Part shown: positions 1-64,000 of the stretch, in pieces
How the letters are laid out: each line of letters begins with the position of its first letter
Numbering within the stretch: position 1 is the stretch's first letter
Origin: Terriglobia bacterium
GTDB lineage: Bacteria; Acidobacteriota; Terriglobia; 20CM-2-55-15
NCBI GenBank assembly: GCA_963664115.2
Contig: CAXWPJ010000009.1
Span: forward strand, 864,001-928,000
Reading direction: 5' to 3'
DNA: 64,000 nt
Notes under the pieces: model-generated
What the model saw: the letters and a program-made list of their open reading frames with translations, nothing else
What the model was told of the DNA's origin: nothing
Databases searched by the model: none
Program-made: the position numbers and the translations under genes

Positions 1-193
1 GCGGCAGGTCACACCGCATACCCTGCGCCATAGCTTCGCAACGCATCTGCTCGAAAACGGAGCCGACCTCAGGAGCATTCAGGAACTTCTCGGGCACTCG
101 AGCCTTGCGACAACGCAGAAGTACACTCACGTCAGCCTGGAGCACCTGCGGGACGAATACCGGAAAACCCACCCCAGAGCCAAAAAAAAGTAA
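1..193 (+). CDS. xerC: Tyrosine recombinase XerC/XerD, 3' part (runs off window start)
   Basis: Frame 2 reads [44 protein letters not shown]...HPRAKKK*, with [10 protein letters not shown], LGH and catalytic Y motifs; xerC versus xerD is not certain. Confidence 0.75.
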
Positions 194-259
194 ATTGGGG
201 TCAGAGCCCTATTTACCGAATTCTTTAGAAATTGCGAATATAGGGCTCTGACCCCAATT
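193..259. repeat. Perfect 20-bp inverted repeat (REP-like hairpin)
   Basis: aattggggtcagagccctat (193-212) / atagggctctgaccccaatt (240-259). Confidence 0.85.
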
Positions 260-260
260 G

Positions 261-290
261 TTGACACCCTGGTTCAAACACCAGTAAAAT
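261..290 (+). promoter_or_regulatory. Sigma70-type promoter of rplU-rpmA
   Basis: TTGACA (261-266), 18 nt spacer, TAAAAT (285-290). Confidence 0.65.
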
Positions 291-323
291 TGGGTTTTGG
301 CCATTCGGGAGGATTTACTTCAG

Positions 324-635
324 ATGTACGCAGTCATACGCTCTGGCGGTAAACAGCACCGCGTCGAACCCGGCAGCAAGTTGAGGGTTGAGAAACTTGA
401 GGGCAAGGTGGGTTCTAATATCGTTTTGAAAGAAGTGTTGATGGTCGAAAACGAGGGCACGGTGACCATTGGCGAACCCCTGATACCCAAAGCCAAGATC
501 AAGGCAACGGTGCTTGACCAGGATCGTGCAAAGAAGATTATCGTCTTCAAGAAAAAGGTCAAGAAACAGTACCGGCGAACCAATGGCCACCGGCAGTTGT
601 TTACGGAATTGAGGATAGACGAGATCAAGTTGTAG
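324..635 (+). CDS. rplU: 50S ribosomal protein L21
   Basis: [14 protein letters not shown]...[11 protein letters not shown]; ATG 324 follows GGAGGA. Confidence 0.97.
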
Positions 636-646
636 GAGTCGAAGTT

Positions 647-901
647 ATGGCGCATAAAAAAGGCGTTGGCAGTTCACGAAACGGGCGAGACAGCAACTCC
701 CAGCGTTTGGGCGTAAAGCGCTTCGCTGGCGAATTTGTCACCGGCGGTTCGATCATCGTTCGACAACGCGGTACGCGCTTCAAGCCCGGCTTGAACGTCG
801 GCAAAGGCCGCGACGACACCTTGTTCGCCAAAATTACAGGCATTGTCCAGTTCAGAGACCGCGGACGCCTGGGCCGTTTCATCAGCGTCGAAGCGACTTA
901 G
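647..901 (+). CDS. rpmA: 50S ribosomal protein L27
   Basis: [24 protein letters not shown]. Confidence 0.98.
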
Positions 902-947
902 AATTAGCGCTGACACCGGCCTGCCGGATGGCGGATTCGAAAATTTC

Positions 948-980
948 AGAGCCAGGGTTCCGAAAGGCCCTGGCTCTTTT
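948..980 (+). terminator. Rho-independent terminator
   Basis: Stem agagccaggg/ccctggctct followed by a T run. Confidence 0.7.
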
Positions 981-1081
981 GCTTGGGCCGCACAGAATCC
1001 CTGACTCGAAGGCTATGACTCAGAGGCTATGAGCTAAGAGTTCTGGACTTTTAACGCTTAACTCATAACTCTTAACGGACC

Positions 1082-2095
1082 ATGTTCATCGACGAAGCCA
1101 AGATCACACTCCAGGCCGGCAACGGCGGTAAGGGGTGCATCGCCTTCCGGAGAGAGAAGTTTGTTCCAAGGGGCGGTCCCAGCGGCGGCAATGGCGGTCG
1201 CGGTGGAGACATTTACCTGCTGTCGACCCCCCACGAAAACACCCTGCTCAAGTTCCGCTATAACCCGATCTTCCGGGCCGAACGCGGCCGGCATGGGGAA
1301 GGCAGCGACAGACACGGACGGAGTGCGGATGACATGGTCATTACGGTGCCGGTCGGAACACTGGTGTATGAAACAACCACGGGAGCCCTCTTGCATGATT
1401 TCGACCGTCCCGACGATCGCTGGTTGGCCGCTCCCGGTGGCAGGGGCGGGCACGGAAACGCGCACTATGCGACGCCTACCAACCGCGCTCCAAAGAAGGC
1501 GCAGGACGGACAACCGGGTGCAGAAAAGAAATTCAGATTCGAGCTCAAGCTATTGGCCGACGTGGGCCTTGTCGGATTTCCCAACGCGGGTAAGTCGACT
1601 TTGATCTCGACGATTTCGGCGGCACATCCCAAGGTCGCGAGCTATCCATTCACCACTCTTGAACCCAGCCTCGGTGTTGTTTCAGTGAGCGACATTGAGA
1701 CCTTCATCGTGGCGGACATCCCGGGATTGATCGCTGGCGCGCACGTTGGTCACGGCCTGGGACTTCAATTCCTCAGACACATAGAAAGAACACGGCTGCT
1801 TCTATACCTTATAGATGTGTCTGTCGGTAACGATGAGGACCCGGTCGAGCAGGTGAAGGTGTTGCGCGCGGAACTGGAACAGCATGACCGACAACTGGTT
1901 CAAAAACCGAGCATGATCGTCGCATCAAAGATCGATATCGTGGACGAGGAACGCATCACCGGGCTCGAGCAATGGTGTGGACAGGAAAATGTGGAGTCCG
2001 TTAGAATTTCCTCAGTCGCCGGCACGGGACTTGATGAATTGAAGCGCGCAGTTTTCTCTAAGCTCAGGTCTATGGAAGAACCCGTACAATTGTGA
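1082..2095 (+). CDS. obgE: GTPase ObgE/CgtA
   Basis: Gly-rich Obg fold; [15 protein letters not shown] and DIPG motifs; follows rpmA. Confidence 0.97.
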
Positions 2096-2709
2096 GAATA
2101 GCCATTCTTGGCGGGACCTTCGATCCCATTCACAACGGCCATCTACAAGCTGCCCAGGCGGTCTCTGAGGTCTTCGAACTTGATGAACTTCACTTCACTC
2201 CAGCTTTTGTTCCACCACACAAATCCTCTTCGGGGATTACTTCAGCGTTCCATCGATTCGCGATGGTCGCACTCGCAATCGCACAATTTCCTGTATTCCG
2301 TCTATCCTCCATCGAAGCGGACACCTTGAAGTCGCGTTACTCTGTGGAAACACTGGAATCGATGCATCGCACATATCCCGGCTCTTCTTTTCTGTTCATA
2401 GCCGGAACCGACATGTTTCATGACATCACAGGGTGGAAAGACTATCGGCGTTTGTTGGAACTGACGAGTTTTGCCGTTGTAAACCGCGGAGGCTTTGCGA
2501 TGCGTGAAGACATTGCGCCTGTTGAGGTCGTGTCTGAATCTGCGTCAATTTCCATAGTGGACCAACGACAGGTTTACTATCTGCCGTTCATAAATGAAGA
2601 AGTTTCGGCCACGGAGATTCGGGAAGAGGCAAAGAACAAAGAAGGCCTTGAAGCCTGGGTTCCGCCGCAGGTTGCGGCCTATATCTATAAACACGAACTG
2701 TATCAGTAA
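2092..2709 (+). CDS. nadD: Nicotinate-nucleotide adenylyltransferase
   Basis: [18 protein letters not shown]; obgE-nadD-rsfS-rlmH synteny. Confidence 0.95.
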
Positions 2710-2720
2710 AGGAGTTTCCC

Positions 2721-3110
2721 ACGGCTCAATCTATACGCACAGACAAGCAAACATTAGATGCGAACGTCGAAGTGGCACTCGAAGCGGCCCTGGATAAGAA
2801 GGCCCGGAACCTCGTCGTCATCGACCTGGAAGGTATCTGCTCGTTTACGGACTATTTCATCATCTGCTCGGGAATGTCGACCCGGCAAACTCAATCGATC
2901 GCCGATGGCATCGAAGAGAAACTCAGAGACGCAGGCCTCCGGCCGTCACACATCGAAGGCCAGCGGGAAGGCGAATGGATCCTGGTCGACTATCTGGATT
3001 TCGTGGTGCACATCTTTACCGAAACCTCGCGTGAATTCTACGACCTTGAACGGCTATGGTGTGGAGGAAAACGGCGTGAAGTGAGGGACGAGGTCCAACA
3101 GCGCACATGA
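2721..3110 (+). CDS. rsfS: Ribosome silencing factor RsfS (start uncertain: ACG 2721 or GTG 2772)
   Basis: DKKA...DYFIICSG...WILVDYLDFVVHIF..REFYDLERLW. Confidence 0.92.
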   Translation, partial: TAQSIRTDKQTLDANVEVALEAALDKKARNLVVIDLEGICSFTDYFIICSGMSTRQTQSIADGIEEKLRDAGLRPSHIEGQREGEWILVDYLDFVVHIFTETSREFYDLERLWCGGKRREVRDEVQQRT

Positions 3111-3155
3111 GGGTGTGACCGACCGGGGTGTTCCAAGGCAATGGTGCTTAATGTT

Positions 3156-3232
3156 TTTTAACACGAAGGCACGAAGGTAACGAAGGTAAGTCTTATCTTA
3201 GAAATCCAATCTTCGTGACCTTCGTGTTAAAA
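3156..3232. repeat. Intergenic palindrome, cacgaag/cttcgtg type, copy 1
   Basis: aacacgaaggcacgaagg ... cttcgtgaccttcgtgtt; related copy at 4609-4674. Confidence 0.75.
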
Positions 3233-3273
3233 CTCCCCTCCTTCTCTTCATTCGTCACCGATCACTGCGGAAA

Positions 3274-3735
3274 ATGAAGCTTCGAATCCTATGGCTGGGC
3301 AAAACCAAGAACCCCAACCTCGCCGCCCTATGCGAGGAACTCGTCACACGTTCGAATCACTTCGTCGGCACTGAAATCACAGAGCTCAAAGAGCCCCGGG
3401 TCAAAGAAGAAAAGAAGCGGGTTGCGCTGGAGGGGGAACGATTGCTGTCGGTGATCGATCGCTCAGACTTCGTCGTGGCGCTGGACCCGCTCGGACGTTC
3501 TTACACATCCGATGCATTCTCCGGCTTTCTTGAAAAGCACATGACGGAGAACCCGCGCGACCTCGTCTTCGTCGTCGGGGGTCACGCCGGTCTTTCCGAT
3601 GCTGTCAAAAATAGAGCCAACCTGCTCTGGTCCCTGTCCCCACTGACCTACAGCCACGACCTGGCCCGCACCGTCCTGCTCGAACAGATCTACCGCGCCC
3701 TCACGATCATCCGCAACCTCCCTTACGCGCGGTAA
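3274..3735 (+). CDS. rlmH: 23S rRNA (pseudouridine1915-N3)-methyltransferase
   Basis: FVVGGHAG...SLSPLTYSHDLARTVLLEQIYRA...PY. Confidence 0.93.
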   Translation: MKLRILWLGKTKNPNLAALCEELVTRSNHFVGTEITELKEPRVKEEKKRVALEGERLLSVIDRSDFVVALDPLGRSYTSDAFSGFLEKHMTENPRDLVFVVGGHAGLSDAVKNRANLLWSLSPLTYSHDLARTVLLEQIYRALTIIRNLPYAR

Positions 3736-3748
3736 GAGAAGAAATTTC

Positions 3749-3814
3749 ACCGCAAAGGCGCAAAGACGCAAAGAAGATATATCTTCAGAAATCAGACCTT
3801 TGCGTCTTTGCGGT
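3749..3814. repeat. Intergenic palindrome, cgcaaag/ctttgcg type
   Basis: accgcaaaggcgcaaagacgcaaag ... ctttgcgtctttgcggt. Confidence 0.75.
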
Positions 3815-4612
3815 CCAACTTCCGATCGGTTTCACCGTGGTATATTCACTGAGCCCTCCCTTTCCCGGTTACACCCTTTGCTCAATGCGGTTCTGAACCT
3901 TGTCTTTCCTATGGATTGCGTGGTGTGTGGGGAAGCGGCGAGGGATTGGCGCCGGTGGCCGCTGTGTGCCCGGTGTGAGGGAGGGTTCACAGCGCTCGAA
4001 GCGCCTTTCTGTCTTCGCTGCGGTCTGGGCGTAGCGGTGCCCGAAACACTGTGCGGCGCATGTCTTACCGAGCGAACGCAATTTGATCTCGGACGTTCGG
4101 CCCTCGTCTTCGACCCCCGGCTCCGCCAGGTTATTCATCACTTCAAGTACAATGACCGCGTCTCTCTGGCGCGGCCCCTGGGACGAGCGCTGCTGGCGTG
4201 TCTCCGGCGCGAACACTTCACTGCCGAGTGCGTTGTGGCTGTCCCGCTGCATCGGTCCCGGGAGATGGGACGCGGTTACAACCAGGCGGCTCTTCTGGCA
4301 GCGCGGCTCTGCCTTCGCTCCGAGCCCGATATGATTCGACGCCGGAAGAACACGGAGAGCCAGACCGGCTTGTCACGTGCACAACGGCTGGGAAATGTCC
4401 GGGGCGCGTTTGAGTGTCGACGACGGGTGAAGGGTACAGTCCTCGTCGTGGACGACGTGGCCACGACAGGTGCAACGCTCAACGAGGTCACCCGCGTACT
4501 CAAGAGAGCTGGCGCTTCGAGGGTGGAAGTCATAACGGTCGCGCGGGCGGGGCAGCAACAGTGGTCAGTGACAAGTGATGAAAGTGAAGAAAGAGAAGAA
4601 GGGGATTTTTAA
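3800..4612 (+). CDS. comF: ComF family protein (zinc ribbon + phosphoribosyltransferase); true start probably downstream of 3800
   Basis: Four CxxC pairs, VPLH, RGYNQA, VVDDVATTGAT. Confidence 0.88.
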   Translation: MRLCGPTSDRFHRGIFTEPSLSRLHPLLNAVLNLVFPMDCVVCGEAARDWRRWPLCARCEGGFTALEAPFCLRCGLGVAVPETLCGACLTERTQFDLGRSALVFDPRLRQVIHHFKYNDRVSLARPLGRALLACLRREHFTAECVVAVPLHRSREMGRGYNQAALLAARLCLRSEPDMIRRRKNTESQTGLSRAQRLGNVRGAFECRRRVKGTVLVVDDVATTGATLNEVTRVLKRAGASRVEVITVARAGQQQWSVTSDESEEREEGDF

Positions 4613-4674
4613 CACGAAGAACGCGACGGTAAATCTTATCTAACAAATCCAGACTTCGTGACCTTCGTGTTGAA
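4609..4674. repeat. Intergenic palindrome, cacgaag/cttcgtg type, copy 2
   Basis: aacacgaagaacgcgacgg..tcttatct..aaatcc..cttcgtgaccttcgtgtt; loop sequence shared with 3156-3232. Confidence 0.75.
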
Positions 4675-4695
4675 CTCTTAGTCTTAAACTTGGTC

Positions 4696-5565
4696 TTACT
4701 TCCCGGTCGCCACCATGCTTCCCGCTTCCCGCGTCCAGTGGTCCGTGCTTTCAAGCAGGCCGGCGACGAACCGGGTGTGCAGGGCGTGGCCGGCGCGGTT
4801 TGCAACCAGGCGGCCCAGAACGGGCTGACCGATCAGCGCGAAGTCGCCGAGAAGATCGAGAATTTTGTGGCGGACAAATTCGTCGGTGAAGCGAAGTGGT
4901 TCTTCGTTGAGCATGCCCGTATCGGTCAAAACGATCGCGTTTTCCAACGATCCGCCGCGGATGAGACCGCTGTTCTGGAGTGCAGCAATGTCACTCTGGA
5001 AACCGAACGTTCGCGCCGCGGCGATGGACGCCGCATATCCGTCTTCGTTACATTCGAGTGAAAGGCTTTGAGGACCGATGAAAGGATGCTCGAAATCGAT
5101 GTCGCACTCGATCGAGAAATTGTCTGCCGGATATATCGCGAGAGACTTCCCGTTTTCCTCGACAGAAAATTCACGGGTGATGCGTATGTACTCGCGAGGC
5201 CTGTCCTGCTCCAGGAACCCGACTCGGGCAATTTCGTCGGTAAACGGCCGGGCACTGCCGTCCAGAATTGGAACTTCAAGGTTGTCCATATCGACATAGG
5301 CGTTGTCGACACCGATGCCATACAACGCGGACAAGATATGTTCGACGGTAGAAATCCAGACACCTTTTTCCATCAGGGTCGTCGCGTAAGCGACGCGCGC
5401 TACCGAAGACACGTCAGCCGGAATTTCGAAATTGTCGAGGTCGACACGGCGAAAGATGATGCCGGTACCCGCCGGTGCGGGCAGTACGGTCATGTCAACC
5501 GACTCGCCGGTGTGAAGGCCAACGCCGGAAAAAGATATCGAGCCGGCAAGCGTGCGTTCGTTCAT
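4696..5565 (-). CDS. lpxC: UDP-3-O-acyl-N-acetylglucosamine deacetylase
   Basis: GVGLHTG, STVEHILSAL, EVPILDGSA, ARTFGF, RHKILDLLGD. Confidence 0.96.
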   Translation of the reverse strand: MNERTLAGSISFSGVGLHTGESVDMTVLPAPAGTGIIFRRVDLDNFEIPADVSSVARVAYATTLMEKGVWISTVEHILSALYGIGVDNAYVDMDNLEVPILDGSARPFTDEIARVGFLEQDRPREYIRITREFSVEENGKSLAIYPADNFSIECDIDFEHPFIGPQSLSLECNEDGYAASIAAARTFGFQSDIAALQNSGLIRGGSLENAIVLTDTGMLNEEPLRFTDEFVRHKILDLLGDFALIGQPVLGRLVANRAGHALHTRFVAGLLESTDHWTREAGSMVATGK

Positions 5566-5678
5566 ACGTCGCTCGATATGCAATCGATGGGCCGAACAAT
5601 CTCTTTGCGAAGATTCAAGGACTTAAGACCGAACGCCGCGCGACGACTGTGGACTCCAGTCCACACTTGTGTGCAGAT

Positions 5679-8186
5679 ATGATCAAAAGGCCGCTCATCC
5701 TCATCGTCGATGCGATGTCCCAGGTGTACCGCGCCTACTATGCGATCCGCGGACTCACAAACGCGGAGGGGGTACCCACCAACGCCACCTACGGTTTCGC
5801 CCTCATGCTGAACCGTGTGCTCGGGAAGTTTCCGCCCGACTACATCGCCATGGTGTTCGATTCGAGCGAACCCACACCCAGACACATCCGCTATCCCGAA
5901 TACAAGGCCACACGTGAGCGGATGCCGGACGACCTTGGGGAGCAAATTCCCTACATCAAGGGGCTGTGTACGGCGATGAATGTCCCCATGCTGGAGGTTG
6001 CCGGTCAGGAAGCCGACGATGTCATCGGCACGCTCGCCCGGCGCGCGGCCGGGGAAAACATACACCCTGTCATCGTCACGATCGACAAGGACATGATGCA
6101 GTTGGTGACCGAGGACACCGTCGTGTTGAACACGTCGCGCGACGATCTTGTGATCGGCCCCGAACAGGTCAAAGAATTATTCGGCGTCACTCCGGCGCAG
6201 ATTCCTGACCTCCTCGGCTTGTGGGGCGATGCCTCCGACAACATCCCCGGAGCCCCCGGCATCGGTGAAAAAGGCGCCAAGGCTCTGATCGCCCGCTTCG
6301 GTTCAATAGAAGCCTGCCTCGAACATGCGGCAGAAGTCACGGCCAAAAGGCGGCGGGAATCCCTGCTCAACAACCGCGATCAGATCCTCCTGAGCAAGGA
6401 ACTGGTCGTCATCGATACAGCAGTGGAATTTGACGTGGACTGGGAACAGCTCAAGACCCGGCCTCCCGATCAGGACGCGCTGGTCACTCTGCTTCGAGAG
6501 CTGGATTTTACAAGCCTTCTGAAAGCACAGCTCGAGGCGGCCGATACAGTGGAGCCCGAATCGGCGGCTATCGAAGTCGTTCAGACTGATGACACGGAGC
6601 GCATTGGAGACTCCTTCGCCTTCGCGCTCAGTGAAGACCGGCTTCTGGCATGGACCGGCGACGGGCCCATTTATGAATTCGATTCAGATAAGACACGCGC
6701 GTTGCTTGGCGATCCGGATAAACAGAAGGTGGCACACAACCTGAAAGCGGCCATGCTCGAACTCAATCGCCGCGGCATCAGTCTGGTTCCACCCTATGAC
6801 GATTCGATGTTGATGGCCTTCCTGTTGATGCCGAACCGCGGTAAGTACACGATCGCCGAACTGGTCAACGAGCTTTTCGGCCAGAGCGCGGCCGAAAGCG
6901 ATGTGAATTGGGTTCATCGTCTCCATGACGATCTACGCCCGAAGATCCGGCAGGATCTTGAGGACCTCTACACGCGCATCGAGCTCCCCCTGGTACCGGT
7001 TCTCGCCGCGATGGAAGAGACCGGCATCCTTTTAGATGTCCCGGTTCTCGAATCGATGTCGGAAATCATAGCCGTAGAAATCGAAGGACTCACCGCAGCC
7101 ATATACGAGCTGGCCGGTGAAGAGTTCAACATCAACTCGCCGAAACAACTGGGGACCATCCTGTTTGAAAAGCTGAACCTCCCGCCTTCCAGAAAATTGA
7201 GAAAATCAGGCCAGTACTCCACCGCCGTCGAAGTCCTTGAAGCACTGGCCGAAAACTACGAACTGCCCCGGCTGATTCTCGAATACCGGCAACGGGCGAA
7301 GTTCAAGTCGACCTACGTGGACGTCTTGCCCAAACTTATCGACAGCGATCAAGGCCGACTGCACACGTCGTTCAACCAGACAGGCGCAGCCACGGGGCGT
7401 CTGTCGTCGAGCGACCCCAATCTTCAGAATATTCCGGTGCGAACCCAGATGGGCCGGGACATTCGGGCGGCGTTCATACCCAGAAGCGGAACCACGATGT
7501 TCTCGGCCGACTACTCCCAGGTCGAGTTGCGCGTCCTGGCACACTTGTCCGGTGACACCAATCTGATCGAAGCGTTTCTAGCCGGTGCCGACATCCATCG
7601 CAGCACCGCAGCGGAGGTTCTGGGAATCGCCGCCGACCGAGTCACCTCGGATCAGCGAAGCCGCGCCAAGGCCATCAACTTCGGCATCGTCTACGGCCAG
7701 ACACCCTACGGCCTGGCCAAACAACTGGGCATCAGCCGGGACGAAGCCGAGGCGTTCATCGACCGCTACTTCAATCGCTACCCCCACGTGCGGGCCTACA
7801 TCGAAGACGCCCTGTCCGACGCCCGCGAAACCGGCCAGACCCACACCCTGTTCGGCCGCATCCGGCAGATTCCCGAAATCAATTCAAAGAACGGCATGCG
7901 CCGCAGCATGGCCGAACGCATGGCGATCAACGCGCCGATCCAGGGCACAGCGGCCGACATCATCAAGCTGGCCATGATACGCATCCACGACGAGATCCGG
8001 CGACGCAAACTGGAAACTCAGATGGTCCTCCAGGTTCACGACGAACTGATCTTTGAAGTGCCCGAAAATGAAATGGAAGTGGTCGCCCAGGTCCGCGATT
8101 GGATGTCCGGCGTCGCCGATCTGAAAGTGCCTCTGGTCGTGGATACGAAGGTGGGACCGAACTGGCGTGATATGAATACCGTCTAG
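5679..8186 (+). CDS. polA: DNA polymerase I
   Basis: 5'-3' exonuclease N-terminus (EADDVIGT, GDASDNIPG); polymerase motifs ADYSQVELR, KAINFGIVYG, LQVHDEL. Confidence 0.97.
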   Translation: MIKRPLILIVDAMSQVYRAYYAIRGLTNAEGVPTNATYGFALMLNRVLGKFPPDYIAMVFDSSEPTPRHIRYPEYKATRERMPDDLGEQIPYIKGLCTAMNVPMLEVAGQEADDVIGTLARRAAGENIHPVIVTIDKDMMQLVTEDTVVLNTSRDDLVIGPEQVKELFGVTPAQIPDLLGLWGDASDNIPGAPGIGEKGAKALIARFGSIEACLEHAAEVTAKRRRESLLNNRDQILLSKELVVIDTAVEFDVDWEQLKTRPPDQDALVTLLRELDFTSLLKAQLEAADTVEPESAAIEVVQTDDTERIGDSFAFALSEDRLLAWTGDGPIYEFDSDKTRALLGDPDKQKVAHNLKAAMLELNRRGISLVPPYDDSMLMAFLLMPNRGKYTIAELVNELFGQSAAESDVNWVHRLHDDLRPKIRQDLEDLYTRIELPLVPVLAAMEETGILLDVPVLESMSEIIAVEIEGLTAAIYELAGEEFNINSPKQLGTILFEKLNLPPSRKLRKSGQYSTAVEVLEALAENYELPRLILEYRQRAKFKSTYVDVLPKLIDSDQGRLHTSFNQTGAATGRLSSSDPNLQNIPVRTQMGRDIRAAFIPRSGTTMFSADYSQVELRVLAHLSGDTNLIEAFLAGADIHRSTAAEVLGIAADRVTSDQRSRAKAINFGIVYGQTPYGLAKQLGISRDEAEAFIDRYFNRYPHVRAYIEDALSDARETGQTHTLFGRIRQIPEINSKNGMRRSMAERMAINAPIQGTAADIIKLAMIRIHDEIRRRKLETQMVLQVHDELIFEVPENEMEVVAQVRDWMSGVADLKVPLVVDTKVGPNWRDMNTV

Positions 8187-8252
8187 GGCTTCGAACGAAT
8201 CTCGCCTTCGCAAGCAATATAAATCCTAACCGCCCTCGGCTACGGCCGCGCG

Positions 8253-8534
8253 TCAGACCGCAATATCAAGCAGCGCCTTGGGATTCTTATGAGCGATTTT
8301 CAGCAACGTACGGGCTGGGCCAGACGGACTCCGGCGGCCTTGTTCCCATTCCTGCAATGTGCGAACAGACACACCCAACAGCTTTGCAAATTCAGATTGC
8401 GAGAGGCCGACGCGCTCGCGGACTTCAGAAATCGGTGGAAAGGACGTGACGCGACCCACATCCCCACGCTTGAGCTGTCGCACTCCCTCCAGAATTTCCC
8501 GACCGATATCCCGATCTTTTCTATTTTCCGACAT
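8253..8534 (-). CDS. HigA-like XRE HTH antitoxin
   Basis: LSQSEFAKLLGVSVRTLQEWEQGRRSPSGPA; overlaps the toxin gene end. Confidence 0.88.
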   Translation of the reverse strand: MSENRKDRDIGREILEGVRQLKRGDVGRVTSFPPISEVRERVGLSQSEFAKLLGVSVRTLQEWEQGRRSPSGPARTLLKIAHKNPKALLDIAV

Positions 8535-8841
8535 CTTCCATTTCCTTCAATATCTGCCTCAGTATGTGGGCGGGTATGGTTTCGGCAACGCTCTTCGGAT
8601 ATACAGTTAGCATCCAGATAATCTCTTGCCGAGTCTTCAGCTAATAAATAATTCTTAAGCCACCCCGTTTCCCCTTTCCCGAAACAGCCCACCTCAGTTT
8701 CCGGATACCACCCGAACCTTTGATAATTCGACCCGCCTCGGGATTCTCCGCCAGCGCCGATTGGAGTTCCATGTACTCCCCATCGGAAAGGTACTCCTGG
8801 ATCAGGCGTGTAAACAGTGGTGTTTCCACGAAAGTAAACAC
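8521..8841 (-). pseudogene. HigB/RelE-family toxin with in-frame TAG
   Basis: MFTFVETPLF...GSGGIRKLRW..GKGKRGGLRIIY*LKTRQEIIWMLTVYPK...; TAG at 8641-8643 and the frame continues to a stop at 8521. Confidence 0.85.
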
Positions 8842-9084
8842 GGCCCGATTATACGGCAGAGACGTACATGCTGTCCATAAACGCTGATTGTGGCAGCTGA
8901 CAATCGATCCATTACGCCTGACAGGCGCGAAAAACATCAGTGGGCACGTCAACTCCTTGCAAGTAAGGACGTTTATGGCAGGCGACCGGTGCCCCCGCAC
9001 CCCCGTTTCAAGTTGACATCACACCAGCCACCTCATACGCTGAGCCTTCATCCGGCCATCGGTTAATTTAAGGAGAAGTCTGTC

Positions 9085-10365
9085 ATGCCCCGAATCCCCT
9101 TCTTGAGCACAAGCCTGTTTGCCGCGTTCCTGCTGCTGGTCTTGCCCCCGGCAAGCCTGTCAGCCCAATCGCTTCCCACAGCCCTACCCGAAGACGTCGG
9201 AATGTCTTCGGAGCGGCTCGAACGGCTGGGGGAAAACCTGCAGGCTTACGTCGACCGGGGAGAGATGGCCGGAAGCGTGGCAATCATCGTGCGGCACGGC
9301 AAGGTGGCCTACCTCGAAGCTTTCGGGCAGCAGGACATCGAAGCCGGACGGGAGATGGCCACCGACAGCATCTTCCGCATCGCATCTCAAACCAAGGCCA
9401 TCGTCACGACGGCCATCATGATGCTTCAGGAAGAAGGCAAGCTCCTGATCAGCGACAGGCTCGCCAACTTCATCCCGGAGTTTGCCCAGACCCGGGTCGC
9501 CGTGGCGCGGGAAGACGGCGGTTACGACATCGAGACCGGCCGGGCTATCACCTTGAGACATCTGATCACGCACACCTCAGGCATCAGCTACGGAACCGGG
9601 CCGGCAAGCGCGGAGTGGGACAAGGCGGGTTTCGAGCAGTGGTACTTTGCCGACAAAGACGAACCTATAGCCGAAACCGTCGCACGCATGGCAAGCCTGC
9701 CTTTTGACGCCCAACCCGGCGAGCGATGGATCTATGGCTACAACATCGACATCCTGGGCGCCGTCGTGGAGAAGGCCTCAGGCATGGCCTTGGACACCTA
9801 TCTGCAAACGCACATCTTCGACCCGCTGGGCATGAACAACACCCACTTCTATCTTCCCAATGACAAGCGGGACCAGTTCGCCGCGGTCTATGGCCGCACG
9901 CCGGGCGGCAAGCTGACGCGCGCGGAGGACTCGGGTGCGTGGACCGGACAGGGGGCCTACGTCGACGGCCCCCGAACGAGCTTCTCCGGCGGCGCCGGCC
10001 TGCTCTCAACCGCAAGCGACTACGCGCGATTTCTTCAGATGCTGCTCAACGGCGGCGCACTCGACGGCCGACGCCTCCTGAGTCCCACAACAGTGAATCT
10101 GATGGGGCAAAACCACATGGGTGACATACCGTTTCGCCCCGGACAAGGCTTCGGACTCGGATTCTCCGTGGTGACCGACGCCGGGGAACGCGGCGTGCCG
10201 GGTTCAGTCGGCGAGTTCGGGTGGGGCGGCGCATACCACTCCACGTACTGGGTGGATCCAGTGAACGACCTCCTCGTGGTCTATCTGACACAACTCCGGC
10301 CCTCGGGTGGAATCGACGACCGCGAGAAGATCCGAACGCTCGTTTACCAAGCCGTCATTGAATAA
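9085..10365 (+). CDS. Secreted serine hydrolase, class C beta-lactamase-like
   Basis: Signal peptide; SxxK (ASQTK), HLITHTSG, WIYG, FGWGG. Confidence 0.88.
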   Translation: MPRIPFLSTSLFAAFLLLVLPPASLSAQSLPTALPEDVGMSSERLERLGENLQAYVDRGEMAGSVAIIVRHGKVAYLEAFGQQDIEAGREMATDSIFRIASQTKAIVTTAIMMLQEEGKLLISDRLANFIPEFAQTRVAVAREDGGYDIETGRAITLRHLITHTSGISYGTGPASAEWDKAGFEQWYFADKDEPIAETVARMASLPFDAQPGERWIYGYNIDILGAVVEKASGMALDTYLQTHIFDPLGMNNTHFYLPNDKRDQFAAVYGRTPGGKLTRAEDSGAWTGQGAYVDGPRTSFSGGAGLLSTASDYARFLQMLLNGGALDGRRLLSPTTVNLMGQNHMGDIPFRPGQGFGLGFSVVTDAGERGVPGSVGEFGWGGAYHSTYWVDPVNDLLVVYLTQLRPSGGIDDREKIRTLVYQAVIE

Positions 10366-10376
10366 AGACATGCTAT

Positions 10377-10406
10377 TTGACTGCGTTAATCCGCAAGCCG
10401 TAGAAT
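10377..10406 (+). promoter_or_regulatory. Putative tRNA promoter
   Basis: TTGACT, 18 nt spacer, TAGAAT. Confidence 0.55.
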
Positions 10407-10423
10407 CCTAGAACACCCTTAAA

Positions 10424-10496
10424 GGGCGCGTAGCTCAGTTGGAAGAGCACTACCTCGACACGGTAGGGGTCATCGGTTCGAGCCCGGTCGCGCCCA
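10424..10496 (+). tRNA. tRNA-Val(GAC), CCA not encoded
   Basis: Acceptor gggcgcg/cgcgccc, D arm gctc/gagc, anticodon stem ctacc/ggtag with GAC at 10457-10459, T loop ggttcga. Confidence 0.95.
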
Positions 10497-10567
10497 TTCT
10501 CACTCACAGATCAAAAATAACTTAGGGATGCGCTTGACTGATCTGTGAAGCCGGTCAAAGCTGACGT

Positions 10568-10799
10568 GTGAGGTTCACTCGGTATTTTGAGTCGATGCGT
10601 ATGCGACCTGACCGCGCAACGATTCGAGTGGATTGAAGCAGTTGTCCAAAATCCGGTCAAGGAAACGATTCAATCGGATGGCCGTATCCGTCGTTGGGCA
10701 GCGATACCGGAAATGGAAGACCGGTATTTGCGCGTTATACTTCTGGAAGATGGTGAGACCGTTCACAACGCATTCTTCGATCGCACATTTCAGCCATGA
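10568..10799 (+). pseudogene. Small RelE/BrnT-like toxin, frameshifted
   Basis: GTG frame MRFTRYFESMRMRPDRATI shifts near 10625 into EWIEAVVQNP...DGRIRRW...YLRVILLEDGETVHNAFFDR; coupled to the next gene by ATGA. Confidence 0.7.
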
Positions 10800-10993
10800 A
10801 AGTTAAATACTTCAAAGACACGGACACGCTCTACATCGAGTTTCGCCCGGTTGATTCCGCAGAAACGCGAGACCTGGACGAGAACACTCTCCTGGAGATC
10901 GACCCGGAAGGAAAGATCTGCGGTATTACCATCGAGCATGCCAGCGAGCGAACCGATGTCCCGGAATTCTCGTTCGAAGAAATACCTGCCTGA
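10796..10993 (+). CDS. DUF2283-type antitoxin
   Basis: MKVKYFKDTDTLYIEF...LEID.EGKICGITIEHAS. Confidence 0.8.
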   Translation: MKVKYFKDTDTLYIEFRPVDSAETRDLDENTLLEIDPEGKICGITIEHASERTDVPEFSFEEIPA

Positions 10994-11024
10994 CAGCGTC
11001 CCCGATCAACCCCTCTGCGCCCAC

Positions 11025-11093
11025 GAGCACTACCTCGACACGGTAGGGTCATCGGTTCGAGCCCGGTCGCGCCCATTCTCACTCACAGATCAA
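11025..11093 (+). repeat. Duplicate of tRNA-Val 3' part plus downstream flank (att-like)
   Basis: Matches 10445-10513 except for one deleted G. Confidence 0.92.
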
Positions 11094-11192
11094 TATTCAT
11101 GCCGGTTCCTCTCCGAACCAGTTCCCGCGCAACCCAAATCACGTTGTTGCGCAATGCTTGCCCGATTAATTCGCTAGGGATAGTCTTTGAGT

Positions 11193-11372
11193 ATGACGAA
11201 GTCGGTGGTTTCAACTTCAAATGACGTGATGGGCGGGACTCCTGTGTTCACTGGAACCCGCGTTCCCGTGCAGACGGTTTTCGACTATCTGGAGGCTGGA
11301 GACACCATTGACGAGTTTCTGGACGGGTTTCCGAGCGTTTCCCGTGACCCGGTCGTTCGGTTCCTCAAATGA
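11193..11372 (+). pseudogene. DUF433 antitoxin, 3'-truncated (copy 1)
   Basis: VMGGTPVFTGTRVPVQTVFDYLEAGDTIDEFLDGFP; ends early relative to the copies at 14144 and 17274. Confidence 0.75.
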
Positions 11373-11406
11373 AACCACGATCACGTTTGTATAGGCAGGA
11401 GGTAGG

Positions 11407-11503
11407 AATTCGGGGACGGAGAACGAACTCAAATCGGTTTCCGCACAGTGGGACGACAGCCCAGGACGGGATGACCTTGAATCGGGTCTCCGTCCCCGAA
11501 CTT
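11407..11503. repeat. REP-like inverted repeat
   Basis: ttcggggacggaga ... tctccgtccccgaa. Confidence 0.65.
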
Positions 11504-11552
11504 CAGAACTGTAAGCTTTGATGGATCCGTCGCTCAGGTAAGCGGTCTACTG

Positions 11553-11975
11553 CTAATCCCCCCAGGGCTTCATCTTGGAGGCGTCGAGGCCGCCGAGCTT
11601 GTCAACCTTGGTCCGCACGATCAGTCGCGTTTCGTCTGGAACGCGGAACGGATACTCGTCCAGGTCCATGAACTTCTTGGCCAGCTTGTCGATGTGCGCG
11701 TCGGCACCCTCCTCGCTGATCGTCGCCGTACCATAAAAGACCACGTATGAGCGCTCATTGCTCGGGTCCTGCGCGCTGATAATGATGCGCGGGTCGTTGC
11801 GCAGGTTCCTGGGTTTGAGCCGACCCTCGGACGTGTTAAAAACGACGTCGTCTCCTTCGACATCCAGCCAGACCAGGGTCACTTGCGACCTGCCCTTCGG
11901 ACTATAGGTGGTGACGTGGCCGTGGGCCTTGTCATTCAGAATGTTCTTCACAGCTTCGGGCAAAGTAATCGACAT
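11553..11975 (-). CDS. PPOX-class (F420-dependent-like) oxidoreductase
   Basis: QVTLVW.D...FNTSEGRLKPRNLRNDPR...HIDKLAKKF..YP; AGGAGG SD before ATG 11975. Confidence 0.85.
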   Translation of the reverse strand: MSITLPEAVKNILNDKAHGHVTTYSPKGRSQVTLVWLDVEGDDVVFNTSEGRLKPRNLRNDPRIIISAQDPSNERSYVVFYGTATISEEGADAHIDKLAKKFMDLDEYPFRVPDETRLIVRTKVDKLGGLDASKMKPWGD

Positions 11976-12061
11976 ATCATTCCTCCTTGGAGCACCGAAA
12001 GTAACTCTAAGCTCCCTGTGCGTCAATAGCGGCTATTCGGAGTGGCGGAAATCTGGTGGGC

Positions 12062-12108
12062 CGAAAACCGGTTCATGCTCTCAGGGTCTGTCCCCAGAAT
12101 CACGACGG
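12062..12108 (-). repeat. Degenerate partial copy of the sigma54-regulator gene 3' end
   Basis: aaccggttcatgctctcagggtctgtccccagaatcacg resembles 17875-17913. Confidence 0.55.
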
Positions 12109-12114
12109 CTTACT

Positions 12115-12396
12115 TCAGACCAACTCCAAGCGCACCTCGCGGCCGATCACCGTGGCCGCTTTTTGCAGCGTGTTGAGCGTGACGGAATCGTTTTGAGGGT
12201 CTAGCAGGCGGTTGAGAGCCGCGCGGCTGGTGTGCATCCGGCGCGCCATTTCGGCCTTGGACAGGCCTTTCTCCTTCATCGCAGCTTCGACTTGGCGAGA
12301 GAGGACGCGTTTGATGGCAGTCGCGGCCACCTCTTCGTAGATTCCCTCTTCCCTCAACCAGCTATCGAAGGATGATCCGACGTTCTTTTTCTTCAT
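12115..12396 (-). CDS. XRE-family antitoxin
   Basis: GSSFDSWLREEGI...LSKAEMARRMHTSRAALNRLLDP. Confidence 0.88.
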   Translation of the reverse strand: MKKKNVGSSFDSWLREEGIYEEVAATAIKRVLSRQVEAAMKEKGLSKAEMARRMHTSRAALNRLLDPQNDSVTLNTLQKAATVIGREVRLELV

Positions 12397-12750
12397 GCAC
12401 CGCCTCCTTTCTCTTACGTCGGAGCGCCAGGTCCAGATCCCGCTTCGGGGTCTTCGCCGTCTTCTTGACGAAGCCGTGCAGTAGCACCATCACGCCGAGC
12501 TCTTCGGTGAAGATCACGCGGGCGATCCGGCCACCGGCGAGGCGGCTACGGACCTCCCAGAGCCCCTTGCCCAGAGCACGCACCAATGGCATGCCGATCG
12601 GCCAGGCAAATTCAACATCCTTGATGTCCTCACCGATGCGTTTGCGGTCATCCGGTACCAGTCTTTGCAGCCATTCCCGAACAGGTTCGCGGCTACTGAC
12701 TGTTGGAGCGGTAAAAACGGGCCGGTAAACGTTTGAGACCCGGGTTCAAA
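12362..12750 (-). pseudogene. RelE/Gp49-like toxin, frameshifted by a 4-bp duplication
   Basis: KRLPARFYRSNS [cagt cagt near 12696-12703] REPVREWL...WPIGMPLVRALGKGLWEVRS...LLHGFVKKT. Confidence 0.8.
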
Positions 12751-12755
12751 TGTAA

Positions 12756-12775
12756 GCGTATCAATTTTGATACGC
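12756..12775. promoter_or_regulatory. Palindromic TA operator
   Basis: gcgtatcaa-tt-ttgatacgc just upstream of the toxin. Confidence 0.55.
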
Positions 12776-12909
12776 CCCGTCAACGATTGCGGTCGGATGG
12801 TTGCAGCGTGTTGAGCGTGACGGAATCGTTTCGGGTGTCTAGCGGGCGCGCAGCAGTTCCCGGAACTTCTCAAAAGTTCTGGTCCATTCGAACCATCCCC
12901 GCAAAAGCA

Positions 12910-13977
12910 CTATTGCATGTAGCCGCGTTCCCGATAGTAGCGCGCTGCGCCCGGGTGCAGGGGGACTCCGAAAGCTCTCCAGACCGTGTGCGGATTATAG
13001 GAGTAACCGACGTTGACCCACTGCAGGAGATGCTGCTGTTCATCTATCGCTCGGGCCAGGGTATAGGCAAAATCATCGGGCATGTCATCCCGGCCGTAGA
13101 GCGCCGTTCCGGTGTGGGCCACGGCGGGAACCGGACGGTCCACTCCCCTGAACAGGCCGACGGGTATGGCTCTCTCCTCCAGATCGAACTCCTGTGCCAG
13201 TGTGGTCCGAAGGTCTTCGGGCAACTCCAGAAACCGGAGATCCAATTCCTGGTCCAGCTCAAGCCAGTCCGGGTAATGCCCCGATAGAGATCCAAAACCA
13301 ATCATGACGTCGAGAGTCTCGCCTGCTTCTGTGCTGTTTCCGGCGGGGCCTCCGAAAATTTCCACCGCTTCTTCACTCAGGCCGTAATAGTCCAGAACCG
13401 GAGGCGCGAAAGCCCGGCTTTGGTAATGCACGCGAACGCGAACGGGTGAGCCGTTTTCCTCGATCTGGCCGAGGTCTGTGATTCCCGAGTCGGCCTCCAC
13501 TGCGACCAGAAAGTAACTCGGTGTCTGGATGTTGGCGACCAGGCGCAAGCCCCTTCGCGGTCCCTCCGCATCGTCCGCATAATCATGGGTCCCCTCATAA
13601 GCCCACCAGAGGTAGTGCGGTCCCGTCGCGCCAAAATCCAGGGGCCCGTTCGGCGGCGGTGGTCGGTCACTCCCGGGCCGGGGTCTGGCTGGAACCTCTG
13701 CCCCCGCGACTAGCCGTGCTGCCCGCGCCGCACCCGCGCAACTGCGGCAAAGCTGAACATCCCAACCGTAGCCTGCCAGCGCTTCCCTGACCACCGTACC
13801 AATAGCGCCCCAACCCGAGGTCGGACCCGAGCCCCCGAACACCGGTTTCCTCGCCCCATAGCCCGTTTCGTCCGACCCCGTCTGTTGCATTGCCCCGGCC
13901 GGGACACTCGCGAGAAGCATCAGGGATGCCAATACAACCAGGGTCGTACAAACGGCGCTCAAACGCAGTGAACGCAT
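12910..13977 (-). CDS. TAXI-family TRAP solute-binding protein (orphan)
   Basis: Signal peptide; ADSGITDL, DDMPDDFAYTLARA, VPLHPGAARYYRERG. Confidence 0.8.
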   Translation of the reverse strand: MRSLRLSAVCTTLVVLASLMLLASVPAGAMQQTGSDETGYGARKPVFGGSGPTSGWGAIGTVVREALAGYGWDVQLCRSCAGAARAARLVAGAEVPARPRPGSDRPPPPNGPLDFGATGPHYLWWAYEGTHDYADDAEGPRRGLRLVANIQTPSYFLVAVEADSGITDLGQIEENGSPVRVRVHYQSRAFAPPVLDYYGLSEEAVEIFGGPAGNSTEAGETLDVMIGFGSLSGHYPDWLELDQELDLRFLELPEDLRTTLAQEFDLEERAIPVGLFRGVDRPVPAVAHTGTALYGRDDMPDDFAYTLARAIDEQQHLLQWVNVGYSYNPHTVWRAFGVPLHPGAARYYRERGYMQ

Positions 13978-14143
13978 AAGGTCCCCCTCCAATTCCAAAG
14001 TAAATGACGCACCGTGGAAGCTGGCATTGTAATTGTTTCTGGGAATGATCGGCCACCGATTCCTGTGGTTTCGGGGTCATGCAGTCCAGAATTTATGTTC
14101 CACGATGCTTGCCCGATTGAGTCGCTGGGCATAGTCTTTGGTT

Positions 14144-14353
14144 ATGATTCAGGCTATCGTCTCGACTTCGGATGACGTGATGGGCGGGACGCCTGTATTC
14201 AGGGGAACCCGCGTTCCCGTGCAGACGCTTTTTGACTATCTGGAGGCCGGAGACACCATTGACGACTTTCTGGATGGATTTCCGAACGTTTCCCGCGACC
14301 AGATTGTTGCATTTCTCGAAGCCGCCCGTGTCCGGATTCTTCCGAATTCTTGA
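14144..14353 (+). CDS. DUF433 antitoxin (copy 2)
   Basis: Near-identical to 17274-17483. Confidence 0.85.
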   Translation: MIQAIVSTSDDVMGGTPVFRGTRVPVQTLFDYLEAGDTIDDFLDGFPNVSRDQIVAFLEAARVRILPNS

Positions 14354-14362
14354 TGAAGTGAA

Positions 14363-14416
14363 GTGAAACTACTTCTCGACGAGTGCGTCGATCATCGTCT
14401 CGCCAGGGAAGACTGA
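14363..14416 (+). pseudogene. DUF5615 PIN toxin stub
   Basis: MKLLLDECVDHRLA is identical to the start of 17493, then a stop follows. Confidence 0.75.
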
Positions 14417-14763
14417 TTTCCACCTGCAAACTCCAGAACCCTCTCGGCAATTTCACGCTGAGTCTGGGGTTCGGCCCTCCAGTAGTCTGGCCGACGTTTC
14501 AGGTGAGCGATCGCTACCACGACGATCGCGTCCTCTGAAAGACGGTATACGACTTGATACGGGAATCGTTCAACCAGCACGCGTCGCGTCCGGCGATTGG
14601 AAGGCGGTGTGCCTATTTCAGGTTGAGCTTGAATGAAAGCTGTTGCGGCAACGACGGCATCGAAGAATTCGCCACCTAGTCCGGGACGTTGCTCCTCGTA
14701 CCAGCGTACGGCAGCTGAAAATTATTCGCTGGCTGCTTTGAGGTTTCGTAGGGTCCGAGTCAA
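14392..14763 (-). pseudogene. ParE-family toxin with in-frame TAA
   Basis: MTRTLRNLKAASE*FSAAVRWYEEQRPGLGGEF...RRVLVERFPYQVVY...VAIAHLKRRPDYW; TAA at 14722-14724. Confidence 0.82.
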
Positions 14764-14996
14764 CGGCCAAGGATATCGGTCGCAATACGACGCTTGGCGT
14801 TCTCCCAGGATTCCAGCCGCTCAGTGCCCGCCTCAAGTGCGTTCACTCGTCGCTCGATCTCCTCGGCCCATGCAGTCGCAGCATCCGGGTCAGAAGGGCC
14901 ATCCAGGCTCGCGAGCAACTGGGCTGCAAGTTCGGCGCGAGCTCTTTCATCCAACCGAAGGGCATCGGCAAGGAGGGATTCAGTGGCCTGCGTCAT
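14760..14996 (-). CDS. Addiction-module antitoxin
   Basis: ALRLDERARAELAAQLLASLD...AWAEEIERR. Confidence 0.85.
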   Translation of the reverse strand: MTQATESLLADALRLDERARAELAAQLLASLDGPSDPDAATAWAEEIERRVNALEAGTERLESWENAKRRIATDILGR

Positions 14997-15066
14997 TGCC
15001 CTATTTTACGCCGCCTTCCCGCGCCCAACAAGGATTGACGATCCCAGGCTTTCGAAACTCAACCGC

Positions 15067-15133
15067 ACTACATATCCAACCTGTCCAAAAACCGGTTCAT
15101 GCTCTTAGGGTAGATGCCCGCACATACAGAACA
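15067..15133 (-). repeat. Copy of the sigma54-regulator gene 3' end
   Basis: actacatatccaacctgtccaaaaaccggttcatgctctt matches 17852-17891 and 15862-15928. Confidence 0.85.
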
Positions 15134-15142
15134 ATTGGACTG

Positions 15143-15160
15143 TATGTCATATGTGACATA
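15143..15160. promoter_or_regulatory. Palindromic TA operator
   Basis: tatgtca-tatg-tgacata. Confidence 0.55.
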
Positions 15161-15173
15161 TACTGTTTTCTGG

Positions 15174-15486
15174 ACGAGCCCGACCGACAAGCCACTTGTA
15201 TGGCTGCATGGTGAGGTCAAAAGCCCGCATCGAAGTTGGATACCTCCTTCGGAAACTTCAACGAGGTGATCGTCTGTCGATGCCCAGATCGAGACCCATG
15301 CCTGTCATCGGATCCCGATGCCACGAATTGCGCGTTCAGGATGAAAGTGAAACGTGGTGATTCCTGTACCGGACCGACCCGGACGCGATAGTAATCGTGG
15401 AAGTATTCAGCAAGAAGACGGGACAAACACCTAAGAAAATTATAGAAGTGTGCCGTCAGCGTCTGAAGGATTACGACAATGCGTGA
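15174..15486 (+). pseudogene. RelE/Gp49-like toxin with lost start, frameshift and TGA
   Basis: ACG-SPTDKPLVWLHGEVK, shift near 15220, ARIEVGYLLRKLQRG..SMPRSRPMPVIGSRCHELRVQDESETW*FLYR (TGA 15358-15360). Confidence 0.82.
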
Positions 15487-15811
15487 ATCAAAAAAGAAAC
15501 GTTTAGCGGCAAAAGGGTGGCGAACGGGAACCACTGACGCATTTCTTGAGCTGAGCTCTGAGGAGTCTGCTTACATTGAGCTAAAGCTCAACTTGAGCGC
15601 CCAGCTTAAGAAGCAGCGCAAGCGAAAACAACTGACCCAGCTCAAGGCGGCCCAGCTCCTGGGGTCGAGCCAGTCTCGGGTAGCCAAGATGGAAGCAGGT
15701 GATCCGTCTGTATCGATTGACCTGCTCATCCGCTCTCTGCTTGCTCTGGGTGCGACTTCAAAAGAACTTGGAAGAATCGTCGGCTCTCCCCAGAAGTCGT
15801 TAGCGAGCTAG
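15479..15811 (+). CDS. XRE HTH antitoxin
   Basis: LTQLKAAQLLGSSQSRVAKMEAGDPSVSIDLL. Confidence 0.88.
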   Translation: MRESKKKRLAAKGWRTGTTDAFLELSSEESAYIELKLNLSAQLKKQRKRKQLTQLKAAQLLGSSQSRVAKMEAGDPSVSIDLLIRSLLALGATSKELGRIVGSPQKSLAS

Positions 15812-15861
15812 AGCAGACGGGGCTTGCTTCGAAAATGCTTCGGACGCGCGGAGCAGGCAAG

Positions 15862-15928
15862 ACTACATATCCAACCTCTCCAAAAGCCGGTTCATGCTCT
15901 TAGGGTAGATGCCCGCACATGCAGAACA
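15862..15928 (-). repeat. Copy of the sigma54-regulator gene 3' end
   Basis: About 67 bp nearly identical to 15067-15133. Confidence 0.85.
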
Positions 15929-15969
15929 TCGATACGCCGACTGTCGATGAGTGTCGGGGGCCTACGGGC

Positions 15970-16560
15970 CTACGGGCCTACCAGCGATAGAAGCGGTAAC
16001 AAATCACCGCCGTCAGCGGCCCTCAGGGCGGCAATGTATTGTGCGCGACGATCCCCGATGGACTGAAGGTCATGGCCTGCGGTCCAGTCTATTGGGGCGT
16101 GCCTGAAGCGCTCTTTGAGATAGACATTGGCAGCAATCCGGGCATGGCGTCCGTTGCCGTTTGGAAATAGGTGAATTTGCACCATGCGGTGATGGAAGCG
16201 AACAGCGGCTTCCAAGGGCGGGTACGTGTCGTTTTCGGACCAGTAACGGGCGTCGTCCAGGAGCATTCGAAGCTGAACGGCGATCTGTTCCGGCTCGACG
16301 CCAATGGTCTTTTCGGTAAGCCTGTAGGTGCCGGCCCAATTCCAAACCTGCCCGAAAAGGCGACGATGCAATTCGCGCACAAACGGCTCCTCTAGAATGT
16401 CCGTATTGGAGCGCTCCAGCCAGGCTAAGCCGTCCTGAATGTTCGACTGTTCCAGCTGGTCCAGTTCGCCACGGATAGTGACGTGCTTGAACTTCAGTCC
16501 TTCAAATTCGTCGGGATCAACGGGTGTTGCCCCGTCGGGCTCGTCACTGATCGGCATCAC
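15970..16560 (-). CDS. Fic-domain protein (mobile mystery protein B)
   Basis: Fic motif IHLFPNGNGRHAR; N-terminal DGATPVDPDE. Confidence 0.88.
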   Translation of the reverse strand: MMPISDEPDGATPVDPDEFEGLKFKHVTIRGELDQLEQSNIQDGLAWLERSNTDILEEPFVRELHRRLFGQVWNWAGTYRLTEKTIGVEPEQIAVQLRMLLDDARYWSENDTYPPLEAAVRFHHRMVQIHLFPNGNGRHARIAANVYLKERFRHAPIDWTAGHDLQSIGDRRAQYIAALRAADGGDLLPLLSLVGP

Positions 16561-17027
16561 CTATCAACCCAGAGATCGGACGGCATGGCCCGTGTCATTT
16601 CCCGGGCGATGCGTTCGATTTCATCCATGTTTTGCAATTCGGACAAAGACTGGCCTTCTAGCGCCATTTGGTTGCTGGCCTGGGTGACAAGCGCCTTGGC
16701 CTTTCTTCGCGCCTGGGCGGCAATGACTTCTTCGATCTCGCCTTTCGGCACGACCGAGTATACAAATCGGCAGCCCATGGCCTCGGCCACGGCGTGCATT
16801 GTTCTCAGCGTGACTCCGCCACCAGTTTCGGCCCTCTCTGCCTGGGAAACACGTGCGCGCGTGACGCCAAGCCGTTTCGCGAGTTGGGCCCCGGACATGC
16901 CGAGTGCCTTGCGAACGGTCGCTATCCAGCCCTCAGGGGGCACACTTGTCCCTTGCAGGCCGAACTGGCGAGCTGTGCGATTGACGATTGCCCGATACTG
17001 GCTGGCTGCGGTGGCTCTAACGCTCAT
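16557..17027 (-). CDS. XRE HTH protein (mobile mystery protein A)
   Basis: PPEGWIATVRKALGMSGAQLAKRLGV...MALEGQ..LW. Confidence 0.88.
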   Translation of the reverse strand: MSVRATAASQYRAIVNRTARQFGLQGTSVPPEGWIATVRKALGMSGAQLAKRLGVTRARVSQAERAETGGGVTLRTMHAVAEAMGCRFVYSVVPKGEIEEVIAAQARRKAKALVTQASNQMALEGQSLSELQNMDEIERIAREMTRAMPSDLWVDR

Positions 17028-17273
17028 TGTGTTAACCTTTTATGCAAATGAAATGCAATATCTGTATACATATATATATACGTATCAGAACTATATGTAA
17101 ATATAACTATTAACATAATAGCTAACATCGTCAATATATAACTAAACATATCTGGTGTGCGTCTCGTACAGCCTGCTGAAGCTAGAGGTCTGGGCGCGGG
17201 ACGCGGTCACGCGGTCCACATATAATGTTCCACGATGCTTGCCCGATTAAGTCGCACGGCGTAGTCTTTGGAT

Positions 17274-17483
17274 ATGACCGAGTCGATCGTCTCAACTTCG
17301 GATGACGTGATGGGCGGAACGCCTGTATTCAGGGGGACCCGCGTCCCCGTGCAGACGCTTTTTGACTATCTGGAGGCGGGAGACAGCATTGACGAGTTTC
17401 TGGACGGATTCCCGAGCGTTTCCCGCGACCAGATTGTTGCATTTCTCGAAGCCGCCCGTGTCCGGATTCTTCCGAATTCTTGA
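17274..17483 (+). CDS. DUF433 antitoxin (copy 3)
   Basis: MGGTPVFRGTRVPVQTLFDYL. Confidence 0.87.
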   Translation: MTESIVSTSDDVMGGTPVFRGTRVPVQTLFDYLEAGDSIDEFLDGFPSVSRDQIVAFLEAARVRILPNS

Positions 17484-17492
17484 TGAAGTGAA

Positions 17493-17813
17493 GTGAAACT
17501 ACTTCTCGACGAGTGCGTCGATCATCGCCTCGCCAAAGACAGCGTTGGTCACGAGACTCGAACCGTCAATCAAATGGGCTGGAGTGGTACCGAAAACGGA
17601 GCCCTTCTCACTCTGGCAGCCGCCGAGTTTGATGGGTTCATCACGACTGATCGCAATCTTGCCTTTCAGCAAAACATTCAGCAGTTTAAAATTGGTGTCA
17701 TCGTTCTGGAAGCTCGGAGCAATCGCCTGGATGAACTTCGGCGCTTAGTTCCAGCACTTCTCGAGGCGCTAGGGCTCCTCCGCGCCGGTGAAACCCGTAA
17801 GCTTGACCTCTAA
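17493..17813 (+). CDS. DUF5615 PIN-like toxin, intact
   Basis: MKLLLDEC...GWSG..NG.LL...FITTDRNL.FQQN. Confidence 0.85.
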   Translation: MKLLLDECVDHRLAKDSVGHETRTVNQMGWSGTENGALLTLAAAEFDGFITTDRNLAFQQNIQQFKIGVIVLEARSNRLDELRRLVPALLEALGLLRAGETRKLDL

Positions 17814-17852
17814 CAAATCCTTGAGGTCCTAAGCTGAGCTTGGCGAACACCA

Positions 17853-18842
17853 CTACATATCCAACCTCTCCAGCAACCGGCTCATGCTCTTCGGATGGAT
17901 TCCCAGAATGACGGCGGCTTGTTTCCGGTTGCCGTCGGTCAGCTCCAGGACGTTTTCGACGAACTCCCGCTTGGTCGCCAACACGACTTCCTCTAGTGTT
18001 TGGGGCAGATTGGGAGCACGGTCCGAAGCTTCGGAATCACCGCGTGATGGCGCCTTCAAATACTCCGGCAAATCTTCAACACCAATAGTCTCCGAAGACC
18101 CCAGGACCATCGCCTGCTCGATCGCGTTGCCGAGTTGCCGGACGTTCCCGGGCCAGTCGTAGCGCGCGAGAAAAACGCCGGCCTCAGGGGAAATCTCACG
18201 AGGCCGCACGCCGCACTCCCGCGCATACTTCTCAACAAAATGCCGCGCCAACACGGGAATGTCTTCTCTCCGCTCCCTCAGCGGCGGCGTCTCAACGTAA
18301 AGGACGTTCAACCGATAGTAGAGGTCTTCGCGAAACTCACCGGCGCCGACGGCCACTTCAAGATCGCGGTTGGTCGCGGCCACCAGACGGATATCCACCG
18401 GGACAGGCCGACGCCCACCAACCCTGTCGATTTCACGTTCCTGCAAGGCACGGAGTAGCTTGGCTTGAATGCGAGCGCCCAGTTCCCCGACTTCATCCAG
18501 AAACAATGTCCCGCCCGAGGCCAGCTCGAACTTCCCCTGCTTTTGCCGATCGGCTCCGGTAAAGGCGCCGCGCTCGTGACCAAAGAGCTCGCTTTCGAGC
18601 AAATCTTCAGATAACGCCGCGCAATTGACGGCCACGAACGGGCCGCCCCGACGCCGGCTATTACCATGCAGCGCCCGCGCCACCAGTTCCTTTCCGGTGC
18701 CGCTTTCCCCCGCTACGAGGACCGTGGAGTTTGTGCGAGCGGTCCGGGCTATAAATTCCACCAGGCGACGCATAGGACGGCTGTCGCCCACCATGTCGTG
18801 GTCGATGGCAATGCCCGCACCCAAAGCGGAACCTCTGCTCAC
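17853..18842 (-). CDS. Sigma54-dependent activator (AAA+ and Fis HTH) with no N-terminal sensor domain
   Basis: [38 protein letters not shown]. Confidence 0.92.
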
Positions 18843-19942
18843 TCCCTCCGCTCTCTCCTTCCACGGGCGTCATCCGCAGAAAGCACATCAATGGCCACGT
18901 CGATCCCCCGCCGCGTCTTCAGGTTGATCTCACGGATCGCCCGCCACAACACCAGCAACAGGACGAATGCCGCCAGGTTGATCCACACCTGCACCCAGTC
19001 CACCCCGGAGGCCAGAGGGTCACGCGACACCCAGCGCCAGAGGGCGATCAGAAAGGGCACGGCGACTGAGGCAAAAGAAAGATCCACAAAAGCGGCGGCC
19101 CAGGACACGCGCCCGGCCTCACGACCGTCCCATCCGAAAAGCCGCGCACGTCTCACCGTCAGTGCGTCTTTATATGAATCCGGGTCCAGGCTCAGCAGGG
19201 CCGGCCGGTGCCCCTTACCCAATGGGATATCGCCCCTGGCCCGAAACGCATAAGCAAAGCTGAACGCGGTCAGCGGCAACAGGGTCAGGAAGAAGTCCCG
19301 TCCCCCACCCCCGGCCGGGACCGCTTCCAGATTGCTCCAGATCAAGGTCATCCCGGCCATCATCCACAGCAGGTTCAAGCGCCATGTGGCCTCATACCGC
19401 TCATCTAACCGGACACGCCTGGCGTCGTTTGGGGGTTTCAATCGGAAGGCCATGCGCCACCCCGATACCATCGCCATACCGATCAGCGTCCCCCGCAGCA
19501 TCACCGGTCCCTCCATCACCATGGTGGGCGCGATAATTGCCATAAATGTCTGGGCAAGAACAAGGAACGTCGCTCCGGCAACGGCATCGGAGACGGCTTC
19601 GCGCGCGGTTCCCCGTGCCGGATGGATATAGGCATCCCGCGCCAGAAGTGCGGTGAGTGTGGTCAACAGGACAATCGCCACCGGCAGGAGCGGTGCCCCG
19701 GCAAAGGCGACATAGAGAAGGGCAACTTCCCCCGCAATCAACCGGACGTCGAAACAGTCCAGCATCCGCCCGCGCAGGCTGCCCGCGATCGTGGACGCAG
19801 CAAACCACAGGTATTGCCACCCACCCAGAGACTGCTCTCGCAGATCCCCTGCGATGAGGTCCCGATGTGCGGATGGAATCAGGACTTCGACCAGACGGAC
19901 CAGCCATTCAGGCGGCCCTACTTTGCGCGTTTGGGTCTCCAT
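18839..19942 (-). CDS. Multi-TM membrane protein (PadR partner)
   Basis: PPEWL.RL.....IAGDLRE prefix; about 8 hydrophobic segments; overlaps PadR. Confidence 0.7.
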
Positions 19943-20277
19943 TTTCCGACCTTAGCCGATGCGTAGAACGATTCCGACACCCGCGCCGCCGTCGCTACAC
20001 TCTCTTCCAAAGCCCGGAGTCCGGCAGGTTCGAGCCGATAAAACCGCTTCGGCTTCCCACCCCGCTCGGCAGTGCCTGCGGCAACGCTCGACCTTACGTA
20101 TGCTTTGTTCTGCAAGCGGTCCAGCGTCACATAAACCGACCCCAGGTTGACCTGCCGGTCTGCCAGTTCGCAGACCTTGGAATAAATCGGCATGCCGTAG
20201 GCGTCTCCTTGAAGCGACATCACGGCGGTGAGTACAAGCTGTTCAAACTGTCCAAGAGAATCCGTTAACTTGGCCAT
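19918..20277 (-). CDS. PadR-family regulator (acidobacterial type)
   Basis: LGQFEQLVL..AYG..I...LGSVYVTLDRL..K...ERGGKPKRFY. Confidence 0.9.
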   Translation of the reverse strand: MAKLTDSLGQFEQLVLTAVMSLQGDAYGMPIYSKVCELADRQVNLGSVYVTLDRLQNKAYVRSSVAAGTAERGGKPKRFYRLEPAGLRALEESVATAARVSESFYASAKVGKWRPKRAK

Positions 20278-20292
20278 TAGTTTCACCTTATT

Positions 20293-20306
20293 TCTTACAT
20301 TGTAAG
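20293..20306. promoter_or_regulatory. Putative PadR operator
   Basis: cttaca-t-tgtaag dyad directly upstream of padR. Confidence 0.45.
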
Positions 20307-20440
20307 GGCGTTTGCAATATTGCGTTGTAAGTATGGACGTGTCAAGGAGAATCTCCCGTCTACAGATGGCAACGGCATGGGGGAACCGGCCGAAGGACGG
20401 TGGGCCCGATGCTAATTAATGCTCCCGATGCTAATGAATA

Positions 20441-20500
20441 GGTAACCTTCCGGTTACCTTTGGTAACCGGAAGGTTACCGAAAGTAACCGCAAGGTTACC
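20441..20500. repeat. Nested GGTAACC/GGTTACC palindrome array
   Basis: ggtaaccttccggttacc-ttt-ggtaaccggaaggttacc plus a third 18-bp unit. Confidence 0.85.
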
Positions 20501-20812
20501 CTTCACGCCCCTCCTCTAAGCGCCGTTTCAGCGCAAACCATTCATTCCTCACACAAATCGAAACTGACACGCAATGGCCGAGAGCTTGCCTTTAGCCCCC
20601 CGAGAGCGGGCAGGGCCTGGAGATTGGGTCCGGTACTTCGAAAAGCGTTCGATGAAGGTCGCAACAGAACCCCTGAAAGGGAACTCGGAACGATTGAAAG
20701 TCGTTCCGATCACTCAAAGGCGATTCCCTAAGATTCGAAACTCGCTGGGCAAGTCTTCCAACGCCTGCCCGCTCTCCAAAAACTGAAAACCAACTCTTAA
20801 AAGGAGGGATGA

Positions 20813-20986
20813 ATGGCTAAACACACGAATACGCGGACGGTTTACCGCGATTCGATCGATGGGCGCTTCATCACGCGAATCCAGGCCTAGAAGCGTCCCA
20901 AAACAACTGAAAAACAGAAACTAAAACTCGATCAATCGAAGCAAAGACCGGCAGCTTCAAATTCCAACAAAGGAGAAACGAATTGA
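20813..20986 (+). pseudogene. Small basic protein with in-frame TAG (or a 25-aa peptide)
   Basis: AAGGAGG SD; MAKHTNTRTVYRDSIDGRFITRIQA*KRPKTTEK...; final TGA overlaps the TTG of the next gene. Confidence 0.5.
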
Positions 20987-21672
20987 AACGGAAAATCCTG
21001 ACCGAAAGACGTGGATTCAAGAAACTGCGCCAGATGGCCGACTTTGTCCTGGCGAATCACAAACGTTTCGCACCGACTTCGCCAGCGGCAAAGGCGGTTC
21101 CCGCTGTCGTCGCGACGGTCAAGAAGCTGAAAACTCTAACGGCTTCACAAGGCTCTGTCGAAAACCGACTGCGCGAGCTGTCACGTACAAAGTCTGAAAC
21201 ACGCGGCGCCTTGCGTGAAGAAGTCGAATTTCTCTACCACACGGCAGGAGCTCTAGCCGCCGGAGATCCCGGCTTTGACGATCCGTTCCGGATGGCGTTG
21301 GGCGGGGATCAGAGGCTGGTCAACGACGCACGCTCCGCGGTTCAAGACGCAGTGCCCGTGGCAGCAGCGTTCATCAAGCACGCCATGCCTCCTGATTTTC
21401 TGGAGAACTTGAAAACGAGCATCCGGAAGTTCGAATCGGCCCGCGAGGAATACGCCAAGATCAAAACGGATCGCACCATGGGCCGCAAGGCCCTCCAGGA
21501 AAGCCTCCGTCAAGCCCTGGCGGCCGGCAAACGCTTCGACGCGATCATGCGCAATACCTTCCGCCACGATCGCCTCGCGCTTCAAGCCTGGAAAGACGCC
21601 TGCCGCGTGCCGCGGGGGCCCAAGCCACCACGGCCTGAGGTGGCTGATGCGTCAGAGGCGACTGACCAATAA
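20983..21672 (+). CDS. Hypothetical helical protein
   Basis: 229-aa ORF with AAGGAG SD. Confidence 0.7.
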   Translation: MKRKILTERRGFKKLRQMADFVLANHKRFAPTSPAAKAVPAVVATVKKLKTLTASQGSVENRLRELSRTKSETRGALREEVEFLYHTAGALAAGDPGFDDPFRMALGGDQRLVNDARSAVQDAVPVAAAFIKHAMPPDFLENLKTSIRKFESAREEYAKIKTDRTMGRKALQESLRQALAAGKRFDAIMRNTFRHDRLALQAWKDACRVPRGPKPPRPEVADASEATDQ

Positions 21673-21739
21673 CTGATTGCGCCCATCCGCGGACCTCATC
21701 AACTGTGGGGTCCGCGGCTTCGGGAGAGGAATACTGATC

Positions 21740-21919
21740 ATGGACAATCACAGCGACATCATGCGCGCCCTCGGACGCATTGAAGGAGAGCTTGTTGAGA
21801 TTCGGAAGCTTTCGGAGCGGGTTTCCAAGCTTGAGCAGTGGCAGTCGTGGCTGAGAGGCGGCTGGGCTGTTGTGACGGCGGCCGTAGGGTATCTGGTTTG
21901 GATGAGGTATGGGAAGTAA
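21740..21919 (+). CDS. Small coiled-coil + single-TM protein (holin-like)
   Basis: GAGGA SD; LGRIEGEL..LSERVSKLEQW then a TM segment; precedes a lysin-like gene. Confidence 0.6.
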   Translation: MDNHSDIMRALGRIEGELVEIRKLSERVSKLEQWQSWLRGGWAVVTAAVGYLVWMRYGK

Positions 21920-21979
21920 GAGCGGTCTCCCAGTACCGGGCGTCCCGACTCTTTAAGCGCACCCGAAGGAATCAACCCA

Positions 21980-22588
21980 ATGGATCCACCCGTCCTGTCT
22001 GAAATCATTCGCGCGATGCGGTCGAAATCGTACCGGGTATTCCGGAACGACAAGGGACACGACCTGAACATCGTCGGCATCCGGACCGCCGACAATCGCG
22101 CCAACACTTTCAACGACTGGCTCACCGTCTTCTATCGCTTCAAGCGCACCTGGAACTATTTCGCTTTCCCGGCCACCACAGACCCGGGAACCTACTACCG
22201 GAAGCACCCAATCAACGTCCGCGGAACCGCCATCATGCAGCCCGGCCAATACCCGGGCGCCTACAAGATCGGCCGCCACCGGCGATACAAAGCACTCCAG
22301 CAGAAAGGCCCGATCACGCTATTCCGTGATGCCGACCGAAACGAAACCATCGACACTATCGATACGATGGGTACCCCCCAAAGCGGCATCGACCGCATCA
22401 ACGGCATCAACATCCACCGCGCCAACGCCCACCACCCCAGCACCCAAGTAGGAAAATGGAGCGCCGGGTGCCAGGTTCTCCAAGACCCCGATCACTTCGC
22501 TTTTCTTCTTACGCTTGCGGAAAGGGGACGGGAGAAGTTTGGAAATTCGTTTACTTATACGTTAATTGAAGAAGGGGATTTGGGGTGA
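21980..22588 (+). CDS. Phage-type endolysin-like / L,D-transpeptidase-like protein
   Basis: LNIVGIR, TTDPG, PGQY, GINIH...WSAGCQV (H-x-S-x-G-C type catalytic pattern). Confidence 0.55.
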   Translation: MDPPVLSEIIRAMRSKSYRVFRNDKGHDLNIVGIRTADNRANTFNDWLTVFYRFKRTWNYFAFPATTDPGTYYRKHPINVRGTAIMQPGQYPGAYKIGRHRRYKALQQKGPITLFRDADRNETIDTIDTMGTPQSGIDRINGINIHRANAHHPSTQVGKWSAGCQVLQDPDHFAFLLTLAERGREKFGNSFTYTLIEEGDLG

Positions 22589-22791
22589 GGAGGGGAGGGG
22601 GCTGGACGCGATCCATAGCCGTGAAAGCTTGCGACATCAAGTCGGTCTTGACCGCACACACCAAGCCATGCCCCGCAATTCGTATGCCAGCCCGCGCAGG
22701 AAATTCACCTTTGGGACCTGACTAGGGCAGACATTCACTCTAGACTTAACCAGACGGAAACTCTAACAATTGAAGGCGGGGCTAATCCGAC

Positions 22792-23496
22792 ATGAAAACG
22801 GGAGATCTTGTCGATACACTCTCTTTCTTCTCCAACGAGATCGTCGGAACGCTCCTCCCGGGGTTTGTGCTCCTAACTGGCCTCAGAGTATTCCATTTTG
22901 GATTTGAGATTCCGTCTTGGATTCAAAGTGGCAATGGAATTTGGTTTGCAGTTGTGGTTGTCTTAGCCTTTAGTTACGTCGCGGGACACGGCCTATTGGC
23001 GCTTCGCAACATACTCATTCCCTACCTAGGAAGGTCAAGCGGAAAGCTGTACAAGAGTGCAGAAAACGGAGGTATGTACCGCGCCTTTTCTCTTCGCGTG
23101 CGGATGCTCGAAATACTTCGGAGCGGACGTTCCGTAGGCAAGGCGAACGATGATTTCCCTGATAATCTGAATTTTAATGATCGACGGAATTTAGCGATGT
23201 CACTATCAACTGAAGCGGCAGTTCTAGGTAGGCGTTTCATGTTTATTGCACTTTTCTCGTACGGCGTCGCCGTTGCACTCTTCGTCTTCGCGGTTTACGC
23301 GCCTTTGGTGTTGTTAATTAGGCCAGACTTGGCTGCGCTTTCCCTGAGCGCTCTTGCTGTCAGACTCGGAATATTTTTGTTAGTTCTCGTCGGATTGATA
23401 TTTTGGCACAGGGGCGAATCCTTTGAGAGGCGAGCGTACTCGGCTCCCTTTTCGGCGGCTCTGGCAGAGCTCTTGCACGGTAGGATAGAGCAGTGA
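22792..23496 (+). CDS. Four-TM hypothetical membrane protein
   Basis: Hydrophobic pairs at both ends (LLPG..., SYVAGH); GTGA overlap with the next gene. Confidence 0.7.
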   Translation: MKTGDLVDTLSFFSNEIVGTLLPGFVLLTGLRVFHFGFEIPSWIQSGNGIWFAVVVVLAFSYVAGHGLLALRNILIPYLGRSSGKLYKSAENGGMYRAFSLRVRMLEILRSGRSVGKANDDFPDNLNFNDRRNLAMSLSTEAAVLGRRFMFIALFSYGVAVALFVFAVYAPLVLLIRPDLAALSLSALAVRLGIFLLVLVGLIFWHRGESFERRAYSAPFSAALAELLHGRIEQ

Positions 23497-23891
23497 GAAT
23501 CAAGCCCCAATCAACGATCTATATGGCCGGTGGTTTCAGGAGCAACTGGCAAGAGCGCTTCCGCAAACTGGAACATTTCAAGTTTATAGATCCGAGTCAG
23601 CATGGCTTAAGAGACCCAGCGGAATACACCCAGTGGGATCTCGATGCAATACAGCGGTCGGACGTGCTGCTCGCGTACATGGAAAGGGATAATCCGGGTG
23701 GATACGCGCTTGCGCTAGAAATCGGATATGCGAAAGCGTTGGGTAAAACGATAATTTTGGTTGAGGATCCGGGGCAGCCGGAACGCTCCCGCTACTTCGA
23801 GATGGTACGTCAAGTTTCCGATTACTGCTTTGACAGCCCTGACCGGTGCGTTGAATTCCTCGAAGAACTAGCCTATACATCGGCACAGTAA
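23493..23891 (+). CDS. Nucleoside 2-deoxyribosyltransferase-like protein
   Basis: IYMAG, DLDAIQRSDVLLA, EIGYAKALGK. Confidence 0.82.
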   Translation: MRIKPQSTIYMAGGFRSNWQERFRKLEHFKFIDPSQHGLRDPAEYTQWDLDAIQRSDVLLAYMERDNPGGYALALEIGYAKALGKTIILVEDPGQPERSRYFEMVRQVSDYCFDSPDRCVEFLEELAYTSAQ

Positions 23892-24172
23892 AGAGCCGCT
23901 GCCAGCTATCTAGCCGCCACGAAAACCATCTAATCTGGTAAATTGGGCCACAAACCGGAACAGAACAGCACGCTAAAGTTTCCCGTTTGGAAATCGCGAA
24001 TTCTGCCGTCCTTCATCTGTAGCTGAAAAGGACGATATGGGAGTTAAGACGATACTGCAACCATGACGGAGACCGCTGCAATCGATAGGGGCCAAACAGC
24101 CATAGAAGTGGCCCCCAAAATTAGGACAGCGTTATAAGGTGGACTCTGCATAGATGAGAGGACCTAACGACG

Positions 24173-24454
24173 ATGGCGAAACGACGGAATTTTTCAGCAG
24201 ATTTCAAAGCGAAGGTAGCGCTGGCCGCGATGCGTGGCGACGGCACGATGGCCGAATTGGCGGCGCGGTACAAGATCCATCCGAACATGATCACGAAGTG
24301 GAAGCGTGATGCGCTTGATAGCGTTAAAGAAGGATTCCAGCGAGGCCGGGATCCATCGGCCCGGAACCACGAGGACGAGATCAAAGACCTGCAGGCCAAG
24401 ATCGGTGAACTGGTCGTGGAACGGGATTTTTTAGCACGAGCCTTCAATCGATGA
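24173..24454 (+). CDS. IS3 OrfA
   Basis: RRNFSADFKAKVAL, HTH, coiled coil. Confidence 0.9.
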   Translation: MAKRRNFSADFKAKVALAAMRGDGTMAELAARYKIHPNMITKWKRDALDSVKEGFQRGRDPSARNHEDEIKDLQAKIGELVVERDFLARAFNR

Positions 24455-25305
24455 GCTTGGGTCGAAGGCGCAAGGTGGTCGAACCGGGCCATGAGCAGCT
24501 CAGTGTGGTCCGGCAATGCGACTTGATCGGGTTGAGCCGTTCGAGTTGGTACTATCGGCCACGGGGTGAGAGTGATCGCAATCTGGACCTGATGCGCGTG
24601 ATCGACGAGGCGTATCTGAAGATGCCCTGGTATGGGTCCAGGCAGATGACGCGTCATCTGAAACGTCTCGGCTACGATGTGGGCCGGAAGCGGGTACGCC
24701 GACTAATGCGGTTGATGGGGCTGCGCTCGGTGGCACCGCAGCCGCAGACGTCCCGGAGAAACCCGGCTCATCCGGTGTACCCATATCTACTCAACGACAT
24801 TGCCGTGGAGCGGGCGAATCAAGCGTGGTCTACCGACGTGACGTATATCCCGATGGCGCACGGATTCTTATATCTGGTCGCGATCATGGACTGGCATACG
24901 CGGAAGGTGTTGTCCTGGCGGCTGTCCAACACCCAGGACACGACGTTTTGCCTTGAAGCCCTCGACGAGGCGATCGAGGAATACGGCAGTCCGGAAATCT
25001 TCAACACCGATCAGGGCAGCCAGTTCACCAGCAAGGCCTGGACGGACCGACTTAAAGAACGAGGTATCCGGATCTCCATGGACGGCAAGGGGCAATGGAT
25101 CGACAACGTTTTCATCGAACGCCTATGGCGCTCGATCAAATACGAATGCGTTTATCTAAACGCCTTCAGTGACTTCAAAGATGCCCGGCACCACATAGGT
25201 GTCTGGATGAACTATTACAATAACGACCGCCCGCATTCCAAACTCGACGATCTCACGCCGAGCGAAGCCTACGCGGGAACACGGCCACTGACCTCGGCAG
25301 CATAA
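24451..25305 (+). CDS. IS3 OrfB DDE transposase
   Basis: WSTDVTYI, NTDQGSQF, DNVFIERLWRSIKYE. Confidence 0.92.
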   Translation: MSLGRRRKVVEPGHEQLSVVRQCDLIGLSRSSWYYRPRGESDRNLDLMRVIDEAYLKMPWYGSRQMTRHLKRLGYDVGRKRVRRLMRLMGLRSVAPQPQTSRRNPAHPVYPYLLNDIAVERANQAWSTDVTYIPMAHGFLYLVAIMDWHTRKVLSWRLSNTQDTTFCLEALDEAIEEYGSPEIFNTDQGSQFTSKAWTDRLKERGIRISMDGKGQWIDNVFIERLWRSIKYECVYLNAFSDFKDARHHIGVWMNYYNNDRPHSKLDDLTPSEAYAGTRPLTSAA

Positions 25306-26881
25306 ACATGAACCGCGGAATCCACCTTAAATTGGCTGCCACGCTGTCCAACGTATGGGGTCCACCTCTCATCAAGCGCTTCACTTCCTCCCGCCCAATC
25401 GCTCTCGCCTTCGCCGATGGACTTATCGCCTCTGACCTAACAGTTTTCGACTACGGCTGCGGTCACGGGGCCGATGTCTTGTATCTCAAGAAGAGGAAAA
25501 TCAACGCTTCCGGATGGGATCCCGCCCACGATCCGAAATCGAAAATTCAAGAAGCGGACGTCGTCAATCTTGGCTATGTCCTCAATGTCATCGAAGATCC
25601 AGCCGAACGTCAAGAAACTCTCCGCAAGGCCTACGCCTTGGCGCGCCAAGTGCTGGTCGTCTCTGTCCGCGTGGATCGAACCATTGGCGAAACTATCGCT
25701 TTTTCCGACGGTCTTCTGACTACTAAAGGTACATTTCAGAAGCTCTACACTCAGGATGAGTTTCGCGAATATGTCGAAAGCGCCCTCAACCGGCGTATTC
25801 ATTTCGCTGGCTTGGGAATCGCCTACGTCTTCGTAGACGATGAAGCGGAATCTGCCTATATCGCTGGTGCAGCCTTCGCCAAGCGACTCGATTACCGAAC
25901 CGAATTAATCGAGTCTTTCTCAAAAGATGCAGTCGCCAAGCGACTCGTCAAGAAGACCTCGGAATTGGGGCGCTTACCTCTCCCTGAAGAGTTTCCTGGA
26001 TACAGAAAACTGCAGGACCGATTCGGATCACCACAGCGGATTCAGCGCTTAGTGATGCGTCAGATCGATCCGAAGGCGTATGACGGTTCTCAGTCAGAAA
26101 GGCGGAATGACATCCTCACCTACTACTCGATGATCCGACTCCAAGGCCTTAAGCCGCCGCCCGCCCTCAGCTTACCCGGCAATATCTACGCTGATATCAA
26201 AGCGATCTGGAAAGACTACAAAAGTGCACAAGCTGAAGCAGATCAGTTTCTCTTCAGCATAGGCAACGTGGATACCGTCAGCTCAGTATGTCAATCCGCA
26301 GGCATGGGAAAACTCGTGAATGACCATCTCTACCTTCACCGATCCGTCGAAGACGAGCTGCCTCCCTTGCTCCGACTGATCATCTTTGCCGGTAGGCGGA
26401 TCGTAGGCGACGTCGGCTACAACCTAATTAAACTGTGGCTTGATGGGCGCAAGGTCGCCTTCGTGCTGTACGACGACTTTGATAAGGATCCTCATCCCAC
26501 CCTTCAATACAGCGTTATGGCCTACCTCCCCAGGTCCGACTATGGGATCAGGAATTACACTGAATCGACCAATCCTCCAATATTGCATCGAAAAGAGACT
26601 TTCGTCCTAGATTCATACCCCTATTACGACAAGTTCCGGAAACTGACGAATCAGGAAGAACAGCTCGGCTTGCTGTCCAGATCAGACATTGGACACAAAG
26701 AAGGCTGGGAGGCTTTGCTGACAGAAAAAAAGGTTTCTATCAAGAACCATAAAGTGCTGGGATTTAGGAAGCTAAAGGCTGTAGCGACAGCCTGAGTGGA
26801 AGCAACGCTTCCGCGGACCCCGTCTGTCCCCTCAACTAATAGAATTCAAGGTGTCCTTACCTTTCGGATCGGATCATAACC

Positions 26882-27568
26882 ATGCTAGCCACCTCAACAA
26901 CTGACAGCTCGACTGAACAAAACGTAAACCTCTCTGCTAAGACAAGTTTTGGCCGCCACGAAACCTTTCATATCCGAGACGGATGGCTGGTCAAGGGAAT
27001 GGGGGCCGTCGGTAAGGCTGCGGATATTTTCGGAAAAACAGATGCCATAGACGTCTTAGGTGTCGGCCGGAATATGGTTGCGGCTATTCGCTACTGGCTG
27101 TCAGCGACAGGATTGATCGAAGAGATTCCCAAGAGCGGGCACCGGGGCCCCACACACTACAAATTAACTCCCCTTGCAAATCTGATTCTGGAGCAAGATC
27201 CCTATATCGAAGACGATGCCACCCTGTGGGTGCTCCACCTCAAACTTGCCACGAATTGGGAGGCAGCAACCTCCTGGTATTGGGCTTTTAATTGTTCCTC
27301 CCAATCAGAATTTTCGAAGGAAACATTTCAACGTCAACTTAGGCGATTCCTGGCGGATAGAGATTCCGAAGTTTCCACGAGTTCTGTTGAAAGGGACTTC
27401 AACTGCTTTGTAAGGACGTACGTGCCGACTCAGAAAATGGACGCTCATGCCCCATCTGAAGACACACTGGACTGCCCACTGGCAACGCTAGGTCTGATGC
27501 GGCGAGTTGGGGATTCTGCCCATTTTAGATTCTTGTTTGAGCACAAGGCGAACTTACCTAACCAACTA
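26882..27568 (+). pseudogene. DUF4007 (SspB-like) protein truncated by IS630
   Basis: SFGRHETFHIRDGWLVKG, LGVGRNMV.AIRYW, DPYIED, CPLATLGL; cut at CTAG 27566. Confidence 0.8.
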
Positions 27569-28778
27569 GTGGTCCCCGTTAAACAGACTGTAACTTATCA
27601 AGATTTCGCCGGCCGCGCTGGACTTTAGCAAGGATGTCGGAAGCCGTTGCAGTCCAGATGAAGGGTTTCGGGTCTTCATTGTGACGAGCGAGGTAGTCCT
27701 CCACGGCCTGGATCAACTCGGGGACCGAGCGGAAAACGCCACGCCGGAGTCGTTGCTCGGACAGATCCCGGAAAAAGCGCTCGACCATGTTGAGCCACGA
27801 CGCACTGGTTGGCGTGAAGTGCACATGAAAACGCTTGTTACGCTTGAGCCAGTTGACGACTTTCTGATGTTTGTGAGTCGCATAGTTGTCGCAAATAATG
27901 TGGATCTCCTTATCTTTCGGCATGGCGCGTTTGATCTGATTCAGAAACCGGATCCATTCCTGATGGCGATGCTTTGGCATGCAGGTTCCGATGACCGAAC
28001 CGTCCAGGATGTTGAGCGCGGCGAAAAGCGTGGTTGTCCCGTTACGTTTGTAATCGTGGGTCATGGTGCCACACCGCCCCTTCTTCAGAGGTAACCCGGG
28101 TTGCGTGCGGTCCAGGGCCTGCATCTGGCTCTTCTCATCGCAGGACAAGACAATGGCGTTTTCCGGTGGGCTCAGATGAAACCTATGAACCGAAGTATCC
28201 GAAAGCCACACTCTGCCTGCAGAAAGACAGAGAGGAACAGACCGACCACATCCTCCAGCTTTTCGGCGAATCGTTTGTCGTTGGATAGTTTGAAGGTTCG
28301 TGACAGATGAGGCTTCAGTCCATGGACCCGCCAGATTTTCCCGACCGTGGACTCGCTCACGCCAACGGCCTTCGCCATCGAGGCCCGACTCCAGTGCGTC
28401 GCGTTCGGGGGCTTCTCTTCCAGTGTCTTCTTGACGATCCGGGCTCGCTTCCGGCGACTGATCGTGGGAATCCGTCCGCTTCGCGGCGCATCCTTTTCGA
28501 TCCCAGCCAAGCCCTGTTCCACAAAACGATTGCGCCAGCGGCCCGCTTTCTGGCGCGTGATCTCCAAGCGGGCGGCGATCTCATAATTGTTCCGACCTTC
28601 AGCGGCCAGTAATACAATTCGGGATCGTTCCGCCAACCGGACCGATGTACTCCGGCTTCGACTCAGTCGCTCCAACTCCATCCGCTGCTTGTCATCCAAT
28701 TCAATGGTCGGTGCTTTCCTCATTCTCTATTGGACGTTGGAAAGCTATTTTAGTTACATTACTTCGAGCGGGGTACAC
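27569..28778 (-). mobile_element. IS630-family copy A, inactivated by a 59-bp insertion
   Basis: Same sequence as 53271-54421 plus an insert at 28178-28236; CTAG at both ends. Confidence 0.92.
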
Positions 28779-28780
28779 TA

Positions 28781-31561
28781 GCACAGGCGTACTCAGCCGC
28801 AGGAAGAGTCCACGATACTCGGCTTGCGTTACCTCGAAGTGACGACGACCATCGTCCGACTCGGGATTCTATGCGCGGATTATTTGCCATAAGAGGCAGC
28901 ATCCTTTTGGACCTTTGCGAATATGGCCGCGCATTCAAAGTCTTACAAAGGGAAAAGCAACAGGACGCGTATTCGGCATCTGCCTTTAACAACATGGCAA
29001 TTTGCCTTGAACACCTCGGAGATCTTGTAGGGGCGTGTCGCTACGAAAACCAGGCACTGACTCTCGCACGCCAACTGGGTCTGTTGTTCGGGGAAATTCT
29101 TTCCCTCGCGAACGTTGGTGCTTTCGAGACAAAAAAAGGCGATCTGCGTAAAGCTAATTCCTTTTTCCAGGAAGCTGATCGATTTTGCAACGCCTTGCGA
29201 ATTTATCGCGGCGGCAACAGAACAAACCACCCTCTGCTTGCGGCGGATCAGGCTATTCTGCAAACAATACTGGGTGAATATGTCGCAGCTCAACGGCACG
29301 TAAGATCATCCCTCAAGAGACTTAAATCGGACTCAACGAGTCAGAATGCGATCTGGATCGCTCTCAAAGTGGCCGAGTTTTATTGCCGGTTAGGCGAAAC
29401 CACTAAAGCCCGCAAGGCCCTGAACCGGGTTCGAGACAGCGAGCTTTATCAGACGGAATTTTTCAAGGTAGAGCACGTGTTGGCAATGTGCCAGATTGGA
29501 GACACACCCAGTTCAGGTAGTCTCAGCAATCTTGATGCGGCTCTGGAGATAACGCAAAAACTGGGCACCCTTTATCAAAAGTGTCGCGTTTTGATCGAGT
29601 TGGCGGCCGCGCACATCGCGACAAAGCAATTCAGAAAAGCGCGAGCCTACCTTATTGAGGCACAAAAACTCGCGAACGAACGCCACTACGGCATCCTGCG
29701 TCCCCGCGTAGCCCTCCTTCGAGCGTTCGCGACAGAACGCGCAAAGAGCAGGGAACATTACTTGGACAATGCATATCGACTGGCATCCGAACTCCCGTTT
29801 CCGGAACTTGTTGCCGAGTCTTCTTTCCACCTGGCGGGCCATCATCTGGGAACGGGCGACCTGACCAAGGCGCGCGAGTACGTCTCGACTAGCGTCCGTA
29901 CTATAGACACTTTGACTGCCCAGGTCCCGACAGGCTCGAGGAAGCGTTACCTGAAGTTGAAATGGCGTGTTGAAGCACGGGCGATGCTTGCGGAAATCAA
30001 CAACCAGCTTCAGCAAACTGACGCTGAGAGGACTAAAACCACTATGACCCCACCAGTCGGTCCGTCGAACAAGACCTTATACACCACCACCATGGCGGTT
30101 GCGACCGCAAAGGACTCCAATGCTTTGGCTGACATAGTCAGCACAATGCTCTCCCGGGCCCTGAAATGCAGGGTTGTAGTTTGTCTTACCGTTAACGAGG
30201 TTGTGGAATTTCACGCTACAAGGGTTTCGGTCGACGAAGCTCTGAGCCGGAAAATATCGAAACTCTGTGATAGAGAACGTGAGCAACCTTACTACGGCAC
30301 CGAATTCTCAGACGGTGAGCAAACTTCCACTTCTGTCAGAACGACGGCATGGGTGCCGCTGACTGCTCGAAACAATCGATTTGGCGGGATCTATATAGAC
30401 CTGGGCTCCCGACGTTTTTTGGAAGCCGAGATGGAGTTCCTCACCACGATTGGAGTAGTCGCATCTCACGTTTTAGCGACCATTCTATGGTCGTCGATCA
30501 AGTCCGAACGTCCTGACAGGAAATTGGTGTTCGAAAACATCATCGGACGATCCCAAGGAATCCAGGAAGTGTGTTCCCAGATCGGAATGGCAGCCACGAG
30601 CAATGCCACGGTACTCATCGAAGGAGAGAGTGGGACTGGAAAGGAACTTGTCGCACGCGCAATTCATAAAAACAGCAGTCGTTCACAGGCACCTCTAATA
30701 ACAGTAGATTGCGGCGCTATCCCCGACACACTGATCGAAAGTGAACTGTTTGGAAGCCGGCGTGGTTCGTTTACTGGCGCTACAACTGACCGAACCGGAT
30801 TGATCGAAGCCGCACACAAAGGGTCTCTTTTTCTCGACGAAATTTCAAACACCAGTCCAAGTCTTCAAATCCGCCTGTTACGGGTGCTCCAGGAAAAAGA
30901 AGTCCGTCGGATAGGTGATGCAAAAGGCCGGGCCGTTGACGTGCGGTTGATAGCAGCGACCAACTCGAACCTGGAATTGTTGGTCGAAAATGGTCAGTTT
31001 CGTCAGGATCTCTTTTACCGACTAAACGTATTGCATATCACCATACCACCCCTCCGAAAACGCAAGGAAGACATTCCTGACATAGCGCAATCGTTACTGG
31101 AACGATTGAACGAAGCCAACAAAACACGGAAGCGATTTAGCACTGCAGCACTGGAACAGCTTACGACAGGGCACTATCGTGGAAACGTCCGCGAGCTTCA
31201 GAATATGGTTGAACGTGCCTACTTGCTTGCTGCGGAGAGCAACACAATCAAGCAGGTGGCAGTGAATTCCGCTAGTGCGGAGCAAAAGCCAGACGAAGTT
31301 CGTCGTTGGTTTAAGGATTTACGGGAAGGGCGGACAGATTTCTGGTCTGCCGTCCACGGTCGGTATAAGAAACGCGACATATCGCGGGAGAAAGTAATTG
31401 CGCTGATGGATCTGGGACTCCGCGAAACTCGCGGGTCCTACATATCCGTCGCCAGGCTTTTTCACCTGGAGGAAAATGAATACAGACGTTTCATGGATTT
31501 TCTCAGGCGAAACCACTGCAAGCCGGACTTCCGGCCTTACCGGCGGTTGCGTCTCGAGTAG
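28781..31561 (+). pseudogene. TPR + GAF-like + sigma54 AAA+ activator, 5'-truncated by IS630
   Basis: Frame is open back to the IS junction; [28 protein letters not shown]. Confidence 0.75.
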
Positions 31562-31666
31562 AGCGCGCCTCTCAGCCGGCATATGGACGTATACCGGAAA
31601 ACCGGACATCATTGACGAATCCTCGTGTCCGGCCGCCCACCTTAAACCCCATGCTACTATCCCCTC

Positions 31667-32335
31667 ATGCCGCCCCTCGTCCGACTTTCCTCTGTTCGAA
31701 AGGTATATGACGCGGATGGGGAGCCTGTCGTCGCGTTGAGAAATGTGTCTTTGTCGGTCGATGCGGGTGAGTTCCTCGCTCTGATGGGACCGAGCGGGTG
31801 CGGCAAATCGACGCTGCTTCACATTATCGGTGCGATGGATCGGCCTACGGAAGGTGAGGCCTGGATCGAAGACATGCCGATCCATCAATTGCCTGAAGAA
31901 GATCTGACACTCGTCCGGAGAAATCGGGTTGGGTTCGTCTTCCAGTTTTTCCATCTCCTGCCGACGATGACCGTGGAAGAAAACGTCGCGTTGCCCCTGT
32001 TGCTGGCCAACGGGGGTGGGGTGGATCACGCGCGGGTGGCAGCCATTCTGGAGACGGTGGGTTTGGAAGACCGGCGTCGTGCCCGTCCGAGCCAGCTCTC
32101 CGGTGGCGAACTGCAACGGGCGGCCCTGGCACGGGCGGTTGTTCACAGACCACCACTGGTTGTCGCCGACGAACCGACAGGGAACCTGGACTCTGAAAAC
32201 GGGCGGATCGTGCTGGAGCTGCTCGGCAATCTTGCCACCGAAGGCACCTCTATCGTCATGGCCACGCACAGCGACACTGCGGCAAAGTACGCAACACGCA
32301 CGCTCCGGTTAGATGACGGGCAATTGGAAGGATGA
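31667..32335 (+). CDS. ABC transporter ATP-binding protein (LolD/MacB-like)
   Basis: [23 protein letters not shown]. Confidence 0.93.
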
Positions 32336-34962
32336 GACCTATGCTTTCCTTTCTCCGTCTTTTCCACAGAATCATCATCAAAGACACGCTCCAGAATCGC
32401 CTCCGGACATTGCTGACGCTGACCGGGGTGGCCCTGGGAATTGCGGTCGTCGTGGGCGTACATCTGGCCAATGAACGTGCGGTTGATTCGTTCAACGACA
32501 GCCTCGCGATAATGAACGGGCAGGCCGATTTGCAGATCTCCGCCAACGGTCTGGATCTGGACGAGACGCTGATCGGGGAACTGGCCTGGGTGTGGGACGT
32601 GGGCGTCATGGCGGCAATCGTCGAAGGGCGATTGGATGTGAACATTCCACAGAACCAGCCAAACCGCAGCCCGTTTGACCGGCAGTCGGTGCGGCTGTTC
32701 GGCATTGACCTTCTCTCGGACGCGCCGTTTCGGACCTACCTGCTCGAAGAAGACTCCGACGCAGACAAAAGCGAACTGGGCATGGATATCACGCGGGACG
32801 ATTTTATCGATCTCCTGGTGGTACCCAATGCGGTGATCCTGCCCGCAGCTCTGGCCGATCAGCTTGCGGTCGGGGTGGGCGACACGGTCCGCTTTCTGGT
32901 CTCGAACCGACTTCATGATCTCGTCGTCGGAGCCGTCTTGACGGATGCGGGAATTGCACGCGCTTTCGACGGGAAAATCGTCTTCATGGATATCGCGGCC
33001 GCCCAGTGGACTCTGAATCGTGTCGGCAGGATCGACCGGATCGAGGTTCTCCTGGACGACCCGTCGATGGCGGATGCGGTAGCAGCGCGGATGCGGGTCC
33101 AACTTCCCGAGTCGGTTGTCGTCTACCGCCCCGAAGATACCCGGGCTGAGACCGAACGGATGACCCGTGCCTTCCGTTACAATCTCCGGGCACTGAGCTA
33201 CATCGCACTCATCGTCGGCATGATCCTGATATACAACACGCTGAACATCGCTGTTGTCCGGCGCCGGAACGAAATCGGAGCGCTCCGGACGCTGGGCACG
33301 TCGCGGGCGACGATCAAATGGATGTTCCTTATCGAGGCGACCTTGTTCGGCGTTGTGGGTGCCGGCCTTGGCATTTGGCTCGGAGAACTTCTGGCCCGCG
33401 TGTCCGGAGCGCTGGTTTCCGAAACCATGTCCATGCTCTACACCGGAACATCGGTGACATCGGCGTCGGGGAGCATGGACTGGGCCTTCTATATTGAAAT
33501 GCTCGCGCTCGGAGGCATCCTCGCAGCAGCTTCGGGCGCAGGCCCCGCGTTGCGGGCCACAAACATATCGCCAGTCGAAACCTTACGGAAACCCGCTTCC
33601 CGAATAACGCCACGGTCAGTGACTCTGGGCGGTGGCGCCGCCATGGTCCTGGGAATCGCTTTGAGCTTTGCCCCCGCCGTCGGAGGCTTTCCGTTTCTGG
33701 GCTATGTCGCCGGTGTTTGCTTTATTGCCGGGTTCGCTTTGCTTTCGCCTCTCCTGGCGAGCGCCTTGCTCGGCGCGAGCCGGGGCATCGTCACGCGCGC
33801 GATGCCTGCAGAAGGACGTCTGGCCATACAGACCATCGAAGGGAGTCTGGGCCGCGTCGTCGTGGCGGTGATGTCGCTGGCGATTGCGGTGGCCATGCTT
33901 TCGAGCGTCGCGATCATGGTGGCCAGTTTCCGGGACACGGTTGTGGTGTGGGTGGATCAGACGCTGGAGGGTGATCTTTACCTGCGACCTGCGGCCTCGG
34001 GTGGGGACGGTGGACGCAACGTGCTCGAAACCGCAACGGTTGAAGCGTTGTCCTCCGTTGCTGGGATTGCCGCCATCGACCGCTTCCGCGCCATCGGCAT
34101 CGAATACGACGGGTTCCCTGCAGTGCTGGGGGCAGGTGAGTTCCGCACGCTCGGGGATCACAGCCGCTTGCTCTTCATGGACGGACGGGCGACTTCGGAC
34201 GTGGCCGCCCGGCTTGTCGGCGAAGACCGGGTTGTGGTTTCTGAGCCGTTCTCAGTGCGCCACGGTATTCGAGAAGGCGACACGATTCGCTTGCCGACTC
34301 CGTCCGGGATGCAGCCCTTCGAAGTGGAGTCGGTCTTCTATGACTATTCGACCGAAGGCGGTCTGGTCATGATGGATCGGAGCACGTACATTTCAAACTT
34401 TGACGACCGCGCCGTCAGCAACGTGGCCGTTTATCTGGAACCGGGCGTGGATGCCGATGTGGTGCGGGCCGATATTGCAGCGCGTCTCCCGGGCGTCCAA
34501 CTGCGGATCGCCACTAACGGGGAATTGCGGGGCCAGGTGTTGCGCGTCTTCGATCAGACGTTTCAGGTCACCTATGCCCTGGAACTGATCGCGCTGGCTG
34601 TGGCCATGCTGGGCATCGCCAACACGCTGGCGGCATTGATTATCGAAAGACGCCCGGAACTGGCGATGCTGCGCTTTATCGGGGCGGCACGCTCGCAGAT
34701 TCGCCGCATCATCGTTCTGGAATCGGGATTGATCGGCGTCCTCGGCGCAGTGATCGGACTCGGATTGGGCGTGGTGCTTTCGCTGCTTCTGGTTTACGTC
34801 ATCAACTTCCAATCCTTCGGTTGGACGATACAGTTCACGATGCCCGTAGGTTTCCTTGCGCAGTCCCTGGTTGTGGTACTGCTGGCAACAATCGTGGCCG
34901 GACTCTACCCGGCGTCTCTGGCTTTGAGGATGGACCCGATCGAAGGAATACGGGCCGAGTGA
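32332..34962 (+). CDS. ABC permease, duplicated FtsX/MacB type
   Basis: Two permease halves (RRRNEIGALRTLG; RRPELAMLRFIG), INFQSFGWT. Confidence 0.9.
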   Translation: MRPMLSFLRLFHRIIIKDTLQNRLRTLLTLTGVALGIAVVVGVHLANERAVDSFNDSLAIMNGQADLQISANGLDLDETLIGELAWVWDVGVMAAIVEGRLDVNIPQNQPNRSPFDRQSVRLFGIDLLSDAPFRTYLLEEDSDADKSELGMDITRDDFIDLLVVPNAVILPAALADQLAVGVGDTVRFLVSNRLHDLVVGAVLTDAGIARAFDGKIVFMDIAAAQWTLNRVGRIDRIEVLLDDPSMADAVAARMRVQLPESVVVYRPEDTRAETERMTRAFRYNLRALSYIALIVGMILIYNTLNIAVVRRRNEIGALRTLGTSRATIKWMFLIEATLFGVVGAGLGIWLGELLARVSGALVSETMSMLYTGTSVTSASGSMDWAFYIEMLALGGILAAASGAGPALRATNISPVETLRKPASRITPRSVTLGGGAAMVLGIALSFAPAVGGFPFLGYVAGVCFIAGFALLSPLLASALLGASRGIVTRAMPAEGRLAIQTIEGSLGRVVVAVMSLAIAVAMLSSVAIMVASFRDTVVVWVDQTLEGDLYLRPAASGGDGGRNVLETATVEALSSVAGIAAIDRFRAIGIEYDGFPAVLGAGEFRTLGDHSRLLFMDGRATSDVAARLVGEDRVVVSEPFSVRHGIREGDTIRLPTPSGMQPFEVESVFYDYSTEGGLVMMDRSTYISNFDDRAVSNVAVYLEPGVDADVVRADIAARLPGVQLRIATNGELRGQVLRVFDQTFQVTYALELIALAVAMLGIANTLAALIIERRPELAMLRFIGAARSQIRRIIVLESGLIGVLGAVIGLGLGVVLSLLLVYVINFQSFGWTIQFTMPVGFLAQSLVVVLLATIVAGLYPASLALRMDPIEGIRAE

Positions 34963-36089
34963 TGGATCACCGGCGACCAACCATTCTGACGCTAGCGGCG
35001 CTTATCGCTTTTTTGGCGGGCTCCGCCACAGCGCAGGCACCGGCACAGGTGGAAGTGTTTGAACCCGAGTACCTGCTTGCGGTTCCCGGTTACGAATTTG
35101 CGTTTCCGAGGGACCATGGCGCGCACCCCGACTACAAACTCGAATGGTGGTACTACACCGGGCACCTGGAGGCGGAAGACGGGCGCAGCTTCGGTTACGA
35201 GTTGACGTTTTTCCGGATCGGCATGGACAGACGCGCGGTCAACCCTTCGGCCTGGTCCGTGGACGATCTACACGTGGCACATTTCGCGTTGAGCCGGCTG
35301 TCGGAAGAAACATTCCAATATTGGGAACGTGTGAATCGAGCCGGACCCGGCATTGCGCACACCCGCACAGACACCCTAGACGTGCAGAACGAGAGCTGGA
35401 CGGCCAGGCTCGAAGACGGGGTCATGCATCTGCGGGCGTATGCCGAAGGCATCTTGCTCGAACTTGAGCTTCAACCGGACAAGGGCCCTGTTATCCATGG
35501 CAACGGTGTGAGTCAGAAGGCCGACGGCGTAGGTCAGGCCTCACATTACTATTCGATGACGCGAATGCGGACCGAAGGATTACTTTCGATTGACGGCCGT
35601 GCGGTCAGCGTATCCGGGGAAAGCTGGATGGATCACGAATTCGGGACCAACCAGCTGGCTCCCGATCAAGTGGGATGGGACTGGTTCAGCCTGCAGTTGG
35701 ACAACGGCGAGGAACTCATGCTCTACCAGTTGCGCTACACCGACGGCACGATCGACCCGAATTCAAGCGGGACCATGGTCTCTGCTGACGGCGAAAGCGA
35801 ACACCTCGAACGGGATCAGTTCACGGTTCGATCTCTCCGCGACTGGGCGAGTCCAAAGAGCGAAGCCGTTTACCGCCTGGATTGGGAGCTGACGTTGCCT
35901 GGACATAACACGGCCTTGCGGGTGATTCCTTTGATGGACGACCAGGAACTCTACACCGTGCGCTCCACCGGAATCGCTTACTGGGAAGGTGCGGTCCGCG
36001 TTGAAGGCGTATGGAAAGGCCAAGCGGTCACCGGCCGGGGTTATGTTGAACTGACCGGCTACTCGACCCGGTACCGGCCCAGCGTATGA
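34962..36089 (+). CDS. AttH/CrtC-like lipocalin-fold secreted protein
   Basis: FPRDHGAHP..LEWWY.TG, SWMDHEF, GWDWFSLQL, YWEG, GYVELTGY. Confidence 0.87.
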   Translation: MDHRRPTILTLAALIAFLAGSATAQAPAQVEVFEPEYLLAVPGYEFAFPRDHGAHPDYKLEWWYYTGHLEAEDGRSFGYELTFFRIGMDRRAVNPSAWSVDDLHVAHFALSRLSEETFQYWERVNRAGPGIAHTRTDTLDVQNESWTARLEDGVMHLRAYAEGILLELELQPDKGPVIHGNGVSQKADGVGQASHYYSMTRMRTEGLLSIDGRAVSVSGESWMDHEFGTNQLAPDQVGWDWFSLQLDNGEELMLYQLRYTDGTIDPNSSGTMVSADGESEHLERDQFTVRSLRDWASPKSEAVYRLDWELTLPGHNTALRVIPLMDDQELYTVRSTGIAYWEGAVRVEGVWKGQAVTGRGYVELTGYSTRYRPSV

Positions 36090-36484
36090 CGGCGCCTCCC
36101 ACCGTCACAGTCGTCGCCGCCATCATCCGCCGCCACGGCCATCTGCTTCTGACCCAGCGCCCGGAAGGTGTCCACCTTGCAGGGCAGTGGGAGTTTCCCG
36201 GGGGGAAAGTGGAGCCAGGCGAGTCGCACGAAGTGGCCCTACGGAGAGAAATCGCCGAAGAACTCGGAATAACTATCGAAGCCGGTCCACTATATATGGC
36301 GAGCGCGCATCAATATCCCGAACGTGCGGTCCATCTTCATTTCTTCGAATGCCGGATCCTCGAAGGCGAGCCTGATCCTCGTAGCGCCACGGTGCTGGGG
36401 TGGTTCAAGCCGGAAGAACTCAGTGGACTGGATGTACCGGAAGCGAACGGTGAACTGGTGGCAAAACTGCAGTCGGAGGAATGA
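36086..36484 (+). CDS. MutT/NudG-like NUDIX hydrolase
   Basis: WEFPGGKVEPGES...ALRREIAEELG. Confidence 0.9.
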   Translation: MTAPPTVTVVAAIIRRHGHLLLTQRPEGVHLAGQWEFPGGKVEPGESHEVALRREIAEELGITIEAGPLYMASAHQYPERAVHLHFFECRILEGEPDPRSATVLGWFKPEELSGLDVPEANGELVAKLQSEE

Positions 36485-36623
36485 AGATGCTCCTGAGGCG
36501 ACGCAATGTTCTTGTTTGGTAGTTTCCGGTAAAAGATTTCGCTCGGTCGTTCAGAGTAAGAAGATGATCCGCGGGGGCCAACAACAAGCTGTTAATCACC
36601 CAATATCCAACTCCGATACCTAG

Positions 36624-36917
36624 TGACCTGTACCTCCCAAATCGGGACCAGCGCCGATGGGTCTTGCCGGGGAGATCGAGGCGCGAGACGGAAGTCGATG
36701 TCTTCACATCGACGACGGCTCGTAACGAAGATATCGCCGGCAACCCCCATCGGCCCAGAGGGTTCGTGCGAAACGGCATTGTCTTCGTCGTCGTCAGCTC
36801 CTCGCAATAATAGGAGTATTTACTCGTCGCCGTGACATCGAGTCGTCGCCAAGTCGTCGCCTGGAATCCAACGCCGTTTGGCCCGAACGCCGGTCCCGAT
36901 TTGGGTGGTACAGGCCA
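36624..36917. mobile_element. MITE-like element (294 bp) flanked by CTAG
   Basis: TIR tgacctgtacctcccaaatcgggaccagcg / cgccggtcccgatttgggtggtacaggcca (3 mismatches in 30 bp); no ORF; CTAG at 36620 and 36918. Confidence 0.8.
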
Positions 36918-36921
36918 CTAG

Positions 36922-38770
36922 TCCCTGAACAAGCGTGATTGACGAGGAAATGATAGTGCAATAAGAGCGGAAGTACCCGAAATGCCCCCTCTCCGTGCGA
37001 AAAAAACCTTGAACAGATTCTTCGGAAAAGGAGGCATTTCAGATGAACGATTATACGCGCAAGAACATGAGGAACCGCAAGCGGCGAATCGAACGTCGGC
37101 TTGGGGACCGGCATTGGACGGATCAGGTAGAGCCGATGTTTTCGGCGAGCAACATTCAGTACGAGATGGGAGAGCGGACGCGGGGCACATCGGTTGGTGG
37201 TATCGGGACGATGCAACTGGTGGCGCGGCGGACCGGGCTGATCGAAGCCATCGACAAGGGCGTGCATGTGTTGAAGCGGCACCTGCCGTATCACGAGTCG
37301 GATCACGTGCTGAACATCGCCTACAACGCCTTGAGCGGAGGAACGTGCCTGGAAGACATCGAACTGCGGCGCAACGATGCGGTGTATCTGGATGCGCTGG
37401 GAGCGCAACGGATTCCGGATCCGACGACGGCGGGAGACTTCTGCCGGAGATTCGAGGCCGACGACGTGGAGTGTCTGATGGAGGCAACCAATCAAGTCCG
37501 GCTCGGAGTCTGGCGACAGCAACCGGCGGCGTTTTTCGAAGAAGCGGTGTTGGACGCGGACGGGACACTGGCCGAAACCACGGGGGAATGCAAGCAAGGG
37601 ATGGACGTGGCCTACGACGGGACGTGGGGATATCACCCGCTGATGATCTCGCTGGCCAACACCGCCGAACCGCTGTATCTGGTCAATCGTAGCGGCAACC
37701 GGCCGTCGCATGAAGGAGCCGCGGTCCGGTTCGACCAAGCCATCGCATTGTGCCGGCATGCGGGGTTTCGCCAGATCCTGCTGCGCGGGGACACGGACTT
37801 CAGCCAGACCCGGCATCTGGACGGATGGGACGACCAGCAGGTGGGTTTCATATTCGGGATTGACGCGATGGCGAACCTGAAGGCCCGGGCCGATGAACTG
37901 GAGCCGCGCCAGTGGAAGCGCCTGGAACGGCCCGCGAAATACGACGTGGCGACCGAACCGCGCCAACGTCCCGACAACGTGAAGGAAGAGATCGTTCGGC
38001 AGCGCGGTTTCGACAATATCCGCTTGCAGGGTGAGGATGTGGCCGAGTTTCGGTATCGACCCGGAGCCTGCGATCGGGACTACCGTGTCGTCGTGGTGCG
38101 GAAGAATCTGTCGGTGGCCAAAGGAGAGCAGGTGTTGTTTGACGACATCCGGTACTTCTTCTACATTACCAACCGTTCGGATCCGGCCGACCAGATTGTG
38201 ATGCGTGCCAATCAACGGTGCAATCAGGAGAATCTCATTGAGCAGTTGAAGAACGGCGTTCAGGCGTTGCGGATGCCGGTCGGAGATCAGACCAGCAACT
38301 GGGCCTACATGGTGATCGCGTCACTGGCCTGGACACTGAAAGCGTGGTTTGCATTGCTGCTTCCCGAAACCGGACGTTGGGGCCAAAAATATCAGGCTGA
38401 GAAGCAAACCGTGCTGCGCATGGAGTTCAAAACCTTCTTGAACGCTTTCATGCTTGTGCCGTGCCAACTCGTGCGCACCGGGCGGCGCATTCTGTTCCGG
38501 ATCCTGGCCTGGAACCGGTGGTTGCCGGTCTTGTTCCGCGGGGTGGATGTGTTGCGTCAGCCTCTGCGATGTTGACCCGATCATGACTCTGAGCCCGGGC
38601 GATCGAGGTCCCGGTTTCTGTCAACCGTCCAACACCAGCGAGGCTGAACTGAAACAGATTCAACAGAAACTCGATACCTGGAACAGGCCATCCGGGAACG
38701 GGATTCTATGCCTCGAATTCTATCGGCGCGAACTGGGCCTCGGCGGACTGGTTATGCGCTTGTTTTGGGA
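36922..38770 (+). mobile_element. IS1380-family copy 1 (1849 bp)
   Basis: TIR ccctgaacaagcg / cgcttgttttggg; CTAG on both sides. Confidence 0.9.
37043..38575 (+). CDS. IS1380-family DDE transposase
   Basis: LDADGT, GYHPL, LRGDTDF, RCNQENLIEQLK. Confidence 0.9.
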   Translation: MNDYTRKNMRNRKRRIERRLGDRHWTDQVEPMFSASNIQYEMGERTRGTSVGGIGTMQLVARRTGLIEAIDKGVHVLKRHLPYHESDHVLNIAYNALSGGTCLEDIELRRNDAVYLDALGAQRIPDPTTAGDFCRRFEADDVECLMEATNQVRLGVWRQQPAAFFEEAVLDADGTLAETTGECKQGMDVAYDGTWGYHPLMISLANTAEPLYLVNRSGNRPSHEGAAVRFDQAIALCRHAGFRQILLRGDTDFSQTRHLDGWDDQQVGFIFGIDAMANLKARADELEPRQWKRLERPAKYDVATEPRQRPDNVKEEIVRQRGFDNIRLQGEDVAEFRYRPGACDRDYRVVVVRKNLSVAKGEQVLFDDIRYFFYITNRSDPADQIVMRANQRCNQENLIEQLKNGVQALRMPVGDQTSNWAYMVIASLAWTLKAWFALLLPETGRWGQKYQAEKQTVLRMEFKTFLNAFMLVPCQLVRTGRRILFRILAWNRWLPVLFRGVDVLRQPLRC

Positions 38771-39162
38771 CTAGCCGCTCGCACCCTGCCAGATAGGTTG
38801 CCTACGTGCGAAATTCTTTTGGACATTTCAAGCGTTGATTGACTGTGAGTCGTTCCGAACACTCAGAAGCTACGTTTAGCCGGTCGGTTCGTCATTCGGA
38901 TGTTGCGAGCACCTTCCTTCGTGACACGGAAAGAGGTCGCGGCGACCAGGTCAAACGGGGCTCCAGTTGACAATACCCCTGACAAGGAACAGCATAGACA
39001 CACGATGATCAGAAGAGGCCGCCCCCTTTCCAGCCATGGGCGTCCGATCCCGTGGGGGCTTCGCGGCCCTGAATAACGAACAACATCCTGATGAAGTTCG
39101 GCGTCATACGAACAGGTATTTGCTCGACTCTTCCGGGCCCAACCGAATAAGGAGAGTCGAGC

Positions 39163-39936
39163 ATGACTGAGTCTCATCCCGTAACCACAGCGCTTCTGTT
39201 AGCTGCGGGCACGGGAACCCGTCTCCGACCAGTAACCGCGGACGCTCCGAAATGTCTGACCGAGATCGCGGGGCGATCCATCCTCGGGCGAGTGGTGGAC
39301 AATCTGCGTGCACAGAAGATCGAGCGGCTGGTGGTGGTGATCGGGCACCACGGCGCTCGTATCCGTGAATTCCTACGCCACAGCACCGGTAGCATGCGGA
39401 TCGACTACGTATTCAATCCAGAGTACCGGACAACCAATAATATCTACTCTCTCTGGTTGGCCCGGCAGCAGGTCCGCGAGTCATTCCTGTTGATGGAGAG
39501 CGATCTGGTGTTCGATGCCTCGATGCTGACGGACATGCTCCGCCCTGACAAGATCGCAATTTCGAACATCCTTCCATGGATGAACGGAACGACGGTGGGC
39601 CTTGACGGAGCCCGAAAGCGGGTCACGAGTTTCCACGTCGGGCCCAGACCGTGTGATGGGCCGCGCTATAAGACGGTAAACCTCTACAGCCTGTCGTTGA
39701 AGACCTGGGTTTCTGTCGAGAAACGGTTGAGCCGCTATATTTCGGAAGGGAGACTCGGTGAGTATTATGAGGCTGTGTTTGCCGATATGGTTGCCGACGA
39801 CTCGCTCCGCTTCGATGCCGTCTTCTTTAATGAGGATCGGTGGTATGAAATCGATACGCTGACGGACCTAGACAAAGCGGATCAGATGTTTCGCCGGTCC
39901 CGGCCTATCCCCAGATCGCTCTCTGTTGGCTACTGA
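39163..39936 (+). CDS. LicC/PntC-like phosphocholine cytidylyltransferase family protein
   Basis: LLAAGTGTRL...PKCL, NPEYRTTNNIYSLW, ESDLVF, WYEIDT..DL. Confidence 0.82.
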   Translation: MTESHPVTTALLLAAGTGTRLRPVTADAPKCLTEIAGRSILGRVVDNLRAQKIERLVVVIGHHGARIREFLRHSTGSMRIDYVFNPEYRTTNNIYSLWLARQQVRESFLLMESDLVFDASMLTDMLRPDKIAISNILPWMNGTTVGLDGARKRVTSFHVGPRPCDGPRYKTVNLYSLSLKTWVSVEKRLSRYISEGRLGEYYEAVFADMVADDSLRFDAVFFNEDRWYEIDTLTDLDKADQMFRRSRPIPRSLSVGY

Positions 39937-39950
39937 ACGGGTTTCTACGC

Positions 39951-40763
39951 TTGTCTGAAATCAACCAAACATCGGTCAACCGGTATTGGGCGGAAGTGAC
40001 ACCGTCTATCCTCGGGCCGTACATGATGGACGGCTTTGGTTTTCCCCTGAGCGCCGGTAATTTTCGCTTCCGGGCGGAATCCCTAATCGTTCGGAGGCTG
40101 ACCCGAAATTTGGACCGGAATGGGATAGCGCTCGACCTCGGTAGCGGCATCGGTCATTGGGCCGAGTTGTTCGCGCACGATTTCTCCCGAGTGGTCGCCG
40201 TCGAGGGCAGCCACGGACTCTATCAAGCGCTCAAAGAGCGGTGTGCAGGGTACGCCAACATCAGCCCTGTACTGGGCAATGTCCTGTCGTTCGAACTCGG
40301 TGGCAAGTATGATCTGGTCTTTCTGGGTGGCTTACTCATGTACCTCGACGAGAACGACCTGATTGCCCTGTTACAGCGACTGGCACCATGTCTAGGGCCG
40401 AGTGGGGTAATCCTGTGCCGAGAGTCCACTGTCCGGGGCGAGACCGTGACACGCAAGGGTGACTATCCGGTCGTATATCGTTCCGTATCGTCCTACAGAG
40501 ACTTGTTCGGGCGCTGTGGATTTATGGTCCAGCACGTCGAGCGAAACGAGCCGTATGTCCTTTTGCAAATGGCCTGTGAGCTGATCAAGAAATGGAAAGA
40601 GTTTGTGCCGACGCGTTTCCAGGCGCTCGGGATCGCAGGTCCGTTGGCCTATGGTGGAATGCGGCTGGGAAATCCCTGGATCATGCACCTTCTCAGAGCC
40701 CTGGGAATCTCGTTTCCGACACTGGAAAACCATTTCTTCGTGCTGAGAATGGGTGCCCCTTGA
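39951..40763 (+). CDS. Class I SAM methyltransferase
   Basis: LDLGSGIG, YDLVF..LLMYLD, GVILCRES. Confidence 0.85.
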   Translation: MSEINQTSVNRYWAEVTPSILGPYMMDGFGFPLSAGNFRFRAESLIVRRLTRNLDRNGIALDLGSGIGHWAELFAHDFSRVVAVEGSHGLYQALKERCAGYANISPVLGNVLSFELGGKYDLVFLGGLLMYLDENDLIALLQRLAPCLGPSGVILCRESTVRGETVTRKGDYPVVYRSVSSYRDLFGRCGFMVQHVERNEPYVLLQMACELIKKWKEFVPTRFQALGIAGPLAYGGMRLGNPWIMHLLRALGISFPTLENHFFVLRMGAP

Positions 40764-41455
40764 GCCATCCGACAGGACTTGTTCAAGGAAAGTTCCTGTA
40801 TCGAAATCTGGCTAATGCCACATCCATCCTCGGTGTGCTACCCGTGGCGTTGCTGTTCCTGGAAGATGGCTTCCGCTATCTGCTCCCGTTGATCGTCTTC
40901 AACAATATAATGGACGACCTGGATGGTGTCCTGGCCGCGAAGCTCGGCATCAGCAGCCGGTTCGGAGCTACTCTCGATAATCTATGTGATGGGGTTGCCC
41001 ATGTCGTCCTGGCCCTGGCGGTCGGTGCACACTTTGGTGGCATGGTCCTGATACTCAGTACGGTTGCTACGGGATCGATCATCCTCCGCGTGGCATCGCG
41101 GCTGGAGCCTGATCGGGCTGCCGAGGGCGGCTCGCCGACCAACGAACTCATGCGCCACCTGTTGTTCACGCTTCTATTGGCCGAAATACTGGGTTTCGAT
41201 TCCGGGCCTGTACTGATAGTTGTGTTCTTGCTGCATTCGGTATCAATGCTCGTGTCTTACAGAATGTCAGCCCTCATACGAGCGCACGCGAAATCGGTAG
41301 TTACGGTTGGTCTGGTGAATACCGCGCTGGTCGTGGCATGGTTTACGCCGGTTGTTGCTCTACCCGTCGCGGTAGTTTTTGGGTCCACGTATTTATATTC
41401 CTTGATCGCGGGCGGGATTCAGTGCCTCAGGGGCCGGAGCTTGATGTCGACTTGA
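40760..41455 (+). CDS. CDP-alcohol phosphatidyltransferase family protein
   Basis: DDLDGVLAAKLGISSRFGATLDNLCD (DxxDGxxA..GxxLDxxxD); multi-TM; TTG start overlaps the upstream stop. Confidence 0.87.
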   Translation: MSHPTGLVQGKFLYRNLANATSILGVLPVALLFLEDGFRYLLPLIVFNNIMDDLDGVLAAKLGISSRFGATLDNLCDGVAHVVLALAVGAHFGGMVLILSTVATGSIILRVASRLEPDRAAEGGSPTNELMRHLLFTLLLAEILGFDSGPVLIVVFLLHSVSMLVSYRMSALIRAHAKSVVTVGLVNTALVVAWFTPVVALPVAVVFGSTYLYSLIAGGIQCLRGRSLMST

Positions 41456-41502
41456 GAGTCGACTGCCGAACTGATGCGTCATGGTCGCCGGTTAATCAGG
41501 TC

Positions 41503-41523
41503 GGGGGGGGGGGGGGGGGGGGG
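41503..41523 (+). repeat. Poly-G tract (21 nt)
   Basis: Direct count. Confidence 0.9.
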
Positions 41524-41581
41524 ACGGTTTGCAGGTCGTGAAAGAACGCGACCGCAAGATCTGGTGATGAGCCCACTCTAG

Positions 41582-43430
41582 TCCCAAAACAAGCGCATAA
41601 CCAGTCCGCCGAGGCCCAGTTCGCGCCGATAGAATTCGAGGCATAGAATCCCGTTCCCGGATGGCCTGTTCCAGGTATCGAGTTTCTGTTGAATCTGTTT
41701 CAGTTCAGCCTCGCTGGTGTTGGACGGTTGACAGAAACCGGGACCTCGATCGCCCGGGCTCAGAGTCATGATCGGGTCAACATCGCAGAGGCTGACGCAA
41801 CACATCCACCCCGCGGAACAAGACCGGCAACCACCGGTTCCAGGCCAGGATCCGGAACAGAATGCGCCGCCCGGTGCGCACGAGTTGGCACGGCACAAGC
41901 ATGAAAGCGTTCAAGAAGGTTTTGAACTCCATGCGCAGCACGGTTTGCTTCTCAGCCTGATATTTTTGGCCCCAACGTCCGGTTTCGGGAAGCAGCAATG
42001 CAAACCACGCTTTCAGTGTCCAGGCCAGTGACGCGATCACCATGTAGGCCCAGTTGCTGGTCTGATCTCCGACCGGCATCCGCAACGCCTGAACGCCGTT
42101 CTTCAACTGCTCAATGAGATTCTCCTGATTGCACCGTTGATTGGCACGCATCACAATCTGGTCGGCCGGATCCGAACGGTTGGTAATGTAGAAGAAGTAC
42201 CGGATGTCGTCAAACAACACCTGCTCTCCTTTGGCCACCGACAGATTCTTCCGCACCACGACGACACGGTAGTCCCGATCGCAGGCTCCGGGTCGATACC
42301 GAAACTCGGCCACATCCTCACCCTGCAAGCGGATATTGTCGAAACCGCGCTGCCGAACGATCTCTTCCTTCACGTTGTCGGGACGTTGGCGCGGTTCGGT
42401 CGCCACGTCGTATTTCGCGGGCCGTTCCAGGCGCTTCCACTGGCGCGGCTCCAGTTCATCGGCCCGGGCCTTCAGGTTCGCCATCGCGTCAATCCCGAAT
42501 ATGAAACCCACCTGCTGGTCGTCCCATCCGTCCAGATGCCGGGTCTGGCTGAAGTCCGTGTCCCCGCGCAGCAGGATCTGGCGAAACCCCGCATGCCGGC
42601 ACAATGCGATGGCTTGGTCGAACCGGACCGCGGCTCCTTCATGCGACGGCCGGTTGCCGCTACGATTGACCAGATACAGCGGTTCGGCGGTGTTGGCCAG
42701 CGAGATCATCAGCGGGTGATATCCCCACGTCCCGTCGTAGGCCACGTCCATCCCTTGCTTGCATTCCCCCGTGGTTTCGGCCAGTGTCCCGTCCGCGTCC
42801 AACACCGCTTCTTCGAAAAACGCCGCCGGTTGCTGTCGCCAGACTCCGAGCCGGACTTGATTGGTTGCCTCCATCAGACACTCCACGTCGTCGGCCTCGA
42901 ATCTCCGGCAGAAGTCTCCCGCCGTCGTCGGATCCGGAATCCGTTGCGCTCCCAGCGCATCCAGATACACCGCATCGTTGCGCCGCAGTTCGATGTCTTC
43001 CAGGCACGTTCCTCCGCTCAAGGCGTTGTAGGCGATGTTCAGCACGTGATCCGACTCGTGATACGGCAGGTGCCGCTTCAACACATGCACGCCCTTGTCG
43101 ATGGCTTCGATCAGCCCGGTCCGCCGCGCCACCAGTTGCATCGTCCCGATACCACCAACCGATGTGCCCCGCGTCCGCTCTCCCATCTCGTACTGAATGT
43201 TGCTCGCCGAAAACATCGGCTCTACCTGATCCGTCCAATGCCGGTCCCCAAGCCGACGTTCGATTCGCCGCTTGCGGTTCCTCATGTTCTTGCGCGTATA
43301 ATCGTTCATCTGAAATGCCTCCTTTTCCGAAGAATCTGTTCAAGGTTTTTTTCGCACGGAGACGGGGCATTTCGGGTACTTCCGCTCTTATTGCACTATC
43401 ATTTCCTCGTCAATCACGCTTGTTCAGGGT
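41582..43430 (-). mobile_element. IS1380-family copy 2 (inverted relative to copy 1)
   Basis: Identical 510-aa transposase at 41777-43309; CTAG at 41578 and 43431. Confidence 0.9.
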
Positions 43431-43442
43431 CTAGTCTCCCTC

Positions 43443-45069
43443 CCTGAAATCAACATCGTCCTGAACTGGTTTGAAGAACTGAAGGAACGAGTTATTGTCA
43501 AAAGTGGTGTTTAGGAGATTGATTCAAGCGGCGGCCTGATCGACTTGTGTCGCTTCGACACCATCGTTGAATTTCACTCCGATGATTACCTTGCTCAGAT
43601 CATCGAATCCTCGTAATCGTCGCCAATTGTTCTCAGCGCACTGGCCCAGTTTGAACATCATGTGCAGCATGCCATCCCGTGTCAGGCAACCTCTGGATCG
43701 CTTCGTTCGGTGTCGAATGGTGGCAAAGGTCGACTCAATGGGATTCGTCGTTCTGATGCTCTGCCAGTGCTTGGCCGGAAAGTCGTAAAAGGCCAGCAGT
43801 TCCTCTCTGTCTTTCTGCAGGCAGAGTGTGGCTTTCGGATACTTCGGTTCATAGGTTTCAATGAACAAGTCGAATGCCTTCTCGGCGTCTGCCTTCGTCT
43901 CGGCCTGCCAGATCGAGTGCAGGGCCTGTTTCGCCTTCGCCTGGACCGACTTGGGCAGGCAGTTGAGGACGTTCATGACTTTGTGCATCCAGCAACGTTG
44001 TTGACGTGTCTCGGGATAGATTTCCTCCAGTGCGGCCCAGAACCCCATCGCACCGTCACCGATGGCCAACTTCGGAACATTCATCCCACGGGACTTCAGC
44101 TTCAACAAGACCTCGCGCCAACTCTGTGTCGATTCCCGTACACCGTCTTCGATCGCCAGGAAACGCTTCTCTCCGCGTTCATTCACGCCGATCACGACCA
44201 ATGCACACAACTTGGTTTGTTCCGCCCGAAGTCCGCTGTAGATGCCGTCGGCCCAGACATAGACCCAGCGATCTGCATCCAAACGCTCCTCGCATCCGAG
44301 GCGGTACTGTTCGCCCCAAACCTGTTTCAACCGCGATACCGTGCTCGCCGACAGACCCTGCGCCTGGGGACCGACAAGAACTTTTAGGGCCTCACCCATC
44401 TCGCCGCTGGAAACGCCTTTCAAATACAACCACGGCACCGCTGCTTCCAGCGACTTCGTCTTCCGAATGTACGGTGGTACCAGGGCCGATCGGAACGTCA
44501 CAGCTTCGCCCGTCTTGGCACGGACCTTCGGGATTTGGACTGTTACCGGACCCAATCCCGTCTGCAGTTCGCGTTCCGGCAGATAACCGTTGCGTACCAC
44601 CCCGGCGTTTCCTGTCTCAGTTCGCCGGCCACCGTGCTGGGATAGCAGCTCTGCCAATTCGGCTTCCACTGCGCGTTGGATCAGTTGCTGTGCCCCAACT
44701 CGTAGTAGTTCTGTTACTGGATCCTCAATCGTTTCTCGACCTTCCGGTCCATTCACGTTACTCTTGCTCACAGTGGCGTATCTCCTATGGTTGCTTTGAA
44801 GTTTTGTCACAACAAATCAACCAGATACGCCGCTCTTATTCAATCCCTCAAACACCAGATTCGGTTATAACTGAAGGAACGGGTGCCGGTTCCCTGATTT
44901 CCGAGTTCATGTCCTGAGAAACGACATACGGGACTTGAGACTTTTCTTGCGTATAAATTCCACCTGTAGTTATATTTAGACAGAGTTTCACAGCTTCTCA
45001 AACTGCACACAAAGATCATGGAATCCGGCACCAAATTCGGCCATTACGAGATCCTATCCGTCATCGGTC
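43443..45069 (+). repeat. Kinase-end junction J1 (split by IS256)
   Basis: PEINIVLNWFEELKE|RVPVP* (stop 44895-44897), collapsed palindrome 44906-44940, MESGTKFGHYEILSVIG (45018-45068). Confidence 0.88.
43489..44872 (-). mobile_element. IS256-family copy 1
   Basis: Transposase 43524-44810; TIR gagttat; gaaggaac duplicated on both sides. Confidence 0.92.
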
Positions 45070-45171
45070 ACAGTTTTCACCGCGGATTCTCAGAAAGTCT
45101 AGTAAACAGAAACTTCGCGCAGTGCTCAAGACCTCAGACGAGAACGCTGCCCGACAATTAGGAGGCTAACC

Positions 45172-45546
45172 GTGAACAGGTTGTTCATATTGCACGTCGT
45201 AGCGATCGTGTTCACTGCCACATCGCTGTTCGCTCATCACGGGACTGCGATATCGTACGATGAGGAAGCTGCACCCATCAGCGTGAAGGGCACGGTAGCA
45301 GAATTCGCGTTCCGCAATCCCCATGTGACTATTCGTATAGACGCGGTGAACGAGAACGGCGAGGTTGTAAGGTGGAATTTCGAACACAGTCCCCCACGCG
45401 CGCTAGCGCAGGAAGGCTATACTGCAAGGACGCTGCAGCCGGGTCAAGAAGTGACCGTTGTCGCATTTCCTTCTAGGGCGGGCAACCCTGTCGGGCTTGT
45501 CGTACATGTGATTCTAGCCGACGGCAGGGAAATACTCCCCAGATGA
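45172..45546 (+). CDS. DUF6152-like secreted protein
   Basis: Signal peptide + AHHG...GTV.EFAFRNPH...LQPGQEVTV. Confidence 0.75.
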   Translation: MNRLFILHVVAIVFTATSLFAHHGTAISYDEEAAPISVKGTVAEFAFRNPHVTIRIDAVNENGEVVRWNFEHSPPRALAQEGYTARTLQPGQEVTVVAFPSRAGNPVGLVVHVILADGREILPR

Positions 45547-45769
45547 GGGCAGGCGGCATAGACGGAAGCTGTCGACAAGCAATGGCCACCGTGGGTAGCG
45601 GTTAATGGGTCCTGATTCGGCGCTGAAGCTTCGGCTGTGAGGGATCCTGGGCGGCGGCCTGGAAAGCTGACCACCGTTGAATCGTGAAGTCCAACGCGGA
45701 CGCCAGGCCGACGTTCCCTAGCCCCTTTGCTGCAATGTGTGGGCCCTAGCTAAAACTTGAGCAGGAGGT

Positions 45770-46660
45770 TTGAAAGTGCGACGTTTCATGATTCTGATCC
45801 CTATTCTCATGGTGGGGCTTCTGGCTTCTCTGGCAGCCTGCGCCGGCCCGGAAGCCGATGGAAACCAAGCCGATGGGAGCCAATTTGATCCGCGCGATCT
45901 TTCCGGAGTCTGGCAGCTACGTGAGGGCGATCGGGGCCTCAGTCCGACTGTCCCGCCTATGACCGAGGAGGGCGAGGCGAGGCTTTACGCCAATATCCCC
46001 GTACGCGGCCGCGCTCTGTCGCCGCCCGAACCCGGGGGTGTACTGCCCGAACTTGAAGAGGGAGAACACCGTGGCCGGGCTAGAGCCGTCATGCCCGCGT
46101 TCTCGAATGATCCGATGATGCAGTGTAACCCGCAGGGCTTCCCACGGCTCCTTTTCGATCCAGAGCTCGTTGAATTCGTTCATCTTGAAGATAGATTTCT
46201 GCAATTCTTCAACTGGGAAAACCGGCATCGCGAAATCTGGCTGGACGGCCGTGAAGTGCCTTCAGATGAGGACCGCGTTAACCTGGGTCTGGCGTGGTAC
46301 GGCCACTCCGTCGGTGAGTGGCAAGAAGATACATTGCTTGTCCAGACCTTCGGTTTAGACGACAGAGGATGGATCGACGTCTTCGGTTTTCCAAAAAGTG
46401 ACGAAGCACGGTTTGAAGAGCGCTACCGGCGTATAGACGCCGATACGATAGAGCTGCAGACAACAATGTATGACCCGAAGTACTATACGGAACCTTGGGT
46501 GTCGGATACGAAAGTGTTCAGGCGGGAGCCTCCCGAGAGTTATACCTTTTTCGGATGGTCCGGTTTGTTCTCCGGACTCGTGGATGGAATCTGCGCGCCG
46601 CTCGATGAGGTGGACGACTTCAACATCACCGTGCGCGATCCTGCGGGTACGGCGCAATAG
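45770..46660 (+). CDS. Putative lipoprotein (frequent DUF6152 partner)
   Basis: Lipobox LAAC; DLSGVW, C.P.GFPR, WYGHSVGEW..DTL, DPKYYTEPW. Confidence 0.75.
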   Translation: MKVRRFMILIPILMVGLLASLAACAGPEADGNQADGSQFDPRDLSGVWQLREGDRGLSPTVPPMTEEGEARLYANIPVRGRALSPPEPGGVLPELEEGEHRGRARAVMPAFSNDPMMQCNPQGFPRLLFDPELVEFVHLEDRFLQFFNWENRHREIWLDGREVPSDEDRVNLGLAWYGHSVGEWQEDTLLVQTFGLDDRGWIDVFGFPKSDEARFEERYRRIDADTIELQTTMYDPKYYTEPWVSDTKVFRREPPESYTFFGWSGLFSGLVDGICAPLDEVDDFNITVRDPAGTAQ

Positions 46661-46779
46661 GCATCCATAAGTTATCGGCTCACCCGGTTTCTTCTCCCTC
46701 TCCCTAAAGCAATTTTGCCGAAGGGTTCTGATCTTGCAGGGAAGGGTTGATTCTATCCCCCCAACCTCTACCGGGTTCT

Positions 46780-47308
46780 TCGCCTACGACCTGGACGCTG
46801 ACGGCCGCTTCCTGATCAATACATCTGTTAGACGACGAAGAGGCAGCGTCACCATGAATCATGGTCGTGACGAACTGAAACTTAAACCTGGAGCCTTGAT
46901 CGGCCTGCTTCCTCTGCGCTCTAGCGCCGCCCCTCAAATCAACATGGTCCTGAACTGGTTTGAAGACCTGAAAGAACGGGTGCCGGTTCCGTAGTTTTCC
47001 AAACTCAAGCCCTGAGAGATCATCTTCTCGGACATTGAGAATTTCAGCGAACGGATACCCTCCTGTCGCCTGCGGTTCCTCGATTGGCATCGACCGGACT
47101 GTATCTACCATTATTTCAATGGATTACGGTGACCCTCGATGCACTCCAATTCTCACTGTCCGACAGTGTCGTTTCTTAGGACTTGAGAATTCGATAGCAC
47201 CTAACTCACTCCTCTAGTATCTTTTACCGAGTTTATCTCGGTTTTCTCAGCGACACACTTTGAACATGGAATCTGGCACCAAACTCGGTCATTACGAGAT
47301 TCTGTCCA
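46780..47308 (+). repeat. Kinase-end junction J2
   Basis: YDLDADGRFL..., QINMVLNWFEDLKERVPVP* (stop 46994), IR arms 47002-47042 / 47149-47190, MESGTKLGHYEILS (47266). Confidence 0.9.
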
Positions 47309-47473
47309 TACGCGATAACGGCCATGGGTCCAGCGTGGCCGTAAAAGGTTTGACTGAGGATGGGTCTCCCAAAATCGCACAGGGCTTACCTGCCACTATA
47401 CGGATTCCAGGGAGAATGCAATTACGTGGAAGGATTTGGCATTCGTGACGAAAAATGGTGACGGTTCCGCGTC

Positions 47474-48811
47474 ATGAATAAAAGCGTCTTGAACAGGTCG
47501 AGAATTCGCTGGGATTTTATCATTGGCGGCAGCATGTGTCTGGGGTATGCGGCGTTGATGCTCTGCCGGACGACCGTCGGCGTTGCGGGACCGGCGATGC
47601 GTCTTGATACCGACATCGAACTGACGATAACGGCATTCGGTGCGATTCTGGGCTGGGGCATGGCGGGTAACCTTCTGGGCAAACTCACGAATGGAGTCCT
47701 TGCCGATAAATTCGGGGGGCGCAAGATATTTGTTTTGGCTATCTGCGTTGCCGCGACCGCCATCTGCTCGTTTGGGATGGTTTCAGAAAGCAGCAGCTTT
47801 TTTCTGTTTTATTTCCTCACCCTTTTTGCCAAATCTGCTGGTTGGCCGGCCATGGCCAATCTCATCAAGGTGTGGTTCGCGAAGCAGAAGCACGGGCGAA
47901 TGTGGGGAATTATTTCCACGAGTTCCCGCGCGAGCGCCGTGGGAGCTACGCTTCTTCTAAGCAGTCTGTTGCTCATCGTGTCGTGGAGAGGGCTATTTTT
48001 TGTGGCTGCTGCCATCACGGCTATCGTTTTCGCAGTGCTTGCTAAGCTGCTTAAGGGCGCCCCGTCAGAGCTTAGCTTGTCGCTTCCCGATAACCCAGAG
48101 ATCGGGAGTCCAATGTCAGGTCGGACACAGGTTCATCCTTTGGACGAACTGAAAACCTTCGAAGCATTGGCTGTCTTTTTTAGGAGTCCGCGCTTTTGGT
48201 TGATCAGCATCAGTCTGATGGGCTTGGCGGTTTTGTTTGAATTTCAAGTCTTTCTTCCCATTTATCTCAGTGAGTCCTTCGGTTTATCGCCCGCTCAGGC
48301 CGGCACGGCATCGTCCATTTTCCCACTAGGTTGTCTGATCGGAGTTTTCGCTGGAGGATTTGTCTATGACAAGCTCTCGAAAAAGGCGTTGACTGCTATT
48401 TTGGGCGGCATGTCGGGTTTGGGCTTGCTGTGTCTTACGCTGCTATTGATGCTTTCCAATTTGGACTTGGATCCGCGATTGGAACTTATGCTAACCATTG
48501 GCACGATTTTCGTATTCGGCTGTGCAATCTCACCGGCCTATTATTTGCCAATGAGCGTGTTTTCAATAAACTTTGGCGGCAGGCATTGCGGCCTTTTAAT
48601 CGGACTCATCGATGCAATCGGATATACCGGCGCGATGGTATTTGATTTTGTGGGAGGTTCGGTCGCTGACCAGCAGGGGGGATGGCAGAGTTTCCTGACT
48701 ATTCTCGTCCTTGTCTCCTTGACGGTGACGGTTACCATGACGCTATTTTTGTATCTGGATTTTCGCCATTCGTTACCACTACGGAAATATAATTTGGAAT
48801 TCCAAGTATGA
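47474..48811 (+). CDS. MFS transporter, GlpT/UhpC (OPA)-like
   Basis: About 12 TMs; GVLADKFGGRK, GWPA...WF...GRMWG. Confidence 0.85.
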   Translation: MNKSVLNRSRIRWDFIIGGSMCLGYAALMLCRTTVGVAGPAMRLDTDIELTITAFGAILGWGMAGNLLGKLTNGVLADKFGGRKIFVLAICVAATAICSFGMVSESSSFFLFYFLTLFAKSAGWPAMANLIKVWFAKQKHGRMWGIISTSSRASAVGATLLLSSLLLIVSWRGLFFVAAAITAIVFAVLAKLLKGAPSELSLSLPDNPEIGSPMSGRTQVHPLDELKTFEALAVFFRSPRFWLISISLMGLAVLFEFQVFLPIYLSESFGLSPAQAGTASSIFPLGCLIGVFAGGFVYDKLSKKALTAILGGMSGLGLLCLTLLLMLSNLDLDPRLELMLTIGTIFVFGCAISPAYYLPMSVFSINFGGRHCGLLIGLIDAIGYTGAMVFDFVGGSVADQQGGWQSFLTILVLVSLTVTVTMTLFLYLDFRHSLPLRKYNLEFQV

Positions 48812-48825
48812 GCACTCGAAAAAGT

Positions 48826-49069
48826 ACTGAAGGAACGCGGGTACCGTGAAGCAGGCCGTTCGTCCCTGCCTACCGCTGAAATCCATTCTCAAGTCCTGAC
48901 AAATCATCTTGTCGGACATTGAGAAATGGTCGATTTACTGGGGTTTCTCACTGTCCGACAAGGTCGTTTCTCAGGACCAGAGAGTTTTCTCGCGTATAAA
49001 TCCCATCTGTAGTTAGATTTACGCAACTTTTCGCGGTTCGGTCAGCGACACACTAGAACGATGGAATCC
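48826..49069 (+). repeat. Kinase-end junction J3
   Basis: ctgaaggaacg remnant, IR arms 48886-48926 / 48944-48984, gcgtataaat..ctgtagttagattt tract, atggaatcc at 49061. Confidence 0.85.
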
Positions 49070-49320
49070 AACGCGCGCTTGCGCGAGCACATGCGCGCGC
49101 AGGGCCTGCCGGTGCCGTCCGTGGAGTGGGACGGCCCCGCGGAGACAAGCTCACAGTAGACTCTGCCCATGGCCAGCATAATCAATTGTTTTAATTTTTT
49201 TCCGCCCAACACAAGTTACTCTTCGATCCTATCTTTGGGATACAGTACGTACAACGTCGCGGAGCAACTCCCGCCACAGTTCTCGGATTGATTATTGAAC
49301 AAGCGATTGAGGAACCCAAA

Positions 49321-51509
49321 ATGATTGAAGATAGATTCGAAAGCCGCCGCCGATTTCTCGCTGGTTGTGCGGTTGCCACCGGGGCCACTGCCCTTGGAGC
49401 GAACATCCCGACCGCGGCGGCACAGGAATCCGGATACGTTATCGATACTCCTAAAGTGGTATCGATGGAGGTCGCTGGGACTCGTGATCGATTCCCTGTT
49501 AGACGAGTTTTCTGTCTTGGCCGCAACTACCGGGCCCACGCGATCGAATCCGGGGACAATCCGGATGAAAACCCTCCCTTCTTCTTTATTAAACCTAGGG
49601 ACGCGGTTGTAGAGAGCCGGAGTTATAACCGAATCTGGTGTTTGAGGGATTGAATAAGAGCGGCGTATCTGGTTGATTTGTTGTGACAAAACTTCAAAGC
49701 AACCATAGGAGATACGCCACTGTGAGCAAGAGTAACGTGAATGGACCGGAAGGTCGAGAAACGATTGAGGATCCAGTAACAGAACTACTACGAGTTGGGG
49801 CACAGCAACTGATCCAACGCGCAGTGGAAGCCGAATTGGCAGAGCTGCTATCCCAGCACGGTGGCCGGCGAACTGAGACAGGAAACGCCGGGGTGGTACG
49901 CAACGGTTATCTGCCGGAACGCGAACTGCAGACGGGATTGGGTCCGGTAACAGTCCAAATCCCGAAGGTCCGTGCCAAGACGGGCGAAGCTGTGACGTTC
50001 CGATCGGCCCTGGTACCACCGTACATTCGGAAGACGAAGTCGCTGGAAGCAGCGGTGCCGTGGTTGTATTTGAAAGGCGTTTCCAGCGGCGAGATGGGTG
50101 AGGCCCTAAAAGTTCTTGTCGGTCCCCAGGCGCAGGGTCTGTCGGCGAGCACGGTATCGCGGTTGAAACAGGTTTGGGGCGAACAGTACCGCCTCGGATG
50201 CGAGGAGCGTTTGGATGCAGATCGCTGGGTCTATGTCTGGGCCGACGGCATCTACAGCGGACTTCGGGCGGAACAAACCAAGTTGTGTGCATTGGTCGTG
50301 ATCGGCGTGAATGAACGCGGAGAGAAGCGTTTCCTGGCGATCGAAGACGGTGTACGGGAATCGACACAGAGTTGGCGCGAGGTCTTGTTGAAGCTGAAGT
50401 CCCGTGGGATGAATGTTCCGAAGTTGGCCATCGGTGACGGTGCGATGGGGTTCTGGGCCGCACTGGAGGAAATCTATCCCGAGACACGTCAACAACGTTG
50501 CTGGATGCACAAAGTCATGAACGTCCTCAACTGCCTGCCCAAGTCGGTCCAGGCGAAGGCGAAACAGGCCCTGCACTCGATCTGGCAGGCCGAGACGAAG
50601 GCAGACGCCGAGAAGGCATTCGACTTGTTCATTGAAACCTATGAACCGAAGTATCCGAAAGCCACACTCTGCCTGCAGAAAGACAGAGAGGAACTGCTGG
50701 CCTTTTACGACTTTCCGGCCAAGCACTGGCAGAGCATCAGAACGACGAATCCCATTGAGTCGACCTTTGCCACCATTCGACACCGAACGAAGCGATCCAG
50801 AGGTTGCCTGACACGGGATGGCATGCTGCACATGATGTTCAAACTGGGCCAGTGCGCTGAGAACAATTGGCGACGATTACGAGGATTCGATGATCTGAGC
50901 AAGGTAATCATCGGAGTGAAATTCAACGATGGTGTCGAAGCGACACAAGTCGATCAGGCCGCCGCTTGAATCAATCTCCTAAACACCACTTTTGACAATA
51001 ACTCAGAGAGCCGCCAAGGTCATCCCTACCCACAAATGACTCGGGAGCTACGCTACGAGGGTGAGATGGTCGTCGCGTTAAAGAGTGGAGGCGCCAACAT
51101 CAGCGAAGCCGATGCACTCGACCATGTCTATGCGTACGGCGTCGGCCTGGACATGACTCGCGAAGATCTGCAGCACATCGCCCAAGACCTATCTCGTCCC
51201 TGGGCGATCAGTAAGTCATTCGACAACTCTGCGCCATGCGGGCCGCTCTACACGGTCGAAGTGAACGGCCACGCAGTGACCGGACGCATCTGGCTGAGCG
51301 TAAACGATGAAATAAAACAGGACTCGGACATTTCGATGCAGATATGGTCGGTCTCCGAAGGGATCTCCATCCTTTCACGGCACTACGAACTTGCGGCCGG
51401 CGACATCATCATGACCGGAACACCCGAGGGGGTCGGACTCGTAGAAAGGCGTGATGTCATCAAATGCGGCATTGAGGGCGTTGGCGAAATCGAGGTCCGG
51501 GTCACGTAA
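49321..51509 (+). pseudogene. Tat-signal fumarylacetoacetate hydrolase family protein split by IS256
   Basis: SRRRFL signal, [15 protein letters not shown]; rejoins in frame as VVESRQGHPYPQMTRELRYEGE...GDIIMTGTPEGVG. Confidence 0.87.
49620..51004 (+). mobile_element. IS256-family copy 2, 9-bp TSD agagagccg
   Basis: Transposase 49683-50969 (RNGY, WADG, QRCWMHK, RTTNPIES); TSD at 49611-49619 and 51005-51013. Confidence 0.94.
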
Positions 51510-51599
51510 AACTCTCTGCGGTAGACGAGCAGCCTAGGGCGCTCGACCTGAAAAGGGGCGCGCTCGGCCCTCGAACTTGAGGCGGCGTATTCTGTCGCG

Positions 51600-51827
51600 C
51601 TAATTAGTCATGATCGCTGTGATCGTCGTGCGGCCGGCGACCTCCTCGTAAGGCTCGAGCGCCTGCTCGAGCGGAACGACAGTGGTCGCGAGCGTCTGCA
51701 AGTCGAACTGCCCCTTCTCGAGCGACTCCACGAAACGCGATGTATCGCGCAGCGGACTGCAGCCACCGGCTCGCCCGCCGTGGTGCGTCACGCCTCCGGT
51801 TGAGAACAGGTTACCGGGCAGCACCAT
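51600..51827 (-). pseudogene. C-terminal fragment of a Zn-dependent alcohol dehydrogenase-like gene
   Basis: GG..PLRD..RFV..LEKGQFD...LAT..VPLEQ; no N-terminal domain. Confidence 0.45.
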
Positions 51828-51939
51828 TCGGACAGTGAGCGGATAAGCGGTTCAAGCATGGGCCGACGACCATGGCAGCGCTGACAGTGCCGTCGTATGG
51901 GTGTCATGTCAACCCTCGGGCGGCCGCAGGCCTTCACGC

Positions 51940-52111
51940 GATATCGTCCTCAACTGGTTCGAGGAACTGAAGGAACGGGCCCCGGTCCCTTAGTACATCC
52001 CTGACCGTCCATGTGACTGATTAATTGACCTGAAATCCGACCTGTAGTCTGATTTATCCGATGCAACCCGGCACGAAACTCGGCCACTATACCGTGTTGT
52101 CACTTATTGGT
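51940..52111 (+). repeat. Kinase-end junction J4
   Basis: DIVLNWFEELKERAPVP* (stop 51993), acctgtagtctgattt, MQPGTKLGHYTVLSLIG (52061). Confidence 0.88.
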
Positions 52112-52220
52112 TTTGCAGTCCGCGCGGCCCTCCTCCTCGCGCGCGCCCGACTCGCCCGCTGACTGAGAGAGGTGCCTCGCCGAAGACACCTAAGAAACAT
52201 CCGATTCTCTTCAGTCTCCG

Positions 52221-53149
52221 CTACTGCGGCGCCCTGATCGGCATGCCGCCGGGTTCGGTAGGCTCTCGGTACCGGTACAGGTAGTCATACATGGTGGTGA
52301 CGTTCGGCTCGTGATTCTGCTCGAGGTTCGTGTAGTCCGCGAAGTCGTCCATCGTCACGAGTCCGAGAATCTCCTCCAACGAGCGCCCAGCCACCATATG
52401 GGTCAACACGCGTTCTCTAAGGTTCGCGAGGTACTCCCGGTAGCGGCGGAAGTAGGCCTGGGTCGCAACAGGCGAGTTATGACCCGGCACGACGATGTCC
52501 ACGTCGTCCATCCGAGCGAGTATTCCCAACACCTCGATGGTGCTGTCCACGTCCATATCACGAAAGTCGGATTGGGCAGTTGCCCCTCTGGACGCGCTAG
52601 ATCCGGAACGAACAACACACCATCCTGGGGTATGTGGGTGACGATTAGGTTGTCGCTGTGGGTCGGGCCGAAGTAGTGCAGCACGACCTTCACGCCGCCC
52701 AGGTCGATGTCCAGTGACTCCTCGAACGTGACCGTTGGAACCGGCGCTACGCGTCCCTCCCGAATCAGGTGCGCCCTGATCTTCTTGTGGCCGATGGACA
52801 CGGCCGTGTCTGCGAACACCGTCGTACCGCAGATGTGGGTCTGGTGGTCATGGCTCAGCACGACGTAGCGCACCGGCACGTCATAGCGTCGCTCGAGCTC
52901 TTCTTTGAACCATTGGGCACTGTCCGGATCGCAAGGCGTAGTACCCGGCCCGTCGATTACGATGATGCCTTCCGACGTGGGAACGAACAGCCCGTTGATG
53001 GTAGTACCCCGATTCCCCCAACGGTACACGTGCCGCGAAATCTGGTTGATACTGGGCTCGGAGGTGTCCCAGCTGGTGGCGTACTGCGCGAACGATGGTT
53101 GACTGAGAAAGAATAGTCCTACGAGACTCAGTGGCTTGATGATATTCAT
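52221..53149 (-). pseudogene. Secreted MBL-fold metallo-hydrolase, frameshifted near 52560
   Basis: SHDHQTH, GPTHSD and VPD in one frame; VPGH in the next. Confidence 0.8.
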
Positions 53150-53270
53150 TCTGTTTTTCTCCGCAGATTCAAGCACTGGCTATAGCTAGCGTGAACACTA
53201 GCTGTTAACCGGGCGTTAAGCCCGCCTCCCCGATTCGCGAAGATTGGCTTGGCTTCCTCAGCGTGCGCTA

Positions 53271-54421
53271 GTGTACCCCGCTCGAAGTAATGTAATTAAA
53301 ATAGCTTTCCAACGTCCAATAGAGAATGAGGAAAGCACCGACCATTGAATTGGATGACAAGCAGCGGATGGAGTTGGAGCGACTGAGTCGAAGCCGGAGT
53401 ACATCGGTCCGGTTGGCGGAACGATCCCGAATTGTATTACTGGCCGCTGAAGGTCGGAACAATTATGAGATCGCCGCCCGCTTGGAGATCACGCGCCAGA
53501 AAGCGGGCCGCTGGCGCAATCGTTTTGTGGAACAGGGCTTGGCTGGGATCGAAAAGGATGCGCCGCGAAGCGGACGGATTCCCACGATCAGTCGCCGGAA
53601 GCGAGCCCGGATCGTCAAGAAGACACTGGAAGAGAAGCCCCCGAACGCGACGCACTGGAGTCGGGCCTCGATGGCGAAGGCCGTTGGCGTGAGCGAGTCC
53701 ACGGTCGGGAAAATCTGGCGGGTCCATGGACTGAAGCCTCATCTGTCACGAACCTTCAAACTATCCAACGACAAACGATTCGCCGAAAAGCTGGAGGATG
53801 TGGTCGGTCTGTATCTGAGCCCACCGGAAAACGCCATTGTCTTGTCCTGCGATGAGAAGAGCCAGATGCAGGCCCTGGACCGCACGCAACCCGGGTTACC
53901 TCTGAAGAAGGGGCGGTGTGGCACCATGACCCACGATTACAAACGTAACGGGACAACCACGCTTTTCGCCGCGCTCAACATCCTGGACGGTTCGGTCATC
54001 GGAACCTGCATGCCAAAGCATCGCCATCAGGAATGGATCCGGTTTCTGAATCAGATCAAACGCGCCATGCCGAAAGATAAGGAGATCCACATTATTTGCG
54101 ACAACTATGCGACTCACAAACATCAGAAAGTCGTCAACTGGCTCAAGCGTAACAAGCGTTTTCATGTGCACTTCACGCCAACCAGTGCGTCGTGGCTCAA
54201 CATGGTCGAGCGCTTTTTCCGGGATCTGTCCGAGCAACGACTCCGGCGTGGCGTTTTCCGCTCGGTCCCCGAGTTGATCCAGGCCGTGGAGGACTACCTC
54301 GCTCGTCACAATGAAGACCCGAAACCCTTCATCTGGACTGCAACGGCTTCCGACATCCTTGCTAAAGTCCAGCGCGGCCGGCGAAATCTTGATAAGTTAC
54401 AGTCTGTTTAACGGGGACCAC
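53271..54421 (+). mobile_element. IS630-family copy B (1151 bp, intact transposase 53326-54411)
   Basis: [24 protein letters not shown]; TA duplication within CTAG. Confidence 0.94.
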
Positions 54422-54423
54422 TA

Positions 54424-55310
54424 GGACCGCCCAAAATGCAACCATTCTTAAGGGGCCACTGGGCGGTCTGGGCGTCATCTCCCCTGACGGTGGACGAATG
54501 GCCGTCGAGACCGGCGGCGGGGAAGACGACGTATGGATCTTTGATTTCGCTCGCGAGATCCTGAGTCGGCTCACGTTTGATCCGTTAGACGACGGTTATC
54601 CAGTCTGGAGCGCAGACGGTGAACGGATCGCGTTTACCTCGGGAAGAGAAATTGTCTGGAAGGCGTCGAACAATACGGGCAGCGTTGAGCAGCTCGCCGA
54701 GAATCTAGGCGAAGGCACCCAACTTCCGAATCCTTATTTCTTTTCGGGAAACGGTACAGAGTTGGTCTTCCGGGAACAAGCGAGTCCAAACAACGCGGAC
54801 AACATCGGCATGATATCTATTGACGAAGACCGCGAGGCGGAATGGCTGTTGAGGAGCGAGTTCAACGAAAGGAATGCCGAATTGTCACCGGATGGGCGTT
54901 GGATGGCGTATCAATCGAATGAATCGGGTCAAAATGAGGTCTATGTGCGACCATTCCCCGATGTGGGGGCTGGTCGGGTGCCGATCTCCAACGCTGGGGG
55001 ACGCTGCCCTCTATGGTCTCGCAGTGGAGAGGAACTCTTCTATTTAGAACCCGGCACCATACCACGACTGATTTCAGTACGAGTGGAGACAGAGCCGAGC
55101 TTTAGCTTCAGTAACCGCCAGGCGCTCTTCGACTGGACCTACTTTGGTGGGGGCGGGCCTATTTCGGGCCGCGTTTACGATGTCGACCTCGATGGCCAGC
55201 GGTTCCTTGCGATCAAGGACATTGGCAATGACATCGATGTTGTTGTTCCTCAAATCAACGTCGGCCTGAACTGGTTTCAAGAGCTGCGCGAGCGCGTGCC
55301 GGCTCCGTAG
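54424..55310 (+). pseudogene. 3' remnant of a Ser/Thr kinase-TolB/PD40 propeller gene (junction J5 continues to 55346)
   Basis: SPDG/WSADG propeller repeats, LSPDGRWMAYQSNESGQNEVYVRPFP, ends INVGLNWFQELRERVPAP*; 5' end cut at IS630. Confidence 0.85.
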
Positions 55311-55346
55311 CAGACCGTGAAAATGATTCTCAAGTCCTGAGAAATC

Positions 55347-55490
55347 CTGCCGGATCAACCGGTCGATGTAACACAAGCTTTAGATCGTTCAGCCGGAGTT
55401 TGAAACCCCAGCGTCTGACGGGGCCGTCTATCGAGCTTGCTCGCAATGAAATCCAGATGCTCCTGTGAATGAACGGATAAATCAGTTCGT
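55347..55490 (-). pseudogene. IS30-family transposase 3' remnant
   Basis: TDLSVHSQEHLDFIASKLDRRPRQTLGFQTPAERSKACVTSTG*. Confidence 0.75.
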
Positions 55491-55703
55491 TTCTTTACGG
55501 ACGAATGGAAGGGCAAGCAGAACGCGATCATGCTGACGGACGACTTGTTCCGCTCTTCGGAGCAGTACCAAGCCACGAATCTACCCACTGAGATCGAGGC
55601 GCGGTGGCACCTTGTGGAGACTTCATGGAAACTCTGCCTGCCTCGCCAGGTCCTGACCGTTAGTCCCGATCCGGAGCCTCGGAATGGACGCACGCTCTCC
55701 CTA

Positions 55704-56854
55704 GTGTACCCCGCTCGAAGTAATGTAACTAAAATAGCTTTCCAACGTCCAATAGAGAATGAGGAAAGCACCGACCATTGAATTGGATGACAAGCAGCGG
55801 ATGGAGTTGGAGCGACTGAGTCGAAGCCGGAGTACATCGGTCCGGTTGGCGGAACGATCCCGAATTGTATTACTGGCCGCTGAAGGTCGGAACAATTATG
55901 AGATCGCCGCCCGCTTGGAGATCACGCGCCAGAAAGCGGGCCGCTGGCGCAATCGTTTTGTGGAACAGGGCTTGGCTGGGATCGAAAAGGATGCGCCGCG
56001 AAGCGGACGGATTCCCACGATCAGTCGCCGGAAGCGAGCCCGGATCGTCAAGAAGACACTGGAAGAGAAGCCCCCGAACGCGACGCACTGGAGTCGGGCC
56101 TCGATGGCGAAGGCCGTTGGCGTGAGCGAGTCCACGGTCGGGAAAATCTGGCGGGTCCATGGACTGAAGCCTCATCTGTCACGAACCTTCAAACTATCCA
56201 ACGACAAACGATTCGCCGAAAAGCTGGAGGATGTGGTCGGTCTGTATCTGAGCCCACCGGAAAACGCCATTGTCTTGTCCTGCGATGAGAAGAGCCAGAT
56301 GCAGGCCCTGGACCGCACGCAACCCGGGTTACCTCTGAAGAAGGGGCGGTGTGGCACCATGACCCACGATTACAAACGTAACGGGACAACCACGCTTTTC
56401 GCCGCGCTCAACATCCTGGACGGTTCGGTCATCGGAACCTGCATGCCAAAGCATCGCCATCAGGAATGGATCCGGTTTCTGAATCAGATCAAACGCGCCA
56501 TGCCGAAAGATAAGGAGATCCACATTATTTGCGACAACTATGCGACTCACAAACATCAGAAAGTCGTCAACTGGCTCAAGCGTAACAAGCGTTTTCATGT
56601 GCACTTCACGCCAACCAGTGCGTCGTGGCTCAACATGGTCGAGCGCTTTTTCCGGGATCTGTCCGAGCAACGACTCCGGCGTGGCGTTTTCCGCTCGGTC
56701 CCCGAGTTGATCCAGGCCGTGGAGGACTACCTCGCTCGTCACAATGAAGACCCGAAACCCTTCATCTGGACTGCAACGGCTTCCGACATCCTTGCTAAAG
56801 TCCAGCGCGGCCGGCGAAATCTTGATAAGTTACAGTCTGTTTAACGGGGACCAC
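55704..56854 (+). mobile_element. IS630-family copy C (intact transposase 55759-56844)
   Basis: Identical protein to copy B; CTAG flanks. Confidence 0.94.
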
Positions 56855-56980
56855 TAGCTTCATCACCCCCGGGGCCTCAAAATTCGCCTAAACGCCCCGC
56901 ATGCGGCTCCTACGCGTGATGTATACTCAGGATTCCAATCCCTGAATTAATAACAAGAGGAACAACATCTGAAGGGCGTC

Positions 56981-59398
56981 GTGAAATTTCTTCGACTTGC
57001 GTTGATCTGTATCTTCTTAACACCGTCTGCTTTCGGACAGCTTACCGCCCGCAATCCGGTCGACGAACTGAAGGACCATCTGGCCCTGGCCCTAGAGGAA
57101 GCACAGAGCCCTCTCACATCCGATCAAGAGCAACAGTTGGCACTACTCATTGAAGAGCAACGTCAAGCTGCGGAGAACCTGTTCGGCGTGACGTGGGATT
57201 TCAGTCAGGGGCCACCTCAGGGTGAGCAGAGGGACCAGGCCCTGGCCGGCATTCGCTGGATGTATGACGAGTTGAAGAATGGGCTTCCCGTTTACCTGAC
57301 CGAGGTGCAGAGAGTCGCATGGGAGAGTTACCAGAGTGATCAAGACGTGGAATTTTATATAGAAGAGGGTTCTGCGGGCGACGGTACCCAGAGCGGAAGA
57401 ATTCAACAGATTCGCGTGACAAACAACCCGTTCAATGTCGAAACCGGCCAGGCGAGTGGAGCGGGCCTGCGTGAAATGGGTACGAAAACAGAAGTGATCG
57501 AACGCGGCGGTGTTGGAGCCTTCCACGGCAGTCTTGCATCGACATTTCAAGACGAGTCGCTGAATGCCCGTAATCCTTTCGCCCGCAATAAGCCGCCCTA
57601 CTATGAACGGACTATCGACGGAAATATCAGCGGCCCCATCATTGGAGACCGCCTCTCTCTGAACTTCACGTTCAGCGACAATAAACAGGAGAACGTCGGC
57701 ACTGTTAAGGCGGAAACACCGACTGGACCGTTTTCTCTGGGCGTGACCCGGCCCGTGGTGAACCGGTCTTACGAAACCCGGGGCATACTCCGGATCGCCG
57801 ACGCTCACGCGTTACACATGCGTTTCCAATACGCCACCGAAGATCGTAAGAATGAAAACGTCGGTGATTTCGCATTGCCCGAACGCGCCTCGCGTACACA
57901 AACGCAGGACTACATGGTCGATCTCCGTGAAATCTGGACCCTGTCCGAGCGAACCGTCCATGACATCCGGTTTATATGGCGACAAGATCATAGCGAGACC
58001 AATCCCTTCAGTAATGCTCAAGCGATCATTGTCAAGGACGCGTTCACCGGAGGCGGGGCGCAGAATGAGCGCCGGGTGGATGGAAATGATTACGAATTGT
58101 CCAATCTGATTTACTTTGCCGGGGAAAAGGTGACCGTGCGGAGCGGATTTCAGATGTTGCACCGGAGCGAACGCTCAATCTCGGAAGACAACTTCTACGG
58201 CGAATTCACGTTTTCCGACCTTGCCAGTTACCGCGCCGGCACACCGCTGCATTATAGGGTTACGTGTTGCGATCCCTTGTTCGAATTGAGCCGCACACAG
58301 TTCAGCCTTTTTTCTCAGAACGATTTCAGACTGGCAAACACATTCACTCTGATGCTGGGTGTACGCTATCAGGGACAAACCAACATCAGCGATCGGGGTA
58401 ATGTGGATCCACGGATCGGCTTTGCATACGCGCTCGGGAATGAGACTGTCATCCGAGGCGGCTTCGGTGTGTTTTCCCAGTGGGTAAATTTCAATACGAT
58501 TGCGCATAGCCGTCTCGATGGGCAGCGGGTATACGAAATCCGGATCGACAATCCAGGGTGGCCGGACCCTTTCGCATCGGGCAGCATCCGGCCTCGATCC
58601 CGTCGTCAGATTGCCCCTGATATGGAAATGGCGTATTTCCCAACAGGACAAATAGGCGTGGAACGTAGTTTTTCCAACAATCTTTTTGTGACCCTGTCTT
58701 ACGAGTACCTTCGAGCTTTCAAGCCAGTCCGACGACGGGACATCAATGCGCCGTTACCAGAAACGGGCATCAGGCCTAATCCCAATGAAGGCCAGGTTCT
58801 TCAATTCCAGAGCAGTGGCCGGTCAAGGTATCATCGTTTGAGGGCCTCAATGAGGCAGCGGTTCGGCATCTTCGTAGTCAATGCAGACTACAATTACGTA
58901 TTCGGGATCGGTGATCAGGCAGATCGGAGGGGCTTCAGCGTGTACTCGCCTGTCGACAGTTATGACCTTAATAAGGATTGGGGTAATACAGCAAATCCGC
59001 GCCACGTCTTCAGTGCAGGCGCTAATGCCAGGTTGCCATTGGATGTCTACTTGACGACAGTCATCGAAGCACGGAGCGGTGGTTTTTACACCATCAGGAC
59101 GGGGAAGGACGACAACGGGGATGGAGTGAGCAATGACCGGCCCCCCGGCGTTGTCAAAAATAGCGAGGTCGGACCGAGCTATTTCGACGTCGGCTTCAAC
59201 TTCTCTAAGGCATTTGAGTTGAACTCCGGTACTGGGTTCGCCGGGCCTCAAATGAACGTCTTCGCAAATTTGAACAATGCTTTCAACATGCAACATCCAG
59301 GATTACCCAGCGGGGTCGTGACTTCTCCGTTCTTCATGCGGTCCTTTAATGCGACCTCACCGCGCACAATCGAATTTGGAATGGAATTTCAGTTTTAG
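56981..59398 (+). CDS. Oar-like TonB-dependent receptor / outer-membrane beta-barrel
   Basis: Signal peptide, LNARNPF, PRIGFAY, VIRGGFG, C-terminal FQF. Confidence 0.75.
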   Translation: MKFLRLALICIFLTPSAFGQLTARNPVDELKDHLALALEEAQSPLTSDQEQQLALLIEEQRQAAENLFGVTWDFSQGPPQGEQRDQALAGIRWMYDELKNGLPVYLTEVQRVAWESYQSDQDVEFYIEEGSAGDGTQSGRIQQIRVTNNPFNVETGQASGAGLREMGTKTEVIERGGVGAFHGSLASTFQDESLNARNPFARNKPPYYERTIDGNISGPIIGDRLSLNFTFSDNKQENVGTVKAETPTGPFSLGVTRPVVNRSYETRGILRIADAHALHMRFQYATEDRKNENVGDFALPERASRTQTQDYMVDLREIWTLSERTVHDIRFIWRQDHSETNPFSNAQAIIVKDAFTGGGAQNERRVDGNDYELSNLIYFAGEKVTVRSGFQMLHRSERSISEDNFYGEFTFSDLASYRAGTPLHYRVTCCDPLFELSRTQFSLFSQNDFRLANTFTLMLGVRYQGQTNISDRGNVDPRIGFAYALGNETVIRGGFGVFSQWVNFNTIAHSRLDGQRVYEIRIDNPGWPDPFASGSIRPRSRRQIAPDMEMAYFPTGQIGVERSFSNNLFVTLSYEYLRAFKPVRRRDINAPLPETGIRPNPNEGQVLQFQSSGRSRYHRLRASMRQRFGIFVVNADYNYVFGIGDQADRRGFSVYSPVDSYDLNKDWGNTANPRHVFSAGANARLPLDVYLTTVIEARSGGFYTIRTGKDDNGDGVSNDRPPGVVKNSEVGPSYFDVGFNFSKAFELNSGTGFAGPQMNVFANLNNAFNMQHPGLPSGVVTSPFFMRSFNATSPRTIEFGMEFQF

Positions 59399-59628
59399 AG
59401 TTCACCCTGGTCTGTTGCGTAATTTGCTGGATGCTACGGTAGACCGCAAGGAACATATCGTCGCCGGCGATGCGGTTTGCCGATACAGAATCCAATTAGC
59501 GAGCCGTTCTTAAGCAATTCCGTTCTTCAAAGAAATACGACCGCGGGAAGGCTGACAACCCTCGCGCCTTATTCTCACTTAAATGATGGCGGCCAGAGCG
59601 CAAGCACGAGGTGATTTATGGGTAATTC

Positions 59629-61263
59629 ATGGGCGAGACGCATTCGATGAGTACGGCGAAATTTCATAAGTTGGATGGCTTGACCTTCGACAACCGTTTC
59701 ACCCGCGAACTGCCTGCCGATCCGGACACTACCAACGCGCGACGTCAGGTCTATGGGGCCTGTTATTCTCGCGTTCGGCCCACTCCGGTTGCCAAACCTC
59801 GGTTGGTCGCCTATGCCCGGGAGGTTGCCGATGAACTGGATCTCACGCATGAGGATTGTGTGTCGCCGGAGTTTAGAGAAGTGTTTGCGGGCAATCGATT
59901 ACTCGAGGGCATGGATCCGTACGCCACCTGTTACGGCGGTCACCAGTTTGGACAATGGGCAGGCCAGCTTGGAGACGGACGTGCAATCAACCTCGGAGAA
60001 ACGGTCAGCAGCCGGGGGCAGCGGAGAACGTTACAGCTCAAGGGTGCCGGCCCCACGCCATATTCACGTACGGCTGACGGGCTGGCCGTTCTGCGCTCGT
60101 CGGTGCGGGAATTCCTGTGTAGCGAGGCGATGCATCACCTCGGAGTTCCGACTACTCGGGCTCTCAGCCTTGTGACCACTGGCGAGACGGTGATCCGTGA
60201 CATGTTCTACGATGGCCGCCCCAGAGACGAGCCCGGAGCCGTCGTGTGTCGCGTCGCGCCGTCGTTTACCCGTTTCGGCAGCTTTCAGATATTTGCCGTT
60301 CGGGAAGACGCCGGCGTGCTCAAGCAACTGGTCGACTATACGATCCGCATGGACTTCCCCCATCTGGGCGAGCCGTCGGCGGCTGTCTATCTGCAGTGGT
60401 TTCGTGACGTCTGTCTGAGAACTGCCGAGATGATCGTCGAATGGATGCGAGTGGGGTTTGTTCACGGCGTCATGAACACCGACAACATGTCGATCCTCGG
60501 CCTCACGATCGACTATGGACCTTACGGTTGGCTGGAGAACTTCGACCCGAACTGGACCCCCAACACGACCGACGCCGGAGGACGTCGGTACAGGTTCGGG
60601 AATCAGCCGGAGATTGCCCATTGGAATCTGGCTCAGTTTGCCGAATCCATCCTGCCATTGGTTGGTGATGTCGAGCCGCTACAAGACGCGCTCAACGGAT
60701 ATGTCACCGACTTCCAGACTGGTTGGCAAGCGATGATGGCTGCGAAGTTGGGGTGGCAACGGTTCGAGCCCGACACCGACGCCGAGCTGGTTTCCGAACT
60801 GCTAGCGATCCTTGAACTGGTGGAAACCGACATGACCCTTTTCCACCGTCTGTTGGCGCTGGTCGATGTCCATTCCGCAAAGTCGACCCCCGTTCCCGAC
60901 ACTGCACTAATCGAACCCTTGATGGATGCCTATTATGTCCCCGATCAGTTAACCGCCGACTACCGCGCACGTCTTGGAGCATGGATCCGGTCGTACCAGG
61001 ATCGTGTTCGAAAAGACGCCGTGCTTGACGATGAACGAAAGCGGCGGATGAACACAGTCAATCCCAAGTACGTGTTGCGAAACTACCTTGCCCAATTGGC
61101 CATCGACCGGGCCGAGCAGGGCGACGACTCGATGGTGCATGAACTACTGGAGTTGCTGCGGGATCCGTACAGTGAACAGCCGGATCACGAACGTCTTGCC
61201 GCAAAACGTCCGGAATGGGCACGACACCGCGAGGGTTGCTCAATGCTGTCCTGCAGTTCGTAG
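59629..61263 (+). CDS. selO: Protein adenylyltransferase SelO (YdiU)
   Basis: [46 protein letters not shown]-terminal CSS. Confidence 0.95.
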
Positions 61264-61315
61264 TCGTCGACGCCAGTAACTTGCGGTGGCGCACGGCCTC
61301 GACACGCACGGGTTT

Positions 61316-61636
61316 ATGAGTGAACCTAAAACAGCGGTCCGTTTTTCAATTGGCGATGTCATTCAACACGAACTATTCGACTACCGGGGTGTCGTTGTCG
61401 GCGTTGATCCGCAGTTTGCAGGAACCGACGAGTGGTACGCAACCGTGGCACGTTCCAGACCGCCGAAGGATCGCCCTTGGTATCACGTATTGCCCCACGG
61501 GGCCGCACATCAGACTTATGTGGCCGACCGCAATCTCCACTCAGATCACTCTGGCCGCCCTATTGAGCATCCCTTGGTTGAAGTCTACTTCACTCACTTC
61601 ATTGATGGGCGCTATGTTAGTGGGCGGATGAACTAG
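61316..61636 (+). CDS. hspQ: Heat shock protein HspQ (YccV-like)
   Basis: FSIGDVIQH.LFDYRGVVVGVDP, PWYHVL, TYVA. Confidence 0.87.
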   Translation: MSEPKTAVRFSIGDVIQHELFDYRGVVVGVDPQFAGTDEWYATVARSRPPKDRPWYHVLPHGAAHQTYVADRNLHSDHSGRPIEHPLVEVYFTHFIDGRYVSGRMN

Positions 61637-61741
61637 GCGGAAACAACCGAGTCTGTCGAGTCATACTCTAAAAGCAACAAGATGCAATCGAGGTAGTGGA
61701 CCGAACCGCTATCGAGGCAACGGGTTAAAAAGGGAGCGAAC

Positions 61742-61799
61742 ACAATGGGCACAGACATTCAGGCGGCCCGACAATGGGCACAGACATTCAGGCGGCCCG
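61742..61799 (+). repeat. Perfect 29-bp tandem duplication covering a start codon
   Basis: acaatgggcacagacattcaggcggcccg x2. Confidence 0.93.
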
Positions 61800-62016
61800 A
61801 CAGGGCTTGCTGAAATTCATCGCTAAGAAGGGTGACTCGATCCCCATGCGGGATCTCCACACACATAGCCTCGTCTTTTATCAAGCTGGGCATCAGGCGT
61901 TCTCGCAACTCATGGAAGGTCTTGTTGCGGACGAACTCGTCACCGTTGACGATGACGATGGAATGTTTCAGCTCACAGACAAGGGACGGGCCTCCCTCGA
62001 AAGCCAAGTCTCCTAG
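61774..62016 (+). CDS. Small winged-helix-like hypothetical protein
   Basis: LVADELV....FQLTDKGR wing pattern. Confidence 0.6.
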   Translation: MGTDIQAARQGLLKFIAKKGDSIPMRDLHTHSLVFYQAGHQAFSQLMEGLVADELVTVDDDDGMFQLTDKGRASLESQVS

Positions 62017-62051
62017 CCAGATTCCACTCTTTGGGCAAACAAGATGTGAGC

Positions 62052-62175
62052 CCCCCCAAAATCAACATCGTCCTGAACTGGTTTGAAGAGCTGAAGGAAC
62101 GGGTGTCGGTGCCCTGATTCTTGAGTACAAGTCCTGTTATATCCGGTTGCCGGCCAGTGAGATTTCGTATACATC
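62052..62175 (+). repeat. Kinase-end junction J6
   Basis: INIVLNWFEELKERVSVP* (stop 62117), degenerate caagtcctg...gtgaga. Confidence 0.85.
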
Positions 62176-62377
62176 CAGCCCCTCCGGGTTGTGGACTGCC
62201 TTCAGCTATCTACCTGGGCTTGTATCTGCCGCCGTTGAGCCCCCACAGGATCGGCCGACGAAAGGACCGAATCTCAATGCTCGTCTCTATGGCCAGACGG
62301 CCCTAATGCGCCGGCACGATCATACGACGTTACCCTGACTTCGCTAACTTCCCCGTCTTGGACCGGGCGATCGCAGC

Positions 62378-63007
62378 CTAATCGACGGCAAAACAATAGA
62401 CCAAGCCATCGCCACCCGAAGCCCGCAACTGTTCCTGGCTGCAACCTTGGCTGTCATGGGCGGAGTTCCAGGCTGCGCGGTCATGATGACCGACCCTGGC
62501 TTTTCCGTCACTGCTGCTCGTCCAGTTGTTGCAGGTCATGTCCTCGCCAGCCGGGAAGGCCGTACCGTCTAGCTGCGAGCCCGTCAGGATATCGTGCCGG
62601 TTGGGCGCATATGCACTACCGGGTATCAATCGGCCTCTTTCGTCAAGGGCGGTCGTGAAACTGATTCGATGCTCCACGCCGTGAATCTCCGCGACGCTCC
62701 GACCGATACGGCCCCCCTGAGCGTTATGCCATGGGCCTGTGCCGATGCGGTCGCGAGCGTTGACGGCATTCGGGCCTTGCGTGCTGAGGTAGGCACGCCA
62801 CGTACGGCCGCCCGCACCCACTTCAGCGGCTAGGCTCTGACAGAGCGCGTCAGCCCCGTCCAAACCACCCAGGTCGGCTCCTTCGCCAGAGCCTGCACTT
62901 GCGATAAAAAAGGTCATCGGTTCAGGTTGCTGCCCTTGGGCCAGGGCTGCCCCTGAAACCAGCAAACTGAGGCAAATGACACCGAAAATAGACGCGACTC
63001 TACTCAT
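62378..63007 (-). CDS. Secreted endostatin/lectin-like protein
   Basis: Signal peptide; DLGGLDGADALCQ.LA, WRAYLS, HDILTGS, C.NWTS, YCFA. Confidence 0.75.
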   Translation of the reverse strand: MSRVASIFGVICLSLLVSGAALAQGQQPEPMTFFIASAGSGEGADLGGLDGADALCQSLAAEVGAGGRTWRAYLSTQGPNAVNARDRIGTGPWHNAQGGRIGRSVAEIHGVEHRISFTTALDERGRLIPGSAYAPNRHDILTGSQLDGTAFPAGEDMTCNNWTSSSDGKARVGHHDRAAWNSAHDSQGCSQEQLRASGGDGLVYCFAVD

Positions 63008-63244
63008 GTCGGTTCTCCTTATTGTGAAACTGCGAGTGATCCAATGTTATCAAGCTGACGGTAAGTTCTTGATGTAAGCATGGTCGCAGTTTAGGTGTCA
63101 ACGCAAAGCAGATGGCCGCCCGATACAGAAGGAGAATGATGGCCCGAAGCGGTGTTTCGTCAAAAAAAATGTTCCGCTATGAATAGCACCCGCGAGTGTG
63201 AAGGTGGAAGAAGGCACTATTCTCTGTGCCGTTCCGACACCGGA

Positions 63245-63434
63245 AGGCATCCCTATGAAGCTTCGGACGATGGTCAGCGATTCTTGTTCTCGATTCCGGC
63301 GCAATCCGGAAGCGAAACTATCAACGTCGGCCTGAACTGGTTTCAAGAGCTGCGCGAGCGCGTGCCGGTTCCGTAGCAGACCGTGAAAATGATTCTCAAG
63401 TCCTGAGAAATCATCTTCTCGGACATTGAGAATT
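63245..63434 (+). repeat. Kinase-end junction J7
   Basis: YEASDDGQRFL...INVGLNWFQELRERVPVP* (stop 63376), left palindrome arm 63393-63432. Confidence 0.9.
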
Positions 63435-63489
63435 GGACGTTTGTTTGAAAGTGAGGTGTTGAGTTGTAGGTGATTGTGGGTAACCAGAC

Positions 63490-64000
63490 ATGAGCCTTAC
63501 GATGTTGCCAGCTTCCTGGGAGACGACCCGCCTGACGATCAGTGATGGCAATCTGGAAGAAGCCAAAATCCTGCGTCAAATCTTTAATGCCTGCTCATAC
63601 GTCGAACCGTGGGATGAGACCTTTGCACCGACGGACATCCAGTCCAGCGAAGAACTTATTCGAAAAAGCTTGAGGGGTGAGAATGCGTTCAGATTGCAGA
63701 CGATTCGCAACCGCCCCGGCGAAGTCATTGGATATTTTCACCTTCGACATGGGTTTCCGAAACCAGAAGTCGTTTGGGTGTCCATGGCGGTGATTCACCC
63801 GGATCACCAGCGAAACGGTATCGGCACCGAGGTGTTCGAAGGTGTCATCAGGGAACTCCGTAGATATTTTCACCTTCGACATGGGTTTCCGAAACCAGAA
63901 GTCGTTTGGGTGTCCATGGCGGTGATTCACCCGGATCACCAGCGAAACGGTATCGGCACCGAGGTGTTCGAAGGTGTCATCAGGGAACTCCGTAGCCTTG
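63490..64000 (+). CDS. GNAT acetyltransferase (runs off window) with a 132-bp in-frame tandem duplication
   Basis: MSLTMLPASWETTRLTI...IHPDHQRNGIGT motif A, present twice; missing from the ORF track because no stop falls inside the window. Confidence 0.75.
   Translation, partial: MSLTMLPASWETTRLTISDGNLEEAKILRQIFNACSYVEPWDETFAPTDIQSSEELIRKSLRGENAFRLQTIRNRPGEVIGYFHLRHGFPKPEVVWVSMAVIHPDHQRNGIGTEVFEGVIRELRRYFHLRHGFPKPEVVWVSMAVIHPDHQRNGIGTEVFEGVIRELRSL

Follow-up and report, generated by a model that had tools for sequence, protein, structure and literature searches.

Gene arrays around a kinase-flanking palindrome: a likely gene-swapping system in a small acidobacterial group

Two described systems come closest to the arrays reported here. 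In the pdif/xrs modules of Acinetobacter, as portrayed in parts of two accounts (PMC12907356; bioRxiv 2022.12.17.520857), genes lie between sites of dif geometry and the module encodes no recombinase, multi-module islands sit in chromosomes, inverted site pairs surround a module, modules are exchanged between species, and IS elements target the sites. The relevant part of the second account (bioRxiv 2022.12.17.520857) describes the movement of pdif cassettes as unclear. In integron arrays and CALINs, to the extent that the cited portion of one review covers them (PMC8618304), co-oriented short units each end in a palindromic site and are exchanged between genomes; the same portion lists the birth of gene cassettes as an outstanding question. 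These structural features recur in the arrays described below, which are tied to a Ser/Thr kinase-PD40 gene; we found no earlier description of such kinase-flanking site arrays in the literature. Because near-identical units are reordered in related species and their boundaries often fall at the site, the arrays of this small acidobacterial group probably represent a gene-swapping system that has not been described before.

The array in the window

The window is the whole 64,000-nucleotide stretch analysed, from the genome called G000 here; similar handles denote other genomes. Junctions J1 to J7 carry the end (tail) of the kinase gene, J1 to J4 also its start (head), along with whole, variant or broken copies of a palindromic site that has two spacer classes: T sites follow the kinase stop codon, H sites are inverted and precede the kinase promoter, and arm A always faces the kinase.

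43443..43488, +: J1 kinase tail, 5' part (by translation), cut by an IS256-family element
43489..44872, -: IS256-family element in the J1 tail, target duplicated (Pfam Transposase_mut; edges)
44871..44897, +: J1 tail, 3' part with stop codon
44907..44938, +: J1 site, scrambled (one A arm, then an H-type spacer and another A arm)
44940..45068, +: J1 head, promoter-like region and 17 kinase codons, ATG 45018
45078..46661, +: DUF6152 gene with its partner, a captured block (Pfam; copies in relatives)
46938..46994, +: J2 tail
47005..47038, +: J2 T site, 34 bp, spacer ATCATC
47039..47152, no strand: J2 linker between T and H sites, 114 bp, with four related genome copies
47153..47186, -: J2 H site, inverted, spacer ACGACA
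47187..47310, +: J2 head, promoter-like region and 15 codons, ATG 47266
47474..48811, +: MFS cargo (Pfam MFS_1)
48818..48850, +: J3 degenerate tail remnant
48889..48922, +: J3 T site
48948..48981, -: J3 H site, inverted, 25 bp from the T site, with which it is predicted to fold as a bubble hairpin
48982..49069, +: J3 head, promoter-like region and MES, ATG 49061
49288..51509, +: FAH-family cargo (Pfam FAA_hydrolase), split by IS256 (49621-51004)
51940..51993, +: J4 tail
52003..52016, +: J4 class II site, right arm only (intact class II site in the G004 copy)
52017..52111, +: J4 head, promoter-like region and 17 codons, ATG 52061
52221..53176, -: MBL-fold hydrolase cargo (Pfam Lactamase_B)
53268..54424, +: IS630-family element
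54425..55310, +: PD40 propeller remnant (ORF 54498-55310) ending in the J5 tail (55254-55310)
55330..55346, +: J5 T site, left half, spacer broken by a remnant resembling an IS30-family end
55701..56857, +: IS630-family element
56981..62016, +: composite cargo, TonB-type barrel, selO, hspQ-like (YccV-like) and 80-aa genes (Pfam)
62061..62117, +: J6 tail
62127..62160, +: J6 variant site, spacer ATCCGG
62378..63007, -: secreted-type cargo, weak DUF1554 match below cut-off (Pfam)
63152..63376, +: propeller end and J7 tail (63320-63376)
63396..63429, +: J7 T site
63490..64000, +: GNAT cargo (Pfam)

The seven same-strand tail copies claimed in the preliminary description all translate as stated, on the + strand; the J1 copy is real but split by the IS256-family element, and J3 does keep only a degenerate remnant. 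The truncated heads reported after J1 to J4 are present (17, 15, 3 and 17 codons), and the remnant said to tie tail to propeller is indeed a PD40 ORF that terminates in the tail. Pfam bore out the proposed cargo identities (DUF6152, MFS_1, FAA_hydrolase, Lactamase_B, TonB barrel, SelO, YccV-like, GNAT) except for the lectin-like gene, which gave only DUF1554 below cut-off. The statement that no complete kinase gene is present is correct within the window; however, the array continues for about 25 kb past it and includes an intact copy with Pkinase and PD40 at C9:945169, 17 kb beyond the window end. The right half of the J1 scrambled site resembles the right junction of an IS110 'b' element and may be its footprint, and the remnant in the J5 T site we take, from its C-terminal motif, to be of the IS30 family.

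The DUF6152 block has 91-93% identical copies in G002 and G004, with no head, tail or site within 1.5 kb there. The MFS unit, from H site to T site (47148-48928), recurs in G004 at 93% with another cassette downstream, the MBL unit with the adjoining propeller fragment is found at 97% in G004 and 94% in G001, and the secreted-type cargo has 96-97% copies in G002 and G004; pieces of the composite cargo were found separately in relatives. Contigs from other public runs cover the window units. In three of four public runs the IS256 element at 49611-51004 is absent and the FAH-family cargo uninterrupted, and a 29-bp duplication at 61742 is likewise missing from three of four. All seven non-RNA public runs carry an extra base at 52567; the MBL frameshift is therefore likely an assembly error.

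A 34-bp site between kinase tail and head

The core of the junction is a 34-bp imperfect inverted repeat (14-6-14) between kinase tail and head, in which 14-bp imperfect arms A and B flank a near-invariant 6-bp spacer. The conserved stretch noted earlier between the coding ends is real, and this palindrome, sometimes present as two inverted copies, had been overlooked in it. The junction had also been proposed as a cassette-like exchange point with no attC and no adjacent integrase, which stands; its active part is the 34-bp site and not, as had been supposed, the coding tail and head.

Profiles made from the window's junctions and run on the genome at E<=1e-3 returned 144 tails, 88 heads and 190 arms, against 1, 0 and 0 in the reversed genome checked at E<=0.05, so that chance does not account for the recurrence. 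Intact full-length kinases number only four, and all score below every NCBIfam equivalog cut-off. The features fall largely (368/422) within 29 arrays, which span 0.51 of 4.89 Mb, about a tenth of the chromosome. Since 185 of the 186 sites lack a flanking duplication of at least 3 bp and the features are clustered in this way, an ordinary MITE, the alternative named at the outset, does not fit.

The 186 sites of G000 (0 in the reversed genome) comprise 141 T, 27 H and 18 others. A head lies on the A side of 22/27 H sites and 0/141 T sites, and a tail on the A side of 68/141 T sites. Spacer information reaches 1.8-2.0 bits, and the conservation profile of one arm mirrors that of the other (Spearman 0.64, p=0.013, 14 position pairs), the pattern expected for a dimeric binder. 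Neighbouring sites form 72 direct T/T and 31 inverted H/T pairs; T-H doublets are predicted to fold into a bubble hairpin on both strands. The site shares 11-6-11 geometry with the genome's own dif; arm B matches the XerC arm at a raw mean of 7.0/11 (commonest allele 8/11), and arm A matches the XerD arm poorly (5.1/11). Class II sites, of the same geometry and at the same positions, occur in G001, G004, G007 and G013 and have arms unlike dif. Sites were present in 10 of 41 genomes searched, all from three genera in which the kinase tail occurs as well. Rfam gave no match better than E=0.48 across 43000-64000. No vector for the units emerged, neither a copy of the site in IMG/VR nor ComEC in G000 being found. 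As to a RAYT flanked by the repeats, two weak Y1_Tnp matches at C10:490-493 kb lie close to one isolated site match at 489.7 kb.

These data bear on ordinary decay, in which tandem arrays of kinase paralogues, accompanied by a REP-like repeat, suffer deletions and become IS hotspots, the cargo being incidental. Full-length kinase genes stand in tandem in the loci retrieved from genus g10, and together with REP-like hairpins in those of G013 and G021, and the arrays contain many IS elements; the intact kinases and tandem genes make paralogue-array decay part of the history. As a full account it is largely refuted and most improbable, given that cargo is common across species at 90-98% in different order, that the site is conserved more strongly than the coding remnants, with an invariant and asymmetric spacer, that a REP 5' tetranucleotide (GTAG/GGAG) lies near only 8/186 sites, and that the major arrays are strictly co-oriented (18/0, 18/0, 17/0, 16/0, 15/0).

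Exchange of units and the elements that use the site

Units have a median length of 1953 bp. Of the 72 direct-repeat units, 13 carry both kinase ends, 22 the tail only, 4 the head only and 33 neither; the site, not the kinase, thus defines the unit, and the view that every slot is a kinase gene with its interior replaced fits those 13 alone. The kinase gene itself behaves as a mobile module; two full-length copies, 93.7% identical, have different neighbours beyond their T sites. Two resolved head-cargo joints show 9-bp microhomology and lead into DNA found in other arrays, which fits within-array deletion as well as capture of foreign DNA.

Cargo blocks common to congeneric species are 90-98% identical, against 76-85% for syntenic core DNA. 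The identical order that would have refuted the capture idea is not seen within the genus, only 7/44 neighbouring shared blocks being neighbours in G000 too, and site-bounded units recur in differing neighbourhoods both within the genome and in congeneric species. G000 and 38 relative loci have 98 non-IS blocks in common (>=300 bp, >=90% identity, mean 94.6%). Of their 188 ends, 36 are no more than 20 bp away from a site (null 7.0±2.7, maximum 15). Against such a role for the site, 104 ends fall at no site, kinase remnant or IS edge, and just 4/98 blocks are bounded by sites on both sides. A comparison of 202 T sites drawn from four genomes gave 21 pairs alike in the downstream flank only and 25 alike in the upstream flank only; these pairs are not independent, and about 9 of the 25 upstream ones are IS-driven, loosely related or from duplicate contigs. 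Variable positions within the site are not cleanly inherited with either flank, unlike a single fixed crossover. Neither the circular or excised cassettes proposed earlier nor a site-to-site joint with long flanks appeared in the contigs of eight public runs, which break at these repeats.

We put at roughly 55% the probability of a pdif/integron-like cassette system with a putative trans-acting tyrosine recombinase, in which new units come from deletions eroding kinase modules. The kinase-PD40 gene would be the founding module, subsequently multiplied, and the site the target at which the recombinase excises, inserts and reshuffles units. Microhomology deletions would strip most kinase bodies while sparing the site-proximal ends, joining a head with its promoter, or a tail, to adjacent DNA, and ordinary chromosomal genes would thereby be turned into further cassettes bounded by sites. 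Directly repeated T sites could recombine with each other and free circles that re-enter at another T site; additional joints may stem from IS activity and from homologous recombination across the tail-site-head block of 100-250 bp.

Alternatively, the site might bind a regulator or nucleoid protein, the mosaic having arisen by RecA-type exchange within that block and microhomology deletions. Such a history would accommodate the mosaic site interiors, the block ends in kinase remnants (41/188; null 24±4.5), the two 9-bp joints, the 104/188 ends found at no site, remnant or IS edge, and the position of H sites just upstream of promoter-like sequence. We nevertheless consider it unlikely: the 33 units without head or tail retain only about 35-55 bp of imperfect homology, block-end enrichment is five-fold at the site versus 1.7-fold in kinase remnants, the place of T sites after a stop codon is a poor one for an operator, ComEC was not found in G000, and an integrase-bearing element uses the spacer edge.

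That element, an IS91-linked, IntI-related integrase element of G002, has entered an H site cleanly where the spacer meets arm A, with both halves kept; the best NCBIfam match of such an integrase is integron integrase, below cut-off (six-copy homologue scanned). IS110, IS30 and IS91-linked integrase elements all insert at fixed positions within the site, with IS110a junctions at T sites in 8/8 and 7/7 cases and IS110b junctions in 6/6. IS110b is present in 6/6 class-I-site genomes and 0/19 others, IS91-linked integrases in 8/10 site genomes versus 4/31 others. In one IS110b copy of G002 the left junction is of the H-site kind and the right one lies at a B arm, which suggests recombination between copies. 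Such observations would suit parasites as the engine, with site-homing, RNA-guided IS110/IS1111 recombinases and IS91-linked integrases mobilising flanking DNA between copies of themselves and no cassette recombinase of host type involved. This seems improbable to us. The putative target guide of IS110b shifts to match whichever arm is hit, as a parasite tracking a pre-existing target would; any site-specific parasite would be expected to co-occur with its site, and kinship and assembly quality confound the comparison; and the symmetric, invariant pattern at about 190 sites and the inverted site placement round the kinase are left unexplained.

As to the enzyme of the cassette system, the test for a co-occurring recombinase family suggested earlier brought up no dedicated one, and no dedicated integrase is common to all array genomes. 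Searches of G002, G003 and G004 did not find the 316-aa recombinase that lies between two H sites in G000, none of the IS91-linked integrases turned up in G003 (53 sites) or in G023, and no PF00589 match in G003 had IntI as its best match. XerC and XerD are the only recombinases common at high identity to G000, G002 and G003. No IntI-like gene lies in the window array. Within the cassette reading, host XerC, with or without XerD, and some other, unrecognised recombinase are equally probable candidates, the IS91-linked integrases are only slightly less so, and none is favoured.

Comparison with known systems

Intermediates stand side by side here: kinase modules still intact between their sites, tails and heads cut to all lengths, site-less donor genes in sister species, and reordered finished cassettes. 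A deletion-driven, DNA-level route to cassette birth is therefore directly testable. The site family is new, has two natural variants and is a candidate orthogonal recombination tool once its enzyme is found, and the putative target guides of RNA-guided IS110 elements track three different arms. A tenth of these genomes' accessory DNA is accounted for.

REP and REPIN sequences with their RAYTs are short palindromes, often inverted doublets with a short linker, targeted by IS110-family elements. The present sites resemble them in all three respects, but lack the 5' tetranucleotide, are confined to arrays, have an invariant asymmetric spacer, are bound to one gene family and mark exchange boundaries. 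Intact copies of the gene, with Pkinase and PD40, are like Ser/Thr kinases with a PD40 (TolB-like) propeller; it differs in surviving mostly as end fragments and in acting as a mobile module.

From pdif/xrs, as far as the accounts cited above describe it, the arrays differ in their poor XerD match at arm A and in class II arms that are not dif-like; in dif the XerD arm is the more conserved one, and it is degenerate in phage dif-like sites (PMC3025954, in part). Instead of alternating C/D and D/C sites there are mostly direct repeats (72 T-to-T), with a near-invariant spacer, about 190 sites over 10% of the chromosome, and sites linked to both ends of a kinase gene. With integrons and CALINs, again within the scope of the cited portion of PMC8618304, the arrays have in common the absence of an adjacent integrase, doublets (here T-H) predicted to fold as a bubble hairpin, and insertion of an IntI-related integrase element at GTT, here in H sites. 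In contrast to them, the single site is 34 bp long with RYYYAAC in 0/186 and GTTRRRY in 10/186 cases, cargo may be on the same strand (67) or the opposite one (45), is often multi-gene and keeps native upstream DNA, a promoter-like head comes with many units, and the putative IntI-like gene, at C9:714590, is 190 kb from the array with no site within 2.5 kb. Eight recombinase and Y2 transposase pairs in G000 resemble the IS91 elements with integron-like tyrosine recombinase treated in part of bioRxiv 542381; unlike those, they are inserted at fixed positions of kinase-flanking sites and have a putative role as cassette movers. We tentatively suggest that the arrays might constitute a third bacterial cassette system beside integrons and pdif, in which a mobile kinase-sensor module with recombination sites of its own on either side would serve as a cassette factory, deletions would fuse promoter and sites to arbitrary chromosomal genes, and the cassettes, moved by a recombinase new to cassette traffic, would circulate among co-occurring species and have built a tenth of the chromosome.

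Kinase ends, cargo and the 34-bp site

The seven tails (J1-J7), four heads and cargo genes reported in the preliminary description, tail and head being the 3' and 5' ends of a Ser/Thr kinase and PD40 propeller gene, were all recovered at their positions, and a Pfam search identified the remnant at 54498-55310 as a PD40 propeller whose end is the tail. The window corresponds to C9:864001-928000 of the genome under study, G000. Intact genes with the same two ends (877-902 aa) occur in this genome at C5:8574, C9:945169, C10:248476 and C12:20624; one of the four was scanned and combines Pkinase with PD40. The array of the window takes in the gene at C9:945169, 17 kb past the window end. Further features of the window are:

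1-193: 3' end of the chromosomal xerC, with obgE downstream
25308-27628: 495-aa ORF with methyltransferase-like motifs, then a truncated ORF; an IS630 element interrupts; judged by eye, the ORFs may resemble phosphorothioation- or BREX-associated defence genes
36800-43430, directly before J1: candidate composite transposon, two inverted DDE_Tnp_1_4 copies (presumably IS1380-like) around a nucleotidyltransferase, methyltransferase and CDP-alcohol phosphatidyltransferase cluster
52567: missing base that splits the MBL gene, contradicted by public contigs; likely a long-read assembly error
61742-61799: 29-bp duplication, contradicted by public contigs; likely a long-read assembly error
63721-63984: 132-bp tandem duplication inside the GNAT gene; probably an assembly error of similar kind

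A repeat search of the window revealed inverted arms of 40-46 bp within the junction "spacer". The site itself, TCAAGTCCtGAnAA-ATCATC-TTnnCGGAnnTTGA, comprises 34 bp, with arms A and B of 14 bp around six central bases. The junctions described in the window proved to recur across the genome: profiles built from them matched 144 tails, 88 heads and 190 arms in G000 (E<=1e-3), against 1, 0 and 0 in the reversed genome. These features are concentrated, 368 of the 422 falling in 29 arrays that make up 0.51 of 4.89 Mb. The large arrays are strictly co-oriented; relative to replication, array direction is mixed and differs by array. A weight matrix built on the arms alone counted 186 distinct sites in G000 and none in the reversed genome, the counts being slightly inflated by duplicate pairs of contig ends (C6/C11, C2/C12, C5/C9) that look like assembly overlaps.

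By type, 141 sites are T (ATCATC), which follow the kinase stop, 27 are H (ACGACA/C), inverted before the kinase promoter, and 18 are other. On the A side, a head was found at 22 of the 27 H sites, and a tail at 68 and a head at none of the 141 T sites. At H and T sites alike, the arm turned towards the kinase is the left one (A), and therefore the prototype module is H-promoter-kinase-T with inverted sites; a full-length, frameshifted module of this form lies at C5:155791. Heads retain a sigma70-like -35/-10 layout, a putative promoter read by eye. Among site neighbours within 8 kb, direct T-to-T is the commonest arrangement, with 72 units of median length 1953 bp. In 16 cases an H..T pair has its A arms turned inward, and in 15 a T..H pair has its B arms turned inward; of the latter, 8 have gaps of 24-30 bp and 4 of 114 bp. 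The T-to-T units contain head and tail (13), tail only (22), head only (4) or neither (33), and their cargo ORFs run along the array direction in 67 cases and opposite to it in 45.

The six-base spacer is near-invariant, and conservation is mirror-symmetric around it (Spearman 0.64, p=0.013). Target duplications, REP tetranucleotides and attC cores were not found as features of the 186 sites of G000, and the array part of the window (43000-64000) had no Rfam match. The left and right variable positions, viewed by eye for hairpin-templated covariation, displayed no evident pattern. The whole tail-spacer-head junction had been proposed as a recombination site or homology arm of an integron-like capture system; part of that interpretation stands, with the active element now reassigned to the 34-bp site.

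Distribution of the sites and exchange of units

Allowing 3 mismatches at most, we counted 136 class I sites in G000, 95 in G002, 53 in G003, 12 in G001 and 2 in G004, all of one genus, and a single one in each of two further genomes, G007 and G017. Class II sites share the 14-6-14 layout and the placement relative to kinase ends, have the spacer GTCGCC, and were counted with a stricter pattern in G001 (21), G004 (14), G007 (7), G002 and G013 (2 each) and G017, G021 and G023 (1 each). Neither was found in the remaining 31 of 41 genomes searched. An exact GTDB-wide scan, in a set that may omit the own and nearest genomes, returned 12 loci in three assemblies, all labelled Terriglobia; JGI metagenomes yielded 13 site loci. 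In the retrieved loci of genus g10, kinase genes stand in tandem at full length, accompanied by REP-like hairpins, likely the ancestral state of the arrays. L094 (G021:C46:180001-200000) and L092-L093 (G013:C3) contain tandem full-length kinase-propeller genes with GTAG-type REP-like hairpins between them, some translationally coupled, stop-to-start.

The preliminary description had pictured each slot as a kinase gene with its interior replaced by cargo. Cargo content differs between relatives and order is mostly not kept. Downstream of the orthologous polA, G002 has other content with arrays of its own, and no junction features were found in G001 (60 kb), G003 (40 kb) or G004 (40 kb). We compared G000 with 38 array-bearing loci of four relatives, selected for holding junctions, and obtained 98 non-IS blocks of at least 300 bp and at least 90% identity, with a mean of 94.6% against 76-85% for syntenic core DNA; 7 of 44 pairs of neighbouring shared blocks are also neighbours in G000. 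Plain decay of the kinase genes is most improbable as an explanation of these arrays, since cargo is shared across species of the genus in another order.

Block ends lie within 20 bp of a site in 36 of 188 cases (null 7.0±2.7, maximum 15 in 200 shuffles), in kinase remnants in 41 (null 24±4.5), at IS edges in 7 (null 1.2) and elsewhere in 104. Sites stand at both ends of 4 of the 98 blocks and at one end of 26. When the flanks of 202 T sites were compared, 21 pairs had only the DNA downstream of the site in common and 25 only the DNA upstream, with identity changing over at the site. The pairs do not count as independent events, and of the 25 about 9 reflect IS activity, a loose relationship or duplicate contigs. 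Exchange driven by insertion sequences seems quite unlikely as the general process. No crossover point could be fixed from the inheritance of variable site positions; the site interiors are mosaic, as a homology-driven mosaic would predict. We consider the latter unlikely as the main explanation. Site-specific recombination is the best, not the sole, account of site conservation and of the five-fold excess of block ends at the site.

Individual units illustrate the exchange. In G004 a 93% copy of the single-copy window MFS unit (47148-48928) spans H site to T site, and next to it begins another cassette, one that also follows T sites elsewhere in G000 and G001. For the MBL-plus-propeller unit there are copies in G004 (97%) and G001 (94%), and the TonB and DUF1554 genes have scattered further copies (95-97%). 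The DUF6152 pair is present in G002 and G004 (91-93%), where no head, tail or site lies closer than 1.5 kb; in the window the pair starts nine bases past the head end. Judged by eye, some cargo ends, such as those upstream of G000 C6:39777 and C9:1230956, look like an integron attC start truncated at the T site, which suggests that integron cassettes may have been absorbed into these arrays.

Head remnants end at scattered points, 32 to 800 bp, and tail start points are scattered too. For 17 of 53 heads examined, the DNA following the head has a second copy. These cases comprise 4 whole-unit copies, 5 IS ends, 2 joints where kinase and donor share 9 bp of microhomology, and 6 joints with short filler or a longer offset. 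The donors of both microhomology joints are themselves situated in arrays; therefore, deletion from the kinase interior and capture into an intact gene fit these joints equally well. New units may arise by deletion running from within the kinase into adjoining DNA.

The window stretch occurs in runs from about eight samples. The covered parts of eight public runs, studied as contigs, which break at repeats, showed neither a circle nor a precise excision joint; site-to-site joints in these runs had fewer than 30 bases on the short side and were regarded as repeat artefacts. An RNA run, X18, was a small share and was not used for inference. IMG/VR gave 0 site matches that would indicate a phage vector, and ComEC was not found in G000 (97% complete), so that neither search found a transfer vehicle.

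The best explanation, at a probability of roughly 0.55, is unit exchange by predicted site-specific recombination at the 34-bp site, with a putative tyrosine recombinase acting in trans. Against it we count the featureless ends, more than half of all shared-block ends, and the mosaic site interiors. With no circle and no vehicle in addition, we conclude that several processes shape the arrays.

Candidate recombinases and elements inserted at the sites

The dif site of G000 (C2, about 108.1 kb) lies at the GC-skew peak, is kept in five relatives and is built 11-6-11 like the sites. Arm B agrees with the dif XerC arm at a mean of 7.0/11 positions and arm A with the XerD arm at 5.1/11; class II arms look unlike dif. 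According to PMC3025954, conservation in dif falls on the XerD arm, which is degenerate in phage dif-like sites. At high identity, G000, G002 and G003 have no tyrosine recombinases in common other than XerC and XerD. Two dif-like sites in direct repeat 3.4 kb apart (C2:108110-108140 and C2:111510-111540, the second with an altered XerD arm), now with IS256 inside, are possibly a small Xer-integrated element.

The gene for a 316-aa tyrosine recombinase (C5:52189; C5:52063-53300, L021) lies between two identical inverted H sites, flanked by kinase heads pointing outward on both sides. It was rejected as the obligatory enzyme, since it was not found in G002, G003 or G004 and was found in four site-less genomes. 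Homologues stand divergent from a kinase head in G007 and downstream of an 11-6-11 palindrome in G030, so we keep it as a minor candidate. IntI was likewise rejected as obligatory, as it was not the best match of any G003 hit. An integron-integrase-like gene at C9:714590-715759, with an attC-like hairpin downstream, has no link to the kinase arrays. When 1822 array ORFs were clustered in search of a conserved gene at array ends, the clusters were kinase, cargo and IS families, and no recombinase common to the arrays was among the 70 largest clusters listed.

In or near the arrays of G000 are eight IS91 elements with an IntI-related recombinase, a subgroup already described in bioRxiv 542381. 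The IS91-linked integrases include those at C12:569262 and C1:92965. One IS91 clade meets H or T sites exactly at the edge of spacer and arm A; its G002 example is a clean insertion with both site halves intact. The flanks of a six-copy clade, as we reconstruct them, are class II-like sites. Such integrases occur in 8/10 site-bearing genomes versus 4/31 others; they were not found in G003 or G023, and we rejected them as the obligatory enzyme.

Two IS110 clades were found inserted at sites only. The 'b' clade (IS110b, IS1111-type), present in 6/6 class I genomes and 0/19 others, inserts four bases into an arm; copies include G000 C10:234845 (L163/L196) and homologues in L191-L199, L037, L040, L042, L043 and L046. 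Its 3' non-coding end contains a stretch of 8-9 nt that agrees with whichever arm is occupied, with distinct versions for arm A, arm B and class II. This stretch may be a bridge-RNA target guide; on our reading of these matches, IS110b would be an RNA-guided parasite that tracks the site, its variants an apparent natural reprogramming series of that guide.

Comparison with known systems

No description of these arrays was found in the literature, covered mainly as open-access articles without supplements. Pdif/xrs module islands are nearest in their way of working (PMC12907356; bioRxiv 2022.12.17.520857) and CALINs are alike in array form (PMC8618304). The arrays differ from integrons and CALINs in lacking attC and an adjacent IntI, and from pdif/xrs modules in the XerD arm; we therefore file them under neither system. 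That they form a distinct third cassette system is doubtful; we regard them as a variant of site-bounded cassette arrays.
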